In this document: positions 1 through 64,000 of the stretch, piece after piece
Numbering within the stretch: position 1 is the first letter of the stretch
How the letters are laid out: every line of letters begins with the position of its first letter
Virus record (IMG/VR): IMGVR_UViG_3300042402_005558
From: an uncultured virus (IMG/VR IMGVR_UViG_3300042402_005558)
Taxonomy: Duplodnaviria > Heunggongvirae > Uroviricota > Caudoviricetes
Strand: one strand, 5' to 3'
DNA: 64,000 nt
The notes under the pieces: model-generated
Told to the model about the DNA's origin: nothing
What the model saw: only the letters and a program-made list of their open reading frames with translations
Database searches by the model: none
Translations under genes and position numbers: made by a program

Positions 1-18
1 ACTTTTCCCACCATTGGT

Positions 19-24
19 TAAATA
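19..24 (+). promoter_or_regulatory. TAAATA late-type promoter upstream of phoH
   Basis: Core of the T4 late promoter consensus TATAAATA; the same hexamer recurs upstream of many genes in the window. Confidence 0.5.
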
Positions 25-94
25 CACATGTGTTCGGCTACGGACACTACGGTTAGAGGTCCGTGCCTAACACTTACAGGAGGGCTAACCTTAT

Positions 95-835
95 ATGAAG
101 CGAAAAAGAGCGCAAGTACAGCAAAAAGAGCAATATGATCCACGATTTCCAACTAACGTAATAAATATTGATCATAGATTAAATGAGAAACGCAAAAGAG
201 TACAGATTTATCCCAAGAGTCTAAGCCAAGAGACTTATCTACTTAAACTAAACGACCCCAACAAGATGATTGTATTCGCTATCGGACCAGCCGGTACGGG
301 TAAAACCATGCTGGCGGTTCAGTGGGCCATAGATCAACTCAAATACGGATCTGCAGATAAAATCATTGTTACTCGACCTGCTGTGAGTGTTGATGAAGAA
401 CACGGATTCTTGCCCGGGGACCTAAACGAAAAAATGGCCCCTTGGACCAAGCCAATATTTGATGTAATCGCAGAAAATTTCAACGCCAGAGAGATAGAAA
501 ATTTTATCAAAGAGGGGGTGATAGAAACCAGTCCGTTGGCCTACATGCGAGGTAGAACTTTTAAAAATGCAGTGGTCGTAGCTGACGAAATGCAGAATGC
601 CACACCCAGCCAGATGAAAATGCTGCTGACACGATTAGGACAAGGTAGCCAGATGGTAGTCACCGGAGACCTACAACAGGCTGATCGTCCTAGCAACAAC
701 GGCCTACTAGAATTTTTGGGATTGTATAATAACTTCCAAGGCCACAGATATGTGGATCTAGTAAAATTTGATGTGCAAGATGTAGAACGTCATGAAGCAG
801 TCAAAGAGATATTGTCTATCTACGGCGACGCTTAA
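95..835 (+). CDS. phoH: PhoH-like ATPase
   Basis: GPAGTGKT Walker A, TRPAV, GFLPG, RGRTF, DEMQN and GDLQQAD motifs; SD GGAGG at 79-83. Confidence 0.95.
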   Translation: MKRKRAQVQQKEQYDPRFPTNVINIDHRLNEKRKRVQIYPKSLSQETYLLKLNDPNKMIVFAIGPAGTGKTMLAVQWAIDQLKYGSADKIIVTRPAVSVDEEHGFLPGDLNEKMAPWTKPIFDVIAENFNAREIENFIKEGVIETSPLAYMRGRTFKNAVVVADEMQNATPSQMKMLLTRLGQGSQMVVTGDLQQADRPSNNGLLEFLGLYNNFQGHRYVDLVKFDVQDVERHEAVKEILSIYGDA

Positions 836-853
836 ACTTTAATAAGGAGATAC

Positions 854-873
854 AAGGGGTCTAAGGACCCCTT
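854..873. terminator. Hairpin between convergent genes, probable terminator
   Basis: AAGGGGTC-TAAG-GACCCCTT perfect 8-bp inverted repeat. Confidence 0.6.
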
Positions 874-1366
874 AGTCGTTTACAGGGTTGCCGTCAACAT
901 CCACTTCTAGCCAGGTATAGTCTCCCAACCATTTTACACGACAAATGTAGTCATAATTATCTGGTGCACTACTAGACCAATCATCGGGACCGTGCTGAGT
1001 TAGCAATGTACCACCGCGGCGTGTGTCGTTGGCCAACCAATATATCTGTCCATGATAGGTCTGGAACTCATACTTGGCTGCATGAACCCAATCGGTAATT
1101 TCTAATCTACGTTTAATACTCGCTGCCTGTGTCTGTAGAACTGCTACCAATTGCATGATACGATTGTATTCCTGTTGCCCGTGCATGCGGGCCACATTGA
1201 CCATCACGTCTTTCTGCTTCTCGATAGGAATCAGGTCAAAAGCAGGAGAGCCTACCTCTGTGGGATATGGAGTTACATTCTTATTAAAAAACGCAACTAG
1301 ACTGTTATCTATCTTGGCATCAAAACTTTCTCGGCCTTTGGCCAAGTTTGATTTTTCATCTGACAT
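872..1366 (-). CDS. DUF2452-like protein
   Basis: C-terminal AKYEFQ..GQIYWL..GPDDW..VKWLGDYTW pattern resembles DUF2452; overlaps the upstream gene in an operon. Confidence 0.65.
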   Translation of the reverse strand: MSDEKSNLAKGRESFDAKIDNSLVAFFNKNVTPYPTEVGSPAFDLIPIEKQKDVMVNVARMHGQQEYNRIMQLVAVLQTQAASIKRRLEITDWVHAAKYEFQTYHGQIYWLANDTRRGGTLLTQHGPDDWSSSAPDNYDYICRVKWLGDYTWLEVDVDGNPVND

Positions 1367-2279
1367 TTAGTTTAGAAAGTTTGATCAATGTAGCAGATAG
1401 ATTGATTTCGCTGTCGGCACATACCACATGATCTATCAATCCCTGTTTGATTAGTAGCACTGCTTTATCTTGATTTTCCTCGGCACCAAAGATCTCAAGA
1501 TTCATATACAGCCAACGATATACTTCGATCATTTCATCAGCCTGTATCTTACCACACAACATCTTACGAGCTTCTGTAATCTTACCTGCCTTAAACAGTT
1601 CTACCATGTCAAACTTCCATTCTAGGGTACCTGTATCGCTTTCGCTAGGCATAGTTAGTTTGCCCTGTGTGGAATGCTGTTGCAGAAGGTTGAGACATTT
1701 ACGCAGATCAGGATAGGCCACCTTGACATAGTTGTCTAAGGTGTCGAGATCAAAGTCTATGCCTTCTTCGACCAACACAGTGGCAGCTCGGGCTGTGTAT
1801 TCAGTTTGATCCAGTTTGGTAAAATGAAACTGTTGGCAACGACTGTGAATCGCAGGTACGATCATATTGGGAGTATTACAGGTCAATATAAATCTACTGA
1901 AGTTAGAATACTCTTCCATAACACCTTTGAGAGCATCCTGCGCAAACGGTGTCAGTCGATCCGCTTCATCCAGCAAGACTACTTTGAAAGGACCAAAGGG
2001 AATCATACTGACAAAATTTGTGATCTTTTCTTTCATGAGATCTATGCCACGCTCACGGCTGGCATTGATTTCTAGAACATCATAGTCCTCGATACCGATC
2101 TCACTGATCAACAGTTTGGCCATAGTGGTTTTACCTATGCCAGGAGTACCACTCAGCAATAGATGGGGAATGCTTTTTTCTCGAATCCATGCTTCTACCT
2201 GCTTGCGTTGATTGTCATCACGCCAAACATATTCACTGATTTTTTTCGGACGATATTTCTCTACCCATAGTTCTTTCAT
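1356..2279 (-). CDS. Clamp loader AAA+ subunit (T4 gp44 / RFC small subunit-like)
   Basis: LWVEKYRP, GTPGIGKTT, EINAS, LLDEAD and SRC motifs. Confidence 0.95.
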   Translation of the reverse strand: MKELWVEKYRPKKISEYVWRDDNQRKQVEAWIREKSIPHLLLSGTPGIGKTTMAKLLISEIGIEDYDVLEINASRERGIDLMKEKITNFVSMIPFGPFKVVLLDEADRLTPFAQDALKGVMEEYSNFSRFILTCNTPNMIVPAIHSRCQQFHFTKLDQTEYTARAATVLVEEGIDFDLDTLDNYVKVAYPDLRKCLNLLQQHSTQGKLTMPSESDTGTLEWKFDMVELFKAGKITEARKMLCGKIQADEMIEVYRWLYMNLEIFGAEENQDKAVLLIKQGLIDHVVCADSEINLSATLIKLSKLNVR

Positions 2280-2647
2280 TTTTTCTCCACAAATTCTTTG
2301 AGATTAGGGGGTGTCCATCCTAATGGCTTTAGTACTTTGCCATCTTCACGCTTGCGAACCTTGCCGGTTTCGTGATCAATTTTAGCAAAGTTTGTCTGCA
2401 TAACTTCTTTCCATGCACCTTCTGCATCTGCTCCCATTGAGTGAATGGCACCAATAGTGACCACTAAGATGTCAGTTAGTGCATCTAATATTTCCACACT
2501 GTCGCAGTTATTGATCGCTTCTTTTAATTCTTCGGCTTCTTCGTCAATTAAATTAACGTAGAGATTAAACTGACTATGATTCCAACTGTCTACTGTCTGA
2601 TCACAGGCTGTCATGAATTTCGCTTGATCGCGAAAGGGGTTAGTCAT
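2276..2647 (-). CDS. MazG-like / PRA-PH-like nucleotide pyrophosphohydrolase
   Basis: EEAEEL..EILDALTD acidic motif and REDGKVLKPLGW. Confidence 0.85.
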   Translation of the reverse strand: MTNPFRDQAKFMTACDQTVDSWNHSQFNLYVNLIDEEAEELKEAINNCDSVEILDALTDILVVTIGAIHSMGADAEGAWKEVMQTNFAKIDHETGKVRKREDGKVLKPLGWTPPNLKEFVEKK

Positions 2648-2656
2648 AGTATCTCC

Positions 2657-2896
2657 TTAAGACTTTAATATCTTAATGATACGCTTTTTTTCCTGTTCCT
2701 GCAACCAGTCCTTCTCCAAATCTCCGAAGTCTGGAGATTCTGCCAATGCAGTGTCTACGATAGATTTGATTTGATATAGATCCTGCTTGGCATAGAAGGC
2801 AGTGAATCCGTCGTTGTATGGACTGCTGCATTCTCTAGCCAGAGCATGCAGTTGAGTTGATATATCTGCCACGTCCCAACTTTTACGGAAACCCAT
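2657..2896 (-). CDS. Hypothetical phage protein
   Basis: Tightly packed in the operon, 1-nt overlap with the upstream gene. Confidence 0.65.
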   Translation of the reverse strand: MGFRKSWDVADISTQLHALARECSSPYNDGFTAFYAKQDLYQIKSIVDTALAESPDFGDLEKDWLQEQEKKRIIKILKS

Positions 2897-3318
2897 TAGC
2901 TGATCTTGGACATGTTTCCAGGTAGGAAATCTTGCGGACTGATGTTCATGCTAGATCCATTGGAGAATTCTTGACCTATATAGAAATCATTGGGCTTTTG
3001 ATCTGTGACAGCTATCACAGCAGAAACTTCAACTTTCTGGACTTCTTTGACGCTTTCACCGTCGTCGATCTTGATCTTGCGGGTCCAGCGACCGTGTTCA
3101 ATCAGTATCCATTGACCTGGCTCAACATCCAGTTTACAACTAGCACCTACTTTATAGACCTGTGCCCAACGCGGTTTAACACCATGAGCTTTGCCATCGT
3201 CGCTGTGGATCACTATACCTGCAGCAGTTGTCTGCTCCCCCATGTCCATACCGTGCACCAATATGTCTTGGCTCAACGGTCGGACCTGCATTTTTCGTGC
3301 TTCGAATGATGTAGTCAT
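2896..3318 (-). CDS. groES: GroES-like co-chaperonin
   Basis: VRPL.QDILV...TTAAGIVI...VYKVG...VEPGQWIL pattern of the Cpn10 family. Confidence 0.8.
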   Translation of the reverse strand: MTTSFEARKMQVRPLSQDILVHGMDMGEQTTAAGIVIHSDDGKAHGVKPRWAQVYKVGASCKLDVEPGQWILIEHGRWTRKIKIDDGESVKEVQKVEVSAVIAVTDQKPNDFYIGQEFSNGSSMNISPQDFLPGNMSKIS

Positions 3319-3321
3319 AGA

Positions 3322-3552
3322 TTACTTTTTATTACCACGTACTGCTACTTCTTCATGCTGAGCACTGGGATTCTGCGCATAGAAATCCTGAAGGACCTGT
3401 TCCCTAGTACGGACGATTTTGCCACCTTCACCTAGCTCATCGCCACGAGCATTAACTCGCATGTTGCCGACAGCTGGTGTTTTTTCATTGCGTAGAGATA
3501 ATTTCTCCATGTCAATCTCTTTACCTCTAACACTGGTATAAGTTCTACCCAT
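3322..3552 (-). CDS. Hypothetical phage protein
   Basis: Operonic; contains AVGNMRVNARGDELG. Confidence 0.7.
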   Translation of the reverse strand: MGRTYTSVRGKEIDMEKLSLRNEKTPAVGNMRVNARGDELGEGGKIVRTREQVLQDFYAQNPSAQHEEVAVRGNKK

Positions 3553-4018
3553 TTTGTTTCTCCTTAAAGAATTCTTCTATTGGTATGTTGTATTTAATCG
3601 GGTCTATCTTATGCACCCCTATGATATGAAGCACATAACTGGCCACAGAACTGCCTCGACCTACTCCCCAAACTACATTGTTGGCTCTAAGAGTATCCAC
3701 GATGTATTTCATGGTTCGCAGCATAGGAATCATATCGTGTTGGCGAAACAGTTCTAATTCTTTGTTTAATCTATCTCGGTTCTGGATAGGACACCTTTGA
3801 TATAACCAATCTTGTATATCCACGGTCCTGTAACTTTCAGGAATAAACCAATATGTTGGATCGATGTCTTTTGGAGGGACGGGATAATGCAGATGTTCTT
3901 TTTGAAGTTGATCTATGTATTGACTTAGATCATCAGAAGTTTGACAATGTTCCAGTATGTCCGGACCGTGTTTGAGAATACCTTGTATCAGTTGTTCAGT
4001 GGAGTTATTAATCAACAT
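3545..4018 (-). CDS. Stand-alone fragment of DNA polymerase III alpha (DnaE-like)
   Basis: GVGRGSSVASYVLHIIGVHKIDPIKYNIPIEEF matches the DnaE GRGS..SLV.Y.LGIT..DP..Y.L.FERF motif; only 157 aa. Confidence 0.85.
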   Translation of the reverse strand: MLINNSTEQLIQGILKHGPDILEHCQTSDDLSQYIDQLQKEHLHYPVPPKDIDPTYWFIPESYRTVDIQDWLYQRCPIQNRDRLNKELELFRQHDMIPMLRTMKYIVDTLRANNVVWGVGRGSSVASYVLHIIGVHKIDPIKYNIPIEEFFKEKQNG

Positions 4019-4238
4019 TGATCAATTGACCTAGATCGCTATCTGTGCTTTTCATTTTGTCTGCATGCCTTTTAGCAAGTTCCTGTCTATATATTGTAAT
4101 GAAAGTTGATAGCTGTGTCAAGAGATCTCTACTGCCCAAACGGGCCGCTGTGTGGTATTTTTTGTTCAATTCGATCAGTTTGAGTTCAACATCCTGATCT
4201 TTTAGCAGGCTCAAATCACTTTCTAAAGGATGAAACAT
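4008..4238 (-). CDS. Hypothetical protein
   Basis: Operonic overlaps at both ends. Confidence 0.65.
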   Translation of the reverse strand: MFHPLESDLSLLKDQDVELKLIELNKKYHTAARLGSRDLLTQLSTFITIYRQELAKRHADKMKSTDSDLGQLINVD

Positions 4239-4819
4239 TAGCTGTATGCGCCTAGATAGTTAAGAAATATAATGGCTTCGCTGTGTTGCCAAACTTCGAT
4301 GATCACAGGATTGGTAGCAGACGTAACAGTGAGACTGCCAGGAAATCCTGGGGACTTTTTCAACACAGTACTACCTGTTAGAGTGAATGTGATGGTCCTT
4401 GCGGTACCATCGCCGTAGAGTTCAAGAGTAGCTTTACCTACCTGTCCAAGCCCGGTTACATCTACCGCAGCGGTAGGAAACTCTGTTAATTCAATAGCAC
4501 AGTTAGTACCAAACTTTATGATGTGATACATGGCCTGTTTAAAACTGACCTCCTGGGTTCCTACTATTATTGTAGCACCATAATCTTTTTTACGGAAGTA
4601 TGCGTCTTGTAGAGTGATAGCAGTGGCCACATTATAGTTAAAATCACTGTCAACGTCGGTGCGGGCCACATTATCCTGTAGATCTTCAATTTCAGTTTTG
4701 GCTGCTGAAAAGTTGGTTTTTATGGTATCAAAGTTATCTCTGAATACCTGTGTATCATTGTCCTGTCCAGCTACAGGAAAGTTTTCATTTATTGCTGCGA
4801 AATTGATAAGGCTTGTCAA
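4238..4819 (-). CDS. Virion structural protein (baseplate/tail)
   Basis: FPVAGQDNDTQVFRDNF N-terminus; lies in the structural module; TAAATA at 4853-4858 (-). Confidence 0.65.
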   Translation of the reverse strand: MTSLINFAAINENFPVAGQDNDTQVFRDNFDTIKTNFSAAKTEIEDLQDNVARTDVDSDFNYNVATAITLQDAYFRKKDYGATIIVGTQEVSFKQAMYHIIKFGTNCAIELTEFPTAAVDVTGLGQVGKATLELYGDGTARTITFTLTGSTVLKKSPGFPGSLTVTSATNPVIIEVWQHSEAIIFLNYLGAYS

Positions 4820-7290
4820 GGTAATTTTTCTCCACGTTGCGGAAATGCAAGGTATTTATCATCTATTTCTCCGTCTACAATATCTATGACGTATCTATCT
4901 GCTACGAAATCAACGGTTTTAAAATCAAACCCACTAGCCCGAATTCTGGCCAAAACATTGATTGCTGTGCCGGGATTACAGTAGCACAGGGGCAGAGCTT
5001 TTACATAACCTGGTTCGTATGATCCAGCATCCTGTATGCTACGCATCCAGAGAGGTAAAAATTCACGATCATTAGCACCAGTGTCGGCCATTCGCCTACG
5101 CATATTTTTTAAACTATTTGGAAATATTCTTTGATGATCTCGGTCACTGACTAATGGTATATCACTGTCAATTTTTATGCTGTCATAGCTGATAAGAACA
5201 GGACTATTAATGTTGTTAGGTAAATTTACCGTGCCGCTGATACTACGACCATCTTTTTCTAAAGGATCAACAATGTTGACATAGATAACTTCATATATAG
5301 TTTCTTGAGTTTGTTGATCTTTGGCTTTTGCCACACCTAGATCTCCGAACTGTAATCTCTTGCGATAGTGATTTCTGCTCATGCTCTGTACATAGCGAAC
5401 AGCTTCTACACTTTCTATACCTGCATATACCAAGATCTGTAATGCGGTCTGCACACCAAAATTTGAATCACCGTATCTATACAAATCACTGGGTTGGAAA
5501 ATAGTTACGTCTGTGATAAAATTATACCAGGCTAGTCTTTTGCTCTTGGTCTGGAAGGCTTTAACATATAGATTAGCGAATGTTTTAGTGTTTTCTGCTA
5601 CAACTGTTATACTAAAAGTTCTGTTAAGAGTAGCGAAGTTCACACTGTCTCGAGCTCGTATAGTGAATGTAAACTTTTTGTCAAATCCTGTTACACCGCC
5701 GTCGAATGCACCGGTGAAATCTTTACTCAAGGTGGAACTGTCCTCTGCAGGTGCTAGACTGTCTACACGTTCATAGAATCTAGTCAGGCCTGGACCAGCC
5801 TCATCTGCGAACTGTTTGACCTTGCCTTGGATATCACCCGTAGGCACAAATGTCAGTCCTGGCGGCAGTGTACCTGATACAAATTCATAACCTACCCTAC
5901 CACCATACAACAGTGTTTCTGCTTGAACATATTTTTGACTGGGTTGGTTAGGTTTGATAGTTCCGAGATCACTGTCGGTGATCCATGCTACTGCGCTGTC
6001 AATTTCGCCTACTATTTCCACGGTGAACTGTTTGTCAGCGGTTGAAACCCCCGCGATCCAGAATTCTACATCTGTGGGCAGTCGATTGCGATGTGCCACA
6101 GTACAGATATAGATCAGTCCTAGATATATCACAGCATCATTGACTAGATAAGCGGTGCTGTTGTTCCATGTGCCTTTAAGTGTATAATTAGAATAGGCCA
6201 AGATGCTGGTAAAATTAGCAGCCCGCATAGTAAAGTTATAAGTTCTTGATACTCTGGCCTGATAGGGCACACGTCCCGCTATTTCTCCAGTGACACTGTC
6301 TAGAGCCATGCCTGGGGGAAGTTGACTTAGTGATCCGTCTGCGTTAGTGGGTAATAGAAAATATGTTATAGTTCCAGTCAAAGTAGGAGGATCATACACA
6401 TCTAGAAAAATAGTTACGTAATTGTTGGCTCGGAATCGCCCAAGATCACTTTCAGTAATCCATATAGGAGTTCGATTGCTATTAGCATCTGATGTAAACA
6501 GATTGGTATCGACCTGTACAATGGAGTTATCTGCCTGTAAAAATTCTTCAGTTACCACATAGATCTTAAACAATCTAGTTTCTGTATGTACACCGTCAGT
6601 GACAGCTACAATAAATGTGTAGATTCTGCTGAGTCTTCTAGGTGATCGGCTGGGCTCGTTGTAGTCAAAATATTGTGAATCATAGACAAATGTATCAAAC
6701 CCGTTGGATCTAGCTTCAACGAAATCTAATGGAGCTACATCCAAAGGTGCCGTATCGTAGCCTCCAGATGCATCTCTAAGATATTCTAGAGCAAATATAG
6801 GATCAGTGAAACCAGAAATTACTCCCGTTCGGCTCAGAGATAAACCTGGAGGTAGTAGTCCGCCGTTAGGTACTAGATAAAATTCCAACTGATCACCGGC
6901 GATTAAATCTGTGTCAGCGACTTCTAATTGAAAGTTAACCTGAGCATTGTCTAAGACAAAGTAGGCTTCAGCAGGACCTATGTTAAGGAATCCTTCTTGT
7001 GTTAACCATATAGGAGCATCCGATCCGTCCACTGTCATGCTGAAGGTGCGGTCTTCTATGTCTACACCATCAGAAGCTCGGATCACAAATTTACTGGTGG
7101 TGTAGACCTTGACCTCAGTAGGCGAACCTTTAATAGCATTATTGTTGAGTCTGAGACCTCTAGGCAGGGCACCTGCCAACAGTGTCATGGTGACTGCGCC
7201 AAGATCGCTAGTGGCAGACAATGGCAGATCGACTATGATACGTTCGGTGAGTATGCCTAGACTGCCAGCGGGAGTGATCCAGGTTATCAT
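4816..7290 (-). CDS. Structural protein with repeated putative Ig (He_PIG-like) domains
   Basis: Repeated LPPG(L/M).L...G.I.G and P.W.T..LG motifs; short carbohydrate-binding-like segment WNNSTAYLVNDAV. Confidence 0.8.
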   Translation of the reverse strand: MITWITPAGSLGILTERIIVDLPLSATSDLGAVTMTLLAGALPRGLRLNNNAIKGSPTEVKVYTTSKFVIRASDGVDIEDRTFSMTVDGSDAPIWLTQEGFLNIGPAEAYFVLDNAQVNFQLEVADTDLIAGDQLEFYLVPNGGLLPPGLSLSRTGVISGFTDPIFALEYLRDASGGYDTAPLDVAPLDFVEARSNGFDTFVYDSQYFDYNEPSRSPRRLSRIYTFIVAVTDGVHTETRLFKIYVVTEEFLQADNSIVQVDTNLFTSDANSNRTPIWITESDLGRFRANNYVTIFLDVYDPPTLTGTITYFLLPTNADGSLSQLPPGMALDSVTGEIAGRVPYQARVSRTYNFTMRAANFTSILAYSNYTLKGTWNNSTAYLVNDAVIYLGLIYICTVAHRNRLPTDVEFWIAGVSTADKQFTVEIVGEIDSAVAWITDSDLGTIKPNQPSQKYVQAETLLYGGRVGYEFVSGTLPPGLTFVPTGDIQGKVKQFADEAGPGLTRFYERVDSLAPAEDSSTLSKDFTGAFDGGVTGFDKKFTFTIRARDSVNFATLNRTFSITVVAENTKTFANLYVKAFQTKSKRLAWYNFITDVTIFQPSDLYRYGDSNFGVQTALQILVYAGIESVEAVRYVQSMSRNHYRKRLQFGDLGVAKAKDQQTQETIYEVIYVNIVDPLEKDGRSISGTVNLPNNINSPVLISYDSIKIDSDIPLVSDRDHQRIFPNSLKNMRRRMADTGANDREFLPLWMRSIQDAGSYEPGYVKALPLCYCNPGTAINVLARIRASGFDFKTVDFVADRYVIDIVDGEIDDKYLAFPQRGEKLP

Positions 7291-7302
7291 CTAGATTTCA
7301 CC

Positions 7303-7878
7303 TTAAACAATGCTGCCGCAGTCTAGATCAAATCTGCCTGGCAGAGTAATTGTGCCAAAGTCCATATTAGATGCTGCGAACAGCGCCTGCATGGAGTTAT
7401 TAAGAGTACCGGTGATAGCGCCAAAATCATATGAGGTTAATATGTCTGTGACAGGTATAATGGTCTTTATTGACAGAGTAGAATTAAACGCCGTGACCTC
7501 AATGTCTTTGACGCTGGTGGTAGACCCCGGAGCTGCCGTACCTGCTATAGTGATCTGTTGATGTGTGCTGGCTAACATCACCCCGGCGTCAGTGTCTATT
7601 CTGATAAATGCATCTGGAGCTGTGCTGTTAACCACTATGCTGGTGTCTGTGTCAGTAAGCAGCATTTTTGTACCGCTGACCAGTTTTTTAAATCGCAGTT
7701 CTGTGCCTGCCTTTTCTTTAAACACACCTACGCCAGTGTCATTGATGTTCACAGCAGTGATGGTCAATTGCGAATTTAAATCACTGAAGTTAGCATTTAC
7801 CTTTTGAAAAGCCGTGCGTAGATCATCGCCTAGGCCATCATTTACCACATTGCCGATATTAATTGTTTGAATTGTCAT
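7303..7878 (-). CDS. Baseplate/tail fibre-associated protein
   Basis: T4 gp9/gp10-like N-terminus INIG..VNDGLGDDLRTAFQKVNANF; TAAATA at 7897-7902 (-). Confidence 0.75.
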   Translation of the reverse strand: MTIQTINIGNVVNDGLGDDLRTAFQKVNANFSDLNSQLTITAVNINDTGVGVFKEKAGTELRFKKLVSGTKMLLTDTDTSIVVNSTAPDAFIRIDTDAGVMLASTHQQITIAGTAAPGSTTSVKDIEVTAFNSTLSIKTIIPVTDILTSYDFGAITGTLNNSMQALFAASNMDFGTITLPGRFDLDCGSIV

Positions 7879-7921
7879 AACACGCTCTCTTTAGTATATT
7901 TACCGTTTATTAGCATCCAAA

Positions 7922-8314
7922 TCATGCAGGAGTTTTGCAAACTAGAAAATTGAAATTATTAGTATTTGAAGTTCCAACATTGGCCCCTGTAAAAAAATTA
8001 ACAACACGCCCAGACTCTGAAGTCCAAATATTGTAAGCATGACTTGAAAATACCCACCCATAAACACTTTGAGCGTCAGCATAACTGAGTACTGATGCAA
8101 GACTTTGAATTTCCGCAACTGTGGCCGTTCGCCATGTGCCTGCTGAAAAGCCTAGACCTGTGAAGTTTGCGGCGTGGGTTTGAGCTGCTGCATAAGTTCC
8201 ACCTGTGGTCATAGGAGCCCATGTCAACCCAGCTAGAGTAACATAGCCTGCTGGTAGCAGTGAGAGACGACGGCGTCGACCAAACTTGAATGTGCCTGTG
8301 AATGAACCCAGCAT
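7922..8314 (-). CDS. Small DUF1566/C-type-lectin-like protein, possible fibre-tip adhesin
   Basis: GLTWA..TYAAAQ..WRTAT.AEIQSL..IWTS..LVC pattern; directly follows a fibre gene. Confidence 0.5.
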   Translation of the reverse strand: MLGSFTGTFKFGRRRRLSLLPAGYVTLAGLTWAPMTTGGTYAAAQTHAANFTGLGFSAGTWRTATVAEIQSLASVLSYADAQSVYGWVFSSHAYNIWTSESGRVVNFFTGANVGTSNTNNFNFLVCKTPA

Positions 8315-8315
8315 G

Positions 8316-9686
8316 TTAGAATCCTGTTAGTTGTCCCAGCACTGTGTAGGTATCAGTAGCTGTGCAGATAATGCTAAAAGTAACCACATCAGTTCTGTTG
8401 GTGCTCGGTGTTGGTGTGGTATTGCCCTGCCATTTAATAGCATGAACCATGTAGTCTATCCGAAACGCACTAGGGTAGTAACCTGTAGCACCTTGTTCTA
8501 TAACTAAGGTAACTGAGGTGGCATAGCCACTAGATAAATTTAGATTAAGAAAGTTTGCTGTCCAATTGGCATCTGGGCTTGTGTGATAGAATATGTGACC
8601 TAATGAACAATCGTGTGTTACTGTACCTGTAGCATCTGCCTTAGTTTGTAACTTTTCGTGTACTCCGTCGTCTATCTTGAGAATACCTGCGACCTGTATA
8701 CCACCCGGAGTTTCAAGATTGCCATCTTCACCAAACTGCCATCTACGCAGTGTTGAGTCTGCCAAGTTGATGTCAATGTTGATATTGCCGTTGCTCTTGA
8801 TATCGCCGGGAATCTCTAGATCACCATCTGTGCCAAAGGTCCATCCGCGAGCAGTCTCACCACTGTAGGTATATATTTGAACATCTTTGTCAACAGCACC
8901 GTCTATGACAAATGCATTTGAGCCGTCAGCGGTGGCAATTGTGGTGCCTTGTGGAAATGTTAATGCACCAGCATCGTTAAACTCCCAGTGATTGGGTCCA
9001 GGGCCGCTATTGGCACCTGTTGCTATTCTAACACTACCTGGACCTCCAGAATTTACATATACAGCCGCTATGTTGCTGGTATAAAAATTTTCTAGATCTT
9101 CTACCCACACCAGTTGAACTGTGCCATTTGTTCCTTGTGCTACAACACCAAATGCTGTGTCCTCGTTGGCTATAATAGCATCTGATCCCAGCAATGTGCC
9201 AATACGGGTACGACCACCAGGCAGTGTTAACACACCATCTGATCCGAGGCTCAATGTGTTGGCACCGTTGACTAATGTACTGCTCGGAGTGTTTACTTGA
9301 CTGCCGCTGACTGTTAAATTACCATTAGCATCTATTCCTACCGCTGTGCCACCAATATAAATTGTGTTGTTGCTGACATACAGGCTGCGCCAAGGCAGTG
9401 TGCTTGAGCCTAGATCGCCACCAAGAGCAGTCTGTGGCAGAATGTCTCCACCCACTGACAGGTTGCTGGAGACAGTAGTTGCACGATCAATCACAATACT
9501 TGAACTATCATCAGTGCCGATAGTACTGCCTACAAATGTTAATGCAGTATCTTGTCCTGTGTCAGCAAGCCCTACAGCCTTGTATAGTTCTGTGAAGTTA
9601 GCATTGACTTTTACAAAGGCAGCTCGTAGGCTATCGCCTTTCTTATCATTAGCTGTGGTGCCTACGTTTATTGATTGTTTTGCCAT
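8316..9686 (-). CDS. Tail fibre protein
   Basis: gp9/gp10-like N-terminus, DLGS..LPWRSLY, and repeated W.FG.DG.L.P motifs. Confidence 0.8.
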   Translation of the reverse strand: MAKQSINVGTTANDKKGDSLRAAFVKVNANFTELYKAVGLADTGQDTALTFVGSTIGTDDSSSIVIDRATTVSSNLSVGGDILPQTALGGDLGSSTLPWRSLYVSNNTIYIGGTAVGIDANGNLTVSGSQVNTPSSTLVNGANTLSLGSDGVLTLPGGRTRIGTLLGSDAIIANEDTAFGVVAQGTNGTVQLVWVEDLENFYTSNIAAVYVNSGGPGSVRIATGANSGPGPNHWEFNDAGALTFPQGTTIATADGSNAFVIDGAVDKDVQIYTYSGETARGWTFGTDGDLEIPGDIKSNGNINIDINLADSTLRRWQFGEDGNLETPGGIQVAGILKIDDGVHEKLQTKADATGTVTHDCSLGHIFYHTSPDANWTANFLNLNLSSGYATSVTLVIEQGATGYYPSAFRIDYMVHAIKWQGNTTPTPSTNRTDVVTFSIICTATDTYTVLGQLTGF

Positions 9687-9697
9687 TTGTCGCTCCG

Positions 9698-11788
9698 TTA
9701 TGCCAATGCTGCTATTCTAGTCTGGAAGTCAGCAAAGTCTGTGCTTGCCGCCGTTATAGCTTGTAATTCAGTTAAGTTGATAACTCTACTGCCTTTTACA
9801 GTTAACCTTTCAGCTACAATGATATCGTTTTCAAAAGTAACGTCTGTGTTGAATGTTGTTTGTACATCTACAATAAGACCTGATGAATCACTGGTTGAAA
9901 TAGTGCTGTTAATAAATTCTAATGTAGATGTATAGAACAATTCTTTGGTACCAGAATCATACACTACTGGTCTAGCAGAACTTGTTGTTGATCTAATAGG
10001 ATCAATATAAAGTCCTGCTGCAGATCCGTTTAATGCAACTCCACTGGCATTTAAAACTATACTGTTAGCAGATTGATTAAGAGATCCAGCATACAACCCA
10101 ATAGCGATAGAACCGGCTCCTTGATTGGTTCCGCCCGCATAAGGTCCTATTGCCACTGCATTAGTCCCCTGACCATCATTACCAGCAAATGCTCCAATGG
10201 CCAAAGCCACGTTGCCTTGGTTAGTTTGTCCTGCGTATGCACCTACAGCTAGAGTAGTTAATCCCTGACCAGTATAACCTGCGTACGGACCTATGGCCAT
10301 TCCTGATATACCTTGATTGGTATGACCCGCATACGGGCCAATAGCCATAGCTCCTGTGCCTTGGTTTGTTGCACCTGCTAGTGATCCTATTGTTATAACT
10401 GCACCACTACCTCCAGTAGATCCAGCTAGGTATCCTAACACTATTCTCGGTTCTGACGTTCTTAATGTTGTGGCTTCAATGTTACCGTAGACTGTGGCAG
10501 TGTTGCCATCTATGATCTGCGAACTATTATCTGCAAATACCGAACCAATAAAGTTACCTCGTAACACACCAGCCACAGCATCTACCATCACAGTTGAGTC
10601 ATCAGCAAACACCGAACCTCGTAGATCAAACACTGGATTGACTGTGATAGTTAGAGTATCTGTAGCAGGATCTTTGGTAAGCGTTATTCCTTCACCGCTG
10701 GTGATATTCAGCACGTCGCTGACTGCATCAGCCTGTAATCTATTAGCACTATCACCATTGACTTCAATCTGGGTGAATGCATTGACCGCTGGTGCAGAGT
10801 TTGTGATAGTGACATCACCTGTGGCAGCATCTGTACTCACGGTGATACCTACACCTGACGATATCGTGATCACTCCGGTGTTGGTAACTCTGATGTTGTC
10901 ACCAGTGCCTGCAGTGATATTAATGCCAGCGCCTGTGGTTCTACCTGAGGGCAGTGCAGTAGTACTCTGTAGACTACGCACACCAGCATTGGTTATTGTG
11001 GATGTGCCACTCACAGTAGCAACACTTATTCCAGATCCAGCTGCCACTGACAGCACACCTGTGTTTGAGATAGTGATTGAGTCTGCACCCGAGCTTACCA
11101 TCATGCTGACTCCACTGCCACTGATCAAGTTTAGAGTGTCACCAAATTCTGTAGCCACCACACTGTTGCCTGCATCAACTTCGATGGTTTTAAAGAATGT
11201 CTTTTCTGGATCTATGATCAGGCTGGTGCCAATACCAGTTATGGGATCTCCCCCGATAGTAGAATTGGCTGGAAGATTAACTGTCAGACCGATACCTTTG
11301 ATCTGTGCATTTCCTAGAAATACACCGTTTGTTGGATCAACTAAAGTATGTTCGCTGGTATAAACTGACTTCCAACGATTCGTAACACTACCAAGACTGC
11401 GTAGATTATCTGTGGTTGGACGAAGGTCAGTATCGAGAGTTTCAAAGTTTATAGGTGTAAGGCCGCTTCCGCCACCTATAGTAGCGATTATAACATCAAA
11501 ATTTTCATTGATCAGTGTGAATGCTTCATTAACATCACTCCATAATAATGGAGGTGCTCCTGGTGATATGTTGTTATTAAATGCGGTGGCTGTGATTAAA
11601 CTGCTGCCATCTGAAACCACAGTCTGTGATAAATTCACAGTCCATAAACTGCCTGATCCAGAAACGATAAAAGTACCTTGTAATACTCCAGTACCATACA
11701 GAGCATTTCCTACTGTGATCGTACCTGATACCAACGAAGTTACAGTAAGGGTAGTTCCTGTGATAGACCCTAAAAATGTTGCTGCCAT
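9698..11788 (-). CDS. Tail fibre protein with YadA-head-like repeats
   Basis: G/T-rich; ITNTGV repeats; about six 16-aa AIGxxAGxxxQG repeats; GSVFADDS motif. Confidence 0.8.
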   Translation of the reverse strand: MAATFLGSITGTTLTVTSLVSGTITVGNALYGTGVLQGTFIVSGSGSLWTVNLSQTVVSDGSSLITATAFNNNISPGAPPLLWSDVNEAFTLINENFDVIIATIGGGSGLTPINFETLDTDLRPTTDNLRSLGSVTNRWKSVYTSEHTLVDPTNGVFLGNAQIKGIGLTVNLPANSTIGGDPITGIGTSLIIDPEKTFFKTIEVDAGNSVVATEFGDTLNLISGSGVSMMVSSGADSITISNTGVLSVAAGSGISVATVSGTSTITNAGVRSLQSTTALPSGRTTGAGINITAGTGDNIRVTNTGVITISSGVGITVSTDAATGDVTITNSAPAVNAFTQIEVNGDSANRLQADAVSDVLNITSGEGITLTKDPATDTLTITVNPVFDLRGSVFADDSTVMVDAVAGVLRGNFIGSVFADNSSQIIDGNTATVYGNIEATTLRTSEPRIVLGYLAGSTGGSGAVITIGSLAGATNQGTGAMAIGPYAGHTNQGISGMAIGPYAGYTGQGLTTLAVGAYAGQTNQGNVALAIGAFAGNDGQGTNAVAIGPYAGGTNQGAGSIAIGLYAGSLNQSANSIVLNASGVALNGSAAGLYIDPIRSTTSSARPVVYDSGTKELFYTSTLEFINSTISTSDSSGLIVDVQTTFNTDVTFENDIIVAERLTVKGSRVINLTELQAITAASTDFADFQTRIAALA

Positions 11789-14700
11789 TATGTTCTCCCT
11801 ACTGCTATTTCGACTAATCCAATATGGTCTGAATCGTAGTCTTTGATGGCTTTACCGACCACTGTACCTACCTTGATATCTCCGCTGGCAGCTACTGCCA
11901 CACCTGCTATTCCTGAAGTTATCAATATGTCACCTTTCTTAATCTTTCCTACTACCTTGCAGGGCACACGTCCCTGTAGGGCCACGAGATTTTTCAATCC
12001 CGGACAGGCTTCAAACATGGTATAGGCAGCGGTATTAGAAACAACACCTGCTACTCGGGTATCACCTTTTACGGTGCTAACAGTGACTTCTTTGTCACCG
12101 CCAAACACCAGTACAGTACCTACTTCATACTGTTCATCACCTTCGTAGTTTTCTGCTAGGTCAGCAGAGTATGTGGCTTGAAGTCTCGATTCATTAGGCG
12201 AAGTGCCGGTGAGTGTCCATCTTCCTGTTATTGTACCTGCTGTGGTGTTACCACCAGTGGTTATTTCTGTAATCTGTGCAGTGGTCGCCGTAATAGTTGA
12301 ACAAATTATAGGTGCGTTTGCTGCGCCAGTCTTGTTCTTAAATTCATGTGAATCATTCCAATATGCAATTTTATTGTTGGCGGAAACTGCAGTATCACTT
12401 TGGATTAATATTCCGCCTACCGAATTAAACCCGTAGTATCGAATATAACCACCAGAACCCCCCACTACATCTGTGTCTATGGACAAGTTGGTATCAATCT
12501 TGATACTCTGTACGTCTATGGTTCGACCACCAAAGTCTCCATTTGAGTCTCTGGCTATGAGCTCCGATGCTCCGACTAATGCAGATGATCCTGCTGAAGA
12601 GTTTATTATACTATAATTTACGTCTGCGGTACTACTAACACCACTAACTCGTTTGAGAAATCCCACACTAGAATATTGTGTTTTCTTTATGGATCCGCCT
12701 TCGTCTACCACAGTGCTGAATGCTACTGCGCTAGGCGTAGAAGCAGTCACTGATGAATTACCTACTAAAGTATCTGGAGCCAGTGTTTCTAACTTGCTAA
12801 CAGCAATAGCAGCAGCAGAGTTTATGTCTGCGTTTACTATGCTGGTTGCAAGATTTAATTTACTATATGCAATAGCAGCAGCAGAGTTTATGTCTGCGTT
12901 TACTATGCTAGTTGCAAGATTTAATTTACTATATGCAATAGCAGCAGCAGCATTAATATCACTATTAATGATCGAACCTGCCACAATCTGTGCATTAATC
13001 TGATTAAGTGCAGAATCCACTCCTGTTGTAAGCTCAAAGGCAATATCACCAATTACGCTGGCATTTATAGCAGCATCACCTGAACCAGTGAATACTAGAG
13101 TATCTCCTGCCTTAGCATTAGTTACAGTATAGTCTTGCAAATTACTTGCTGTCAAGCTGCGTAGATTTACAGCATCCTGTGGATCCGTAGGATCTCCAAG
13201 ACTAACGATCTTGTTGTTGGCCATCTGCATGGTTCCCTTCATGGCCAACGTGCCATTAAGGGCCATGAAACCACCTGTGATTGAAGGAATTAACTGCCCA
13301 CTAGACACAGCTGATCCGTCGTGTTGCATGCCTAATCTTCTTTCGATATAGATACGTGCAGCATTTTCTGTAGGCACAGTATCAGTAGCGTTGTCAGTGA
13401 ATCCCGAATCAGTTGAAAATTCACTAATAGGTACGCCACGTTTGAAACCAATACCGTCTAGATTGCTCAGCGCGATGCTGGCAGCAAAGGTCACAGAGCC
13501 TGTGCCTTGGTCAACTCTGAAGTATGGACCCACAGAGAAATTACCAAATTGATCAGTGGTAACATAAAATACACGACCAACATCTCGTTCCTCGACCTCA
13601 GTGTCTTCGTTAAGAGCGTTTACGCTTTGGCCATAAATTTCTTTGGGATAGTTAGTGTCTGCATATGATCCTGTACCTATTTCTAAGAGATCATGACTGG
13701 TTACACGAGTCAGAGAAATACGTATAGTTAAGTTACCTAGAGCACCATTTGATCTTATAGGCACCGCCACTTTGGCAGTATAACTATCTCGATATGCTAT
13801 CAAACTATCTACTAATGGTCTATTCAAATATACTCTTGCAAAAGTAGTATTGGTCACAGCTAACGCATCATACTGTGAGACTACGTACTCCTCACCTTTG
13901 AACATCAATTTACCACCAGTGAGCCTGCTGATATTTTGATCTGGCACAGCTACAACTGGAAATTGTGTATCTCCCGCTCTACCGAATATTCTGGTAACGG
14001 TGTGTGTACCGATCTGGGTACCAGTAGTAGCAATCCCACTTGCTGCTCCGGGGGTCACTGCTAGTGTAAACGTATCAGGTGAGGGGGTAGATTGCACGAA
14101 ATAATTGATGTTTGTACTTACACCTCCAGGTAGTGCACCTGTGGTTTTGAAACAGATAACATCATCGACAGCAAAACCGTGAGCAGTGACAGTGACCACA
14201 CCGGGCGTAGCAATAGTGATTGTGGCACCCAGTTCTCCTCCAGCCACCGCGGTCATTGTACCCGAAGCTGTACTTAGAGTTAAGGTGGCACCGCCTTGTG
14301 TAGCGCTGACAGTGATCTTTGAATCTGGAACCACACGTCCTGCAGCAGCAGCCACCAGAGTAATGGTTCCACTTACTCCTGATGTATAGGTAAAGGTAGT
14401 AGCGTTAGTCACCGTGATTACCACTGCGTTGTCTGAATCTAGTGCAGTACCGGTAGTGTTGATATCTACAGTTTGTCCAGAAGCCAGACCGTGATTTACT
14501 GATGTTACTATGGTAGCAGTAGCACCGGATCTCTCTACTGTGGCAATTGGAATGTTGGCACTAAATGGACTCGACCTTACATAGTATACGGTGCTGGCTG
14601 TAATGCCACCGAATGTAGTGCCTGCAAACACTATAGGCATGCCTGGTTTAACCTGATAACTAATGGTACTGAGAGTAATTAAATTAGTGGTCACAGTGGT

Positions 14701-17700
14701 GTCAGAGGCTACCAGATTATAGATGGCAGTGTCACCTGGTACATTAAGAGTCAATTCTACATAGTCATAGTTTTCTCTGAGATTGGTCTTGGTCAGACCT
14801 TCATGCGTGAGTGTGAATGTACCTAGGCCTACAGAACTAGTATTGATTGCCACTCCATTTTTTGTAGCGGAGACACGGAATTCTGTATCTGTGAGACCGT
14901 CGGGCAACACATAGTATTCAGTTTCTGCAGTGATGCCGGTAGGAACTGCTCCAGTTAAGATCATTGACAACGGTGATGCTATCGTATGACTGTTGTTAAT
15001 GGTCCAGGTTGAGCCAGACCCACTGCTGATTGTGGTCCCAGCAGTGATGCCAAGACCAGTCAAGGTCATACCAGTAGCGATGGTACCGAATGTCAAACTA
15101 ACAATAGTGAGTGTGGTACCGCTGATGGTGGCAGTGAATCCAGCTGTGGATCTAAAACTAATTGTGTAATTTTCTATTAGCTTGTGTGTCTTTACACCCT
15201 GTATGGTTAATCCGCTACCGTTAACAAGGGCATGTACACTACCACCTGACGAAGTGCTGACAGTAAACTGATTGGCTTCTGGAACTGAGATCACGTAATA
15301 CGTAGTTCCACTGACAAACCCATTAGCGGTAGAAGTAGGTATGAACTTATCACCTAATTTTAGTTTGTGATTCTGTTGGGTGGTTACGAGATTATCTGTG
15401 ATAGTGTTCACGGTCACTAAAATCTTAATCACTGCAGGAGATGCATTGGTAATACTAACCGGATAAGGTCCGGTGGTGTCCTCCATGGACGTAAACAGCA
15501 GTACACGATATACCGTGTTACTGGTTTCTCGTAGTTTAAGACCAGTTGATGGACGCACAGCTACATTCTCAAGACCACCAGTAAGTACGATCTGTCCATT
15601 GTTTCTTAGGGTCATCACGGTATTGTCAGGCACAATAGCAAACAGACCGTCGCTTTCTGCTCCGCTCGATCCTGTAGTCAGGTTCAAACGAGCTACACCT
15701 GCGGGGAATGAGTCTTCTTGAGCAACAGTAGTAATAGGATATCTGACGATAATTCCGCCGTGATCTACTTCTAGTTCTGAAGCATTTAATGGTAGATAAT
15801 CATAACCGTAGATATAGATGAACAGGCCATTTAGAGTATTTTCATAGACTGAGTTCGGAAAATAACATTTGACTCTCTGTGCGAATTCTTCAAACACACT
15901 GGTCGGAGTAGGAATTTCTAGTGGATCAAATCCTTCTGCTACCAAGGCATAATTACCATGCGCACTTGATCCTCCTATTGATCTGATCTGTGCGCCATTG
16001 ACACTATAGTAGCTGATGTGGCAATAGTAAGTAAACATGCTCACAGCTTCTACCAACCCGCCATTGATGGCGCAGATACCGTAGCCTAAATCGTTAATCT
16101 GTGTAAAGTCGTTACACAGCATTGATCTGTTACCTGGCATCAAGATCTCATAGATTCGTTGATAGCTGTGAACACCCGAACCAGCACTGGTTGTGTTTAC
16201 TTTAACAGTTGAACCAAATGCGGCATTGATATTGAAGGTGTTATTAGTAAGTCCATCTTCAGCTATAAAATATTCCTGGCCAGCGACTATCCCGCCAGGT
16301 AGTGTGCCTGTGGTACTGAACACCACAGTAGCGCCAGGTTGTAGTCTGTGGGCTACTCTGGTTATCACTGCCGGCGACGCAAAGCTAATGGTACAGGTCT
16401 GTGTGCCTGCTGCACGAGTAAATGGGTTTATATCGTCTAATACAAGATTAGCCGAAGATCCAGCGGGATCGTACACAAAATCTCTAACATAGTTTACACG
16501 GAATACCGAATCATCTACTAAGAAAGAACAGGGCAGTTGAGGGAATCTAGCCAGTCCTGACACACCTAGTGTGAGAAAATCTCCGCTGGTAGTATTGTGA
16601 CGGAATTGCAGATTGCCGGTGAACCCGTCTACAAACATACCACCTGCAAATACTTGACGATCTTTGCTTCTTGAGAATGAAGCACATTCTTGGAAGTATG
16701 GTGACTTGGCCAATATCTGGCCTGTAGGATCTAATATTCCCATGAATCCGCCATGTCCTTGTGCGGTAATAGCCTGCCAGCGCACAGCATCATTAGCCAA
16801 GAACACATCCATCTCTTCGTTGTTTTTGGGTTGATTTACGCTGCCAAATCCGGGTCCACTTTCATCAATGATATTATCAATAGCAGTGATAAGGCTAGAA
16901 ACAACACTGTCCGCACCCACTTCTGCAACAAATGCTTGATCTATGATCTGTGGGAACGTAGGGTTATAAACTGGGGTAATCTCAGTATTATCTATAATAC
17001 TCTGCATCAATTGGTTGAGTTTAACCAATACTTCCTGATATTGTTCTAGCTGTACAGTAATCGCATACTGAGCACTAGCACCTTGATAATATTTCAGTGC
17101 AGCACTGACTGTGCGATTATATTCGCCATACTTGAGGTCAAACACAATGGCATCTACAATTAATCCGATATCGCGTTGACATTTAGATTCTAGATATTCA
17201 AAATTGTACCAGATTGAACCGACACCGGCTACATCAATATTGTTGTTGATCCAAGCAGTGATTTCATTTTGTAGGAATGTTCTGTTTAAATCCAATAGTG
17301 TAGCAGCCGAGTCGTAGTTTCCGGGATTATTAATAGGCGGATACACTGGTGCATCTGTGTCTGACAGATAGTGATAGGCAAACAGTTTATTAGCAGTAGT
17401 TAATCCATCTATGACCAGATCTCTACGGAATTTTTGAAACGCCCAAGGACTCGAACTTACGCCTGGTAATGGTCTAAAAATCACTCTACGAAATTCATCA
17501 CCAACAATAGAACAGTTTTGTGGTACCTTTAACGGATAGTTTTCATAGTATTCTCCGCTTTCTACCAAGATGGAAATCTGAATACTTTTACTGATGTCAC
17601 CGTAGGATATAACTTCATCAGTTACAAAGTTACCAAATTTTATGTCAACGTCGAATATTTCATTGCCATCGCTGTCTAAGGCACCTGTGTGTGATAATAT

Positions 17701-19227
17701 CTGCGCCAAGGCGCCAGAAGTTTCTCCTCGAAGAAACAGACCTTCACGAATATCTCGACCACGTATAGCTTCGGGAGTATTAGTTAAAACGTCTCCGGTG
17801 AAATCAGTTCGGTATCCATCTGTGCGAATCCTAAATCGAGGCAGATTAACTAGCAGAGTTGGCAAGGAAGTAAAACCTGATCCTTTATCAGTGATAGTGA
17901 TACTTGTGATTACCCCACTAGTAACTACAGCAGTACCAAATGCACCACTACCACCACCACCTGTAATGCGCACAGATACTAAACCGTAGCCTGAGCCACC
18001 GCCACCAGGAGCGATAGAGACTGAGGCTACCTTATAGGTTAGATCAAACGATGCTCCAGTGCCAATAGCACCAATGCCCACAGGTGCTGCAGATGTTGAA
18101 ATGACGGTAGATATCGCGGTTGTTCCAGGTAGTGCAGTGTATATTCCGGTAGATATTATTTTAAATGTAGATATAGCACCTGGCGTTGTGAGAGTTGTTA
18201 ACACCTGTATTGTGGCTGTGCCAGTGCCGGTACCACCAACTACTGATAGTATATCACCTGGAAAATAGTTAGTTCCTACTCCGTTGAGTTCGGCAGTGTC
18301 TATACTCATTCTCAGTATACCAGAAAATCCCGAACCCGATCCGGGAGCTTCGCCGATACCATCCAACGTACATGTGCCTAGACCATTATTAAATGTTAAT
18401 ATCTTTTTATAAGGTCCGATTTCTGCCGGACCTTCTAGAACCAATTCTTCTGCACGTTTTAGTGCAGCTTCTAGTGTTCGATAAGCATAAGCCAACGCTC
18501 GTCCCTGTAGAGCTTTGGAAACACCGGGTCTATCATCAGAACCACTTAGAGCCACATAAAGATTCACTGAACTACCAAATGCAGATGAATCAACGTATTG
18601 TTTAGTGGCTGCGATCAATCCACCGTAAAGTTCGTCGTCGTCGGGTTCGGGACTGCGTGATAGTATCAGCGGACCACTCATAGTACCAAAAGAACCGTCT
18701 ACTAGTCCTGTTTCTGGGTTAACAGCAGAAACTCCTGCTCGAGCTATCTTTGAATCTGCATAATTTTTGTTAACCAATTCATGTTTGTAGATGGGGCTTA
18801 ACGGAGATATTGTTGTTCCAGCATCAATAATTCTGTATTGATTTCCACCCGACCTCATGGATAGGTCACCTCCTAACTGAGGAGTAGGATCAGCTACTAT
18901 TTCTGAAAATTCGCTGTTGATAGTGATTTCGTTGGGATTGGTGGTAAAGTCTATGCTGACTCCTGCACCTGCGATCAATCGCTTAAACGACAATCCGGAT
19001 TCTGTGTTGTTAACAGTAACTAATGGAGTGGATCCGGTAACAGGATCGTTCTGACCTACATATGTTTCCGGAGTGTCATCTAGGCCGATAAAAGTGAGGT
19101 TTTCACCTAGCCCTAGAGAACTATAAAGTTCACGGAAGTTGTCGTTGACTTTTCTGAATGAATCTCTTATGCTATCACCGGTACCATCATTGCCAATAGC
19201 ACCGATATCAATTGTCTTTCTTGCCAT
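11788..19227 (-). CDS. Giant (2479 aa) virion structural / tail fibre protein
   Basis: gp9/gp10-like N-terminus, repeated beta-rich domains with YYV motifs, C-terminal ADLAENY..GTVLVFGG..VALQGRVPCKV chaperone-like tail; TAAATA at 19259-19264 (-). Confidence 0.85.
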   Translation of the reverse strand: MARKTIDIGAIGNDGTGDSIRDSFRKVNDNFRELYSSLGLGENLTFIGLDDTPETYVGQNDPVTGSTPLVTVNNTESGLSFKRLIAGAGVSIDFTTNPNEITINSEFSEIVADPTPQLGGDLSMRSGGNQYRIIDAGTTISPLSPIYKHELVNKNYADSKIARAGVSAVNPETGLVDGSFGTMSGPLILSRSPEPDDDELYGGLIAATKQYVDSSAFGSSVNLYVALSGSDDRPGVSKALQGRALAYAYRTLEAALKRAEELVLEGPAEIGPYKKILTFNNGLGTCTLDGIGEAPGSGSGFSGILRMSIDTAELNGVGTNYFPGDILSVVGGTGTGTATIQVLTTLTTPGAISTFKIISTGIYTALPGTTAISTVISTSAAPVGIGAIGTGASFDLTYKVASVSIAPGGGGSGYGLVSVRITGGGGSGAFGTAVVTSGVITSITITDKGSGFTSLPTLLVNLPRFRIRTDGYRTDFTGDVLTNTPEAIRGRDIREGLFLRGETSGALAQILSHTGALDSDGNEIFDVDIKFGNFVTDEVISYGDISKSIQISILVESGEYYENYPLKVPQNCSIVGDEFRRVIFRPLPGVSSSPWAFQKFRRDLVIDGLTTANKLFAYHYLSDTDAPVYPPINNPGNYDSAATLLDLNRTFLQNEITAWINNNIDVAGVGSIWYNFEYLESKCQRDIGLIVDAIVFDLKYGEYNRTVSAALKYYQGASAQYAITVQLEQYQEVLVKLNQLMQSIIDNTEITPVYNPTFPQIIDQAFVAEVGADSVVSSLITAIDNIIDESGPGFGSVNQPKNNEEMDVFLANDAVRWQAITAQGHGGFMGILDPTGQILAKSPYFQECASFSRSKDRQVFAGGMFVDGFTGNLQFRHNTTSGDFLTLGVSGLARFPQLPCSFLVDDSVFRVNYVRDFVYDPAGSSANLVLDDINPFTRAAGTQTCTISFASPAVITRVAHRLQPGATVVFSTTGTLPGGIVAGQEYFIAEDGLTNNTFNINAAFGSTVKVNTTSAGSGVHSYQRIYEILMPGNRSMLCNDFTQINDLGYGICAINGGLVEAVSMFTYYCHISYYSVNGAQIRSIGGSSAHGNYALVAEGFDPLEIPTPTSVFEEFAQRVKCYFPNSVYENTLNGLFIYIYGYDYLPLNASELEVDHGGIIVRYPITTVAQEDSFPAGVARLNLTTGSSGAESDGLFAIVPDNTVMTLRNNGQIVLTGGLENVAVRPSTGLKLRETSNTVYRVLLFTSMEDTTGPYPVSITNASPAVIKILVTVNTITDNLVTTQQNHKLKLGDKFIPTSTANGFVSGTTYYVISVPEANQFTVSTSSGGSVHALVNGSGLTIQGVKTHKLIENYTISFRSTAGFTATISGTTLTIVSLTFGTIATGMTLTGLGITAGTTISSGSGSTWTINNSHTIASPLSMILTGAVPTGITAETEYYVLPDGLTDTEFRVSATKNGVAINTSSVGLGTFTLTHEGLTKTNLRENYDYVELTLNVPGDTAIYNLVASDTTVTTNLITLSTISYQVKPGMPIVFAGTTFGGITASTVYYVRSSPFSANIPIATVERSGATATIVTSVNHGLASGQTVDINTTGTALDSDNAVVITVTNATTFTYTSGVSGTITLVAAAAGRVVPDSKITVSATQGGATLTLSTASGTMTAVAGGELGATITIATPGVVTVTAHGFAVDDVICFKTTGALPGGVSTNINYFVQSTPSPDTFTLAVTPGAASGIATTGTQIGTHTVTRIFGRAGDTQFPVVAVPDQNISRLTGGKLMFKGEEYVVSQYDALAVTNTTFARVYLNRPLVDSLIAYRDSYTAKVAVPIRSNGALGNLTIRISLTRVTSHDLLEIGTGSYADTNYPKEIYGQSVNALNEDTEVEERDVGRVFYVTTDQFGNFSVGPYFRVDQGTGSVTFAASIALSNLDGIGFKRGVPISEFSTDSGFTDNATDTVPTENAARIYIERRLGMQHDGSAVSSGQLIPSITGGFMALNGTLAMKGTMQMANNKIVSLGDPTDPQDAVNLRSLTASNLQDYTVTNAKAGDTLVFTGSGDAAINASVIGDIAFELTTGVDSALNQINAQIVAGSIINSDINAAAAIAYSKLNLATSIVNADINSAAAIAYSKLNLATSIVNADINSAAAIAVSKLETLAPDTLVGNSSVTASTPSAVAFSTVVDEGGSIKKTQYSSVGFLKRVSGVSSTADVNYSIINSSAGSSALVGASELIARDSNGDFGGRTIDVQSIKIDTNLSIDTDVVGGSGGYIRYYGFNSVGGILIQSDTAVSANNKIAYWNDSHEFKNKTGAANAPIICSTITATTAQITEITTGGNTTAGTITGRWTLTGTSPNESRLQATYSADLAENYEGDEQYEVGTVLVFGGDKEVTVSTVKGDTRVAGVVSNTAAYTMFEACPGLKNLVALQGRVPCKVVGKIKKGDILITSGIAGVAVAASGDIKVGTVVGKAIKDYDSDHIGLVEIAVGRT
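12803..12950. repeat. 66-bp intragenic tandem repeat (about 2.2 copies)
   Basis: 12803-12868 and 12869-12934 differ at one base; encodes AAAIAYSKLNLATSIVNADINS. Confidence 0.9.
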
Positions 19228-19298
19228 AGTTTTTCCTAGGATTAGCAGTTGCTGAGTGTATTTAGCCCAAAGTTTTATAAGCCTAATGTAAATACACG

Positions 19299-19586
19299 AT
19301 GTTTATCAAAACAGAAATCCAACAGAATCATTATGTTAGACTCAGTAAACTAGGTCATCGGCATGAATATGTGAGAAACAAAATCGCAGTGATTTTGAGA
19401 TGCGACAGCTGTGACTCAGAGTTTACCCGTGATCTCAAACACATGGATAAGAAGCGTCTCAGCAACAATTATTTTCATTGCTGCACAGAGTGTGACGCTA
19501 AAAGATTTGCTCAACGAATAGGAGTAGAGCAGAAAAAAATCTGGGATATGCCCGCTAGTACGACTTTGCCTGTGGGCAAGTACTAA
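19299..19586 (+). CDS. Small Cys-rich (possible zinc-binding) protein
   Basis: CDSC and CCTEC motifs; TAAATA at 19289-19294. Confidence 0.7.
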   Translation: MFIKTEIQQNHYVRLSKLGHRHEYVRNKIAVILRCDSCDSEFTRDLKHMDKKRLSNNYFHCCTECDAKRFAQRIGVEQKKIWDMPASTTLPVGKY

Positions 19587-19610
19587 ATACAACTCCAAGG
19601 AGAATTCATT

Positions 19611-19922
19611 ATGGAAATGTTATTAGCGATTGCAGTCGTAGTTGTTATCGGTGCTCTTGTGTATTTCAACAGAAGTTCTAAGACTCTTGATGTAAACAAT
19701 GACGGTAAGGTAGATCTTGCTGATGCTAAAACTTCTGTTCAAAATGTGGTAGAAGGTGTCAAAGCTGCTGCCGATGTAAACAAGGACGGGATAGTAGATG
19801 CTAAAGACGCTGCGGTGGTTGTTGACAAGGCTAAAACAGAAGTTAAAAAAGTAGCTACAAAAGCCAAGGCAGCTGCTAAGAAAGCAACAACTCGCGGTCG
19901 CAAACCAGCGGCTCGACAGTAA
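19611..19922 (+). CDS. Membrane-anchored protein with two EF-hand/dockerin-like loops and a Lys/Ala-rich tail
   Basis: N-terminal TM helix; DVNNDGKVDLAD and DVNKDGIVDAKD; SD AAGGAG; TAAATA at 19584-19589. Confidence 0.75.
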   Translation: MEMLLAIAVVVVIGALVYFNRSSKTLDVNNDGKVDLADAKTSVQNVVEGVKAAADVNKDGIVDAKDAAVVVDKAKTEVKKVATKAKAAAKKATTRGRKPAARQ

Positions 19923-20943
19923 TCTTTTTAGCCTGTTCGTATAACGTAAACGAAGCAAGATTTTTTGCTTTTGATTCGCACATGATGTCGAACTGATTTC
20001 TGAAAGTCAGTGCCCATGCATTGACCGCAGAATTCCAATAAAACTCACTGTGCGCTCTGAGTTTAGCTTTCTTGTAACCCTGTTCTAAGAGGGTCGAAAG
20101 ATCGGGGCGGATGTGTCCGGGATGCTCAACAAGACAGTCTTCCCGTGAAACACTATAATGTATGACAGGCCGAACACCACGCCAGCTATCAATAACCCTT
20201 TTAACACGGTCGTCAGTCGGTTCAATATATTCTCCAGTTTTAATCCAATGATGATGAATGTCTAATACAAGTGCGCAGTCATTGACTAGCTCAAGGCTAT
20301 CTTCGATTCCCCAGGTCATTTCGTCGTTTTCAATGGTAAGACAGTTGCGAGCTTCGGGAGTCATTCGTTGTAACGCACGTCGAATACCGTCCGGTCCTTG
20401 TCGGCCAGCAATATGCACATTAATCTTGTAGTCTTGGAATGTTTTGCCATAGCCCATCCAACGAGCCATATCTACATGATACTCAAATTCTTCTATTGAG
20501 CGATCGACAATACCTGGATTATCGCTAGCCAGCACAGTGAACTGACCAGGATGAAAACTAAGCCGAACACGATTCTCACGGGCCAGTTCACCCACTCGGC
20601 TAAAATTTCTTTCGGCATAGTTCCGAACATCGGGCTGCCGCCAAAACCACTTCCAACTAGGCTCAGTGTATACAGGCAATATATCACTACTGAGTCGTAC
20701 CATTCTAAGATCTTCATCTAATGTTCCTACCCTGCTGACTAATTTGTAGCAGGCTTCTATGTTTCGCTCCATCAAATCCCAAAGCCGCTGTTCTGCTTCT
20801 TGAGGATGTTCACGCAACCATCTAACTGTGGTTGAGCCTGTATTTAAGTCGCGATCGCGAGCGTTAATTTTCATTCCGTTAACTTCGGAAGGATCATTGA
20901 TCCATTTGCAGGCAAAGCCTATACGTCTGTATGTAGTGTTCAT
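19876..20943 (-). CDS. uvsE: UV damage endonuclease
   Basis: IGFAC, RLSSDILP, RLSFHPGQF, IENDE, LDIHHH and HSE motifs. Confidence 0.95.
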   Translation of the reverse strand: MNTTYRRIGFACKWINDPSEVNGMKINARDRDLNTGSTTVRWLREHPQEAEQRLWDLMERNIEACYKLVSRVGTLDEDLRMVRLSSDILPVYTEPSWKWFWRQPDVRNYAERNFSRVGELARENRVRLSFHPGQFTVLASDNPGIVDRSIEEFEYHVDMARWMGYGKTFQDYKINVHIAGRQGPDGIRRALQRMTPEARNCLTIENDEMTWGIEDSLELVNDCALVLDIHHHWIKTGEYIEPTDDRVKRVIDSWRGVRPVIHYSVSREDCLVEHPGHIRPDLSTLLEQGYKKAKLRAHSEFYWNSAVNAWALTFRNQFDIMCESKAKNLASFTLYEQAKKITVEPLVCDRELLLS

Positions 20944-20949
20944 ACTACA

Positions 20950-20978
20950 AGTATAACATCATCAGCACCAGTTGTCAA
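20950..20978 (-). promoter_or_regulatory. Sigma70-type promoter for uvsE
   Basis: TTGACA-N17-TATACT with an extended -10 TG; ATG lies 7 nt downstream. Confidence 0.8.
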
Positions 20979-21762
20979 CTACAAACTTATCCTGTACCGC
21001 ACAGGGATTTGGATCGCCGTGAAACACCGCCACTGAGCATTCTGGATCCGGGATAACATCGTTGCGAACAGTGGCGAATGTGCGTTTGCCGTTGTTCATG
21101 GTGAGTTCACTGCGATTTCGGATTTCCCATTTGTAACTTTGGATCCATTCTCTAGGCCAAAATTTGATTGAATTCTGACACAGTTTCCAGATCCAATCCT
21201 GATCTCCCTGCAATCGCTGTGCATCTCTAGGATTGGTTTGGAACTGAGTCCAGATATGTGTCTGTGTGCCGTGTTCCCAGGCCATTACAGAACTGTTGAG
21301 ATATCGCCATGAAGCATAGAATTTTCTATTGAAATCATGTATGCCTACGAATTGTCCGGGACAATATACCGTGAGTTTGTCTATGTTAGCATGGATAACC
21401 ACATCTAGATCGAAATATAATACTCGACCCCTCAAGGGTAGATCAGGATCAAACATGTGTACCTTGTGCCACCAACCTTTAGGATAGTTGGCATTAGGCT
21501 GGACGATGTTGCGAACACCCTCTATGGGATGTTGGTCATCTGTAAGACATACCAGTTCATAAGGAATAGTGATATGCCTTGCTATCATGTTGCGTAGTCT
21601 TTCTACGTATTCGCGTCCGTATTTGTTGCCGAATCTCACACATAGGATAGTGATCTTAGTATTAGGATCGAGATCAGCCACTATGGCTGCATATTGCTGT
21701 GCGGCCTTTCTGGCTTTGGCTTCGCGCTTGATCCTTTTACGTTCTTCTTTTGACAATTCCAT
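20962..21762 (-). CDS. Glycosyltransferase (GT-A fold, GT8-like)
   Basis: CLTD, GWWHK, YFDLDVVI (DxD), NSSVM, GDQDWI and FHGDPNP motifs. Confidence 0.8.
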   Translation of the reverse strand: MELSKEERKRIKREAKARKAAQQYAAIVADLDPNTKITILCVRFGNKYGREYVERLRNMIARHITIPYELVCLTDDQHPIEGVRNIVQPNANYPKGWWHKVHMFDPDLPLRGRVLYFDLDVVIHANIDKLTVYCPGQFVGIHDFNRKFYASWRYLNSSVMAWEHGTQTHIWTQFQTNPRDAQRLQGDQDWIWKLCQNSIKFWPREWIQSYKWEIRNRSELTMNNGKRTFATVRNDVIPDPECSVAVFHGDPNPCAVQDKFVVDNWC

Positions 21763-22567
21763 CTATGGCCACCAAGTCTTTTAATAACTTCTTTAACTGA
21801 TTTAATGGAATCATATTAGGTCCATCTGAGGGAGCATTATCTGGATCTTCATGACACTCCACAAACACAGCAGCTACTGATCCGGTAGCTACAGCAGCTC
21901 TCGCTAGGTAGGGTACCATAGTCCGGTCTCCACCTGATCGTTCCCCCATTCCTCCAGGCTGTTGGACACTATGAGTGGCATCAAAGACCACTGGATACCC
22001 GGTGCCTGCCATAATGGGTAGACTGCGCATATCCACAACAAGATTATTATATCCATGGGTGTATCCTCTTTCGCATAACATAATGCGTTCATTACCAGTT
22101 GAGGCAATCTTCGCCGCAACGTTTTTCATATCGTGTGGCGCAAGAAACTGACCTTTTTTGACATTGATGGCACAACCAGTAGCACCTGCAGCCAATAACA
22201 AATCAGTTTGACGACACAAGAATGCAGGAATCTGTATAACATCTATACCTGCATCTGCTACTAGCTGTGCCTGATACGTTTCGTGTATGTCAGTTAATAT
22301 AGGAATACCAAATTCATGTTTGATGCTGTTGAGGATTTTTAATCCTTCGTCAATGCCAATACCACGTCGAGTGCCCAGACTTGATCTATTGGCCTTGTCA
22401 AAGCTGCTTTTATAGACTAAATCAATGTCCAGCTCGTCACAGATTTCTTTTATGGTGCCGGCAGTTTGTTCTGCATGAGTTTGGCTTTCTATCTGGCAAG
22501 GGCCAGCGATTAGAAATATTTTGTTTTCGTTGCTGGCAACGATTCTGTTTATGGCAAATGTACGCAT
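21737..22567 (-). CDS. kdsA: 3-deoxy-8-phosphooctulonate (KDO8P) synthase
   Basis: IAGPCQIES, SFDKANRSS, KKGQF, ERG, DATHSVQQPG and SDGPN motifs; start moved to the ATG just after TAAATA at 22573-22578. Confidence 0.95.
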   Translation of the reverse strand: MRTFAINRIVASNENKIFLIAGPCQIESQTHAEQTAGTIKEICDELDIDLVYKSSFDKANRSSLGTRRGIGIDEGLKILNSIKHEFGIPILTDIHETYQAQLVADAGIDVIQIPAFLCRQTDLLLAAGATGCAINVKKGQFLAPHDMKNVAAKIASTGNERIMLCERGYTHGYNNLVVDMRSLPIMAGTGYPVVFDATHSVQQPGGMGERSGGDRTMVPYLARAAVATGSVAAVFVECHEDPDNAPSDGPNMIPLNQLKKLLKDLVAIDGIVKRRT

Positions 22568-22575
22568 AAAACTAT

Positions 22576-22767
22576 TTACCAATGCCTAATAACGTTGGCA
22601 ATAATAAACAGGCAGGTGATAACGTGAATGATGACCCAAAAAGTTTTCAAGAACAGTGCTATTCTTGCTTCACGAACAGTAAGGATAGGAACATCGGGAC
22701 GATCGTCATCCGTTTGCCCCATTAGGTGCCCGGTCGCCCGGGCCCATATACGTTCAAGACTGTTCAT
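22576..22767 (-). CDS. Small membrane protein
   Basis: C-terminal hydrophobic helix; abuts both neighbouring genes. Confidence 0.65.
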   Translation of the reverse strand: MNSLERIWARATGHLMGQTDDDRPDVPILTVREARIALFLKTFWVIIHVITCLFIIANVIRHW

Positions 22768-23319
22768 TCAACACTCACGTATAATAGGAATGTCGCCTTC
22801 GTATGTGGCAGAATTGCCTGCGTGTTCAAATACTTCTACAGATTTTATACGCACTGTTGGATTCAGCGGATAACGATGGTTACCGTTCTTCAACAACCAA
22901 TCCATCTTGTCATAGCATAATTTAGCAAACATTTCACAGCCTACTCCCGGAACAACACGTAGATCACAAACACCAGATCTGCGATATGGTTCTACTTGTA
23001 CACGTTCTGGCCTACCATCGTGTTCTGGATTTGAACTCCATCCACTCATCTCTTTGAAACGATCTAGTAAAGGATCATCTTCAGCGATCACGGTAGTGTG
23101 ATCAAACATGTGATCGGCCCAGGCTTTAAAGTCTTTGAGGCCACCGAAGTCCATGCCCCAATTCTTTTCGTCAAGAGTGTCACATTCAAAAATCAATCTT
23201 ATTCCGATTGAGTATCCGTGTAATAATGAGCAATGACTGTGCGTGGCACGCCATTGTCTAAAGCAGCATGACAGACCTCTATCATTGCCGTAAGTTTTTG
23301 TTGAAAGATATTTCGCCAT
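22768..23319 (-). CDS. queD: 6-carboxy-tetrahydropterin / 6-pyruvoyl-tetrahydropterin synthase
   Basis: HSHCSLLHGYS, DFGGLK, FDHT and EVFEH..NSA motifs; SD GGAGG 6 nt upstream of the ATG at 23319. Confidence 0.85.
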   Translation of the reverse strand: MAKYLSTKTYGNDRGLSCCFRQWRATHSHCSLLHGYSIGIRLIFECDTLDEKNWGMDFGGLKDFKAWADHMFDHTTVIAEDDPLLDRFKEMSGWSSNPEHDGRPERVQVEPYRRSGVCDLRVVPGVGCEMFAKLCYDKMDWLLKNGNHRYPLNPTVRIKSVEVFEHAGNSATYEGDIPIIREC

Positions 23320-23443
23320 CTCTTGCCTCCTATGCATAAAGCGAGTAAGTTTGACGACATGCAGAGTTTATAAAGCGGGATGAATGACGTAAAAGTCCGC
23401 TGTGCCTGTGTGTATAATTTATTATACTATCAAGTTATTTATA
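23320..23443 (-). promoter_or_regulatory. TATAAATA promoter plus structured 5' leader of queD
   Basis: TATAAATA at 23436-23443; stems AGCGG/CCGCT and CTC-TGCAT/ATGCA-GAG, the second overlapping the SD. Confidence 0.5.
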
Positions 23444-24032
23444 ACGCAATAAATTCTACGTTATTTTTCTGCCATTCTCGAGGCATGTTCCAATCTCTGT
23501 GATTTCTAATAATGAATTTTTGATTGGGATGACACATGAACACGCGGTTGATCTGATAGACCCAATATGAATAATCTATAGGTTGTGCATCGGATCTAGC
23601 ATAATTTTTTGTGCCCTTGTAGATATTATTCACAGCAGAGTTGACAGGATACAGATCAAACCCGATAAGTTCTATTTCAGAGTATTCCAATGCTGCGGCC
23701 AACAACACAGCGAATCCACCGCTGCCCCAATGGTCGGGATCGTCCTTTTTGTGCTCTCCCTTATAGGGAAGGTCAGGCAAGACCTTTATGTTTTTGTGTT
23801 TACGTATTTTTCTAAAGTAATGAAACCATGAAGGTCTCACATAGATCGACGTGTTTTTGGTCTGAGAATTTTCTACAGCTTCATCAGCCATTCGTCTATC
23901 ACAGCAGATCAAGTGATCAACGGTGATATCTCTGTGAATGGCGTTGCAACCAATCAGTGTGTCTACGATTAATGAGCTTAGGTCTATGTCTCTACGGCTT
24001 TCGCCGTTGCCGAGTACCACAGCTCGAGACAT
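23439..24032 (-). CDS. GT29/Maf-like (DUF115-type) sugar transferase-fold protein
   Basis: VVLGNGESR, GCNA, GSG and LIGFDL motifs. Confidence 0.6.
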   Translation of the reverse strand: MSRAVVLGNGESRRDIDLSSLIVDTLIGCNAIHRDITVDHLICCDRRMADEAVENSQTKNTSIYVRPSWFHYFRKIRKHKNIKVLPDLPYKGEHKKDDPDHWGSGGFAVLLAAALEYSEIELIGFDLYPVNSAVNNIYKGTKNYARSDAQPIDYSYWVYQINRVFMCHPNQKFIIRNHRDWNMPREWQKNNVEFIAL

Positions 24033-24865
24033 TATTCAATTCTTCCGAATCCGTTCCAAAGACCAGGACTTCCTTCAACCACGCATACCCAACCTACGAA
24101 TCTGCCAGCGGCTGGTTGATTGTTCCAGACGATATCTCCAACAGTGTAATGACCAGAAGTTGGAAAATTATTATCGCTGAGATGTATTTTGTTATTAAAT
24201 TTAATTGATCCATTCACATGTAATGCAGCTCGCGGATCGGGATTGTTAACATTAATTCCTAATGTTCCTAACACAGTTACTTTATTAACATTGCTGCCTA
24301 GTGTAATATTACCGCCAGCTTCGATAGAAATCCTTGGAGTGTTATCAGTTACGATATCTAGATTATGACTGGCAAATGTACCAACAAATCCCTTTACTCC
24401 ATTTGTTGTACCTAGGATTATTTCTACTCCGTCCTCAGCAATGCTGAGAGCAGCATTAGGATTTTCAATTCCTATACCTAACCTATTGGTATTACTATCA
24501 TAAACTATGTATTGATCAATTCTCATACTGCCATCTACAATCAATCCCTTAAGATGACCAACTTCACGTAAATTGCTTTTGGTAACAGTAGCGCCTAGTT
24601 CTTTTTCATCTAGCAGTTTTATATTATTGACTGATATATTTTTGCCTTTGGCTAAATCAATGTTTTCAGATACAAAAAATCTATCTGGTTTAGAGGCAAA
24701 TAAAAATTGTTTATTATGTCCTTGTCCTGACCAAAGAATGCCCTTGCCATCAATATCACCTTTTATAATGATAAATGGCACTTCCGCTACATTGACATCT
24801 TTGCCAGATTCTAAAACTTCTCTAAACGAAGTTAACAGGTTATCTATAGATTGTTGATTAGGCAT
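24032..24865 (-). CDS. Putative virion fibre-like protein
   Basis: RLGIG..NP.AAL and LGIN..NP...LHVNG repeats; GDIVWN..GWVCV..G.PG.W tail; TAAATA at 24921-24926 (-). Confidence 0.6.
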   Translation of the reverse strand: MPNQQSIDNLLTSFREVLESGKDVNVAEVPFIIIKGDIDGKGILWSGQGHNKQFLFASKPDRFFVSENIDLAKGKNISVNNIKLLDEKELGATVTKSNLREVGHLKGLIVDGSMRIDQYIVYDSNTNRLGIGIENPNAALSIAEDGVEIILGTTNGVKGFVGTFASHNLDIVTDNTPRISIEAGGNITLGSNVNKVTVLGTLGINVNNPDPRAALHVNGSIKFNNKIHLSDNNFPTSGHYTVGDIVWNNQPAAGRFVGWVCVVEGSPGLWNGFGRIE

Positions 24866-24933
24866 TTATGTGTTTCCATTTTTTCACAATCGAAATAATA
24901 CAAGATTGCATATATTATTGTATTTATCAATGC

Positions 24934-24961
24934 AAAAAAAAACAGGCCGAAGCCTGTTTTT
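24934..24961 (-). terminator. Rho-independent terminator
   Basis: On the minus strand AAAAACAGGC-TTCG-GCCTG followed by a T run. Confidence 0.9.
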
Positions 24962-24978
24962 ACTGTAGATCTACGTTA

Positions 24979-26160
24979 TTATTGAATGCGAATCAGTATA
25001 GTATCTTCGTTAATTCTACCGTTCAGCTTGATATCTACAGCTTTAATATCGTCTAGGAACTTGCGTAACTGTACCTTGCCTGCAGCCTTGAACTCTTTGA
25101 GCTGTTCTTCTGGTTTACGTAGTGTTTTTTGCACACTTTTTATTGGATCAAATCCTATAATACTCGTGCCTTTGACACCGAGCTCGTTGAATTCGGCAGC
25201 TATATACTTGCCTATTTTACGAGTTTTAGTATTAAACACCCACAATTCTTTAGCACCTATGATATCCTGTGGGTTAATGCTGACCAGTTTTAATTTATCA
25301 TCCTGTTTGAGATGTTTCATTTTGGCGACTAACTTAGATTTATCAGTGGGTTTTTTAGCCCTAGGCTTCTTATTGATCTTAGCTTCCTGTGCCAGCATAT
25401 CGCAGGCAGCAAGAATTTCATTGTAGAATGTCACAATCTTTTTGATCTGTGCTTTGGTCAAATGGCTGTAACCTTCTTTGAGTTGTTCGCATTTACCTTC
25501 TTGCAGTTCCGCATATTCATCATGCTGTCGCTGGTACCAATTCTTGATGATCCTAGCGTGTGCGGCCTTGACCTGGCGACCTCTTAGAAGATTTAGAAGC
25601 TTAAATGCTTTAGGATCAAACGCTTCTGGATCTTCAGCGAATAATTCCAGAGCATCTTCGATCTCTTCAGTCATTTTAAAGGCAGCTTCTTGAGTGCGTT
25701 CCTGTATACTGGGTTGGATAATCGCAGGTTTAGATGCTGTGCTTAGTTCTACTTCCTGTTCATCGTGTTTGCCTTCATCAATAATGTTGGCAATAGCCTT
25801 GCTGAGCCATTCTGCTGTGTTACGACCTTCGTTAAAATCTGCTCTCACTGGAGGCATACCACGCAGTAGATTGGCAGCAACTGCCCCAACTGTGATAGAA
25901 CATCGATTGTCTTTGGTATCTTTGAACTGTTTGATAGTGTCCTTAGAGTAGCCATTCACGCTCATCCAGTTTATGACCTTAGGCTTAAGGTCTTTGCCGC
26001 TGTGTTCCAATCTGTAATAGTCCATGCTTATACGGAAGTGTCGATTGAATTGGTCTGCGGTCATTACCTCTTGACCGTCCCACTTAGGGCTCAGGTCACG
26101 ACCGGCCTTGGCACGATGCTCGGCCACATGTTTTTTAGAAACTCGAGTGCTTGTTGCCAA
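24979..26160 (-). CDS. Hypothetical early protein (393 aa, basic)
   Basis: TTG start with SD AGGAG; has its own promoter and terminator. Confidence 0.8.
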   Translation of the reverse strand: MATSTRVSKKHVAEHRAKAGRDLSPKWDGQEVMTADQFNRHFRISMDYYRLEHSGKDLKPKVINWMSVNGYSKDTIKQFKDTKDNRCSITVGAVAANLLRGMPPVRADFNEGRNTAEWLSKAIANIIDEGKHDEQEVELSTASKPAIIQPSIQERTQEAAFKMTEEIEDALELFAEDPEAFDPKAFKLLNLLRGRQVKAAHARIIKNWYQRQHDEYAELQEGKCEQLKEGYSHLTKAQIKKIVTFYNEILAACDMLAQEAKINKKPRAKKPTDKSKLVAKMKHLKQDDKLKLVSINPQDIIGAKELWVFNTKTRKIGKYIAAEFNELGVKGTSIIGFDPIKSVQKTLRKPEEQLKEFKAAGKVQLRKFLDDIKAVDIKLNGRINEDTILIRIQ

Positions 26161-26191
26161 TTTATGCTCCTGTGCAGTAATTAATATAGTT

Positions 26192-26220
26192 ATTATAGCA
26201 CCAATTTAATATAATGTCAA
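26192..26220 (-). promoter_or_regulatory. Consensus sigma70 promoter
   Basis: TTGACA-N17-TATAAT with an extended -10 TG. Confidence 0.9.
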
Positions 26221-26403
26221 CCGTTCAATTTCCACGGTGTCGCCGTTGTCCAATTCTTGGAATATGGTCACGGCTTCTATGCCTTCTAGTTCCAAAGTAT
26301 TTTGAGCTAATTCTTTGGCTTCTTTCAAACTCTTGGTAGTTTCTACCAATTCCTGATGTCCAATATCGTCCTCAGACCAGACCTCATAAAGTTCCCAGGT
26401 CAT
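26206..26403 (-). CDS. Hypothetical acidic protein
   Basis: Fits the gap between neighbours on the same strand. Confidence 0.6.
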   Translation of the reverse strand: MTWELYEVWSEDDIGHQELVETTKSLKEAKELAQNTLELEGIEAVTIFQELDNGDTVEIERLTLY

Positions 26404-26412
26404 AATAAATTA

Positions 26413-26970
26413 TTAATCTCCTTTTTCAAAGTTTTCCCAATCTCCACCAGGCGCTACGGCCCAGCCAAGACGTTGGAGATCACTCCGGATCTCGTCGGTG
26501 ATGCAACCTTCGGGTACATATTTACGCTGATCATATAAATTTCCAGCTTCTTCGTCTTGATAATCATTTCGGATACCCGAACAATACCAATCGATGTAAT
26601 CACCTTGTTGTCGCATATCAGCTACAATGCCGCCAGCATATCTCCAAGAGCAACCCCATTCCTCACCTTTAAGTACAGGAATGACTTCTAGCCTAATGAA
26701 TCCATTATTACACATTGCCGCATACAAGTTTTGAGCATATGCATCGTGAGCACGAACTTTCTCCAAAATCCAATTAGTGGTTAGGAGATCGTACTCCATG
26801 TTGTTGATTCTGCTTTGGGGATCGTTAAACTTATTATTATGTTCTTCTAAGACTTGTTCAAACCAATCAAGATAATTTTCATTGATAGGTTCTCCTTTTT
26901 CTTCCTGTCGTTTGACATATCCCTCTTTTTGAAAGGTATGTCGATCAGGGCTTTTACTAACTTTATCCAT
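26413..26970 (-). CDS. Hypothetical phage protein
   Basis: YAQNLYAAMCNN..SWRYAGGIVAD..DYIDWYCSG; operonic. Confidence 0.75.
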   Translation of the reverse strand: MDKVSKSPDRHTFQKEGYVKRQEEKGEPINENYLDWFEQVLEEHNNKFNDPQSRINNMEYDLLTTNWILEKVRAHDAYAQNLYAAMCNNGFIRLEVIPVLKGEEWGCSWRYAGGIVADMRQQGDYIDWYCSGIRNDYQDEEAGNLYDQRKYVPEGCITDEIRSDLQRLGWAVAPGGDWENFEKGD

Positions 26971-28216
26971 GTGATTTTACAATTCTATTCATAGATACTT
27001 CTGGATCCCATTCTTTACAATACTTTTTACGATTAGCACGACCCTCTTTGGTGTTAGGATCATAGTCAATCCACGAAAACTCTGTGCCATCGCATTCTGG
27101 ACAATGACTGTTGTAGTCGTCATCTTCACGCATATCGCTGCGCATACCTACCCATCCGCATTCTTTGTTATCGCAGATAGCATCCACAGGCTCGGGAGGT
27201 TGATTGACCCATGAGCTTGTGTCCCAATTGTAACCACTCCAGGTTTCTACACCAGAGATTGGTTTGAACTTGCCGTATTCCCATTCACCGAATTCTGTGC
27301 CGTTCCAGTATGCCGTACCGTATGTGGTACCATAGCTTCGCCAAACACAGCTATACCAACCTTCTATTGTAGGTTTGACTTTTTTAAACTTAAACGTTTC
27401 AGACTTTTCCCATTCGCTTGGACTAGTACCAATCGGAGGATGTCCCCAGTTCTTTTCTTCTGGAGAATATCGTACAAATCCGCCTTCGTCGTCTGTAAGC
27501 ATGACCATAATCATGTCTGAACTCTTGCCGTCGGTTGAGCCACCGTTGTTGTCGATCTCTTCACCGTCATACATCACGGAGTTCACAATCTCTTCTCCGT
27601 CAACTTCATCGTAGTAGAGTTCTAGTTTTTCAATATCAAACGGGGCTCGCAGTTCAAACTCTCCCTCAAAGAATGTTCCTTTCTCGTTGGAGCTACCAAT
27701 GAACACCACTTCACCTTTTTTACGACTGCCGACCCAGACCTCGTCCTGACAGCTCCATGCAGGGCTGCCATCACCGCCATCACAGTCATCAAAACTTTTT
27801 TCAAAAATTGTGTCACCTTTTTCATTTTCAATCTGTACTGTTCCGGCACCTCGGCTTACTCCATTGACATGTGCCATATCATCGCACTCATACCACTGTC
27901 CGGGTGTAAACGGTAACTGATCTAAATCTAATCCCATTTCTTCCTGAACAGTGTCTTCATCACTCCAAGCTATTTCTTGCAGGTCCACGCTGTTTTTCAT
28001 GCAGTAGTTCCATACTTTCTTTTTCACTGTGCCCATGACCTTTTCGCCACCGTAGCCCCACATTGATATTTTATAGGTGCATGGTGTGAACTTGAGAACT
28101 TCTATCAGCTGCTGTTTCTCTGCCAGCTGTTGTTTTTCTAGTTCTTCAGCAGTTGGTTCTGGAGCATCGCTGGGAGCGAATGGCCATGAGCCTTTGGGGT
28201 TGGCTGTCATACACAA
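26963..28216 (-). CDS. Hypothetical acidic protein with a C-terminal zinc-ribbon-like motif
   Basis: Long ORF; CDNKECGW...CPEC. Confidence 0.75.
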   Translation of the reverse strand: MCMTANPKGSWPFAPSDAPEPTAEELEKQQLAEKQQLIEVLKFTPCTYKISMWGYGGEKVMGTVKKKVWNYCMKNSVDLQEIAWSDEDTVQEEMGLDLDQLPFTPGQWYECDDMAHVNGVSRGAGTVQIENEKGDTIFEKSFDDCDGGDGSPAWSCQDEVWVGSRKKGEVVFIGSSNEKGTFFEGEFELRAPFDIEKLELYYDEVDGEEIVNSVMYDGEEIDNNGGSTDGKSSDMIMVMLTDDEGGFVRYSPEEKNWGHPPIGTSPSEWEKSETFKFKKVKPTIEGWYSCVWRSYGTTYGTAYWNGTEFGEWEYGKFKPISGVETWSGYNWDTSSWVNQPPEPVDAICDNKECGWVGMRSDMREDDDYNSHCPECDGTEFSWIDYDPNTKEGRANRKKYCKEWDPEVSMNRIVKSHG

Positions 28217-28587
28217 TCTCCTTGTTCTAATGATTTGGTAGTAGCAGATTTTTCTTTGAAATCTTTTTTAAATTTTTTCACATCATCAACTGCATCAAGC
28301 AGTGTGTGGGCGTAATTAAGGGCCTGTTGTTCAGTCATAGACACAGTGGTTTCGCAATCGATGTAGCCTTTTGATAACAATGTCCAAATATGTTGCCAAC
28401 GTGTCTTTGACCAAAAGTTTGTCTTGACTGTGGTGTAAACAGTGATGTTAACTTCGTACTCGTCAGATTCAACCCAGACATTATGGCTGTGATCATCGTG
28501 GCCACAATTACAAATAATCTTGTAGACTTTAGAGTCTCCCCAATCGTTGGTTTTTAAAATACCTTCTGCTGGAATTTGTGCTTTCAT
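28207..28587 (-). CDS. Hypothetical protein
   Basis: Operonic overlaps; CNCGHDDH motif. Confidence 0.7.
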   Translation of the reverse strand: MKAQIPAEGILKTNDWGDSKVYKIICNCGHDDHSHNVWVESDEYEVNITVYTTVKTNFWSKTRWQHIWTLLSKGYIDCETTVSMTEQQALNYAHTLLDAVDDVKKFKKDFKEKSATTKSLEQGDCV

Positions 28588-28832
28588 TGTATGGGCAACC
28601 TATCAAATGTTTTTACCTGCGAGCGACTGGCTGAAATCATATCAACCATCCTATCGTAGTCGTCAGGATCCATTGCAGATCGATATATGCTCAGCGCCTG
28701 CGTCATCATAACCGCTGCCACCTGCATGGCACCATGTACACCTATCATGTGATCGGTGAACTCTAGATAGTTATCATAGAGCTGTTGCATTTTATCGTCG
28801 GGCATTTTTTCTCTCTTGGTGTCGATATTCAC
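28584..28832 (-). CDS. Hypothetical protein
   Basis: 4-nt overlap with the downstream gene; start uncertain. Confidence 0.6.
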   Translation of the reverse strand: MNIDTKREKMPDDKMQQLYDNYLEFTDHMIGVHGAMQVAAVMMTQALSIYRSAMDPDDYDRMVDMISASRSQVKTFDRLPIQ

Positions 28833-28958
28833 GTCTGATCCACCACTTGTAGGTGTGCCAGTACTGTTTAATTGTAGCAGGTTCTTCTCTGTAGATCAAT
28901 CTCTCCTCGCGATTCTCCATCCAAAGTTGGTTGACCCAAAGGCGGAATCTAGAGTCTT

Positions 28959-29807
28959 TCAAGTCCATAGACTATCTCGAGCTTTGATCAAACGAATCAT
29001 CATAGCTTCGTCTTCTTTTTCGTAGGCAGCTTCGATCTTTTGCAGTAGCTTGTGAGCCTTATCGCTGGCTTTGCGATCAGCAGGATCTTTTGGGTATAGG
29101 CTAGAAAACATTCTGCCTGGATACTTCACACGCATAGCATCGCAGTGAGCACTCCAGCCCGATGCTTCGTATGGATCAGGACGATTGCGATAAGTCACAG
29201 TCCACCATGTGTAAAGTTCTTTGATTTCTTTTGCACGAAGTGCTTGGCTAGTCGGCTTTCCGTAATTAGGACTATCCTTTTCTACACCCCAGTCGTCACC
29301 CATAGTTAGTGTCATTGCCCAATCTAAGTGATCAAGACCTGCTTGTGGACAACGCCAAACACGCCAACGGAACCAGCCACTAGCCCAGAATGGGGGATTG
29401 TATTTGGCACGGGCTTCTTTGTCTCCCCATGCAATGTGACTCCAAGCTGATTCTATCTCAACAAAATCAACCAGCTCATTGAATAGGCAAGGCAGAAAGC
29501 GGTTCCCCACGTCCTGCCACTGGCCAGGCTTAATATCCCTGGGATGAGCGGTAAGACTATGAGTGCGACTAACCCAACGGTTGTTAATGTAGTACTTGAT
29601 ATCATATAGTTTCCTTACAGGCCAAGTGACAAAATCTTGGATATGTCCTAGTGCTTCCTCAGCTAACCAATAACGGAAGTTGTGCTTGATCTGGGCTTGG
29701 GTGGTCCAGTTATCCCATTCTTCAGCTGTGCCTGCACTGAGCTTCTCGGTGCCTCGAACCCAATCTGCGAATGGAGTACAACTCCAATAGTTAGTGTGCT
29801 GTGCCAT
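28959..29807 (-). CDS. Hypothetical Trp-rich phage protein
   Basis: Long ORF with SD GAAGGA and its own promoter. Confidence 0.8.
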   Translation of the reverse strand: MAQHTNYWSCTPFADWVRGTEKLSAGTAEEWDNWTTQAQIKHNFRYWLAEEALGHIQDFVTWPVRKLYDIKYYINNRWVSRTHSLTAHPRDIKPGQWQDVGNRFLPCLFNELVDFVEIESAWSHIAWGDKEARAKYNPPFWASGWFRWRVWRCPQAGLDHLDWAMTLTMGDDWGVEKDSPNYGKPTSQALRAKEIKELYTWWTVTYRNRPDPYEASGWSAHCDAMRVKYPGRMFSSLYPKDPADRKASDKAHKLLQKIEAAYEKEDEAMMIRLIKARDSLWT

Positions 29808-29843
29808 TTTATTCCTTCTAAGACTTAGTAGTCGAACACTTTA

Positions 29844-29872
29844 ATTATACGATCTTTTCAAGAATCTGTCAA
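29844..29872 (-). promoter_or_regulatory. Consensus sigma70 promoter
   Basis: TTGACA-N17-TATAAT. Confidence 0.9.
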
Positions 29873-29890
29873 TAACAATTGGAAAATGAC

Positions 29891-30274
29891 TCAGATTTTT
29901 CGATGATACCCTGCCAAATACAGCATCATGCTGTACTGCTCGTAGGCTTTTTTCACAGACTCGTGGGTCATACGAAAGTTTGATTCCTCACGTTCTTTGT
30001 TCATCAGCATTTCGAACATGTCAGTGTAGCCCTGGCTGTGCGGATTGTTGTTGAAGAAGCGTTTTTCCATCTCTACCAAAGTCTTTAATCTGCTCTCTGG
30101 AATCTGCAGAGTATAGAGTTTCTCAGTTTGATATTCTACGACATCGTTTCGTATGACATCAGCACGTTCGGGATCTGTAAAGAATCTAGGGGGATGATAT
30201 CGAGCAGCTCGTCCAGTGTCATTGACTACACGAACATCGTAATTTTCACAGAATTTTTTGAGATTATCTTCCAC
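29891..30274 (-). CDS. Hypothetical protein
   Basis: GTG start overlapping the upstream small ORF. Confidence 0.7.
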   Translation of the reverse strand: MEDNLKKFCENYDVRVVNDTGRAARYHPPRFFTDPERADVIRNDVVEYQTEKLYTLQIPESRLKTLVEMEKRFFNNNPHSQGYTDMFEMLMNKEREESNFRMTHESVKKAYEQYSMMLYLAGYHRKI

Positions 30275-30419
30275 GACCTGCAGACTTTTTGACGGGTTTG
30301 TTTACATTGATCTGACTACCATGTATGCCGTGATTGGCATCTGTGGTGTTTTTGTCGTTGTTTTGTTTTTGATTCTGTTTTTTCTTTAACAGTGCTGCTT
30401 TGAGTAGATCTGTCTTCAT
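30264..30419 (-). CDS. Small basic protein (51 aa), missing from the ORF track
   Basis: Translated by hand: MKTDLLKAALLKKKQNQKQNNDKNTTDANHGIHGSQINVNKPVKKSAGRGR; SD AAGGAG at the end of thyX; fills the gap exactly. Confidence 0.7.
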   Translation of the reverse strand: MKTDLLKAALLKKKQNQKQNNDKNTTDANHGIHGSQINVNKPVKKSAGRGR

Positions 30420-30421
30420 TA

Positions 30422-31093
30422 TTACTCCTTGCTTAGTAAATCTTCTGCCATAGGAAACACAGTAGCGATCACTTCTGCACAGGACCGTGCAATTAATTGA
30501 TGTTCTTTCTGTGTGCCGTTAGCTGATCTCAATTCAATAAAGTGAATCCAACTACGCAGAGTGCCATTCATATACAAGCGGCTTTCGATAAGTCCTTCTG
30601 GTAGCACAGCTCGAGCCTGTTCCTTGGCTATGCCATTAGCGATAGCCCACTCGTATTCTCGTTGTGCGGCATAGATAACTCGTTGTTGAGCTCTATACCA
30701 TTCGTTTTGTAGCAGTTGATCTTCCACTTCGACACTGTTCTGTCTGTTCTTGGGGTCTTGAAGTCTAGCTTCTCTTGTAACAAACGACAGGTCTTTAGTA
30801 GGATCAGCATATCGCTGACTGAACTCTTGGAAGCTGAAGCTTCTGTGTCGCAAAATTTGTCTTGCAATATCTCGTGTTGTGGTAATTTCAATACAGGCTG
30901 AAACCATTTCAAGTGGCGACCAGTGTTGGTGTCTGACCAAATATCGTATAAGCTTCTCTGATGTTTCTGTGTTAAGTTGATTTGAGGGATTGCTGACACG
31001 GGCGCAATACGCAATGAGTTCCTGCGCATCTGAGAGGCCCAGATCTCTAAATTCGGCTGTGGGTTGACTGTAGGATAAAAGTTTAACATCCAT
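30422..31093 (-). CDS. thyX: Flavin-dependent thymidylate synthase
   Basis: HWSPLE, RQILRHRSFSFQEFSQRY, EQARAVLP and QKEH motifs. Confidence 0.97.
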   Translation of the reverse strand: MDVKLLSYSQPTAEFRDLGLSDAQELIAYCARVSNPSNQLNTETSEKLIRYLVRHQHWSPLEMVSACIEITTTRDIARQILRHRSFSFQEFSQRYADPTKDLSFVTREARLQDPKNRQNSVEVEDQLLQNEWYRAQQRVIYAAQREYEWAIANGIAKEQARAVLPEGLIESRLYMNGTLRSWIHFIELRSANGTQKEHQLIARSCAEVIATVFPMAEDLLSKE

Positions 31094-31097
31094 ATAT

Positions 31098-31598
31098 TTA
31101 AGCTTCTTCTTTAGGTTGTTCCTGACAGAGCGACTCCATCAGCTTGTAATGTTCGTAGGCTTTTTTCAGTGCAGCAAACTGTTCTAGTTTCTTAGGATCA
31201 GGAACAAGTATGGCCAAACGTTCTTCCATCTTGTTCATAAACTCTTTGAGACTTTTACCATCTACTTTGATATCAGTGCCAGCAGCCATGTCGATACCAC
31301 CACTTGTGATATTGACACTTGGTGATGTGGTATTGAAGTTATAACCAGTTGTGCCGGTTGTTGTGTAGGTATAAGGAACTGTGGTGCTGCCGAAGGTGAA
31401 CGTGCTGGAATCCAGAGTGATATCGTTCATTGTATCTATGGTATAGATTGGCTGTGCTGCTCCCCCACCTAAGTCAATGGTGATAGTATCAGCACCGTAC
31501 CCAGAACTGATATTACTATAGTCGAGAGCACCAGCACCATATCCATCTAGACTACCAGTTACGGTGTAATCTTTATTCATGTTTTTTTTGTTGGCCAT
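31098..31598 (-). CDS. Hypothetical protein (Thr/Gly-rich N-terminus, helical C-terminus)
   Basis: Operonic; EERLAIL.P...LKKAYEHYK. Confidence 0.7.
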   Translation of the reverse strand: MANKKNMNKDYTVTGSLDGYGAGALDYSNISSGYGADTITIDLGGGAAQPIYTIDTMNDITLDSSTFTFGSTTVPYTYTTTGTTGYNFNTTSPSVNITSGGIDMAAGTDIKVDGKSLKEFMNKMEERLAILVPDPKKLEQFAALKKAYEHYKLMESLCQEQPKEEA

Positions 31599-31601
31599 TT
31601 A

Positions 31602-32168
31602 TTATTTTACCCCAATAATCATAAATCTTCGAAATTGCCAATCTGGATATTCAAATAGTTTTTCACCAGTAAAATAAATCTCAGATAACTTGAAATCTTT
31701 GACAAAGTTTTCTAGAGAATTATGATTATGACAATGATCTTCATGTTTCATGTCGTTGCTTTGTAACACCACTAATGTTCCTTTAGGAATGTTGTCAAAC
31801 CATTCTTGAGATTCAATATGTTCTACGCTGGTGTTTATCACTGTGTCGAAATCATCGATGGTATATTGAAAGTCGTTGGCATCGCCAGTTATACTTTTAA
31901 ATTGCCAATTTTGCCACTCCCAAGAGTTATTGATCTTATCTGCGATTTTTTCAACTTCGGGATCAATATCTAAACTGCGAAAAGTTTTGATTTCAATACG
32001 ATTGCGGATCCTTAATATAAAATTTGTTAGACCATACCAGCCACCTAAACAAAGTATCTGTCTAGGGTGTGCTGGCATGTTAAGTTCTATGATTTTTTCT
32101 AAAGATTCAGCTAACCATAATTTGCTCAATACTTGTCCGCTAGAAAAAGCATCTTGATCAAGATGCAT
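31602..32168 (-). CDS. SAM-dependent methyltransferase-like protein
   Basis: LCLGGWYG glycine loop, SLDID, INTSVEH; more AT-rich than its neighbours. Confidence 0.7.
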   Translation of the reverse strand: MHLDQDAFSSGQVLSKLWLAESLEKIIELNMPAHPRQILCLGGWYGLTNFILRIRNRIEIKTFRSLDIDPEVEKIADKINNSWEWQNWQFKSITGDANDFQYTIDDFDTVINTSVEHIESQEWFDNIPKGTLVVLQSNDMKHEDHCHNHNSLENFVKDFKLSEIYFTGEKLFEYPDWQFRRFMIIGVK

Positions 32169-32362
32169 TATGCACCTTTAGCTTCTTTACGGGCGTTCTT
32201 TTCTTCTGTGATTTCGTTACGACGAGCTTTAACTGCTTTACCTACTTCTTGAAGTGCTTTACGAGCACGAGTACCTGCTGCGTTGTTACCAGCGGCAAAT
32301 TTTGCATCTTCCGCTAAAAAGTTTTCAAATGCTGCTTTGAGTTGTTCTACTGTGTTTGACAT
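32168..32362 (-). CDS. Histone H1-like Hc1-family small basic protein
   Basis: KF..GNNAAGTRARKALQE...K..R.EI motif; SD AAGGA. Confidence 0.8.
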   Translation of the reverse strand: MSNTVEQLKAAFENFLAEDAKFAAGNNAAGTRARKALQEVGKAVKARRNEITEEKNARKEAKGA

Positions 32363-32404
32363 AATGTTTTCCTTAAGTTATGTTCTACTACTTATTGTAG
32401 TAAT

Positions 32405-32515
32405 TGGTGTGGTCGGTAGGTTTCGAACCTACAAAGGCTACGAACTACGTCAGCGCCCCGTCCCCATTCTGGACTATGGGTCCAGCGGGAGCTTTGCCAA
32501 TTTGCTCACGACCAC
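32405..32515 (-). ncRNA. tRNA-like RNA (111 nt) with an expanded, pseudoknotted anticodon arm
   Basis: Acceptor GTGGTCG/CGACCAC-A-CCA; D-arm AGC/GCT with GG; T-arm GTAGG-TTCGAAA-CCTAC; long variable arm; 31-nt anticodon domain. Confidence 0.8.
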
Positions 32516-32521
32516 AGCTTT

Positions 32522-32550
32522 ATTATATAACAAAATCATTCTTATTGCAA
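32522..32550 (-). promoter_or_regulatory. Sigma70-type promoter for the tRNA-like RNA
   Basis: TTGCAA-N17-TATAAT; predicted +1 falls at about 32515, the first base of the acceptor stem. Confidence 0.75.
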
Positions 32551-32628
32551 TACTTTTATAGAAAATTTTGAAGAAAATTACTCAAGGATATATAGTGTAG
32601 CGATTTAAATTTATGGAGATCGAATTAA

Positions 32629-33648
32629 ATGAAATTAAAATTTTTGCCATTTCTGTGTCTTTTTGGAGTTTCTGCCGCCTACGCACAGGTTACGGTATAC
32701 GGTGTAATTGACACAAGCATACAGTCCTACAACAACGGAACCTCTAGTTTTACTAGAGCGGCTGATAGTCAATATAGCACGAGTCGTTTAGGGTTTAGAG
32801 GCACAGAAGACCTCGGAGGAGGGCTAAGTACCTTTTTTCAAATAGAAGGAACGTTGAATCCCTCCACAGGATCAATGGGGTCTACCACTGTAGCTGCTAA
32901 TGAAATTTTCAATAGAGATGCGCATATTGGTATCAAGTCTTCGTTGGGATCAATTAGAATGGGACGAACTGATGTGGCTCTAGTAGGAGAGATGGATATA
33001 TTTGTATCACAATCTGGAAACTTTGGTATGCATCCAACTAACGGTACCAGTGTTGAATTGGGTACTGATCAAAAAAACGTGGTCAGATATGACAGTCCAG
33101 TTTATGGAGGATTTCAACTCATAGTGGGTCATGCTACCAACAACGTAGGAGCAACCACAGATGCCAATGCAGATCAAAATGGAGTGGCTCTAAGATACGA
33201 AGCAGGCAAAGTAAAGGCAGGAATAGGCTATCAGAAAAATCAAGGTGTGGGTGTGGCAGCACGTGAGACCACGACTGCAGGGTTGGCCTATGATTTTTCT
33301 GTGTTATCAGTTGGTACTGCCTATGCAAGAGGTGATAATTCAACTACCGCTGATGTGACTAGTTCGACATGGGTAACCTCAGTAAGGGTACCGTTGCAGC
33401 AACAGTATGCTGCTCATGTCGTATATGCGCACAGCTCAAATGGTTCCAGCACTACTAACAACAAAGGCAACGGTGTTACATTAGCGGTTACCAAAGACCT
33501 AAGTAAACGCACCACACTTTATGGAGCATATAGCAAAGTCTATAATCAATCTAACTCGTCTATGACCATGTTCAATGCAACAAGTGCTCCGGCAACAGCC
33601 GGTTTAGATACCAGTTCATTAGGACTAGGAATCAGCCATCGTTTTTAA
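32629..33648 (+). CDS. Gram-negative (Burkholderiales-type) outer membrane porin
   Basis: Signal peptide, VTVYGVID, SRLGFRGTEDLGGGL, LSKRTTLY and C-terminal GISHRF. Confidence 0.93.
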   Translation: MKLKFLPFLCLFGVSAAYAQVTVYGVIDTSIQSYNNGTSSFTRAADSQYSTSRLGFRGTEDLGGGLSTFFQIEGTLNPSTGSMGSTTVAANEIFNRDAHIGIKSSLGSIRMGRTDVALVGEMDIFVSQSGNFGMHPTNGTSVELGTDQKNVVRYDSPVYGGFQLIVGHATNNVGATTDANADQNGVALRYEAGKVKAGIGYQKNQGVGVAARETTTAGLAYDFSVLSVGTAYARGDNSTTADVTSSTWVTSVRVPLQQQYAAHVVYAHSSNGSSTTNNKGNGVTLAVTKDLSKRTTLYGAYSKVYNQSNSSMTMFNATSAPATAGLDTSSLGLGISHRF

Positions 33649-33651
33649 AAA

Positions 33652-34371
33652 ATGAGGAACGAAGAAGAAATATCTGTTATTAGGTCTAATATAACTGATC
33701 CCTTCTTCGTTCCGAATTTTCTTCTTGAAGACGAAGTATCATATCTAATAAAAATTTTTGAACAATCTCAAGACAATAATTGTTCTTCAATAATTAAAAA
33801 AAATACAGGTCCTGTAACTTTAAATCTTAATAATTTTAATCAAGATCAAGTAGTGACTAATATTATTGATAGGTTAAAATCAATAATAGGAAATTATGTA
33901 ATCACCGCAGCTTTTTTTTATAAAACAGAGTACCCGCATGTTATTCACAATGACGATACATTCGAGTTACCGAATGACGTATACAAAGGTATAACACTAC
34001 CATTGAAATTGTACGGCGAAAATGTAAAAGAATTTCCTCATCTATGCTTTTTTGATCAACTATATTTTCACGGTCCAGCAAAGTTTTTTAAAAACGAAAA
34101 CGATATACCGACCTACTACAATGAACAGATATATGATTATTCAAGAATAGAAAATCTTGCAGCAGCTGAGTTTGATCAAAAACTATATGAAACATATTTC
34201 ACCCATCTAAAGAAACATTGGTTGGATGGGATGAGCATAAAATGTATGATTCCTTGGATTCCTAGAAATGCCATAATATTTGACAGCATTCGACTGCATT
34301 GTGCCAGTGACTTTCGTAGGGTAGGGGTGCATTCAAAATTAGGAATAAGTATTTTTACCAAAAAAACTTAA
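33652..34371 (+). CDS. 2OG-Fe(II)/cupin-like dioxygenase
   Basis: IHND...IFDS.RLHC facial-triad pattern. Confidence 0.6.
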   Translation: MRNEEEISVIRSNITDPFFVPNFLLEDEVSYLIKIFEQSQDNNCSSIIKKNTGPVTLNLNNFNQDQVVTNIIDRLKSIIGNYVITAAFFYKTEYPHVIHNDDTFELPNDVYKGITLPLKLYGENVKEFPHLCFFDQLYFHGPAKFFKNENDIPTYYNEQIYDYSRIENLAAAEFDQKLYETYFTHLKKHWLDGMSIKCMIPWIPRNAIIFDSIRLHCASDFRRVGVHSKLGISIFTKKT

Positions 34372-34441
34372 CTGTTTCTATTTAAAATTGTTTCAATAAA
34401 TAATCGTCAGCTGTAACATAATTTTAAAACTAATAGAAACC

Positions 34442-34969
34442 ATGAACAAAAAAACAAATCTAATTTACCAACCTAAATTAGATTTAAATCTAGAAGAAAT
34501 CAAAGAAATAGTTTTTCTAAATCAGTTTTCATCCGATAAAAATCTGAATGCTTCCCATCATAGATCAGTGTCAGATCATCCTTATCTACAAAAAATACAA
34601 TCTAAGTATCCGTTTTTAAGCAGCATTTATAATATATATACTCTACCAGGAAATCGTAAAATTCCTTTGCACGTTGATGCTCAACGATCAGCGGCGTTGA
34701 ATATACCTATTGAGAACACCGAAGACAGCGTAACAATTTTCTATGAGCATGTTAAAGATCCAATTTTAGAATATGATTCTAAAAACGTTTATAATTTAAT
34801 CAAGTCGGAAGTAACGGAACTTTTTAGATTTACTTTGCTAGAACCTACGTTGATCAATAATTCAATTCCCCACATGGTTATTAACAATAGTTCAAAACCA
34901 AGAATAATTCTTAGTTGGAGTGTCAATAAAGAATTTAAATTTGAAGATGTCCGAGATAAATTTCAATGA
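34442..34969 (+). CDS. 2OG-Fe(II)/cupin-like dioxygenase
   Basis: LHVD..ALNIP...PHMV.N...R; TAAATA at 34397-34402. Confidence 0.7.
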   Translation: MNKKTNLIYQPKLDLNLEEIKEIVFLNQFSSDKNLNASHHRSVSDHPYLQKIQSKYPFLSSIYNIYTLPGNRKIPLHVDAQRSAALNIPIENTEDSVTIFYEHVKDPILEYDSKNVYNLIKSEVTELFRFTLLEPTLINNSIPHMVINNSSKPRIILSWSVNKEFKFEDVRDKFQ

Positions 34970-35496
34970 ATAATTTTTATCATCCGGTTGAATTGCCTTT
35001 TTCTATCGATCTCGATCTTACGGAGTTTGTCGATCAACAGACCAAATGTAATATCAATTTGTTGCCCGAAAAAGTGCACCAATGGCTAGAAAATACGCTT
35101 GATGCCGTGGTATTATGGACAGAGATATTTTATCTACCACCAAATCGATCGTATGATATACACTGCGACGGACACGAAATTGATAATAAATGCAAATTAA
35201 ATTACATTATCAATGGCAATGACAGCGTAATGCATTGGTATAAAGCCGCAGACCATAATAAAATAATATACGCCTACAGCAAATCTAATACTAGATATCT
35301 CAAATTAGAAAAAACCAATGCTGAAGAAATTTGTCAAGCGACTCTGATTAATCTAAATCTTGTAAATGTCGGTGATTTTCATACAGTAGTAAATGGTAAA
35401 AATGATCGATGGTGTATTAGTATTGTTGTCGGAGATAAAATTACCAAAGACAGATTAAACTATAACGAGGTAAAATCTAGATTAAATATAGAATGA
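34966..35496 (+). CDS. 2OG-Fe(II)/cupin-like dioxygenase
   Basis: IHCD..KLNY...FHTV.N...R. Confidence 0.7.
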   Translation: MNNFYHPVELPFSIDLDLTEFVDQQTKCNINLLPEKVHQWLENTLDAVVLWTEIFYLPPNRSYDIHCDGHEIDNKCKLNYIINGNDSVMHWYKAADHNKIIYAYSKSNTRYLKLEKTNAEEICQATLINLNLVNVGDFHTVVNGKNDRWCISIVVGDKITKDRLNYNEVKSRLNIE

Positions 35497-36017
35497 ATAC
35501 CTGTTACGTTGAATTAGATATTAAAATCCATCCACTCAAAGAATCTATTAATTCGGTTAACTTAGATACATTTTTAGAAAATCAAATGACCCAAGTTAGG
35601 GATATTTCTGAACTGAATAATGAACTAGTAGATTTTTTACACAGTTGTAAAATTTCAATAAGGCCAAAGTGGTTATTAATTTATTGGTTTGGTGATAAAG
35701 TAACATTTCCTCATACCGACGGCTTTAGAAATACTGCATTAAACTGGAATTTTACTCCGGGATCTTGGGTCGAGTTCTATGAAAAAATTCCAGGAAATGA
35801 TTATATAAGATCACAGGATACTACAAATATATTTTGGAAAACTTCGTCAGAACCTATAGCAATATGGGATTCTCTCGGTCCAGCACTAATCAATACACAG
35901 ATTCCTCATACAGTCAAAAACATAAATCAAACTGTGCGTAGACTAACATACAGTATTGGATTTGATGAACCTTATTTTTCTGTTAAAGAAAAACTAAAAG
36001 ACTATTTAAAAAAATGA
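35493..36017 (+). CDS. 2OG-Fe(II)/cupin-like dioxygenase (paralogue A)
   Basis: PHTDG..LNWNFTPG...PHTV..R. Confidence 0.7.
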   Translation: MNTCYVELDIKIHPLKESINSVNLDTFLENQMTQVRDISELNNELVDFLHSCKISIRPKWLLIYWFGDKVTFPHTDGFRNTALNWNFTPGSWVEFYEKIPGNDYIRSQDTTNIFWKTSSEPIAIWDSLGPALINTQIPHTVKNINQTVRRLTYSIGFDEPYFSVKEKLKDYLKK

Positions 36018-36571
36018 ATACCTGTTACATCAAGTTAGCATTAGATATATTTCCTTTCAGTCATCCAGTGGATTATCTATTAAACAACGATTGGCCAGAA
36101 AATCGCATGGACAAATTGCATTCTACTGAGTATCTTAATCCAGAATTAATTGAGTGTTTCCAAGAAAACAATGTGAAATTAAGAAATACATTTTTAATGA
36201 TCAATTGGTGGACATTAAGACCTAGGCCTCCACACACAGACGGAAATTGGTTTTCTGACGATGGCGTTGTCGCAAAAAGACAATGTGGAATTAATTGGAA
36301 TTTTACTCCCGGAACCTGGGTGGAATTTTACAGCGAAGAAAATGCCACACCGAAATTTGATCCTAAGGGAAGAATCGATGATGCCACAGTTTGGCCAGAC
36401 GCAAGAACAGTCATTGATAAATGGGACACTCCCGGACCGGTGATTTTTAATCCTCAAATTATCCATAGAGTAAAAAGTTTTCCTCACATCCAAAGACGAG
36501 TGGCCTGTACTCTGAGGTTTGACGAAACTTTTGAATCTCTAGGTGAAAAGCTATCTAAATATATAAAATAA
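36014..36571 (+). CDS. 2OG-Fe(II)/cupin-like dioxygenase (paralogue B)
   Basis: PHTDG..INWNFTPG...IHRV..R. Confidence 0.7.
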   Translation: MNTCYIKLALDIFPFSHPVDYLLNNDWPENRMDKLHSTEYLNPELIECFQENNVKLRNTFLMINWWTLRPRPPHTDGNWFSDDGVVAKRQCGINWNFTPGTWVEFYSEENATPKFDPKGRIDDATVWPDARTVIDKWDTPGPVIFNPQIIHRVKSFPHIQRRVACTLRFDETFESLGEKLSKYIK

Positions 36572-37116
36572 TGTTTACTTCTATACAACTACCTTATACT
36601 AAATTCGTTCCCGATAACACCGCGACCACATATTATATCGCGGCCATTCATTCAGCAAGTCCGTGGATAGAAGAATTTAACTTACAAGATGTGTGTAGAG
36701 GTAGAGACATACGCTGTGTTGTTGGCTGGATTAAGCCCAGACACAGAATGCCTATACATGTAGACATGGGAGATCATGGACCTACTCCATGGGCATTAGA
36801 TTTTACCACAGATGAATTCAAACATGCAGAACTTGAGATATACAAAAATTTAGATAAGTTAAACAGGCCAACCGGAAATTTAGTTGCTCCCCCAAACAAT
36901 TCCTACGGAATACCTATCATTAAACCAGAAAATGCCGAATTAATAGATTCATGGTCATTTACTAAAGGTGCTGTTAAATTTACCCCCGGAACAAACTGGC
37001 ACACTGGGTATAATCCTGATCCAGAAAAATGGATGGCAGTTGTAAGTTTAAGAAGTTTTTTTATCGAAGACTGGTACGCTATAGAGGAAAAATTACAATC
37101 AGTGAGTGTGCTGTAA
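36571..37116 (+). CDS. 2OG-Fe(II)/cupin-like dioxygenase
   Basis: IHVD...WHTGYN...SLR. Confidence 0.65.
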   Translation: MFTSIQLPYTKFVPDNTATTYYIAAIHSASPWIEEFNLQDVCRGRDIRCVVGWIKPRHRMPIHVDMGDHGPTPWALDFTTDEFKHAELEIYKNLDKLNRPTGNLVAPPNNSYGIPIIKPENAELIDSWSFTKGAVKFTPGTNWHTGYNPDPEKWMAVVSLRSFFIEDWYAIEEKLQSVSVL

Positions 37117-37803
37117 ATTAGCGATAATTTTATCTACATTTTCCGCAGTCATGGGAATATTGAGAATTAAATGTATGCTGTCATTCACCCAAGAAATAGT
37201 TCTGTGAGTATGTCTGGTATTAACATAATACGCCCTGCCGTGTTCAATGTTCAACTTTCGATCATCCATTAACCAATCATAGTCATAGGGGCCACAATTG
37301 TTTAAAAATACTATTAATCTAAAAACATCACGAGGCATACTGGGATGATCTCTATGCGGCACAAAATGTCCACCTATATTGCTTTTTACAAGAAAAGTTC
37401 TCCCAAGAGGACTCCATAAATTTAAGAATCCGTGTAAACTATGACAGGCATTATAAACTGCTGTAGGTTGATTAAATTCTAATTCGCTTAGTCTTCTTCC
37501 GGCAGCGTAGCTTGCTTGAGCCAAACTAGGATTTGTTTTATGATCCGACCCTGGAAGATTAGTTAATGTCAAAGACTGTCTATTATTAGGCCTGTCGGTT
37601 CTAGGTAGATAATCTTGCCAATCATTTTCAAAGTGTTTTATTTCTTCCATAAAAGATCGACAATCAATTTTAAATTTTAAAGGTTCAAAACTTCCTAGAT
37701 TTGATAATGTGAGTTCGTTTTTAATGTCTTCTGCAGAAACATTATCGGGAGAATAATTCTGAGATCTTCCGCTAACACCGGGTGGAACTATGATATTAGA
37801 CAT
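37099..37803 (-). CDS. Aspartyl/asparaginyl beta-hydroxylase-like dioxygenase
   Basis: PHRD...YYVNTRHTH...IHLILN. Confidence 0.7.
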   Translation of the reverse strand: MSNIIVPPGVSGRSQNYSPDNVSAEDIKNELTLSNLGSFEPLKFKIDCRSFMEEIKHFENDWQDYLPRTDRPNNRQSLTLTNLPGSDHKTNPSLAQASYAAGRRLSELEFNQPTAVYNACHSLHGFLNLWSPLGRTFLVKSNIGGHFVPHRDHPSMPRDVFRLIVFLNNCGPYDYDWLMDDRKLNIEHGRAYYVNTRHTHRTISWVNDSIHLILNIPMTAENVDKIIANLQHTH

Positions 37804-37804
37804 G

Positions 37805-38383
37805 TTAATTTATTCCGCAGTCTTGTTTTTTTAATTCTTGAAATGCCCATGCTCTTTCTTGGCATTGCCAACAGGTTCCGCATCTTCCTACTTGTTGTTC
37901 GGTACAAGAATGAGTTAATGAAATCAGTTCTTCTAAGCTATTATCAAACAACATAGATAAAATTTTTTCTTTGGTAAAATCCACGAAAGGAAAAATTATT
38001 CTAGGATCAATACTTTCTTTGGCTCTGTTGGGGACACCGGGATAGTTTTTTAAAGCATCTGGTACAGGGTTTAAAGCTATAAAAATTTTATCTATTTGAT
38101 GTTTTTGAAATACTTCTTTCACAGCAGATGCATTTTGTTGGCTATGATGAACATCTGGACTACCTGCCTTAACAGTACCTGGTATGTTAAAATTAAACTT
38201 ACGGTTAAAAAAATCAATTATGGGATCAGCATACAGGTATGCGCCATCTTTCTTTGGAATAGTGAATGGTTGTATTTTAATTCCTTTATTGTGTTTGACC
38301 AACAGATACAAAAGAATAGCACTATCAAGTCCGCCTGACAGCAAAATTCCATAATAATATTTTTGGTCGAATGATAGTTTCAT
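37805..38383 (-). CDS. QueC-like PP-loop ATP pyrophosphatase
   Basis: SGGLDS plus THSC...CGTCWQCQER zinc motif; TAAATA at 38408-38413 (-). Confidence 0.75.
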   Translation of the reverse strand: MKLSFDQKYYYGILLSGGLDSAILLYLLVKHNKGIKIQPFTIPKKDGAYLYADPIIDFFNRKFNFNIPGTVKAGSPDVHHSQQNASAVKEVFQKHQIDKIFIALNPVPDALKNYPGVPNRAKESIDPRIIFPFVDFTKEKILSMLFDNSLEELISLTHSCTEQQVGRCGTCWQCQERAWAFQELKKQDCGIN

Positions 38384-38418
38384 TAAATATACTGCATGTT
38401 TATTCTATATTTAACTAG

Positions 38419-38619
38419 ATGATTGTTGACAAAAAAAATTTTATTTTGGGTATCCTTTTTATTTCTATAGGCCTGTTATTTTTCTACGAATCGTTATTTT
38501 ACATGTCTTCTCTGCAAGATTTTTCGCAGATCCCTCCTGGATTCTTTCCTTCGGGTCTCTCCGCTATCCTGGCAGTTAACGGTTTGATTTTAATTTTTTC
38601 ATCTGTAAAATGGAAATAA
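38419..38619 (+). CDS. tctB: Shortened TctB-like membrane protein
   Basis: Two TM helices with PPGFFP; directly upstream of and overlapping tctA. Confidence 0.6.
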   Translation: MIVDKKNFILGILFISIGLLFFYESLFYMSSLQDFSQIPPGFFPSGLSAILAVNGLILIFSSVKWK

Positions 38620-40106
38620 TACAGCAGGCCCTCATGTATGGCAGTGAAGCATTTTCTTTACAGAATTTGTTGTATTGCTTTGCTGGTGTTTTCTTAGGCA
38701 CATTGGTAGGAGTGTTGCCGGGACTAGGCCCAGCCACATCAATGAGTATCCTGTTGCCAGGTGTTTTAATGATACCAAATCCGGTAACAGCGATAATTTT
38801 TTTAGCAGGAATATATTATGGAACTCAATACGGTGGTTCTATCACGGCAATTTTATTGAAACTGCCAGGAGAAGCATCATCTGTTGTAATAGTAAATGAC
38901 GGGTATGCATTGTCACAAATGGGTAAATCAGGCACAGCACTTTCTATCTCAGCCATTGGCTCATTTGTGGCAGGAACTTTCTCTACCATAGCTATAGCAT
39001 TGTTTGCCGTGCCTGCATCTCAGCTGGCATTCTATTTTGGTCCTGTAGAATATGCATCCTTAATGGGGTTGGGATTGTTATCCGTAATAGTGTTGGGTGG
39101 AGATTCTTTTTTGAAATCTTTTTCAATGGTGATGCTAGGACTGCTGCTATCAACCATAGGATACGATGTGAATTCTGGAATAGAAAGGATGACATTTGGG
39201 ATACCTGCATTAGGTGAAGGTTTGCCTTTTGTAATATTAGCGATGTCTGTTTTTGGTATTGCTGAAGTATTTTATAATTTTATTTGCCAAGAAAAAGAAA
39301 TCATTATAGAAAAATGTTCTGGTTTAAAATTTAAAGACATGTATCCCACGAAGGAAGAAATAGGGATCGCAATTATGCCTATATTAAGAGGTACAGTTAT
39401 TGGATCGGTGTTGGGCATTCTTCCAGGAGCAGGTCCAATTCTGGCTTCTGTGGTAAGTTATGCCTTAGAAAAAAGAATTAGTAAGCATCCAGAAAAATTT
39501 GGAAAAGGAGCAATCGAAGGCATTGCTTCTCCTGAAAGCGCCAACAACGCTTCGGCTCAGACTAGTTTTATTCCTTTGCTAAGTTTCGGAATACCCACTG
39601 GTCCTACCATGGCAATAATTTTAAGCGTTCTTTTACTTTTCGGACTCCAGCCAGGTCCTCAACTGATTTCTTTCAATCCTGGATTGTTTTGGACTCTAAT
39701 TGTTTCTATGTGGATCGGGAATTTCTTCTTAATAATTTTAAATCTTCCGTTGATCAGCTTATGGGTTAGTATTACTAGAATTCCTCAAAGTGTATTAAGT
39801 ATTATAATATTGCTGACGTGTTTAATTGCTGCATATGTAGTAACTCAGAGTTGGCTTATAATGGGATTGTTATTACCCCTTTCAATCGCCGCAGTTGTGT
39901 TGAAATTATTAGATTGTGATCCCTCACCTGTGTTATTAAGTTTTGTTATAGGAAAGATGTTTGAAGAACATCTAAGGCGATCTTTAATTATTAGTAGAGG
40001 AGATTGGTTTATATTTTTAGATAAACCTATATCTATGACATTTATTTTAATAGCTGTCATGATGATAGTTTGGTATTACATTGTCAAGAAGAAAAAGATT
40101 ATATAA
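38610..40106 (+). CDS. tctA: Tripartite tricarboxylate transporter large permease
   Basis: [27 protein letters not shown] and GIP motifs; polytopic membrane protein. Confidence 0.95.
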
Positions 40107-40651
40107 TGAAAACCATAACTTGGAAACCTACTACAAACAAAACATTAGATGATGAATTCGAATATTTGAGAAATATTCAATACAACGATGTATCTCACAA
40201 ACTATGGAAGAACTACAATAGAGAAACACTGTCTCAGGCATCAGCATTTACTATATGCTATAATGATGACGGTATTCCGGAAATGTGTTCTAGCATAGCC
40301 ATTAAAAATTGTTGGCCTAAAGAAACCTATAGAATATTAAATAGATTATGGAAACCTTCCAATAGAATTAACTACCCTAAAATCATGAGTCCTAGTTTTG
40401 CAGAAACAGCCCTCAGTCAAATAAATTGGCTTAAAGAGAACACAGAATGCAGATTGATTTTTATCAGTCGGCAAAGCAATAACTGGGAAGACTGGGTGAT
40501 AAACCAATTCAAATCTGTTTATGATATTCAATTTTGTAAAAATGAATTCAAATATCTTACCTGTAGTAATGAATCTGACGATAGTTGTTGGCAAAAAATA
40601 ATCTATCAAGGAGATAAAAGTATTTTAGAAGAATGGAAAAGATGTCTATAA
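40106..40651 (+). CDS. Hypothetical protein, possibly GNAT-like
   Basis: ATG overlaps the tctA stop codon (TAATG); RILNRLW and FISRQ motifs. Confidence 0.55.
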   Translation: MKTITWKPTTNKTLDDEFEYLRNIQYNDVSHKLWKNYNRETLSQASAFTICYNDDGIPEMCSSIAIKNCWPKETYRILNRLWKPSNRINYPKIMSPSFAETALSQINWLKENTECRLIFISRQSNNWEDWVINQFKSVYDIQFCKNEFKYLTCSNESDDSCWQKIIYQGDKSILEEWKRCL

Positions 40652-41421
40652 TTAAAAATATTGTTCATTTTCCTAACCTGTGGGGCAGTATTGTTCCGAT
40701 GCAGGCAGTCGGTGTATATGCGTTATACTCGATATTTTTTAGTTCGCCACCAGATTGGTGGTGGGTTGCTACCTTAATTGGTTACATCTGCATGAAAATG
40801 CTAGGAATTTCAGCAGGGTATCATCGTCTATTTTGCCATGGCGGATACAAAGTCAACAAAATAACCAAACGTCTATTGTTGTGGTTTGCGATAATCGCCG
40901 GACAGGGAAGTCCTATATATTGGATAGGAATACACCGAGGATATCACCATAGATACACAGACACTGACAAGGATGCTCATAGTCCTAGACACGGGTTTTG
41001 GCACAGTTACATTCTATGGATGTTTAAAATGAGGGCAATGAGCATTAGATCAGTATTAGATCTGTTGAGAGACAGCGACATGATTTTTGCGCACAAACAT
41101 TATATCAAAATATTCTGGTTGAGTCACCTAGCTGTGGCCCTGATAAATTTTGAATTATGGTTATACCTTATGGGGTTTGCTGCCTTTATCACTTTACATA
41201 GTTTTTTAATTCAGACCAGCGGCACACATCTTTCTTGGGTCGGGTATAAGAATTATGATCTTGTGGACGACAGTGTCAATGTTCCTTGGCTGTTTCCGAT
41301 TATCCTGGGAGAGGCATGGCACAACAATCATCACGGCGACGGTCGTAATCCTAATTATGGTCGCAAGTGGTGGGAATTTGATCCGACTTTTTGGCTAATA
41401 AAAATAATTAGAATAGATTAA
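40633..41421 (+). CDS. Membrane fatty acid (delta-9-type) desaturase
   Basis: His boxes HRLFCH, HRGYHH and HNNHH; D.HSP; GEAWHNNHH. Confidence 0.92.
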   Translation: MEKMSIIKNIVHFPNLWGSIVPMQAVGVYALYSIFFSSPPDWWWVATLIGYICMKMLGISAGYHRLFCHGGYKVNKITKRLLLWFAIIAGQGSPIYWIGIHRGYHHRYTDTDKDAHSPRHGFWHSYILWMFKMRAMSIRSVLDLLRDSDMIFAHKHYIKIFWLSHLAVALINFELWLYLMGFAAFITLHSFLIQTSGTHLSWVGYKNYDLVDDSVNVPWLFPIILGEAWHNNHHGDGRNPNYGRKWWEFDPTFWLIKIIRID

Positions 41422-41422
41422 T

Positions 41423-41851
41423 ATGGAATATATTTTTTATTTTTTCTTATGGACCTTTGTTTTGTACTGGATACACAGAATAGGTCATAAAACTCCCTAT
41501 ATAAAAGAATTTCATAGACATCATCATGTTTATGTGATTAAAACAATAACCGGATGGCACTGGAATAATTTATTTCTTTTTAACGATGACTGGCCAAGCA
41601 CGATCGATCTATGGTTTACTGAAGTTATTCCTACAATAATTTTTAGCTGGATAACTGGTCAATGGTGGATAGCGATTTTTTATTATATATGGGCGGCCTT
41701 TCTTCAAGAACCTTTAGAACATAGACGAGGTTTTAATTTACCATTACTAACCTGCGGAGAATGGCATTTGAAACACCATCGCCGACCGGATAAGAATTTT
41801 GGTTTATTTTTCCCAGTATGGGACAGAATTTTTGGAACTGAATTAAAATGA
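41423..41851 (+). CDS. Fatty acid hydroxylase / sterol desaturase family protein (short)
   Basis: HRIGH, HRHHH, HLKHH and NFG...WDRIFGT motifs. Confidence 0.85.
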   Translation: MEYIFYFFLWTFVLYWIHRIGHKTPYIKEFHRHHHVYVIKTITGWHWNNLFLFNDDWPSTIDLWFTEVIPTIIFSWITGQWWIAIFYYIWAAFLQEPLEHRRGFNLPLLTCGEWHLKHHRRPDKNFGLFFPVWDRIFGTELK

Positions 41852-42792
41852 TCTATACATCTTCTCAAAATTGGTACAATTGGTCCTATAATGGAGAAAA
41901 ATTTTCTAGATCGTTTTCCAAGGACGATGTGTTTTCAACAGCCTTCGAGGTCGACTCTGTGAGTGTCGGAACTTTTAGGCAAGAACTACTGTTAGCTTCA
42001 AAAGATATACTTGATCATTATCCCGGGCTAAGACCTTGTATAATGTTTAGCGGTGGTATAGACAGCGAGATAGTTCTCAGATCGTTTTTAGAAATAGGAG
42101 CCGATCCAGAAGTCTGTATCTTTAGATACGAAAACGATTACAACATGTACGATGTGAGTTATGCTGTAACTGTCTGCTCCATGCTAGATGTAAAATACAG
42201 AATAATAGATTTCAGTCTTAAAAATTATTATGAACAGGAAGCTGAAACTATTTCTGAAAATGCGCAAATAGACAGAGCCATGGTGTTACCTCAATTGAAA
42301 TTCATGGAATACACTGACGGATTACCAATCTATTCCGAAGGTGTTCCGTCATGGAATAGAACAGACAATGATTATTCTAAACAAGGAACATGGTTAATGA
42401 GTTGCTGGGAACATGATATAGGTTGGTCAAAATATATGATTTATAAAAATAGGCCAGCGGTCATGGAATATTTTAAATGGTCACCGAGTCTCATGACAGC
42501 ATGGAATAACACAACCTGGATCAAGAAGCTGATCAATGATGAATATTATGGAAAATTAGGAACCAATTCAACTAAGATTATAGGATATCGAGAAGCTTAT
42601 CCGGACTTGCTAGAAAGAAAGAAAAAAACCGGGTTTGAAAATTGTCAAGACCTAATACTAGAATTTGAAAACTTTTTAGAAAAAAAATACAACGGTTTTA
42701 CGTTCAGGAGACACTACGATAGAAACTATGATCAGCTATTGTCGGATCTCTGCCAGAACCTAGCAGTTTCGCCATTAAATTTAGATAGATGA
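41848..42792 (+). CDS. PP-loop (asparagine-synthetase-like) ATP pyrophosphatase-fold protein
   Basis: FSGGIDSE; RKKKTGFE. Confidence 0.7.
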   Translation: MIYTSSQNWYNWSYNGEKFSRSFSKDDVFSTAFEVDSVSVGTFRQELLLASKDILDHYPGLRPCIMFSGGIDSEIVLRSFLEIGADPEVCIFRYENDYNMYDVSYAVTVCSMLDVKYRIIDFSLKNYYEQEAETISENAQIDRAMVLPQLKFMEYTDGLPIYSEGVPSWNRTDNDYSKQGTWLMSCWEHDIGWSKYMIYKNRPAVMEYFKWSPSLMTAWNNTTWIKKLINDEYYGKLGTNSTKIIGYREAYPDLLERKKKTGFENCQDLILEFENFLEKKYNGFTFRRHYDRNYDQLLSDLCQNLAVSPLNLDR

Positions 42793-43658
42793 TCTACGAG
42801 ATCAAATAATGGTATCGGGACCAAGTTTTCCATGTATTTGTGCCATTGTGTATTCATGATCCAATCAACTTTTTCTGGACCTTGATACTTGGGATAATAT
42901 TCTAATTCGTCTTTCCAATACTTACCGTAGATGAATGGTTTTATGTAAAGATCCCAATGATCGATTATCCTAATTTTTTCTCCATTACTATCTCTTAACC
43001 CATTATCTTTGATGTAAGGGTAGGCATGCAAAAACGCCTGCACAACATCGTCGGTTAGTAAACTGAGTAGCATTTCTCCAAATCTTTCCCAACCAATAAT
43101 ATCGCCTGTTCTGTTTGACAATTGTAGTGCTCTTAATCTAGCGATTTCAAAAGAGTTAGCAGTTTCTAACATGTACCATTTATCATTTTTGTACAAAAGG
43201 TCTGGGCCATGTATTCCTTGTATAAAATCATAATCTCCTGGCAGCTGATTTAGGAACTGAGTATGCATGTGTTGATATGGAGCCAGCCCGGTTTGTCTAG
43301 TTAATTCTAAAAGTTCATCTTTCTTTTGATAAGGATCCATTTCTATTATTATAGATTTAAAATTATATTTCTTTTCTAAAAATTTTAAACGTTCTAGTTC
43401 ATTTTCGTTAGATCCTTTCAGATAAAGAAAGGCAACTTCTATAGGAATCCCCTGAGTAAAAAAACTGTGTAATACTGCTTGACTATCTAGACCGGTACTT
43501 AATCCTAGCATAAGTTTAGGATTTTTTTCATACAACGATACAGCACGTCTATCAAATTCCTTTCTGAGATTTTCAACTGGCCGAGAACAACTATATTCTA
43601 CATAAAATTTTTTGTCCTCGAAACCAAAATTTATTCCAGAATGAATGTTTTGTGTCAT
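42732..43658 (-). CDS. PP-loop-fold protein
   Basis: LSTGLDSQ; shares WDLYIKP and PKYQG.EK with the next gene. Confidence 0.7.
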   Translation of the reverse strand: MTQNIHSGINFGFEDKKFYVEYSCSRPVENLRKEFDRRAVSLYEKNPKLMLGLSTGLDSQAVLHSFFTQGIPIEVAFLYLKGSNENELERLKFLEKKYNFKSIIIEMDPYQKKDELLELTRQTGLAPYQHMHTQFLNQLPGDYDFIQGIHGPDLLYKNDKWYMLETANSFEIARLRALQLSNRTGDIIGWERFGEMLLSLLTDDVVQAFLHAYPYIKDNGLRDSNGEKIRIIDHWDLYIKPFIYGKYWKDELEYYPKYQGPEKVDWIMNTQWHKYMENLVPIPLFDLVDHLSKFNGETARFWQRSDNS

Positions 43659-44653
43659 ATATTTTCTGAGAGAGATTTGAAACCAGAGAGCAGGTCTTTA
43701 CTAAAATTCTTGATAGAATATTTGCTTTCTGTGAAGTTTGTGTATTGAGACGTTTGACTGAAAATATGATTACGTAGAGTATTGATTTCGATAACAATCA
43801 TCCGTTCTCTATAATAGGTCCTATAGTCTCCTAGCCAGTGAATTTTTTCTGACCCTTGATATTTTGGAAAATACATAAGATCTTGTTTCCAATGTTTATA
43901 ATAGAGATACGGTTTTATGTATAAATCCCAAGAATCAGGCAATAGGTCTTTAAGAAACCGTGTTAGGTCGTGACCAGCAAAGTAATCATAAGAATCTAAA
44001 AAACATTGAAACGGTTCTTCTTGAAAGATAGACGCCAGTATATTACTGTTCTTGCCGAAGGTAATAAATTTGCTCTTTCTATTCAGCAGAGCCACTGCTC
44101 GTCGTCTAGCAAATTCGAAAGTATTATATGATTCAAGATAATATAATTTTCCAAAACCCTGTGCAATTATAGGACCTTCATATCCTTGTATGATATCCAT
44201 GTCTTCCGGGAGCATAGAAACAAATTTTTTATACATCAATTCGCCAGGAAAGATCTTAGTTTCTTGATGTTCTTTTAAAATTTCTTCTCTAATTTCGTAT
44301 GGATTAATTACAATTTTAGTTAATTTAAAATTGTATTTTTTCTGTAGAGCGTTTACCCATTCTAGTTCTATATCATTAAACCCAGGATAGTGTCTAAACA
44401 CACAGTCTACTTTTAGGTTTTGATCATAGAACGAATTTAATACTATTTGACCATCGAGTCCGCCGCTCAGCGAAATAACTGGAAATTTTAAATTTTTATG
44501 TAACTCGCCGGCAAGAAACATACATGCTTCTTTGAAATTAAGATTAGTGTGTTCTGCAGGATTGATTTTAAGAATATATTTGTCGTCCTCGAAACCGTAA
44601 TACCAATCGTTATCGAGACCGGTTGATTGAAAAGGTATGTTCATATTAAACAA
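43655..44653 (-). CDS. PP-loop-fold protein
   Basis: LSGGLDGQ; WDLYIKP; PKYQGSEK. Confidence 0.7.
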   Translation of the reverse strand: MFNMNIPFQSTGLDNDWYYGFEDDKYILKINPAEHTNLNFKEACMFLAGELHKNLKFPVISLSGGLDGQIVLNSFYDQNLKVDCVFRHYPGFNDIELEWVNALQKKYNFKLTKIVINPYEIREEILKEHQETKIFPGELMYKKFVSMLPEDMDIIQGYEGPIIAQGFGKLYYLESYNTFEFARRRAVALLNRKSKFITFGKNSNILASIFQEEPFQCFLDSYDYFAGHDLTRFLKDLLPDSWDLYIKPYLYYKHWKQDLMYFPKYQGSEKIHWLGDYRTYYRERMIVIEINTLRNHIFSQTSQYTNFTESKYSIKNFSKDLLSGFKSLSENI

Positions 44654-45086
44654 TCACTGAGTGTTTGCCCCATCGAATCCAGTTCCATAATCTTTCGTGA
44701 CTCCAATATAAGACTATGTTAACAACAGTGGCCATTCCTGCAAATAACGCAGCCTGCCCCCAACTTCCAGTCATAATAAAGGGTATTACAAAATTGCTGA
44801 CTGTGATAAAAATTCTCCATGATACAACTTTTGAAATTGATCTCGATTGTCCTTCTGTGAATTTAATTTTTTCATTTTCTTTTCGATTCCACTGTATAAC
44901 GTTCCAGCTACGTTCATGCACCCAAAACATTACACTGTTAATTACCAGAGCTAGCCCTGCTATCTTTACTCCAATCAGCAAACTACCCGTGACCACAAAG
45001 GCGTTTACTATGTGAGATACAGTTATCAATACCCGCCAGGAAATAACCTTGGCAATACTTCGTGGATGGTTTTCGTTGAATTTCAT
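44646..45086 (-). CDS. Tandem DUF2061 membrane protein
   Basis: Two copies of RSI.K..SWR...HER.W; TAAATA at 45106-45111 (-). Confidence 0.85.
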   Translation of the reverse strand: MKFNENHPRSIAKVISWRVLITVSHIVNAFVVTGSLLIGVKIAGLALVINSVMFWVHERSWNVIQWNRKENEKIKFTEGQSRSISKVVSWRIFITVSNFVIPFIMTGSWGQAALFAGMATVVNIVLYWSHERLWNWIRWGKHSVIV

Positions 45087-45104
45087 ATTTGACCTTTTGT
45101 GGGT

Positions 45105-46268
45105 TTATTTATGAATACTCATTGGTCCTATTTTATAATCATGATTAAACATAACGAGTCCATCTGCGATGCCGTTTTTTACGTTTACAAAATTTCCTGC
45201 GTTCGATTGTACATAAGACAACCCTTCTAACCATATGGAATGCGTTTTAGTACCCCTATGACCTTGAATAAACCACGAATCAAATTCACTATACCAATCT
45301 CTTGTTGATTTATCAGCCTGGTACCAGGATTCGTTCCATGTCGAATAAATTAGATTTCTAAGCACCCTTTCATGAACCAATCTAAAAACTTCTTTAGATA
45401 AAGATTTCCCGCTCCATAGATCCAAATACATCGGTGTAAGTTCAAGCCAACGTTTTATAACATGTGCCTGTTTACACAACATATCTACAGATTCAGGACT
45501 CCAATAAAAATATTCTACGGTCGAATTTGGATAATCTTTAACGAAATCATTTACACTGGCTATGTTAGAAGCTCTATCATTGAAACGTATGTAAAAGTCA
45601 TTGGTCTGGCTGTGTATATATGTGCGGGGTTTCTCCACTCCTAAAATGATAGCAATTTTTTTATCTTTATCGAATTTTTTTCTTATTTCTGAAAAATACA
45701 GATAATTATATCTTGTTACATTTAACGGATTCAGACCTTCTCTCTTTGTTTCAATCCAACTGGCATCTCCGTGATCATCAAAAAAAGAAAATAAAAATTT
45801 AGTTAGATCCACAATAGTGATCTTAGTTTTAGGAGACCTATTTTGTATTTCTTGTAGTCGGGGTAATGTCTGTAGAACATGTTCGGAAGCAGCAGCATTA
45901 TGAGAACTTTTGTTGTCTTGGGAAATGTTCATAAAATTTCCATTTCCTTCAGACATTGTGTTGATCAACAATTCATCTATATGCAATCCCTGCCTTAGGA
46001 AACTTTCAACGATATTATGGCTATCGGCACCGCCGCTGTAGCTAATAATAATATAGTCATATTTTTCTCTAAGAGATCTAGATCTCATATCATACAAGGC
46101 ATCTAATGACAGTGAAGGTTCTAGGGACCAATCATAGTTTGAAAATATGTCGTCGTTGAAGATCCATGTTACTGGTTTTGAAAATTTAGTTGCAAACAAA
46201 CATGCCTGTATCTTGGAATCAAATTCTATATTATCTACCTTGTAGTAGCCTAACGCTTTTTTTATCAT
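45105..46268 (-). CDS. PP-loop-fold protein
   Basis: LREKYDY...YSGGADSHN, GVEKP and EYFYW motifs. Confidence 0.75.
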   Translation of the reverse strand: MIKKALGYYKVDNIEFDSKIQACLFATKFSKPVTWIFNDDIFSNYDWSLEPSLSLDALYDMRSRSLREKYDYIIISYSGGADSHNIVESFLRQGLHIDELLINTMSEGNGNFMNISQDNKSSHNAAASEHVLQTLPRLQEIQNRSPKTKITIVDLTKFLFSFFDDHGDASWIETKREGLNPLNVTRYNYLYFSEIRKKFDKDKKIAIILGVEKPRTYIHSQTNDFYIRFNDRASNIASVNDFVKDYPNSTVEYFYWSPESVDMLCKQAHVIKRWLELTPMYLDLWSGKSLSKEVFRLVHERVLRNLIYSTWNESWYQADKSTRDWYSEFDSWFIQGHRGTKTHSIWLEGLSYVQSNAGNFVNVKNGIADGLVMFNHDYKIGPMSIHK

Positions 46269-46275
46269 GGTGGAC

Positions 46276-46326
46276 TATTTATATTGTGTCATATTTGAAA
46301 ATTTAAAAATGAACGTTTTATAAATA
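46276..46326. promoter_or_regulatory. Divergent pair of TATAAATA late-type promoters
   Basis: TATAAATA at 46276-46283 (-) and 46319-46326 (+). Confidence 0.75.
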
Positions 46327-46354
46327 TCAACTGAAGGCATCAAGGAAAATACTA

Positions 46355-47281
46355 ATGAAAAGAATTTTAGTTTGGTTGGCGATGATTTTTGTAACAAATC
46401 CACTGTGGGCAAACCCCACCGTAGAAATTCCAAAAGATGTTAATATCTTAGTACCGTATGGTCCGGGCGGAATTTCAGATATACAGGTGCGTCATCTTTC
46501 ACTGTGGCTGGCAAAAAGAGGAATCAATTTGAATCCTATTTACAAGCCTGGAGGTAACAGCACAATAGCCGCAAATGAATTAGCAACATCAAATAAAGAC
46601 GGATCTGTGTTGATGATAAATTCAACCAGCAATTCATGGTTAGCTAAAGAACGATTAAGTAGAGAAGTAATCGATCCGATTGTGACCACTGGCGGAAATG
46701 CTAATGCTTTCATAACATTTCCTGGTAGCAGGTATGAAAATTACAATGATTTCGTTCGTATTCTTAAATCCAACGATCCAGAAACAAAAATAGGTTGGCA
46801 TGCGGTGGCCAATCTCATAAATCTAAATCAGCTTGTAGAAAAACTCGAAGCGCCTAAACCTCTGCTAATACCGTACAAAACATCAACCGAGTCAAGTAGA
46901 GATGTGGCAGGAAAACATATTCCGTTGGCATTGGTTCCCATGTCAACGGCATTGCCTTTGGCAGAATCCGGGAAGGTTAAAATTATCTTTGGTTTTTCTG
47001 CAGGCAAGTCTGGGTTACCGACGGGTGTCTTAGATCTCAAAAGTAAAATACCTTCGTGGCAACACGGCGAATTGTTTTTTATTGGATTACCACCAGGGAC
47101 TGATAAAAAAGTACATAATGCATGGTCTACACTTTTAAAAGAATATCTAAATGATAAACAAACAGAAGATACCTACACTAAGGCTTATTTCGGAAAAGAT
47201 GTTGGAGATCGTGAATACGTGTTTGAAGTTATCAACCGACAGAGTGAGTTGATCAAAAAATATAAAATAGAATTCAAATAA
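46355..47281 (+). CDS. tctC: TctC/Bug family periplasmic substrate-binding protein
   Basis: Signal peptide, VPYGPGG.SD, KPGG, IPYK, DVAG and LPPGT motifs. Confidence 0.85.
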   Translation: MKRILVWLAMIFVTNPLWANPTVEIPKDVNILVPYGPGGISDIQVRHLSLWLAKRGINLNPIYKPGGNSTIAANELATSNKDGSVLMINSTSNSWLAKERLSREVIDPIVTTGGNANAFITFPGSRYENYNDFVRILKSNDPETKIGWHAVANLINLNQLVEKLEAPKPLLIPYKTSTESSRDVAGKHIPLALVPMSTALPLAESGKVKIIFGFSAGKSGLPTGVLDLKSKIPSWQHGELFFIGLPPGTDKKVHNAWSTLLKEYLNDKQTEDTYTKAYFGKDVGDREYVFEVINRQSELIKKYKIEFK

Positions 47282-47283
47282 AT

Positions 47284-47472
47284 ATGAATACTGATTCTTC
47301 AACCATGAAGATTCGACCATGGAAAGAGGGAGTGTTACCACCCCCAGATGCCAAGCGTCCTAGATGTAAAGTCATGTACTGCTACGATGGAAAAACCGGT
47401 GTATTAGATGAGGATGACACAGACTTTGTGGATTGGCTCATTGTTATAGCTTATGAAACAGAGGAAAAATAA
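47284..47472 (+). CDS. Small hypothetical protein
   Basis: Fills the gap; stop codon overlaps the next ATG. Confidence 0.5.
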   Translation: MNTDSSTMKIRPWKEGVLPPPDAKRPRCKVMYCYDGKTGVLDEDDTDFVDWLIVIAYETEEK

Positions 47473-48245
47473 TGGATCCAAAAATTTATGAATCGAGAGC
47501 TAGGTATCATTCTTTGCCTGCTGATTTTCAATATCAAGGGGCTGAAAAGTACCAAAGCAATTTAGAATATATCAAAGAAAATTTCAGCAGTTATCATTTC
47601 GATAAATGGAAAAAAGAAGAAGAAGGAGATTGGTATCATCAGTTAGGAAGATTTGAATTAGACCCAGAGATACCAAAAATCATTCCTTGGCTGATTGAAA
47701 AATCCAAAGATGTAGGTTGGTCAGACCTTTCGAAAATCGGTGTCCATCCAGGGTTCCCTGGTGGAGTGAGTCCTCTTCAAAATCAAGAAGATTACGATCT
47801 AGAACAAAGCGGAGTAACAAACGATTTTGTTCAAATGGTTCCGGAACCAGACATGTGTCATATTCCTTCCTTACAGAAGATGGGAGAATATTGGAAGTTC
47901 AAAAGATTAAGAACTCGAGTGCATGTGCAAATGCCCGGACAGCTATTTACTTGGCACGTAGACAAACTTTGGCACAGGAATCCGTTGGCTCCGCATAAAA
48001 TGTCTAGAATGGTAATATTTTTAGAAGATTACGAGCCGGGACAGATAATGGTTTATGGTAATTCTGTTCTAACACAGTGGCGTGCCGGTGATGTACATAT
48101 TTTTGACACGTTAAATATTCCTCACTGTACTGCAAACATGAGTTATAAACCTAGAGTGGTAATGATTATAACCGCAGTTCGTACAGACGAGAGCGATAAA
48201 ATTCTAAAAGACTGTACCGCAGATACTATACATCGGTATACTTAA
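47472..48245 (+). CDS. 2OG-Fe(II)/cupin-like dioxygenase
   Basis: PGQ..WHVD...WRAGD...PHCTAN...R. Confidence 0.75.
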   Translation: MDPKIYESRARYHSLPADFQYQGAEKYQSNLEYIKENFSSYHFDKWKKEEEGDWYHQLGRFELDPEIPKIIPWLIEKSKDVGWSDLSKIGVHPGFPGGVSPLQNQEDYDLEQSGVTNDFVQMVPEPDMCHIPSLQKMGEYWKFKRLRTRVHVQMPGQLFTWHVDKLWHRNPLAPHKMSRMVIFLEDYEPGQIMVYGNSVLTQWRAGDVHIFDTLNIPHCTANMSYKPRVVMIITAVRTDESDKILKDCTADTIHRYT

Positions 48246-49272
48246 ATTGCTTTACAAGATATTCATCTACAGTCACAGGCTCGAAGTTTGACGAGTCTGT
48301 TTTTGTAATAATGTCTTGAAGCAGATATTGATTAGTAGTGCTTACACCCCAATTTATATTAGGTGCCACGGCAGCACAGTTTAACAGAACCGAACTAGCA
48401 ATGCCAGTCTCGGCTATCTTACCGGACAAATTTATATTCAATCCTAGATCGTTTGTTAGATTGGCGGCCTCGACCAGTTTGAAGGGATCACTGAATTTCA
48501 TTAGTTTTAAATTTACCCCCTGACCAGTGCCTAGATTCATCATTTCGCGAATATCTTTACAGGTAAAAATGTCTTGATCTAGACACACACTTACACCTAG
48601 GTCGAGAGAATTACAATCTTCGATAAAGAGTATGTTATCTCTAGATGTTTCTCGAACAAACTTTTGAAAAGATTCTGTAGAAATTCCACTGTTTGAATCA
48701 ACACAAAGATTGGAATTATGTGTAATTTCTCTTAGGCGATGTATCAACGAAATCTCATCGTCAATATTGTGTTTGCCTATTTTAACTTTGAAAAATTTAA
48801 CTCCGGACAGGTAACATGCTTCAGCTTCGTTAAGATCGTCCTCTATGGTTTCGTTAGCTAATATTCTTAAACTTGCAATATCATTTCTAATTTTTTTTCC
48901 TAATAATTGATGCAATGACACATCGTTAGCTCTGCAATATAAATCTAGTAAAGCCGAGTATACCGCAAATTTAGCTCCGGTATTACCATAGAACATTTTG
49001 TCTATGTCTGAAATAATTTTTTTGTAATTTGAAATTTCTTGACCAATAACAAAAGTTTTGAACCAACGATTAATAATTTCGTTCATGCCAGAAACTGTGT
49101 CACCAGTCATTCTAGGAGCTGATGCTGATTCGCCCCAACCGACTAATCCATCTGATTCAATTTTGACAATTATATTTTCTGCATGACTTATGCACCTACC
49201 AGAAAGAAACATAGGATTTTTCAGCGGAATTTTTATAACGACTGTTTCTAAATTAGTAATTCTAAAAGGCAT
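48226..49272 (-). CDS. Mandelate racemase / muconate cycloisomerase (enolase superfamily)
   Basis: GLVGWGE, ALLDL, FKVKIG, VDSN, FIED, DQD and NLKLMK motifs. Confidence 0.85.
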   Translation of the reverse strand: MPFRITNLETVVIKIPLKNPMFLSGRCISHAENIIVKIESDGLVGWGESASAPRMTGDTVSGMNEIINRWFKTFVIGQEISNYKKIISDIDKMFYGNTGAKFAVYSALLDLYCRANDVSLHQLLGKKIRNDIASLRILANETIEDDLNEAEACYLSGVKFFKVKIGKHNIDDEISLIHRLREITHNSNLCVDSNSGISTESFQKFVRETSRDNILFIEDCNSLDLGVSVCLDQDIFTCKDIREMMNLGTGQGVNLKLMKFSDPFKLVEAANLTNDLGLNINLSGKIAETGIASSVLLNCAAVAPNINWGVSTTNQYLLQDIITKTDSSNFEPVTVDEYLVKQFKYTDV

Positions 49273-49293
49273 TCTATGATTAATTGAGCACTG

Positions 49294-49596
49294 TTATGTT
49301 GTTAACATTTTTGATTCTTTGGATATTCCATTATTTTGATTGTATAAATCAAACTCTTTCTGCATTCCGACCACCGCCGGGTATTGCATATAATCTTCAT
49401 ATAAAGCCTCGCTTTCCCAATCCTGTGTAACTTCTAATGTTAACGGATCTAATTCCAATACGATTCTAGATACTTTGAATGTTTCCTGCGCCTTTATATA
49501 TTCAAATCTTTTTTTAGGAAGTTTGCTGAAATATTCGATGTGCCATGGTATAGACTCATCGACTCTTCTAAAGATGTGTATAACCTGAAAAGACAT
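49294..49596 (-). CDS. Hypothetical protein (possible dimeric alpha-beta barrel)
   Basis: WESEALYEDY motif; SD AAGGGG. Confidence 0.55.
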   Translation of the reverse strand: MSFQVIHIFRRVDESIPWHIEYFSKLPKKRFEYIKAQETFKVSRIVLELDPLTLEVTQDWESEALYEDYMQYPAVVGMQKEFDLYNQNNGISKESKMLTT

Positions 49597-49609
49597 TTTT
49601 TCCCCTTAA

Positions 49610-50797
49610 TTAAAAGTTATTTATTTTTAAATCTAACACCTTAAATGCTCTGGTTTTAAGTTTTCTTAGTCCGTAATTTATATTTGTCGGATCTTGAAAA
49701 AATTTGCTGTTTACATCAATAGTTATGTCTTTTACAACATTGGAAAAAATGTTTCTTGCACAACTTAAATCAGCAATCTCGTACATCCAGTAGTACCAAT
49801 CATTTCTTTGTATATTGGGTTTTTCTGCCTGGAAAATATCATCATTCCATGATTCGGCGTAAAGAACTTTTTTAAAAATTTTATTTTGTGCTTTCATGAT
49901 CCTGTTGCCCCGGGCTGCACTCACTAAACTATTTTTATACAAAAAATTATTAAATTTAGAATCAGCTACCATATGTAAGGCACATTGATATGCCTGCTCC
50001 ATAGGTAAGATCGGTAAATCTGCAGTCCAATAAAAAGGTTCTTTGGTACCTAGGTTAGGATCTACAGCTAACATATCAAATGCATGATCTGCAAAATGTA
50101 AATATATTCCATCAGGTTTTTCTGATAGCACTGGCTTTTCTATTCCGAAAATGTGGGCAGTATTTTCTGGTGTATATCTAGCATCGAATTTATCTATGTT
50201 CGCTGACATAAAAAAAACTGCCGGAGTATAATTAGAATAGAAATAGTTGTTGTGATCTAATTTTTCCTCTATAATGTCTGTGATATTTTTAGACATAAGA
50301 TTTTCTACATAATCGACTATGGTAATTTTGATCTCTGGATTAGATTTTGATATTCTTTTTAAAACAGGCTCAATAGCATAGTCCCATTCACTTAGACTAT
50401 TTCTAGCAGAGGTGTCGTTGACATTAGGCGTGTAAAATTTTTTGTCAGATAAAATTTTAGGCCATTTCACTACTATTTCGTCTAATTTTATTTTGTGTGT
50501 TAAAAAAGTATGTAGTATATTGTAACTGTCCGAACCACCGCTGAAATGCAAAACTAGATGCGAATATCGATCTCTCAGCTGTTCAGCTCGTTGCTTGTAA
50601 AGATTGGGTAGAGGAATTTTTCCTAACAGAGATCTATCAAAATTTTCCCAGATATGATTATGGTAATAAAAATGAATTTGATCTTTTTTATGTATCGAAG
50701 CGTATTGAAAGGCGTCGAATTTTTTTGTAAACCCCTTGTTATCTACAATCCAACATCCGTATTTTGAAAGAAGTTTAGGGTATTTCTGATAATCCAT
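49610..50797 (-). CDS. PP-loop-fold protein
   Basis: RAEQLRDRY...FSGGSDSYN, GIEKP and EPFYW motifs; start moved to MDYQ just after TATAAATA at 50806-50813. Confidence 0.75.
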   Translation of the reverse strand: MDYQKYPKLLSKYGCWIVDNKGFTKKFDAFQYASIHKKDQIHFYYHNHIWENFDRSLLGKIPLPNLYKQRAEQLRDRYSHLVLHFSGGSDSYNILHTFLTHKIKLDEIVVKWPKILSDKKFYTPNVNDTSARNSLSEWDYAIEPVLKRISKSNPEIKITIVDYVENLMSKNITDIIEEKLDHNNYFYSNYTPAVFFMSANIDKFDARYTPENTAHIFGIEKPVLSEKPDGIYLHFADHAFDMLAVDPNLGTKEPFYWTADLPILPMEQAYQCALHMVADSKFNNFLYKNSLVSAARGNRIMKAQNKIFKKVLYAESWNDDIFQAEKPNIQRNDWYYWMYEIADLSCARNIFSNVVKDITIDVNSKFFQDPTNINYGLRKLKTRAFKVLDLKINNF

Positions 50798-50840
50798 GTT
50801 ACAAATATTTATAAGCAATTGCCTGGTCATAAATAAATTC

Positions 50841-51344
50841 ATGCTGTTTACACATATTGAAAAACTAGAAAATTTTTCTGAGTTAACCAAGGATATCAAC
50901 GATATCATTGCCAACATAGGGTTTAAAGATAATCAAATATCATTACAAAATCTCTATGAAGGACAAGATGATTGGTACAATAATACTGGGTCCTTGAAGG
51001 CCTTGAGTGAACAAGATGAAACCAAATATCAAGTGATTAATTCAGTTTTAAAGGGATCATCCATTGAAGGTCTTATACAACGATTTAAAGGTTTCAGAAG
51101 CAGAATTATTTTGATGGATCCAAGAAAATGCTATTCTGTTCATGCTGATCCGTTTAAAAGAATACATATTCCTATTGTAACAAACGATCAGTGCTGGATG
51201 GTTTGGCCGATTGAAAAACAATGTTTTAGATTGCTAGAAGGTAGAATCTATTCGACTGACACTACCAAGTTACATACTTTTTTAAATGGACATGAAACTT
51301 TAGGTAGAATTCATCTGGTAATGTCCGTAAATGAACATCAATGA
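50841..51344 (+). CDS. Aspartyl/asparaginyl beta-hydroxylase-like dioxygenase
   Basis: YSVHAD..RIHIPI.TN...DTT..HTF.N...RIHLV; start moved to the ATG after TAAATA at 50830-50835. Confidence 0.8.
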   Translation: MLFTHIEKLENFSELTKDINDIIANIGFKDNQISLQNLYEGQDDWYNNTGSLKALSEQDETKYQVINSVLKGSSIEGLIQRFKGFRSRIILMDPRKCYSVHADPFKRIHIPIVTNDQCWMVWPIEKQCFRLLEGRIYSTDTTKLHTFLNGHETLGRIHLVMSVNEHQ

Positions 51345-52099
51345 TTGGGTTTAGAATTTTCGAAAAAATTATTTAAATGAGTTTTTTCTAAGAACTCGTC
51401 AGTAAACACCCCGTCAATTCTAAGACTCCAACTCCAGTAATCCGAATCATTAACAGTGCCATGATAATTATGGTTCATGAAATACATTGCTCTATGATCA
51501 GACACGTGTCGTTCGCCGGTGTCTGTGTCGAATAAAAATAACTTTTTAGGATGTTTACCAGTTATCCAAATAAAATTATCTACATATTCATCTAAACCTT
51601 TGTTGTCACGATGTATGATTCCCTCGGATCCAGCAGGTGATATAAAAAATAACACTCTACCATATTCCTTGAAACAATTTTGATCGTCAATCCAATTAAA
51701 CAGAAAATCAAAATTATGTCCGGCGGGAGTTAACGATGTGTAAGAATTTAAACATTTAAATCTAAAATCTGCCGGATAGTTGCTGATGTTTCTAAGGAAA
51801 AGACAAAATCCGTGACCAGCACATCCATGCATCAATGCATACCAATCTAATTGAAAATTGTTTAGTTCGGGAGTTTCCTTCCTCAATTCCTCTTTCAATT
51901 GATGATGAGACATCAATTCAGACTCAGCAAACGAGTAGGAAGGGGGGCTAGCAGGATAAATTGAATCTGCGCTCTTTCCGATAGCATAAGATATTTTATC
52001 ATGCAAATCGTCTAATTTTTTGAGATCCAAAAAAGATTCAAGTCCTACAAATAGTTCATTATTGACAAGTTTAATCACAAGGTATTTATCAGTATTCAT
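51338..52099 (-). CDS. 2OG-Fe(II)/cupin-like dioxygenase
   Basis: GRVLF...IHRD...NYHG...SLRIDG; start uncertain (TAAATA at 52083-52088). Confidence 0.7.
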   Translation of the reverse strand: MNTDKYLVIKLVNNELFVGLESFLDLKKLDDLHDKISYAIGKSADSIYPASPPSYSFAESELMSHHQLKEELRKETPELNNFQLDWYALMHGCAGHGFCLFLRNISNYPADFRFKCLNSYTSLTPAGHNFDFLFNWIDDQNCFKEYGRVLFFISPAGSEGIIHRDNKGLDEYVDNFIWITGKHPKKLFLFDTDTGERHVSDHRAMYFMNHNYHGTVNDSDYWSWSLRIDGVFTDEFLEKTHLNNFFENSKPNH

Positions 52100-52144
52100 T
52101 TTTCTACTTAGAATTTTTGCTAAGTAAATTGCGGAGGAAATCAC

Positions 52145-53455
52145 ATGAGCTTTAATTTAGAATCTTTTTGTCCTGAGGCATGGAGCCAAATTGAAATAGA
52201 TGGACAAGGAGATTACAAGATATGTTGTCTAGCTAACTATGACACAGATTACGGAATGGCCAGAGATATCAACGACAAAGTTCTCAATGTGATGACGCAT
52301 TCTATTGATGAAGCAATGAACAGTGAGACACACAAAAAACATAGAAGAGACATGTCTCGAAATATACAACCTTTGAGGTGTACAAATTGTTATGATGTCG
52401 AATGTGCTAATGGTGCAAGCAAACGTCAACGTGTACTTCAACAGACCGCCGTAGAATTAAAAAATTATATAAATGTTGAAACGGCCAAAGACGTCACACT
52501 GTCGGACGGAACATTATTGAATCCTAAAGTGATAAATTTAGATCTTCGCTTTGGAAATTTGTGTAATCAAAAATGCATCATGTGTAGTCCTTTACACAGC
52601 AATCAGTGGTATGAAGATTGGGTGGCTCTAACTGGTAGCAGCAATTTTGTTCTCAAAAGAAAAGAATTTCCTATATATCAAGACAACAACGGAAAATATC
52701 GGATGGCTGGATACGAGCCTTGGTGGGAATCAGAGAGATGGTGGGAAATGTTTGATAAAATTGCTCCGCAACTCGAGTACATTTATTTCACAGGCGGGGA
52801 GCCGTTATTAGTGCCTCAGATGCAGGAATGTCTAGATAAGTTGATTGAAAGAGGATTATCCAAAAATATACAATTGAGGTATGATACGAATCTCAGCGTC
52901 ATTAACAAAAAAGTTATAGACAAATGGATAAATTTTAAAAATGTATTTTTGTGCATAAGCATAGACGAAACTGAAGAAAGATATGATCTAATTCGTTACA
53001 TGGGAAATTTTGAAACCTTTGAAAAAAATTTAATTTACATTAAAGAACACAACATAGACATTAGTTATCTCAGCACCTGCATAGGAATAGCCAGTATTTA
53101 CAGCGTTCAAAGAGTTTACGAATTTTGTAAAAAACACGGAATCAAACAACAACAATATAGATTTTTAGATGGTCCAGAGTGGTTGAATATAAGGCACTTA
53201 CCCAGATCAGCAAAAGAAGAAATCATAAAAAATTTATTAGATTATTCACATGATCCCCAATACCTCAAGTATGCTAGGATAGAAATAAACATGCTTGAGA
53301 CATATATGGATCATGTTAATTTAGATCATGTAAAAGATTTTGTAACTAAAATGGATATTCTAGATCTAAAAAGAAACACCAAGTGGAAAGAAGTTCTTCC
53401 TGACGTTTTTGAATTACTGAATAAACATTGTTTGGGAATTTTTGAAAAAGGTTGA
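52145..53455 (+). CDS. Radical SAM enzyme with an N-terminal SPASM/Twitch-like Cys cluster
   Basis: CNQKCIMC (CxxxCxxC), FTGGEP; N-terminal C...CC...CTNC; SD GGAGG. Confidence 0.92.
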   Translation: MSFNLESFCPEAWSQIEIDGQGDYKICCLANYDTDYGMARDINDKVLNVMTHSIDEAMNSETHKKHRRDMSRNIQPLRCTNCYDVECANGASKRQRVLQQTAVELKNYINVETAKDVTLSDGTLLNPKVINLDLRFGNLCNQKCIMCSPLHSNQWYEDWVALTGSSNFVLKRKEFPIYQDNNGKYRMAGYEPWWESERWWEMFDKIAPQLEYIYFTGGEPLLVPQMQECLDKLIERGLSKNIQLRYDTNLSVINKKVIDKWINFKNVFLCISIDETEERYDLIRYMGNFETFEKNLIYIKEHNIDISYLSTCIGIASIYSVQRVYEFCKKHGIKQQQYRFLDGPEWLNIRHLPRSAKEEIIKNLLDYSHDPQYLKYARIEINMLETYMDHVNLDHVKDFVTKMDILDLKRNTKWKEVLPDVFELLNKHCLGIFEKG

Positions 53456-54699
53456 TCATGAATGAAATAGATTTATCGGCAACCCCTTCGGGATGCTATA
53501 GAGTTTATAATTGTACTACTCGTCAAAAGATCAATGATTACTTTAATAAAGTAGAAGCACTTTTAGAGGCCACTCGTCTTAGAAAACAAGGCATAAATGC
53601 TCGTGTAGTTTTTATGTATTATTTTGATCTATTTAAAAGTATAGATTACAGGTTGTTGGGAACTACTCCCCTAGAAAATCTCTATAAAGAAAGAGCTCAA
53701 CAACTGCGAGACAAGTATGATTATCTAATTTTACGTTATAGCGGAGGATCCGATAGCCACAATGTGTTAATGACCTTTCTTAAAAACAAGATAAAATTAG
53801 ATGCTATCTATGTGAATTGGCCAGTCTCTGCTATCGGAAAAGGGTTGTACAAGCCTAATAACATAGACTTTTCTCCCCGAAACGAGTTGAGTGAATGGGA
53901 CTTTGTGATCAAGCCTGACTTAGATTGGATCTCCAAAAATTATCCGGAGATAGAAATACATATCGATGATTGGCTATCAGATATAACTAGAGAAAAAAAT
54001 GTTGAAGATGCGATGTTTGAAAAACAAAATCACTATCACAGTCCAACTAGTTTTTATAGGATGCAATGGTTTTCAGATCATGAAAAAAATCTAAGTAACA
54101 AAGGCCTCAAAGTTGGGTTAATCGAGGGAGCAGACAAACCTAATTTGATAGTTCTAGATGATGATCCGAACACAGTGAAAATGCATTTTGTTGATTGGAC
54201 GTTGCAGCACAATGTAACCTACACTGGTAATGGAGGTGAATATTTTTATTGGACTCCTGACATGCCGTTATTGGCTGTAGAAATGGCATATCAGAATTTT
54301 CTGTATTATAAGAATAATCCAGAAGATCGGTGGTTGCTCGAAGAAAAATACAAATATGAAAATCTAGAGGGATACGATCCATTATCTATAGCAAGTTTAA
54401 AATTTAACAAGAAAAGTGATATTTCCAAAAAGGTATTATATCCTTATTGGTCTTTTGATAGATTTCAGGTAGTCAAAGATATTAAGTTTTTAAACGGAAT
54501 ACACAACGGAAAACCACAGGATTGGGTTTTTTGGGAACATCATGAAACCAAATTAGTAAGAGACAAATGGAATCATCACATATATAGTTATTTACGTGGG
54601 ATCGATTCTGAATTTCTACACCACGATTCTGCCGGACTTCCTACAGGGTATAAGCCTATATTTTCTATACCTGTCAAAATAGGAAGCTATACACAATGA
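53452..54699 (+). CDS. PP-loop-fold protein
   Basis: RAQQLRDKYDY...YSGGSDSHN, GADKP and EYFYW motifs. Confidence 0.75.
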   Translation: MIMNEIDLSATPSGCYRVYNCTTRQKINDYFNKVEALLEATRLRKQGINARVVFMYYFDLFKSIDYRLLGTTPLENLYKERAQQLRDKYDYLILRYSGGSDSHNVLMTFLKNKIKLDAIYVNWPVSAIGKGLYKPNNIDFSPRNELSEWDFVIKPDLDWISKNYPEIEIHIDDWLSDITREKNVEDAMFEKQNHYHSPTSFYRMQWFSDHEKNLSNKGLKVGLIEGADKPNLIVLDDDPNTVKMHFVDWTLQHNVTYTGNGGEYFYWTPDMPLLAVEMAYQNFLYYKNNPEDRWLLEEKYKYENLEGYDPLSIASLKFNKKSDISKKVLYPYWSFDRFQVVKDIKFLNGIHNGKPQDWVFWEHHETKLVRDKWNHHIYSYLRGIDSEFLHHDSAGLPTGYKPIFSIPVKIGSYTQ

Positions 54700-54721
54700 A
54701 AAATTTTAAAAGGTATATTTG

Positions 54722-55687
54722 ATGAAAAAAATTTTATTTACTTTGTTTTTAATCTGCAACGGAGTTATCAATGCTCACGCATGGCAGCCGAATCAACCGG
54801 TAAACATCTACATAGGTGCTGGTCCAGGAACCACAGCAGAAATCGCACTAAGGCGAGTCACAGATGACATTACCAAAAGAACCAACGTTTCTTTTAGTTA
54901 CCACTATAAACCAGGTCCGGGACAGGTAGAGGTAACAAACAATTTCATATCTATGCCAAATGATGGACATCATATGTTGATGCCTTTTTTTGGTGATGTA
55001 TTTATTTGGAGCGAAATTGTATTCAAAGATAGAGTTAAATGGAACGCAGATAGTTTTGAATATGTAATTGGATTACCATCTGATCCTGCAGTTATTATCT
55101 CTCCAATTAATAGTCCAGTGAACAATCCCAAAGAGTTAATTCAATATTTAAACTTGAATAATAAAAATTTAAATTTTGGCACAGCCACTGGTACGCAAGC
55201 AATACCGTATTATTCTATCATGCATCACAGTAAAGCCGATAAGTCTAAAGTAAAAGAAATTAGATATAAAGCAGCAAGAGAAGTAATGATGGACGTTGCT
55301 TCCGGAAATTTAGATTTCGGAGTAATACCTGCAGGGCTGATAAAGACCGCAGAATCAACTGGAAAAATTAAAATAATAGGCATCACAGCAAATTCGCCTT
55401 TTGCGACTTCCCCTCAGTATCAAGTTTTTAATAGAGAAATTAAAGATTTGAATTTCTATATCTACAGGCTGATTGTTTTGCCTCCTAAGACAAAACCAGA
55501 AATCGTAGCATGGTTTAATAAAGAAATGCGAGTGGCTCTGGAAAACCCGGTAATATCTAAAAGTTTCGAAGATAATTTTGAAACAATAGAAAAAGAATAC
55601 CTTAGCCCCAACGGAATCAAAAAAGTTATACTAGATGCCAAAAAACTATATCAGCCGTTGGCTGAAAGGACAGTGGTTCAAAAATAG
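54722..55687 (+). CDS. tctC: TctC/Bug family periplasmic substrate-binding protein
   Basis: Signal peptide AHA-WQP, GPG, KPG, DGH, YK...DVASG and LPPKT motifs. Confidence 0.85.
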   Translation: MKKILFTLFLICNGVINAHAWQPNQPVNIYIGAGPGTTAEIALRRVTDDITKRTNVSFSYHYKPGPGQVEVTNNFISMPNDGHHMLMPFFGDVFIWSEIVFKDRVKWNADSFEYVIGLPSDPAVIISPINSPVNNPKELIQYLNLNNKNLNFGTATGTQAIPYYSIMHHSKADKSKVKEIRYKAAREVMMDVASGNLDFGVIPAGLIKTAESTGKIKIIGITANSPFATSPQYQVFNREIKDLNFYIYRLIVLPPKTKPEIVAWFNKEMRVALENPVISKSFEDNFETIEKEYLSPNGIKKVILDAKKLYQPLAERTVVQK

Positions 55688-56662
55688 ATGAATCAACGAT
55701 TTCTATCTAGGCCGTTGAAATTGTTTGATAGCAAATATCCGATAATGCTAGCGGCTATGAATAAAGTTTCAACGATGAATTTCGCTGTTGCATGTAATCG
55801 GGTTGGAATTTTTCCTTCTATATCAGCATATAACTATTATTATGGGAAGGAATTGTTTGATGTTCATCAGTTCGAAAAAGACCTAACAATATTCAATAAC
55901 TTAACCGGAACAAATAATTTAATAGTAAGTGTAGAACTTTTTGACATGTGTAAGCCAGAATTTTTAAATATTTGTTCTAAAAAGTTATTTTCTCATCTAG
56001 AAGTTATAGACGAAACAGGACATATTTACAGGTCTGAAATCGATGACAACAAAGATGTTTTTGAAAAAAATATGTCAAGACTAGAATCTATTTTTTTAGA
56101 TATAGAAAGAGCAGGAATAAAATGTCTATTTAAATGTTTAATACCAGATCATTGGATTAAAAAAACCGATCGCGTTAAAGATTTGTTTTCAGGAGCAATA
56201 ATTAAATCAAGTGATGCGTCAGGAAAAACCATAGTTCACAACGATAGAAAAACACTGATTGAAGAATTTTTACAACTAGAGACTGCATCTCCTGATAAAG
56301 TTTTTGTTCCAACTGGTGGCATACATTCTGGTTCGCAGGTAAAAGAATTTATCAATGCCGGCGCAGAAATCATAGGAATAGGATCATATTTTATCACTGC
56401 TATAGAATGTGAGATATCAACCGATGTCAAAGAAAAAATTATTAGATCAACACGGCATGATTTATCAAGATTTCAAACAGGTCAGAACAGTATTATTTTT
56501 TCTGAAATAGATAAAGATGATATCAATCATAGTCTATCTTTGAAACAAGGAATTAAAAACTCCAATGTTGGTCACATATGTATGGGGTCATCCGTCGATT
56601 TTATCGACAAAATATTACCTCTTCAAGATCTAGTTGACAATCTTATGTCAGAGTTAATTTAG
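55688..56662 (+). CDS. Nitronate monooxygenase-like FMN TIM-barrel enzyme
   Basis: KYPIMLAAM; TGGI.SG....I.AGA..IGIGSYF...EC. Confidence 0.75.
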   Translation: MNQRFLSRPLKLFDSKYPIMLAAMNKVSTMNFAVACNRVGIFPSISAYNYYYGKELFDVHQFEKDLTIFNNLTGTNNLIVSVELFDMCKPEFLNICSKKLFSHLEVIDETGHIYRSEIDDNKDVFEKNMSRLESIFLDIERAGIKCLFKCLIPDHWIKKTDRVKDLFSGAIIKSSDASGKTIVHNDRKTLIEEFLQLETASPDKVFVPTGGIHSGSQVKEFINAGAEIIGIGSYFITAIECEISTDVKEKIIRSTRHDLSRFQTGQNSIIFSEIDKDDINHSLSLKQGIKNSNVGHICMGSSVDFIDKILPLQDLVDNLMSELI

Positions 56663-58702
56663 ATCAACCCAGGCTGCGCCTGTATATCCTTGGAATTTTG
56701 TTCCGGTGGTATTAAACACCATCATACCAGCAGTAGGTGAAGTTATTGCAGCATCTCTGGCTGTATTATCAGCATATACAACTAAACGAACAGCATTACT
56801 GAAATTAGTAGACTGTCCGGTCAAGGATGCTATGGTATCAATTTTTACAACCTGACTGTCTGTGATTTCTAATGCAAGGGTTTTAGTTCCTGAAGAGTTT
56901 TCAGTTAAGATACTCAACTTAGTCGGTATTACCCCTGAACTCACAGCTCCGGTTACGGTACCTGTTATAAAGGCACTGTCTCTGTAGACCGATCCGTCGT
57001 AGCCGCCCCATCCTAGTCTATACAACACATCACCGTTTTGAACAGCAGTCGGTGCAGTATATGTTCCCCTAGATCTACGCATTCCTAATCTAGCACCATC
57101 AGTAACCGAACTGGTATTATTTTGAAGATACAATGGTAATGAGTTCGCAGTTGCCGAAGCTACGATCAATTGTCCATTGATTAATGTAGAAACAGCGCCT
57201 ATCGACATTTTTTCTATCAAGGTACCGACACTATTCGCAACATAAAAATCAAGTCTTCCCGGCACTCTGCCAGTAGTTACCGTAGATCCGGTTTCTACAA
57301 CTGATCTTATTTGAGCAGAATTTGAATAGTCAGCACCGTCGTAACCTGCAAAATTAAATTTAGCAAGCACGTCGTCGGGTTGAACAGCGATTGGTAATCC
57401 TCCAGATTCCCTAGCCTTGGTTAATCTAAAATCTCTGCTTTCCTGGTTGTTATGAATTTGCACCAATCTATAAGCAGGAGCTGTAGAGAAGTCATCGATA
57501 TTTTGAAATAATTGCCCATCATTTCTTATTCTTAATCGCGGTCCGAACGTGTTTGTGGTAGATGATCTAGTCCAGAATTCAAAACCAGCTGGCGCTATAG
57601 ATGATGTTGGTGTTCCTTGAATTTTTGTAAAAATACCAGCAACTGTGTCATATCCGTCAGTAACCTTGGCACTAGATATAACTGCACCTATTGTGTCACC
57701 ATCTAACACGTTTAATGGGGATAAATCATTTCCTCGAGCTCTTCTTAGATTAAGAAAAGAAGCCGATACAGAGTCATCATGGAATTGATCTAATGCTATA
57801 GTCCGAAGATTTGTTTCATTGGTTATGAAGGTACCTTCACTGTAAAAATTCGAATCACCCTCAACAGTTACCGCAGTCTGAAAATTAACGGGGGTATCTA
57901 CAACAATGGTAGTAGATGTTGCAGAAGAAATTAAGTTAGTCTCAATGTTACCACTGACATTACCTGTTAGATCTCCAAAGAATCGTCCGCCGGTTGCATC
58001 TACCAACATAGTTGAATCATCTGCAAATACAGAACCTTTAACGTCACCTGTATGATATCCGACAGTATTACCGGATAAAGTGCCCGAAAAAATGCCGGCA
58101 GTTAATGTATCAGTGCTTGGGTTATATGTTAGGGCGGTATCTGTTCTTAAGGTTTCATTGCCAGTAGCGGTATCAACGAATGTGATAAAGTGTCCAGTTG
58201 CGGTAAAATTAGTAGCAGTAAGTGCTACTGTGGTGGCTGTGGTAGCTGTTGTAGCAGTGTCTGCATTACCTGTGACATTGCCTGTGACATTGCCTGTGAC
58301 ATTGCCTGTGACATTGCCTGTGACATTAGAAAATACAGGTCCAACAATTCTGCCCAAAGTAGCATCTATGAGTAGAGTAGAATCTTCTGCTACTACGTCG
58401 CCTTTAAATACTCCGCCTATTGTACCTGTGTTGGTAGTTAGATCTAATTCGGCAGATATACTAGCGCCTGCGTCATTATATGCGAAAGTTATACCACTGT
58501 GTGTGCCGTTGGCAAACAATCCTGCAGCAGCATCCTGTGCATTTTCATCAGTATAACCGGTAATTTGTATGCCACCTAGTGTGCTGCCATTACCAACATA
58601 TAATTTTTGTTCATCAGTAACATACAACAGTTCGCCCTGAGCTAGGGCCTGTGTCATGGCTTGTCTTTGTGCGTTTGTGCCTCTGCGAATCTGTAAGGGC
58701 AT
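56654..58702 (-). CDS. Tail fibre protein
   Basis: MPLQIRRGT..GEL..TDE.KLYVGNG N-terminus; three R.RG...P..V..GD.L repeats; TAAATA at 58733-58738. Confidence 0.85.
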   Translation of the reverse strand: MPLQIRRGTNAQRQAMTQALAQGELLYVTDEQKLYVGNGSTLGGIQITGYTDENAQDAAAGLFANGTHSGITFAYNDAGASISAELDLTTNTGTIGGVFKGDVVAEDSTLLIDATLGRIVGPVFSNVTGNVTGNVTGNVTGNVTGNADTATTATTATTVALTATNFTATGHFITFVDTATGNETLRTDTALTYNPSTDTLTAGIFSGTLSGNTVGYHTGDVKGSVFADDSTMLVDATGGRFFGDLTGNVSGNIETNLISSATSTTIVVDTPVNFQTAVTVEGDSNFYSEGTFITNETNLRTIALDQFHDDSVSASFLNLRRARGNDLSPLNVLDGDTIGAVISSAKVTDGYDTVAGIFTKIQGTPTSSIAPAGFEFWTRSSTTNTFGPRLRIRNDGQLFQNIDDFSTAPAYRLVQIHNNQESRDFRLTKARESGGLPIAVQPDDVLAKFNFAGYDGADYSNSAQIRSVVETGSTVTTGRVPGRLDFYVANSVGTLIEKMSIGAVSTLINGQLIVASATANSLPLYLQNNTSSVTDGARLGMRRSRGTYTAPTAVQNGDVLYRLGWGGYDGSVYRDSAFITGTVTGAVSSGVIPTKLSILTENSSGTKTLALEITDSQVVKIDTIASLTGQSTNFSNAVRLVVYADNTARDAAITSPTAGMMVFNTTGTKFQGYTGAAWVDLN
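58269..58328. repeat. 12-bp tandem repeat (CCTGTGACATTG, about 5 copies) encoding NVTG
   Basis: Directly visible in the sequence; protein reads NVTGNVTGNVTGNVTGNVTG. Confidence 0.9.
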
Positions 58703-58764
58703 GTTTAAACTCCTGGATTATTCCTACTCATATATTTATGTCGCAGAGTCCAGAACATATAGCC

Positions 58765-58793
58765 AAAAAAATAGCACCCGAAGGTGCTATTTT
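58765..58793 (-). terminator. Rho-independent terminator
   Basis: On the minus strand ATAGCACC-TTCG-GGTGCTAT followed by a T run. Confidence 0.9.
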
Positions 58794-58841
58794 GCCCTTT
58801 TGTATAGCGCCTAGGGGCTGACGCTCAAATAGAACTATGTT

Positions 58842-59447
58842 CTAATCCACTGTAGGTCCGTTGCCATTGCGGAAACCTACTTCGCCGCCTTCTGCTTGTA
58901 TACGTGCTATGACATCTTCGAACAATATAGGGGCAAAATCCGGTGTCTGTTCCACACATACACAGTGATAACGAACATCTATTTCATCACCGTACAACAC
59001 AGCACCTGTTCTAGCATCAACCCCGCGAGCTTTACGCACACGATTTGAGTGCAGGTGTCCGTGTATGTTAACACCAAATCGACCCAAACTGGCTTCGTGT
59101 ACAGGGATATGACTTAAGATCATACCGTTCATCACATGATAGGCACGTAATTCGCGGAAGTGTTGGATATAATCCGTGTCTTTGAAAATATCGTGGTTAC
59201 CACGGATCAACACCTTGTCGCCATTTAAACGATGCAAAATACTCAACGCTTTGCGGTTGATGACAACATCGCCCAAATGGTAGACCTTGTCAGTGGGTTT
59301 TACACGTTCATTCCATGCCTTGACCATGGCTTCGTCCATTTCTTCAGCAGAGTCCCAAGGGCGCAATTTAGTGCCATCATCACGGGTGAAGCGGCAAACA
59401 CCTGTGTGTCCAAAGTGCGTGTCTGATACTAAAAATACACTAGGCAT
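58842..59447 (-). CDS. Calcineurin-like metallophosphoesterase
   Basis: SDTHFGH, LGD, RGNHD, SH.P and HGHLH motifs. Confidence 0.93.
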   Translation of the reverse strand: MPSVFLVSDTHFGHTGVCRFTRDDGTKLRPWDSAEEMDEAMVKAWNERVKPTDKVYHLGDVVINRKALSILHRLNGDKVLIRGNHDIFKDTDYIQHFRELRAYHVMNGMILSHIPVHEASLGRFGVNIHGHLHSNRVRKARGVDARTGAVLYGDEIDVRYHCVCVEQTPDFAPILFEDVIARIQAEGGEVGFRNGNGPTVD

Positions 59448-59464
59448 CTTGCCCTCCTTTCATT

Positions 59465-59665
59465 TTAGATTCTACGTTTTTTCCAGGTGTAATCTACACC
59501 ATCTGGGCACTTGCCGTTGACAACGCTGTCTGCGCCAAACCGCCCTACTATTTCCATTCCGTTAACTGTGATGACAACAAACTCATTCACAGTCTTAGCC
59601 CACGTCATTGCTAGGGCTAATGTTTCAAATTCTTGTGTTTTTGTTTTGCTTTTTACTTCTATCAT
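59465..59665 (-). CDS. Hypothetical protein
   Basis: Begins 7 nt after a consensus -10 box. Confidence 0.7.
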   Translation of the reverse strand: MIEVKSKTKTQEFETLALAMTWAKTVNEFVVITVNGMEIVGRFGADSVVNGKCPDGVDYTWKKRRI

Positions 59666-59671
59666 TGTTCT

Positions 59672-59700
59672 ATTATAGCACCAAAAAGAAACCCTGTCAA
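59672..59700 (-). promoter_or_regulatory. Consensus sigma70 promoter
   Basis: TTGACA-N17-TATAAT with an extended -10 TG. Confidence 0.9.
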
Positions 59701-59716
59701 TCGAAATTAACAGGGT
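59683..59716 (-). terminator. Terminator hairpin overlapping the -35 box
   Basis: On the minus strand ACCCTGTTAAT-TTCG-ATTGACAGGGT-TTCTTTTT. Confidence 0.75.
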
Positions 59717-59741
59717 CTAGATGTTGTATTTTTACAACAGT

Positions 59742-59936
59742 TTAACATTCTAGATCAATGTTTCTACCTTTGTCTAGATCTAACCGTAGATTTCTTGCCA
59801 CCCGTTCTGCAACAATCTGCTCAAAGTTTTTTCGTTCTACTAACTTACGATAATCTTCTTCTCGCTTTTCTTGCAGATTTCTTTGTTCCAGATTGTACTG
59901 TTGTATTTGATATCGTTGGATACTTGATATATTCAT
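59742..59936 (-). CDS. Hypothetical protein
   Basis: 4-nt overlap with the upstream gene; DKGRNID C-terminus. Confidence 0.6.
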   Translation of the reverse strand: MNISSIQRYQIQQYNLEQRNLQEKREEDYRKLVERKNFEQIVAERVARNLRLDLDKGRNIDLEC

Positions 59937-60472
59937 ATGTCACCTTCTCTTTCTCTTCGAGCTCTGCGTTCAGCGGCTAGCATAAAGACTTTCTCGTTGT
60001 CGTTGGTCCAATCTTCTGGAACCGGTACTCCATTGATCGAGTGAGGTTCCTGTTCATCGTAGAGCCAACCCAATGCTCGCATCATGCGATGCTTGACAAG
60101 TAGGTTCGGTGAACGAAACGCTTCAGTGTCGCGGAAGCCTAGCATAACACCGATTTCGCAAACCGCCCCGCTGCGGCAAACGCCGGCGTGACAGTGAACA
60201 ACTACATTCATACGATTCTCTAGTGCGTGTTGCAGTAATCGAACCAGCTCATCAGCCTGTGATTGACTGCAACGCATGACTTCTTCCAATGCAAAGTCTT
60301 TTTCTTCGATGTCCAAGAATTGGAACTGATGGACTTCTTTGAACTGATGTTTAGGAGTAGGAAAATCTCCGGGCGGATCGCAGATCTGGATCAGCATAGA
60401 GTTTATGCCTGCGTCGATGTGATGTCCTTTACGGATATCGCTGAGTGCTACGTTTTGTATCCATGGATTCAT
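59933..60472 (-). CDS. Protein-tyrosine/dual-specificity phosphatase-like protein
   Basis: VHCHAGVCRS (CX5R) motif; FLD; PN. Confidence 0.85.
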   Translation of the reverse strand: MNPWIQNVALSDIRKGHHIDAGINSMLIQICDPPGDFPTPKHQFKEVHQFQFLDIEEKDFALEEVMRCSQSQADELVRLLQHALENRMNVVVHCHAGVCRSGAVCEIGVMLGFRDTEAFRSPNLLVKHRMMRALGWLYDEQEPHSINGVPVPEDWTNDNEKVFMLAAERRARREREGDI

Positions 60473-60473
60473 G

Positions 60474-60896
60474 TCATGCTCCTGTTATCGCAAAAATTTT
60501 ATTGGCTAGCACACGTTCTTTGGTATAGGCTTCGATTTCCCAAGGTTGATCGTAATAGCTTTTACGTATGTGCCGGCCCATCCAATAGTGTGTTTTGCAA
60601 CTGCGGCTGGATTTGATCTGACCGCGAGCATATTGTTTGACATGTATCATTTCGTGTGCCAGGGTGATTATCAGTCTTTCAAACTCTAGCCCAGAGTCTA
60701 TGATCATGGTAAGAAATTTTGGACCTACTTTATGCACCGCACCTCGCATGCCTTCTTTACGGGCCATTCCTCGTTCAGTCATGATCAACAGAGTGAACCG
60801 GCTACGGCTCAATCCCAGTTCTTTGGCAAAGAAATTCGCGGAGGTTTCTATGATTGATTTGGTAGGACTAGCCCTACCTTCCATGATGATCTGCAT
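60474..60896 (-). CDS. Zn metallopeptidase-like protein (HExxH)
   Basis: LAHEMIHVKQY...PWEIEA; start moved to the ATG at 60896 because the TTG in the ORF track is the -35 box. Confidence 0.8.
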   Translation of the reverse strand: MQIIMEGRASPTKSIIETSANFFAKELGLSRSRFTLLIMTERGMARKEGMRGAVHKVGPKFLTMIIDSGLEFERLIITLAHEMIHVKQYARGQIKSSRSCKTHYWMGRHIRKSYYDQPWEIEAYTKERVLANKIFAITGA

Positions 60897-60924
60897 ATAT
60901 GCCTTTGATAATTTGTATACTAGT

Positions 60925-60953
60925 ATTATACTACATTTATCAATTTTTGTCAA
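60925..60953 (-). promoter_or_regulatory. Consensus sigma70 promoter
   Basis: TTGACA-N17-TATAAT. Confidence 0.9.
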
Positions 60954-60954
60954 G

Positions 60955-61028
60955 TGGTGCTCTCAGGTGGTAATGCTCCACCGTTTCTACATTACCAATG
61001 TAGTGTAATGCTTTTATACTATGAGAGC
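60955..61028 (-). tRNA. tRNA-Thr(GGT) with non-canonical D- and T-loops
   Basis: GCTCTCA/TGAGAGC-A-CCA; anticodon arm CTACA-TTGGTAA-TGTAG; T-loop AGCATTA. Confidence 0.8.
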
Positions 61029-61032
61029 GGCG

Positions 61033-61107
61033 TGGTCCGGCCAGCAGGAATCGAACCCACATTCGCGAGGTAGAAGCTCGCTGTATTATCCATTATACTA
61101 TGGCCAG
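61033..61107 (-). tRNA. tRNA-Arg(TCT)
   Basis: Cloverleaf; GCGAG-CTTCTAC-CTCGC; TTCGATT; encoded CCA. Confidence 0.92.
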
Positions 61108-61108
61108 T

Positions 61109-61684
61109 TTAGTCTATTTGAATGTCTGCGGCTAAGACAAATCTGTATTGATCGCTCTGTACGATTCCGGGGCGATGCCACATGTTGCCGGGATAGATCA
61201 ACCAATTACCATCTGCGGGACGCACAAAATATCTGTCATCAGATTGAGGACCCCCCGGTGCCATCTCTGTACCGCAATAGTCTCGATCTTTAACATCCTC
61301 GGGTATGTGTAGATACCAAATACCACTGAGTATTTGTGCGGTGGGGGTAGTAGGATGCCAATGATGATGCCAGAGATTATCACGGTTTTCGGCACCCTCG
61401 AGATTGGTCATAAAACTCCAGGCCATCATGTTAGATATTTTGGCTTCACGGCCTAGATACATGAACGCACTCATCATGAAACTCACACGGTATTTTAACC
61501 ATACAGCTTCTGATCTAGCAAAGATGTTTTCTTTGGTTTGATACTTAGGCGAATTAGTAAAATAGTTACCGTCAGCTATGATCGTCTTGATAATTTCACA
61601 GGCTTCGAGATCATCTTGCTTGGTGATCAACGATGAGAAATCAAATTTTTGAAAAATTTCATTTTTGTCTATCGTTTTGTACAT
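61109..61684 (-). CDS. 2OG-Fe(II) oxygenase-like protein
   Basis: AWS...WHHH...LSGIWYL...GTE...IYPG..WH.P...R pattern. Confidence 0.75.
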   Translation of the reverse strand: MYKTIDKNEIFQKFDFSSLITKQDDLEACEIIKTIIADGNYFTNSPKYQTKENIFARSEAVWLKYRVSFMMSAFMYLGREAKISNMMAWSFMTNLEGAENRDNLWHHHWHPTTPTAQILSGIWYLHIPEDVKDRDYCGTEMAPGGPQSDDRYFVRPADGNWLIYPGNMWHRPGIVQSDQYRFVLAADIQID

Positions 61685-61714
61685 TATGTGTCTTCTGAGA
61701 ATTTAATAATTTTT

Positions 61715-62251
61715 TCAGCCTTTAAAGCCTATATCTAGTATCTTAAAAATATCTTTGTTTTTCAAAATAAAATCTAATACCACAATTACGTCTTGGACAT
61801 TCATTTTTTTACCCTGTTCATTGCGTGTTCTGTCTGTATCAATAAGGCCGGGTCTAAGATTTATTAGATAAGGATATTTTAATACGTGTTGATTTTTTGT
61901 ACAAAAAAGATCCAACTCTTTCTTAACTCGAAAAGACTCTGAAAATTCAAAATTGCCATCTACAAAAGTGGATCTAAAACTACTTACATTAATTATAATT
62001 TTATTTTGATGTTTCCAAAGTTCGTGCATATCTTTAAGTAAATGCAGTTGTGCAGAATCTCCATTAACATGTGCGTTATTCACAAAAATATCTGCATCTT
62101 CAGATGCATTTACTATTTCTGTTCTACAATCAGGGTCAGTGATATCAAACCCATTACTTTTTGAAAATCCAACAACTTCATTGTCTTTAGAAAAATAATC
62201 ATAAATGCCTTTTCCTAGACCTCTCGTATGTCCGGTAACGATTATTTTCAT
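61715..62251 (-). CDS. Short-chain dehydrogenase/reductase-like protein
   Basis: VTGHTRGLG, FVNNA, IINVSS and RPGLIDT motifs; AT-rich. Confidence 0.85.
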   Translation of the reverse strand: MKIIVTGHTRGLGKGIYDYFSKDNEVVGFSKSNGFDITDPDCRTEIVNASEDADIFVNNAHVNGDSAQLHLLKDMHELWKHQNKIIINVSSFRSTFVDGNFEFSESFRVKKELDLFCTKNQHVLKYPYLINLRPGLIDTDRTRNEQGKKMNVQDVIVVLDFILKNKDIFKILDIGFKG

Positions 62252-62265
62252 CTTGTTATTTTATT

Positions 62266-62339
62266 TGGAGCGGGGTAAGAGAATCGAACTCTCCGCATGA
62301 GCTTGGAAGGCTCAGGTATTACCACTATACGAACCCCGC
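62266..62339 (-). tRNA. tRNA-Gly(TCC)
   Basis: GCGGGGT/ACCCCGC-T-CCA; TGAGC-CTTCCAA-GCTCA. Confidence 0.93.
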
Positions 62340-62368
62340 ATAGATTTATTTAATCTATAATCTTAAGA

Positions 62369-62596
62369 CTAGACTTTTTTCAGGTATTCTCGACCCACCG
62401 CACCTGACTGCACATCTAACAGTGCTGCCACAGGTGCGTTCATCTGCGTCTGTAGTTCAGCTGCCTTGTGTCTGCGACTGAGCTCTCTGGCACGAGCTGA
62501 TGCAATCAGCACCAAGTCAAATCTATTACCGCCTATATTTTCCACACATTTTTCTGTGTCAATTTCGGGACCACGACTCAGTGATTTATTTTTCAT
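62369..62596 (-). CDS. rpoZ: RNA polymerase omega subunit homologue
   Basis: NRFDLVLIASARAREL...PVAALLDV..G. Confidence 0.88.
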   Translation of the reverse strand: MKNKSLSRGPEIDTEKCVENIGGNRFDLVLIASARARELSRRHKAAELQTQMNAPVAALLDVQSGAVGREYLKKV

Positions 62597-62610
62597 ACGT
62601 ACCTTATGGT

Positions 62611-62684
62611 TGGTTGCGGGACCCGGAATCGAACCAGGATCTCGAGCTTATGAGACTCGTGAGTTACCGTTTCTCTATCCCGCG
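62611..62684 (-). tRNA. tRNA-Met(CAT), initiator-like
   Basis: C1:A72 mismatch (CGCGGGA/TCCCGCA); loop CTCATAA; encoded CCA. Confidence 0.9.
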
Positions 62685-62690
62685 ATAGTT

Positions 62691-63266
62691 TTAAATTAAT
62701 GCTTCGGCCTGCAATACAGCAACTACATCTTCTGAAAGAGGAATCTCTGTCTTGATGTTGAGTTCTAACACTTCGTCGTTGATCTTCTGTTTCTGCTTTT
62801 TAAGACTCAACACTTCTGCTTTGGCCTGTGCGATCTGTTCTAGTCCTAGCACACCTGTGGTAACTGTGTCGCTGTAGCCGTAGATGCGACTGCGAGTAGA
62901 TTCGCTCTTGTCGTTGCGGATTTTGTCCAGCTTGCCTTTGATTACATCTAGAGCAGTGATTTCTGTGGCCTTGGCCAATTCCTCTAGCTGACCAATACGC
63001 TTGTCGATAAAGGCTGCTTTGGCCAATGCAGTGTCGATACCACTGGCGGTATTGGCTGTGCCTACTAGAGCACGGATATTGTACAGAGCCATGGTCAGCT
63101 TCTGACGGCGGCCGTCATTTTCTACCAAGGTGGAGTTAGCTTTAGTGATAACGTCCTCGACTGTTTGGAACTCATTGATCTCTACAGTGAGATCAATTTT
63201 GATGTTCTTGATTGCTTCTGTGATGCTGTGTTGTACAGCATTGGCCTTGCGCAGTGTGATGTTCAT
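62691..63266 (-). CDS. Coiled-coil protein resembling the DIP1984 family
   Basis: All-helical; IRALVGTAN..IDTALA....KRI..L and LKKQKQKINDEVLELNIKTEI recall the DIP1984 pattern (judged by eye). Confidence 0.6.
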   Translation of the reverse strand: MNITLRKANAVQHSITEAIKNIKIDLTVEINEFQTVEDVITKANSTLVENDGRRQKLTMALYNIRALVGTANTASGIDTALAKAAFIDKRIGQLEELAKATEITALDVIKGKLDKIRNDKSESTRSRIYGYSDTVTTGVLGLEQIAQAKAEVLSLKKQKQKINDEVLELNIKTEIPLSEDVVAVLQAEALI

Positions 63267-63293
63267 TGATTTTCTCTCTTTTTAAAAATATAA

Positions 63294-63552
63294 CGGTTTG
63301 ACGAAAGGTCAAGTAAAAGACCGGACAAAGGACAACGGAAGGTTTGTAATCTTCCTTTGACAATGTGCAATTAACAATACACAGAGGTCCATATATTTCC
63401 GATTAACAAATGACATTCTATTAGGGATCGGATCACACAAACACGTTCCAATGTTCAGTTGGATTGTAAGTTCGGAGTAAGCATGAAGCTCACGCCTTGT
63501 GTCTTTTCTCATCTACCCTTCATCTCGCCGGTCACGTTATTTCTAACGCAAC
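63294..63552 (-). ncRNA. ~260-nt highly structured non-coding RNA or leader
   Basis: 5' GAAA-tetraloop hairpin, long-range closing helix and at least five internal hairpins; begins at the predicted +1 of a promoter. Confidence 0.75.
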
Positions 63553-63558
63553 AAAACA

Positions 63559-63587
63559 AGTATAACATTCTTTACTGTGTTTGTCAA
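63559..63587 (-). promoter_or_regulatory. Sigma70-type promoter for the structured RNA
   Basis: TTGACA-N17-TATACT with an extended -10 TG. Confidence 0.85.
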
Positions 63588-63603
63588 TACTTTTTGGTAA
63601 AAT

Positions 63604-63677
63604 TGGTGCCCCTTGACAGAATCGAACTGCCGTAACCTGATTACAAAACAGGTGTAATACCATTATACTAAAAGGGC
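63604..63677 (-). tRNA. tRNA-Thr(TGT)
   Basis: GCCCTTT/AAGGGGC-A-CCA; loop TTTGTAA; TTCGATT. Confidence 0.92.
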
Positions 63678-63694
63678 CTAATACTATATATCTC

Positions 63695-63768
63695 TGGTGG
63701 AGGATGAGAGAATCGAACTCTCAATCTCGGCTTGCAAAGCCGATGTTATCCCATTTAACTAATCCCCC
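63695..63768 (-). tRNA. tRNA-Ala(TGC)
   Basis: G3:U70 pair; TCGGC-TTTGCAA-GCCGA; encoded CCA. Confidence 0.93.
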
Positions 63769-63774
63769 AGAATT

Positions 63775-63954
63775 TTATTGCTTGACTGCGTCGGGCTTGC
63801 GACCTTTTTCACGTTTAGGTTGGATGGCCGCACATAGTTCAGCGTCAATCATAGCACGTTTCCACTGCCCCTTTTGATGTGGATCTTGGAATGTTGACAG
63901 TGCAAGGCTGGCCTTGAGTGGCTTTGACATCTTGTAGTTCTTAGTAGGTTTCAT
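63775..63954 (-). CDS. Small basic protein (59 aa), missing from the ORF track
   Basis: Translated by hand: MKPTKNYKMSKPLKASLALSTFQDPHQKGQWKRAMIDAELCAAIQPKREKGRKPDAVKQ; SD AAGGA. Confidence 0.65.
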   Translation of the reverse strand: MKPTKNYKMSKPLKASLALSTFQDPHQKGQWKRAMIDAELCAAIQPKREKGRKPDAVKQ

Positions 63955-63973
63955 ATATTTCCTTTTTAAAATT

Positions 63974-64000
63974 TGGCGGAAGACCGGGGACTCGAACCCC
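63974..64000 (-). tRNA. 3' end of a tRNA cut by the window edge (discriminator G, identity unknown)
   Basis: GGGG-TTCGAGT-CCCC T-arm followed by ...TCTTCC-G-CCA. Confidence 0.75.

Follow-up and report, generated by a model that had tools for sequence, protein, structure and literature searches.

A conserved tRNA-Leu-like RNA encoded ahead of an Hc1-like gene in uncultured freshwater phages

The window analyzed here is a stretch of 64,000 nucleotides from an uncultured virus of the Caudoviricetes (IMG/VR record IMGVR_UViG_3300042402_005558), with a GC content of 39.8%. Its source is a large myovirus-like freshwater phage, and the window carries PhoH, ThyX, porin, TctA/TctC, QueC-like and PTPS-like genes along with T4-like baseplate signatures. 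ARAGORN calls five ordinary tRNAs in the rest of the window and none at 32405-32515, where the minus strand holds the tRNA-Leu-like RNA that is the subject of this work. In the direction of transcription the features of the locus are as follows.

32545..32550, minus strand: sigma-70-type -35 box, TTGCAA, which with the -10 box makes 10 of 12 consensus matches across a 17-nt spacer
32522..32527, minus strand: -10 box, TATAAT, 6 bases before the first G of the RNA (32515)
32405..32515, minus strand: tRNA-Leu-like RNA, 111 nt, 3' end ACCA (family covariance model R1, 106.2 bits, E 1e-26)
32509..32515, minus strand: acceptor stem, 5' strand, pairing with 32409-32415
32490..32506, minus strand: D-arm, a 3-bp stem and the 11-nt loop AAAUUGGCAAA
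32463..32489, minus strand: long arm of 27 nt in place of the anticodon arm
32469..32485, minus strand: distal hairpin of the long arm, CUGGAC / CCAUA / GUCCAG
32460..32462, minus strand: 3-nt linker GAC from the long arm to the variable arm (columns 61-63 of alignment A2, see below)
32434..32459, minus strand: variable arm of 26 nt, with a 5-bp base, an internal loop, a 3-bp tip and a GUA triloop
32416..32432, minus strand: T-arm, GUAGG UUCGAAA CCUAC, with U48 at 32433
32405..32415, minus strand: acceptor stem, 3' strand (32409-32415), discriminator A73 (32408) and encoded CCA (32405-32407)
32385..32404, minus strand: trailer hairpin with a conserved AUAAGUA, between the CCA and the ribosome-binding site of the Hc1-like gene
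32168..32362, minus strand: Hc1-like (histone H1-like) gene, 64 aa (Pfam PF07432, E 1.5e-14)
32149..32166, minus strand: terminator-like hairpin and T run, just past the stop of the Hc1-like gene

The minus-strand sequence quoted in the original prediction is exactly what positions 32405-32515 read, and the parts that it named, a perfect 7-bp acceptor stem, A73, an encoded CCA, the GG of the D-loop, a canonical T-arm and a long variable arm, are all present. It had also expected ARAGORN and Rfam to make no call on the RNA, and both are silent. No Rfam family is named at the element, either at the gathering thresholds or at E-values up to 10, and under the same two settings the window copy does not match the tRNA family RF00005. 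One homologue, variant e47, just reaches the RF00005 cut-off, at 29.3 bits against 29. The only Rfam match listed is a chance-level one to FtrA, on the opposite strand.

Folded as a single sequence the RNA only modestly beats its shuffles (z = -2.2), and the case for it thus depends on its relatives. From uncultured phage contigs among the matches listed we extracted 74 distinct variants of 96-114 nt, counting variants instead of loci since some loci are one contig retrieved twice. Two alignments were used, A1 with the 23 variants of the window's subtype and A2 with all 74. With 106 bits under R1 and 74 distinct homologues the element stands far above chance, and all whole-structure measures lie above the shuffles and the slid controls in both A1 and A2. 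The tRNA-Leu-like RNA is a genuine, conserved element.

A 24-mer taken from the long middle arm is found in 21 IMG/VR stretches, and a scan with the conserved 3' end of the element matched at least 120 further ones. In blastn comparisons the 3' third of the element is conserved and the 5' two-thirds are divergent. The nearest record, G001, is 100% identical across the element and therefore adds no variation. Each of four related phage records holds exactly one copy, at 98-117 bits under R1. Searching 50,697 cultured phage records by blastn gave no match to the element, and for the surrounding 2.2-kb region the sole match among them is the histone H1 gene of Synechococcus phage S-SRM01. This is the only cultured phage sharing the Hc1-like gene, and R1 finds no copy of the RNA in it. 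A cellular origin was considered and rejected, as a search of 185,579 species, each represented by one genome, gave 0 matches to the T-arm and acceptor pattern. We likewise looked for, and rejected, relatives whose acceptor stem is a different one; the best of 80 loci with the same T-arm junction reach at most 46.4 bits, compared to 82-123 bits for members. We found no account of such a phage RNA in the literature outside subscription journals and supplements.

The covariation favors a class II cloverleaf, and the support comes from the acceptor stem, the 26:44 pair, the distal hairpin and the 5-bp base of the variable arm. In A2 (n = 74) the acceptor stem is paired in 100% of cells and 3 of its 7 pairs change on both sides, and within the window's subtype (A1, n = 23) two-sided changes are also seen at 3 of the 7. 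The variable arm's base is paired in 98.9% of cells with two-sided changes in 4 of 5 pairs (A2), and in 2 of 3 pairs when only the window's subtype is considered (A1). The variable arm measures 24-27 nt in 72 of the 74 variants and ends in an N-U-A triloop in 73, making it more constrained than the middle arm. The distal hairpin has 99.3% of its cells paired, with 4 of 6 pairs changing on both sides (A1, n = 23). At the linker the middle position is an A in 61 of 74 variants. The D-stem is less regular, with its third pair formed in 10 variants and the other 64 needing a bulged U to restore it.

The T-stem shows no variation at all in the 74 R1-positive loci of a set anchored on the Hc1-like protein, which were retrieved through the protein with no RNA pattern used. 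This constancy is not an artefact of our search pattern, because all of these protein-fetched loci match the pattern too. Taken together, we are highly confident of the anatomy, which is the body of a class II leucine tRNA with a closed helix replacing the anticodon arm.

That closed helix is made up of a CCC/GGG base that includes the 26:44 pair, an AA(U) bulge on the 3' side and the distal 6-bp hairpin. Folded alone, the middle arm gives an irregular helix of 8-11 pairs with its extra bases on the 3' side near the base. The closing 26:44 pair is C-G in 68 variants, G-U in 4 and G-C in 2. The original prediction had the anticodon arm as abnormal, and this extends to the homologues, where the arm is 26-27 nt, not 17 nt, in 68 of 74; the remaining six measure 12, 21, 23, 25, 25 and 28 nt, the 12-nt arm being that of variant e72. 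What caps the arm varies widely. A GNRA-type tetraloop is found in 35 variants (GUGA in 12, GCGA in 9, GGGA in 6, GAGA in 5, and GAAA, GUAA and GCAA in 1 each), a CCAUA, CUAUA or CCACA cap in 17, and a 3-nt CAU cap from UCAUA loops in 6, with CUA, UUUUU, UUAG and others making up the rest. The CCAUA loop of the window belongs to one subtype (n = 23) with the loop YYAYA, and the CAU named in the original prediction is not kept, given that the subtype has CCAUA, UCAUA, CUAUA or CCACA loops and that GNRA caps are found in roughly half of the variants as a whole. The middle arm is constrained in length and free in sequence and cap.

The family has no anticodon arm of the normal kind, 17 nt long with a loop of 7 nt, and no anticodon that is consistent among its members. 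ARAGORN in its default mode calls none of the 74 variants, and its tmRNA search (-m) calls none either. Since there is no anticodon loop, decoding and the replacement of a depleted tRNA are both impossible for this RNA. In the related phages no tRNA is missing, their records having 27 and 35 ordinary tRNAs, with Leu(UAG, UAA, CAA), Ser(GCU, UGA) and Tyr(GUA) all present.

Several comparisons point to leucine as the identity of the tRNA body. The D-loop of the window copy is identical to that of tRNA-Leu(CAA) in the related phage record G002, and the majority D-loop of the family is that of tRNA-Leu(UAG) in the same record. G002 has A73 in its Leu and Tyr tRNA genes and G73 in its Ser tRNA genes. 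The best match to R1 in G002 outside the family is again tRNA-Leu(UAG), at 40.7 bits. Among the 80 phage loci with the same T-arm junction, the top 10 non-member matches to R1 are 6 tRNA-Leu, 2 tRNA-Tyr and 2 uncalled Leu-like genes. The signal is not uniform, however, as the best non-member matches in another related record, G004, are an odd 96-nt tRNA and tRNA-Ser(GCU).

The leucine determinants of E. coli, as set out in parts of PMC9976931, are A73, A15-U48, G18G19, A20a, U8:A14, G18:U55, G19-C56 and U54:A58; the same parts describe the anticodon and the long variable arm as dispensable for leucine identity, and a tRNA-Leu without its anticodon arm as still charged. For Aquifex, passages of PMC2377443 agree with E. 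coli on leucine identity and give the anticodon arm a role in editing. All bases of the PMC9976931 set are present in the tRNA-Leu-like RNA, the tertiary pairs being read from the sequence. Positions A14, A15, G18, G19, A20a and A21 show no change in any of the 74 variants, nor do U8, U48, U54, U55, C56, A58 and A73, and A73 is equally constant in the 74 loci that were retrieved through the protein alone. Given that every determinant is present and that LeuRS ignores the anticodon and the variable arm, leucylation is probable, and we expect, with some reserve, that the RNA would be charged by the host LeuRS. The original prediction's description of the locus as a tRNA mimic which may be aminoacylated and is unable to decode fits every finding and would be our description as well.

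Transcription would start from the promoter named in the original prediction, TTGCAA-N17-TATAAT, which we confirmed and which puts +1 at about the first G as judged from spacing. A TTGnnn-N17-TATAAT or TATACT promoter lies at an equal distance in nearly all 74 variants. Sixteen runs recorded as RNA contain part of the stretch. Four of these, from four metatranscriptome studies, were compared at the level of contigs, whose depth cannot rank genes and whose gaps, such as the one upstream of 32545, are uninformative. Contigs from all four studies, which sampled freshwater, cover the element, and loose contig ends show relatives with the GNRA-type arm. Contigs from two of the studies end at 32405, which is the CCA end, one of them within a letter (records 8, 16 and 17), a result that hints weakly at 3'-end processing. 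One of the contigs (record 16) extends 16 nt beyond the proposed start, followed by 465 letters unlike the sequence, so that read-through or DNA in the library is possible. The tRNA-Leu-like RNA is probably expressed, on the evidence of contigs from libraries that may contain DNA.

Our preferred reading, which we put forward tentatively, is that the locus, present in a single copy, encodes a mimic of class II tRNA-Leu that does not decode and acts as a decoy for a host factor reading tRNA bodies. Host RNA polymerase would start at the first G from the consensus sigma-70 promoter, the 3' end would be formed at the CCA, and the same transcript would continue into the Hc1-like gene. LeuRS would read A73 and the core of the D- and T-loops, ignoring the anticodon and the variable arm, and would leucylate the RNA, which host enzymes would then handle as a tRNA even though it does not decode. 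In this form it could soak up a factor that recognizes class II tRNA bodies, such as a defence nuclease or toxin directed at tRNAs, and would present double-stranded RNA at the place where an anticodon loop is cut. With a helix there instead of a loop, the RNA would be hard to cleave. Bacterial Schlafen nucleases, according to parts of PMC13056530, cleave the anticodon arms of host and phage tRNAs.

The precedent for such a role lies in the tRNAs that phages express against tRNA-cutting defences, for which a decoy or a supplement role is discussed in parts of PMC13096335, PMC11464382 and PMC11555353. The tRNA-Leu-like RNA shares its phage-expressed class II tRNA shape with the tRNA-Tyr of T5 and T6, which acts against retron-Eco7 and Septu PtuAB, and with the T5 tRNA that acts against PARIS. 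The anti-defence tRNAs of T5 and T6 are functional decoders with changed loops, whereas the RNA described here has no anticodon, so that among the anti-defence roles only that of decoy is open to it. We prefer the decoy reading because a non-decoder cannot supplement the tRNA pool and because of this precedent. The decoy role taken alone is argued from analogy, and we would hold it somewhat more loosely still. If a decoy is read by its body only, there is no explanation for why the long arm keeps so strict a length or why the N-U-A triloop of the variable arm is conserved, nor does a decoy role account for the near-constant position ahead of the Hc1-like gene. A more specific version is possible but doubtful, in which the RNA would be an uncleavable, leucine-charged "dummy" class II tRNA whose length-matched helix lets it bind an immune nuclease or toxin and escape destruction, making it a dedicated RNA sponge against tRNA-targeting immunity. 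Such a dummy tRNA may be a member of a wider, undescribed set of remodeled tRNA-Leu genes in huge phages.

The position ahead of the Hc1-like gene favors a rival reading in which the element acts in cis as a leader of the Hc1-like mRNA, whether as a CCA processing site, as a stable 5' structure or as a means of timing or limiting Hc1, with the released RNA having no job of its own. The gene downstream is indeed Hc1-like, as had been claimed for it. We took the best 80 loci of at least 578 confirmed IMG/VR relatives of its protein, and in 75 of these 80 the element is present on the same strand. Of these, 74 are matches to R1, and the 75th is cut by the end of its contig with the last 8 nt of the element visible. 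The element ends 19-44 nt before the Hc1 start in 71 of the 74 and lies 1.4 kb upstream in the other 3. In the window, the minus strand from 31500 to 32800 has no terminator-like site other than the one after the Hc1-like gene, and hence none between the two genes. RNA contigs join the 3' part of the RNA to the Hc1 leader or the 5' end of the gene (records 1 and 5-7), and the arms of the trailer hairpin between the two covary among variants, as judged by eye. The Hc1-like gene is probably on the same transcript as the tRNA-Leu-like RNA. The AUAAGUA of the trailer was also considered as a general (late) promoter motif and rejected, with 2 occurrences in the window against about 13 expected.

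Despite this close association the two genes can be separated. Five of the best 80 Hc1 loci (of at least 578) do not have the element, and 4 of these 5 have a promoter of their own, which indicates that the phage clade can dispense with the element at that place. No copy was found elsewhere on these five contigs, which are fragments of 3-12%. Additionally, 7 of the 74 variants precede genes other than Hc1, one of them followed 8 nt later by tRNA-Arg(UCG), and the 3 loci at 1.4 kb also count against a leader. A processing signal, moreover, does not need invariant leucine-identity positions, A73 or an encoded CCA. For these reasons we regard a role limited to the Hc1-like mRNA as unlikely.

Quite unlikely, in our view, is that the RNA sequesters or misdirects LeuRS, EF-Tu or the ribosome, slowing or biasing host translation and not serving in counter-defence. 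The complete set of leucine determinants, the normal acceptor stem and T-arm and the strong, early-type promoter would all suit this, and the conserved arm length would keep the L-shape roughly tRNA-sized. However, the phage needs the same apparatus, and the 27-35 tRNAs of its relatives, three tRNA-Leu genes included, would face the competition.

A third possibility is that the charged RNA would serve as a leucyl donor outside translation, for instance when L/F-transferase tags proteins that are to be degraded, or for a phage enzyme, the lack of an anticodon keeping it off the ribosome. Its charging is probable from sequence and its non-decoding status is clear, and the earlier sequence-only reading had proposed a donor role for an adjacent enzyme island. 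No such enzyme is seen beside the element or in the four related records. The neighboring ORFs, searched against Pfam, PHROGs, NCBIfam and PADLOC, match no family besides Hc1, ThyX, porin and QueC-like. In the four related records, which are 10-80% complete, none of the searches for L/F-transferase (PF03588), for a class I synthetase of the Leu/Ile/Val type or for a CCA-adding enzyme gave a match. An ordinary Leu-tRNA would also suffice as a donor, and we consider this role decidedly improbable.

It has also been suggested that the extra sequence is a removable insert of a tRNA that matures into a decoder, and a decaying tRNA pseudogene is another option of this kind. With introns allowed, ARAGORN calls do cover the element from end to end in 72 of 74 variants; the related phages also have further odd, over-long tRNA genes. 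But the 73 of 74 calls that can be forced with introns allowed and a lowered threshold spread over 11 isotypes, and the intron calls vary between variants in place, length and anticodon, which leaves neither an anticodon that is conserved nor an insert or splice site that is consistent. An insert of this length is too short for a self-splicing intron. A pseudogene is hard to reconcile with four helices that show compensatory changes, with the conservation of the promoter and with the single copy in each genome. Either form of this explanation is very improbable.

Equally improbable is the original proposal that the anticodon arm forms an H-type pseudoknot in which the loop sequence CCCAU pairs with a downstream AUGGG. 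The window and 2 further variants have this pairing in perfect form, and C-to-U changes in the loop would preserve it as G-U wobbles, although they fit the absence of pairing equally well. Among the 23 homologues of the window's type, 0 of the 5 proposed pairs show a two-sided change, while 10 of 23 leave A41-U52 unpaired and 2 of 23 leave 42-51 unpaired. The pairing is not conserved across the family, as the 51 variants that are not of the window's type mostly have GNRA or other caps, and the 3' GGG stays in the subtypes with GNRA or U-rich loops.

The retention of this GGG is accounted for by the base helix of the arm, with its covarying outer pair (32-59), and the GGG and U that the pseudoknot would need are already used there. 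In 6 of 74 variants the outermost CCC/GGG pair is no longer C-G and has become G-U or G-C. Where a variant has a U next to the GGG, it is paired by RNAfold to the G of CCCG (CCCG/UGGG) and the AA bulge remains. The CCG/CGG base drawn earlier has 0 of 3 pairs with a two-sided change and is no better supported than the CCC/GGG base. As drawn, the pseudoknot also has a link of 0 nt from stem 1 to stem 2 and of 1 nt back, and by general stereochemical rules linkers of 0 and 1 nt would not span the 5-bp stems of a classical H-type pseudoknot.

Among known systems the decoy candidate can be compared to the class II tRNA-Leu of bacteria and phages (RF00005), with which it shares a 7-bp acceptor stem, A73, CCA, a 3-bp D-stem, an 11-nt D-loop, a long variable arm and a canonical T-arm. 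It differs in its lack of both a 17-nt anticodon arm and a conserved 7-nt loop or anticodon, the middle arm being closed and 26-27 nt long, and in a variable arm of 24-27 nt, about twice that of the tRNA-Leu of related phages. Parts of PMC2481249 describe tmRNA as tRNA-shaped and aminoacylatable and as having no anticodon. The likeness to its tRNA-like domain lies in just this, a tRNA shape without an anticodon. In tmRNA the alanine identity resides in G3-U70, there is no D-stem, and a long mRNA-like part carries the tag reading frame. In contrast, the 3:70 pair of the present family is G-C throughout (74 of 74), the RNA here measures 111 nt and the tmRNA search of ARAGORN is silent. The tRNA-like modules of bacterial Y RNAs (YrlA) and the tRNA-like 3' ends of plant viruses are also comparable, as cases of mimicry outside decoding. 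Y RNAs end in a Ro-binding stem and not in an acceptor stem, the plant-virus elements are genome 3' ends with pseudoknotted acceptor stems, and no Rfam family of either kind matches the element.

To our knowledge, where phage tRNAs have been described as weapons against tRNA-cutting immunity, every case is a working tRNA. A conserved and expressed phage RNA that retains all that a synthetase needs and has given up its anticodon would separate being a tRNA for the enzymes of the cell from decoding. It would also give a clean tool for finding host factors that read tRNA bodies, and would point to a class of phage RNAs that is systematically overlooked by tRNA-gene finders.

The stretch between the CCA end of the element (the tRNA-Leu-like RNA) and the ribosome-binding site of the Hc1-like gene holds a second RNA structure, the trailer hairpin.

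Window 32385-32404, minus strand: trailer hairpin with an invariant AUAAGUA

The arms of this hairpin, judged by eye, covary among the relatives. AUAAGUA is scarce in the window, where we count 2 occurrences against about 13 expected, and it is therefore a local signal. Eight of the element variants (e34, e36, e40, e47, e49, e59, e61 and e71) have an additional G+C-rich hairpin of about 30 nt placed 3' of the element and 5' of the trailer hairpin, as can be seen in phage loci L138 and L140; this extra hairpin is a possible terminator or processing site.

On its other side the element has a porin gene immediately upstream of its promoter, one of four host-like envelope and transport genes in the window.

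Window 32629-33648: Gram-negative porin
Window 38610-40106: TctA
Window 46355-47281: TctC-like receptor
Window 54719-55687: TctC-like receptor

The Synechococcus phage S-SRM01 likewise has a porin close to its histone H1 gene. Further ORFs of the window are as follows.

Window 34442-37116, plus strand: row of five adjacent ORFs, each 174-185 aa long
Window 56654-58702, minus strand: 682-aa protein with an Mtd_N domain at its start (E 5e-11)
Window 11788-19227, minus strand: 2479-aa ORF

The ends of the five consecutive ORFs touch or overlap, and none of the five has a family match in Pfam, PHROGs, NCBIfam or PADLOC. Mtd_N (major tropism determinant) occurs in targets of diversity-generating retroelements. 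The sole family match of the 2479-aa ORF is in its first 40 residues, which resemble the N-terminus of T4 gp9/gp10, and the ORF presumably encodes a giant baseplate or fibre protein.

Further tRNA genes of note lie in the window and in two related phage records, G002 and G004.

Window 60958-61028, minus strand: sixth tRNA (Rfam, 51.1 bits)
G004 48028-48123 (L259:1501-1596): 96-nt tRNA (RF00005, 59.7 bits)
G002, L241:2863-2954: 92-nt gene called tRNA-Ile(UAU) by ARAGORN

The sixth tRNA adjoins tRNA-Arg within the tRNA cluster at 60.9-63.8 kb; ARAGORN calls neither it nor the 96-nt tRNA of G004. The RF00005 score of the latter depends on allowing an insertion of 25 nt in its D-loop region. The insertion folds into a hairpin of 5 bp capped by a 7-nt loop, and this gene may have two candidate anticodon arms.

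Six over-long tRNA-like genes, 102-137 nt in length and different from the element, are found on other large phage contigs.

L286:192-318: over-long tRNA-like gene
L329:108-230: over-long tRNA-like gene
L330:192-314: over-long tRNA-like gene
L319:94-230: over-long tRNA-like gene
L306:129-230: over-long tRNA-like gene
L301:192-306: over-long tRNA-like gene

All six share the T-arm of the element and most have a Leu-type D-arm; a second T-arm-like hairpin lies inside three of them, and none encodes CCA. With introns allowed, ARAGORN gave no intron-free call for any of the six: the genes in L329 and L330 received no call at all, and those in L286, L319, L306 and L301 were called as intron-containing tRNAs of four different isotypes. 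Possibly these genes represent additional types of remodelled tRNA-Leu.

Follow-up and report, generated by a model that had tools for sequence, protein, structure and literature searches.

What does a phage do with 24 kb of tightly packed enzyme genes beside a tail-fibre gene, and do these genes make up one pathway? The question arises from the window, the whole stretch of 64,000 nucleotides of viral DNA analyzed here. Within positions 32629-56662, 30 ORFs are packed on both strands, the majority overlapping or separated by less than 90 bp; 29 of them are at least 100 aa long, and the remaining one (38419-38619) is 66 aa long. The flanks encode PhoH, clamp loader, MazG, DNA polymerase, baseplate, fibres, and ThyX, which marks the phage as T4-like. 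The carrier is an uncultured, T4-like jumbo myophage from lake water, about 350 kb in size by CheckV estimates. The GC content of the island is 0.350, versus 0.428 in the left flank and 0.422 in the right flank. Integrase and transposase families gave no match in the Pfam, PHROGs, or NCBIfam scans. A sequence-only reading of this DNA had described about 30 packed genes between a tRNA-like RNA and a tail-fibre gene, more AT-rich than their flanks and free of integrase and transposase, and each of these points held.

The border features and the genes between them are listed in Table 1. ARAGORN called the tRNA-like element only with -ps (lowered threshold), as Pro(ggg) with an intron; default ARAGORN and Rfam found no tRNA at the left border. 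The element is 100% identical in locus L004 and 91.9% identical in L070/L071; L052/L054 share its 3' 34-35 nt at 100% identity. Tail-fibre homologues (38-47%) flank shorter islands in L052, L054, and L008. Related phages thus carry differently sized versions at the same site, as anticipated for a hypervariable locus. The island occupies a fixed site between the tRNA-like gene and the tail-fibre gene, and its cassettes belong to a repertoire that recurs, for the most part, in viral contigs.

Table 1. Features of the island and its borders, with positions in the window. PPL and PPs denote the large and the small PP-loop families.
Feature	Position	Strand	Remarks
tRNA-like element, 111 nt	32405..32515	-	7-bp acceptor stem, T arm, encoded CCA; left edge of island
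Outer-membrane porin	32629..33648	+	Pfam Porin_4 141.5 bits (cut-off 27); signal peptide, C-terminal Phe
239-aa ORF with HND motif, putative oxygenase	33652..34371	+	dN/dS 0.069 versus relative
Five-gene tandem array, small 2OG/Fe(II)-oxygenase-like	34442..37116	+	34442, 34966, 35493, 36014, 36571
2OG/Fe(II)-oxygenase-like, AspH-like branch	37099..37803	-	hhalign 100% to 51338 family, 99.5% to 50796 family
QueC-like short PP-loop protein	37805..38383	-	SGGLDS, C-terminal Cys cluster; PHROG 1550
TctB-like membrane protein, half-size, 66 aa	38419..38619	+	PF07331 model match
TctA permease, tripartite tricarboxylate transporter	38610..40106	+	Pfam TctA 446 bits, full length
Unknown 181-aa protein, possibly GNAT-like	40106..40651	+	head of desaturase sub-module
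Membrane fatty-acid desaturase	40633..41421	+	Pfam FA_desaturase 40.3 bits (cut-off 29.7)
Fatty-acid-hydroxylase-superfamily membrane enzyme	41423..41851	+	Pfam FA_hydroxylase 55.9 bits (cut-off 31)
PPs, small PP-loop enzyme	41848..42792	+	SGGIDS
Two PPs paralogues with degenerate PP-loops	42732..44653	-	STGLDS, SGGLDG; 37% mutual identity, E 5.5e-56
DUF2061 membrane protein	44646..45086	-	Pfam 94 bits (cut-off 23.1), two repeats
PPL-1, large PP-loop ligase	45105..46268	-	SGGADS; paralogue of 49610 and 53452; in alignment A1
TctC-like binding protein 1, exported (predicted)	46355..47281	+	signal peptide; divergent from PPL-1
2OG/Fe(II)-oxygenase-like	47472..48245	+	hhalign 99.8% to 50796 family
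Enolase-superfamily enzyme, MLE subgroup	48226..49272	-	Pfam MR_MLE_N, MR_MLE_C above cut-offs
p100, 100 aa	49294..49596	-	family in 27/76 loci
PPL-2, large PP-loop ligase	49610..50917	-	SGGSDS; paralogue of 45105 and 53452
2OG/Fe(II)-oxygenase-like	50796-51344	+	Pfam Asp_Arg_Hydrox 21.2 bits (cut-off 22.6)
2OG/Fe(II)-oxygenase-like	51338-52144	-	hhalign links
Radical SAM enzyme, N-terminal twitch/SPASM-like Cys domain	52145..53455	+	NCBIfam NF033640 N_Twi_rSAM 298 bits (cut-off 170)
PPL-3, large PP-loop ligase	53452..54699	+	AF2 model, pLDDT 86.5
TctC-like binding protein 2, exported (predicted)	54719..55687	+	Pfam TctC 65.9 bits (cut-off 27); signal peptide
NMO/FabK-like FMN TIM-barrel protein, weak assignment	55688..56662	+	Pfam NMO 27.6 bits (cut-off 28)
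Tail-fibre gene, right border	56654..58702	-	Pfam Mtd_N 42.7 bits (cut-off 26.3); PHROG tail fibre

The lower GC and the host-like porin, TctA, and TctC could point to a mis-assembled piece of host chromosome, the chimera that the sequence-only reading had named as its own refutation. But both junctions recur in other assemblies and runs. Contig G001 is 100% identical to window positions 30000-39188, the part compared, and thus spans the left junction. L003 and L004 span the entire island plus both junctions at 88-97% nucleotide identity. The right junction (56662) is bridged by contigs of lake-water runs X7, X10, and X15, none of which carries a flag as the possible source; depth is even there in X7. 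Nineteen DNA runs, 17 from lake water and two labelled crustacean metagenome, each contain 83% or more of the words sampled from 48001-58000. No bacterial species representative exceeds 53% identity to TctA, and the PPL family is found in viral records and in none of 401 sampled bacterial genomes. The island is genuine phage DNA, not a chimera, and mis-assembly is scarcely credible. The genes are intact, and dN/dS values of 0.03-0.41 across 29 of them indicate that they are under purifying selection.

The profile search for PPL returned 1,423 representatives at E <= 1e-10, and a relative is encoded in 424 of 445 candidate IMG/VR stretches. Sequence similarity thus places the three large PP-loop proteins in a large virus-associated family that has no Pfam model. 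None of the 401 Pseudomonadota genomes matched, while all three viral records of the positive control did. Since no sampled bacterial genome has it, PPL was not taken over from the housekeeping genes of a host. Residues S97, G98, G99, D101, and S102 are invariant in the PPL alignment. A signal-peptide-like N-terminus was seen in only one of 97 PPL proteins, versus 61 of 64 distinct TctC-like proteins. The ORF of PPL-2, 75% identical in L070/L071, overlaps the opposite-strand gene 50796-51344 at its 5' end, and translation probably starts downstream of 50917.

Comparison of PPL with Pfam Asn_synthase and with PDB sequences gave no sequence-level match. The predicted structure of PPL-3 was matched by VIA to AsnB (1ct9, Z 9.7, 289 residues aligned), beta-lactam synthetase (Z 8.6), and TilS/MesJ (Z 8.4, over 170 residues). 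The top Foldseek matches were mostly PP-loop enzymes (best E 4.1e-3). The PP-loop fold proposed earlier is therefore backed by the model, and the structural matches for PPL and the oxygenases are middling (Z <= 9.7, no Foldseek E <= 1e-3). Seven PP-loop ORFs had been counted. Seven are indeed PP-loop-like and five carry SGGxDS, but 42732 (STGLDS) and 43655 (SGGLDG) are degenerate.

Recurrence was examined in 76 other viral loci, which were picked for carrying PPL, so that co-occurrence is conditional on PPL; the control for this choice was a within-locus shuffle of gene order only (1000 shuffles). TctC genes directly adjoin PPL in 44 of 65 cases (7.7 on average and at most 17 after shuffling), and in 43 of these 44 pairs both genes share a strand. 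PPs genes lie no more than two genes from a desaturase in 33 of 54 cases (shuffled mean 12.2, maximum 22). The families thus co-occur in other phages, as predicted, and are adjacent far more often than in shuffled gene orders. About nine cassettes make up the island as a mosaic; they alternate in direction and recur separately, and for this reason one shared pathway is not required.

Such a mosaic could be a plastic region that gathers unrelated auxiliary genes, each cassette useful alone, with no shared pathway or product. The porin and Tct proteins would then serve nutrient uptake, the desaturase membrane fluidity, and the oxygenases redox housekeeping. Gene content and order differ between phages, and in 60 of 71 loci the module has a lower GC than the rest, which is what exchangeable accessory DNA would show. 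Precedents appear in two papers, one on T4-like marine phages whose hypervariable islands hold tail fibres and mixed auxiliary genes (PMC7029224), the other on a stand-alone cyanophage desaturase with proven Delta9 activity (PMC5776448). But the TctC-PPL and PPs-desaturase pairs are too constant for a random collection, and the absence of PPL from the sampled Pseudomonadota also speaks against it. We regard both this collection and the separate roles it assigns as possible, though rather doubtful.

The sequence-only reading had listed a porin, TctA, TctB, and two TctC. Porin, TctA, and the TctC-like protein at 54719, directly downstream of PPL-3, exceed the Pfam cut-offs, but two other assignments are below them. 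TctC-like 46355 scores 24.2 bits with Pfam TctC (cut-off 27) and shares a cluster with clear TctC proteins. The half-size TctB-like protein covers positions 2-49 of 137 in PF07331 (E 4.8e-4, 20.7 bits, cut-off 29.1); it is 100% identical in L004. For the porin, the NCBIfam PorB-like score (62 bits) is far under its cut-off. The best bacterial relatives of TctA, many from Betaproteobacteria, are 49-53% identical. GenBank phage-labelled records gave seven weak TctA matches (<= 35.5%), mostly short unannotated fragments. A contig from an RNA library covers 46624-47184, within TctC-like 46355; transcription is not thereby proven.

TctA has a single weak match (29%) among the 76 other loci, and porin homologues occur in only two (90-91% identity). 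Most phages therefore use host permeases, or TctC has another role. That this phage encodes a full import route speaks for TctC acting in uptake. To name citrate or 2-oxoglutarate as what is imported is guesswork.

Ten dioxygenase-like ORFs with HxD had been proposed, and ten carry the motif. Profile comparison joins eight in a single superfamily, 36571 is probable (hhalign 82% to the superfamily), and 33652 is unlinked, with no Pfam match at E up to 10 and hhalign probabilities below 2% to cupin families. The 50796 and 51338 links reach 99.3-99.8%. The 47472 protein, 96% identical in L070/L071, has weak Pfam matches to 2OG-FeII_Oxy_3 and Asp_Arg_Hydrox. In the small oxygenase family (27 sequences), H74, D76, and H151 never vary, and R162 hardly does. 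The member at 35493-36017 has no orthologue in a close relative. The AF2 model of a small HxD protein (pLDDT 90.8) agrees with the predicted dioxygenase fold; in VIA almost all of the top matches are to 2OG oxygenases (Z up to 8.4), and the best Foldseek match is FIH (1.5e-3).

The best matches of this model include the protein hydroxylases FIH, MINA53, PHD2, P4H, and AspH, and the island adjoins the tail-fibre gene within the fibre region. The targets might thus be tail fibres, further virion proteins, or proteins of the host surface, with hydroxylation by the oxygenases and amidation or cross-linking by the AsnB-like ligases. If so, host range would be changed or superinfection blocked. However, the matches equally include the small-molecule enzymes EvdO2, proline 3-hydroxylase, AsqJ, and KanJ, and protein modification leaves exported TctC, TctA, porin, and the two membrane enzymes (desaturase and hydroxylase) without a role. 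A gene resembling one for a precursor peptide was not seen; p100 is conserved over its whole length and lacks a leader/core pattern. Protein modification is an unlikely function. The best PDB matches of the p100 profile, ABM monooxygenase (E 0.093) and IsdI (0.39), are not significant, and its possible ABM-like fold is a lead rather than a result.

The radical SAM, enolase-superfamily (MR/MLE), and DUF2061 calls all exceed the Pfam cut-offs. The radical SAM enzyme has a CNQKCIMC motif and matches Pfam Radical_SAM (53.3 bits) and, on residues 9-83, SPASM (21.7 bits). A classical C-terminal SPASM maturase is ruled out by its N-terminal-twitch subfamily (NF033640). DUF2061 occurs in eight of 76 loci, often adjoining a large PP-loop gene. 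The supposed FMN monooxygenase at 55688 is NMO/FabK-like (PDB nitronate monooxygenase, E 1.7e-4), but it is sub-threshold in Pfam and reaches only 33.9 bits with NCBIfam FabK, versus a cut-off of 453.

Desaturase and hydroxylase were correctly called, both above Pfam cut-offs. The desaturase has three His boxes (HRLFCH, HRGYHH, HNNHH), and its family is represented in 41 of the 76 other loci; the hydroxylase and PPs families occur in six and 39 of 76. The 40106 family (clusters 98 and 40) lies between desaturase and small PP-loop genes in other loci. The Atlas record of the 40106 protein begins at residue 13 of the 40070 ORF. PDB gave no match, viral GNAT clusters come closest among those with a name (0.94), and one of nine family members matches Pfam GNAT (E 0.017). 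The GNAT identity is thus a lead, not a result. The STGLDS and SGGLDG variants are found only in the two degenerate paralogues among 50 PPs members, with dN/dS of 0.088 and 0.072. The PPs family aligns with the large family by hhalign (96.9%, 245 columns), and its PDB matches are NH3-dependent NAD synthetase (1.3e-5), MnmA, QueC, and TtuA.

These matches, with that of PPL to TilS/MesJ, could also mean modification of nucleic acid (DNA or tRNA). The island PP-loop enzymes would then be likened to QueC, TilS, MnmA, and TtuA and tied to the tRNA-like gene and to QueD, which is encoded at 22768-23337, outside the island. The proteins at 37805, 41848, and 43655 are QueC-like, and 37805 passes Pfam QueC (39.9 bits, cut-off 22) with the C-terminal part only. 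But all QueC scores are far under the equivalog cut-off (29.9 versus 150 bits for 37805 in NCBIfam), and FolE, QueE, and TGT/DpdA were not named in the Pfam, PHROGs, and NCBIfam scans of the window's ORFs. The longer alignment of PPL is with AsnB-type enzymes, and the genes that constantly accompany the PP-loop genes encode periplasmic binding proteins and membrane oxygenases. A nucleic-acid substrate is quite improbable.

We give about an even chance to the reading in which this genuine accessory island, hypervariable and under selection, captures organic acids, forms amides at the expense of ATP, and tailors the product by oxidation, with a further sub-module directed at lipids. In the order proposed here, the phage porin would admit organic acids to the periplasm, and the two exported TctC-type proteins would capture them. 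TctA with the half-size TctB, or a host permease, would then import them. The three cytoplasmic PPL proteins would adenylate a carboxyl group and transfer it to ammonia or an amine, and the resulting amide may be modified by the 2OG/Fe(II) oxygenases, the twitch radical SAM enzyme, the small ABM-like protein, and the MLE-type epimerase. The possible GNAT, the desaturase, the hydroxylase, and the small PP-loop enzyme may modify an acyl or lipid group within the membrane, and a connection among the sub-modules is conjectural. The phage-borne chemical-modification pathway fed by imported carboxylates, as first suggested, stands in its families, folds, and co-occurrence, but its separately recurring cassettes need not be one pathway.

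The enolase-superfamily enzyme at 48226 is nearest to dipeptide and N-acyl-amino-acid epimerases, with the catalytic positions kept. Its best NCBIfam match is L-Ala-D/L-Glu epimerase (98.9 bits, under the cut-off), and the KxK, D, E, D, and K positions are aligned with the best PDB matches, 2p88 and 1jpm. This likeness would fit amide-linked products. The predicted fold of PPL resembles the synthetase half of asparagine synthetase, suggesting that PPL is a glutaminase-less counterpart of that enzyme.

The island at 32629-56662 contains 30 ORFs on both strands, nearly all of which overlap or are spaced by less than 90 bp. They form about nine cassettes of alternating orientation. The GC content of the island is 0.350, versus 0.428 in the left flank and 0.422 in the right flank. 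Integrase and transposase families matched none of the window ORFs. The sequence-only reading had described a packed, AT-rich block on two strands, which runs from a tRNA-like RNA to a tail-fibre gene and lacks integrase and transposase. Based on the ORF count, the GC content, the borders and the absence of such matches, this description is accurate.

Border elements and PP-loop genes of the island (start coordinate where one position is given)
Feature	Position	Strand	Remarks
tRNA-like element, left border	32405-32515	-	111 nt; 7-bp acceptor stem, T arm, encoded CCA, over-long middle; ARAGORN only with lowered threshold
Short QueC-like PP-loop protein	37805
Small PP-loop proteins (PPs)	41848, 42732, 43655		~310 aa each
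Large PP-loop proteins (PPL-1, -2, -3)	45105, 49610, 53452		three paralogues, 387-435 aa
p100	49294-49596	-	100-aa protein
Tail-fibre gene, right border	56654-58702	-	Mtd_N domain and PHROG tail-fibre match

At the left border, ARAGORN with default settings and Rfam reported no tRNA, and Rfam gave nothing more than a sub-threshold sRNA match at 32100-32700. RNA folds of the whole region were unremarkable (z -1.4 and -0.4). In the close relative, the tRNA-like element is 100% identical, against an average of 88% for the DNA around it, and in the related contigs L070/L071 it is 91.9% conserved. Its 3' 34-35 nt are identical in two further contigs, L052/L054. In L004, L070/L071 and L052/L054, the element marks the edge of the island. 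No att-like copy was found at the right border; the longest match there is 11 nt (E 1.2).

Flanking genes include those for PhoH, MazG, ThyX, UvdE and QueD; others encode a clamp loader, a DNA polymerase piece, baseplate wedge proteins, a 2479-aa fibre, a GroES-like protein and a 2OG oxygenase, and there is also a tRNA cluster. The cultured phages closest in the clamp loader are PA5oct-type Pseudomonas jumbo phages (51.6%), followed by Atu_ph07 (43.5%). Related contigs of 35-86 kb are 10-23% complete according to CheckV, which implies genomes near 350 kb. A second accessory block, separate from the AT-rich island, occupies 19876-23337(-) in the left flank, with genes for UvdE, QueD/PTPS, a glycosyltransferase and an enzyme of the DAHP/KDO8P-synthase family (235.7 bits). 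Immediately to the right of the fibre gene, at 58842-59447 and 59933-60472 (-), are genes for a metallophosphoesterase and a DSP/PTP-like phosphatase; their clusters, Mphos and PTP, recur near the module elsewhere. A sixth tRNA at 60958-61028(-), missed by ARAGORN and detected with Rfam (51.1 bits), lies beside the five-tRNA cluster at 61033-63768. Inside the island, a 62-aa ORF at 47284-47472(+) without a Pfam match fills the space between the TctC gene 46355 and the oxygenase gene 47472.

The T4 late-promoter motif TATAAATA is not enriched in the window, with 4 matches against 5.8 expected. Two of the four, at 46276-46283(-) and 46319-46326(+), point towards each other within the 86 bp that separate the divergent genes PPL 45105 and TctC 46355. 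Scans for sigma-70 promoters and terminators gave results near chance. PADLOC reported no defence system, returning generic QueC, 2OG and viperin-like domain matches only.

An assembly chimera, which the sequence-only reading had named as a way for its interpretation to fail, is extremely improbable. Across the left junction and as far as 39188, one viral record agrees with the window at 100% identity. The close relative (contig L003/L004) spans the island in full together with its two junctions (88-97% nucleotide identity); only 35521-36013, a blastn gap that corresponds to one copy of a tandem gene array, is missing from it. The copy number of this oxygenase array thus varies, the copy at 35493-36017 being the one that the close relative lacks. 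In the DNA runs X7, X10 and X15, which are not flagged as a possible source, contigs fall on all 30 bins of 40001-60000 and bridge 56662. Of the words sampled from 48001-58000, 83% or more occur in each of 19 DNA runs (17 labelled as lake water and 2 as crustacean metagenome), six of which are flagged as possible sources. In the RNA run X20, contigs fall on 19 of the 30 bins; this may be DNA carry-over and is no proof of transcription, and the uncovered bins are uninformative.

For the 29 island genes that differ from the close relative, dN/dS is 0.03-0.41, with the degenerate PP-loop paralogues and the unassigned ORFs included. Judged from these ratios, the island genes are under purifying selection.

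The comparison of related phages revealed a variable island with the same families at the same site, the pattern that the sequence-only reading had raised. In L052, the fibre homologue and the tRNA-like element are separated by ~10.4 kb only, with the same families inside. In L070/L071, the tRNA-like element and a homologue of the gene 31602 are followed by the porin gene, and ~12.7 kb of the DNA of the window is missing. The porin (90-91%), the oxygenase 47472 (96%) and the enolase-superfamily enzyme (85-86%) of these contigs are close to those of the window, whereas the neighbouring backbone genes are 35-81% identical. In the comparison with L003/L004, identity is mostly 95-99% within the island, 67-73% for the left backbone genes and 89% for the tail fibre. 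These contrasts suggest recombination breakpoints at the island edges (~31100-31600 and 56650-58700). Module genes are lower in GC than the remainder in 60 of 71 loci. Together, the island variants, the identity contrasts and the low GC of the module point to the exchange of cassettes between phages at a fixed site. A megablast search of the GenBank phages with 20000-44000 returned no match.

The SGGxDS motif is invariant in the PPL alignment A1, and a count over 60 PPL rows found it in 57. Structures were predicted for two proteins, PPL (AF2) and the oxygenase 36014. The PPL model (pLDDT 86.5) matches LarE, GMP synthase, TilS and NAD synthetase in Foldseek, with the best E of 4.1e-3 and none at or below 1e-3. 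The VIA all-against-representatives search scored the model at Z 7.5-9.7 against solved PP-loop enzymes. The synthetase half of E. coli class-B asparagine synthetase (AsnB, 1ct9) aligned over 289 residues with Z 9.7 and rmsd 6.3, which the tool itself rates as a middling Z. Human ASNS (9b6c, Z 9.5) and beta-lactam synthetase (1jgt, Z 8.6) are also among the structural matches, as are TsnB9 (7ylz) and carbapenam synthetase (1q15). PPL is thus predicted to share the fold of the AsnB synthetase domain. None of the three proteins matched Pfam Asn_synthase (PF00733) at E up to 10, and the PPL profile has no sequence match in PDB and no Pfam model. The Ntn glutaminase domain with its first-residue Cys is absent: the proteins start with M-I-M-N or M-I-K-K and have ~60-100 unrelated N-terminal residues.

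PPL is widespread in viral sequences. At E <=1e-10, its profile matched at least 1,423 of 1.84 billion representatives at 50% identity, and PPL relatives are encoded in 424 of 445 candidate IMG/VR stretches. None of 401 sampled Pseudomonadota genomes was matched, while the positive control recovered 3 of 3 viral records. In tblastn of 50,697 GenBank phage records, neither PPL nor TctC was found, so PPL has no member there from a cultured phage.

Seven PP-loop-like ORFs had been proposed from sequence, and all seven were borne out. Five have the canonical motif, and it is degenerate in 42732 (STGLDS) and 43655 (SGGLDG); SGGxDS is kept in 40 of 50 PPs rows. The small proteins are homologous to PPL (hhalign 96.9%), whose model matches solved PP-loop enzymes, and their profile matches NAD synthetase (1.3e-5), MnmA and QueC. 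The short protein 37805 scored 20 bits against Asn_synthase (cut-off 21). The QueC equivalog TIGR00364 requires 150.3 bits, and the scores obtained, 29.9 and 23.2 bits, fall short of it. Among the 7-deazaguanine pathway genes, QueD alone is present in the window, and QueE, FolE and TGT/DpdA are not. A role of the island in nucleic-acid modification, for which the QueC-like protein and QueD would be candidates, is very unlikely.

The HxD motif is present in all ten dioxygenase-like ORFs. H74, D76 and H151 are invariant in 27 aligned sequences, including four paralogues from the window, and R162 is nearly invariant. R162 sits 11 residues past H151 and may be the basic residue for the 2OG C5 carboxylate, expected ~10 positions beyond the distal His. 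The model of 36014 has a pLDDT of 90.8. Nearly all 50 rows of its VIA search are 2OG oxygenases (Z up to 8.4), and FIH is the best Foldseek match (1.5e-3). These matches indicate an oxygenase family with a predicted double-stranded beta-helix fold. By hhalign, 36014 is tied to seven further ORFs at 92-100%. The claim of ten dioxygenase-like ORFs thus holds for the eight joined in this way; for 36571 the link reaches 82%, and 33652 stays outside the group. No ORF of the ten reached a Pfam cut-off; the best was 50796 with Asp_Arg_Hydrox (21.2 bits vs 22.6), and the others had 14.2 bits or less or no match. A PDB sequence search with the oxygenase profile found nothing significant. The likeness to FIH would fit another reading, the modification of proteins of the fibres or the cell surface, which is unlikely.

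The desaturase, the hydroxylase, the enolase-superfamily (MR/MLE) enzyme and DUF2061 all exceed Pfam cut-offs, as the sequence-only reading had called them. The radical SAM enzyme with an extra Cys domain matches NCBIfam NF033640 (N-terminal-twitch) with 298.3 bits (cut-off 170) over positions 2-397 of 398. The call of an FMN monooxygenase is weak; the protein, 55688, is weakly NMO/FabK-like. In the enolase-superfamily enzyme, KxK, the D/E/D metal ligands and the second catalytic Lys are aligned with 2p88, and both the N- and C-terminal Pfam domains are above cut-offs. It is closest to dipeptide and N-acyl-amino-acid epimerases, and no NCBIfam equivalog cut-off was reached. As leads from sequence, the 40106-40651 product may be GNAT-like and p100 may be ABM-like. 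A PDB sequence search with the 40070-family profile, to which the 40106 protein belongs, found nothing significant. A RiPP or lasso-peptide cluster was considered and rejected, since p100 is conserved over its full length with no leader or core and since Pfam and NCBIfam revealed no protease or RRE. The survey of precursors covered ORFs of at least 60 aa, and shorter ORFs in two gaps.

Among the uptake genes, the porin, TctA and two TctC stood as called, and TctB is a candidate. TctA matches PF01970 with 446 bits over positions 1-423 of 423. The TctB-like ORF upstream of it is half-length (66 aa), covers the first 49 of 137 model positions and stays below the cut-off (20.7 vs 29.1 bits). TctC 54719 scores 65.9 bits (cut-off 27), and TctC 46355, which scores 24.2 bits, belongs to the same cluster. 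Both have signal-peptide-like N-termini, as do 61 of 64 TctC-like proteins in total, versus 1 of 97 PPL proteins. The porin is above the Pfam cut-off and gave one weak fragment against GenBank phage records. The donor or host was also sought through TctA. Its best bacterial matches are 49-53% identical and from mixed taxa, and therefore no host is named.

The recurrence of these families was examined in 76 other viral loci, each covering +/-10 kb around a PPL gene; co-occurrence is therefore conditional on PPL. TctC-like genes are present in 54 loci, the desaturase in 41, PPs in 39 and p100 in 27. Oxygenase families, both radical SAM types, DUF2061, the hydroxylase, Rieske, P450, CMD, AhpC, rubrerythrin and DctP are present in smaller shares. 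Some recurrent neighbours in loci L006-L081 are missing from the window: P450, Rieske, CMD, AhpC, rubrerythrin, DctP (TRAP binding protein) and a 492-aa radical SAM protein. A fixed gene string, PPL, p100, c16, p100, P450 and c24, is also observed in these loci. The literature searched yielded no description of the PPL-TctC module.

The island may be a collection of independent auxiliary genes, a reading that is rather doubtful but keeps some weight. Gene order speaks against it. Of 65 TctC genes, 44 directly adjoin a PPL gene, against a mean of 7.7 and at most 17 in shuffled gene orders; the two genes share a strand in 43 of these pairs. The desaturase is within two genes of 33 of 54 PPs genes (shuffled mean 12.2). 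The expectation that the families co-occur in other phages is thus supported by both adjacencies. TctA is found in 1 of the 76 loci and the porin in 2, which marks the full route of import as a peculiarity of this phage lineage. The window is the only examined locus with porin, TctA, TctB and TctC-ligase pairs, and is the most complete case among those examined.

Intact genes, folds, export signals and coupled gene pairs are the observations to start from; the chemistry and the links between cassettes would follow four steps in the best-supported reading, most of which we infer. Organic acids would enter via the porin, be bound by exported TctC and be imported by TctA/TctB or host permeases. 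PPL would then adenylate the carboxyl group, leading to an amide. Tailoring of the product would fall to the oxygenases, the epimerase, p100 and the radical SAM enzyme. Finally, the 40106 protein, the desaturase, the hydroxylase and PPs would work on an acyl or lipid moiety.

More broadly, we tentatively propose, as a possibility that is still on the unlikely side, that large aquatic phages carry a virus-only system of chemical capture. Diversifying pairs of an exported acid-binder and a glutaminase-less AsnB-like ligase, here with their own porin and permease, would seize extracellular organic acids during infection and convert them to amide-linked compounds. These could be amino-acid-bearing lipids or envelope decorations, tailored by oxygenases, and the cassettes would be traded at a tRNA-like hotspot beside fibre genes. 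Since the window carries porin, TctA, TctB and TctC-ligase pairs, the uptake hypothesis is directly testable. For the PPL family, which comprises at least 1,423 representatives, Pfam offers no model, and neither a solved sequence relative nor a cultured-phage member was found; yet the family is under purifying selection and tightly coupled to exported binding proteins. Phages are known to boost uptake with the phosphate-binding PstS. If the proposal is true, they would go beyond this, importing and chemically converting specific organic acids. This would add a new type of metabolism driven by viruses to lakes and seas, and would offer new amide-forming and hydroxylating enzymes.

Several known systems resemble parts of the island. 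In the ornithine lipid/aminolipid route, OlsB is an N-acyltransferase, OlsC an LpxO/AspH-type hydroxylase, and OlsD and OlsE are of the fatty-acid-hydroxylase family. The window likewise clusters a possible GNAT, FA_hydroxylase and AspH-like 2OG oxygenases, plus a desaturase. In contrast, no NCBIfam model of any Ols protein matched in the window, and the GNAT is a lead. PP-loop enzymes are not known to take part in aminolipid pathways. The window desaturase has three His boxes and is a membrane protein like the cyanophage vFAD desaturases, which are proven Delta9 enzymes (PMC5776448), but it is embedded in a recurrent set with PPs, the hydroxylase and the possibly GNAT-like protein.

The AsnB synthetase domain and its repurposed relatives (1ct9, 9b6c, 1jgt, 1q15 and 7ylz) share with PPL the SGGxDS motif and the fold over 273-296 residues (Z 8.1-9.7). 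By analogy, the chemistry of PPL would be carboxylate adenylation followed by attack by a nitrogen nucleophile. PPL differs in having no Ntn glutaminase or N-terminal Cys, in its length of 387-435 aa, and in the lack of Asn_synthase and PDB sequence matches. It is also found in viral contigs and in 0 of 401 bacterial genomes, and its constant neighbour is the exported TctC.

Full-length TctA, TctC with a signal peptide and a TctB-like gene upstream of TctA are features of tripartite tricarboxylate transporters and of the orphan TctC "Bug" proteins of Betaproteobacteria. In Bordetella, binding-protein genes reportedly far outnumber permease genes. Here, in contrast, the genes are phage-encoded, TctB is half-size, and the partner of TctC is a cytoplasmic ligase instead of a regulator or permease. 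For viruses, tctA is listed once as a domain-only match in SUP05 phage contigs (PMC4164917) and occurs as a table abbreviation in PMC6359870.

T4-like marine phages (pelagimyophages and cyanomyophages) have plastic regions and a hypervariable "host recognition cluster", a non-syntenic fibre-gene island with mixed accessory enzymes and radical SAM cassettes (PMC7029224). The emphasis of that paper is on glycosyltransferases, and the terms oxygenase, tricarboxylate, porin and PP-loop are absent from its main text. The two islands are alike in being large, in lying among fibre genes and in diverging gradually, cassette by cassette. They differ in that the phage of the window is closest to PA5oct-type jumbo phages by the clamp loader.
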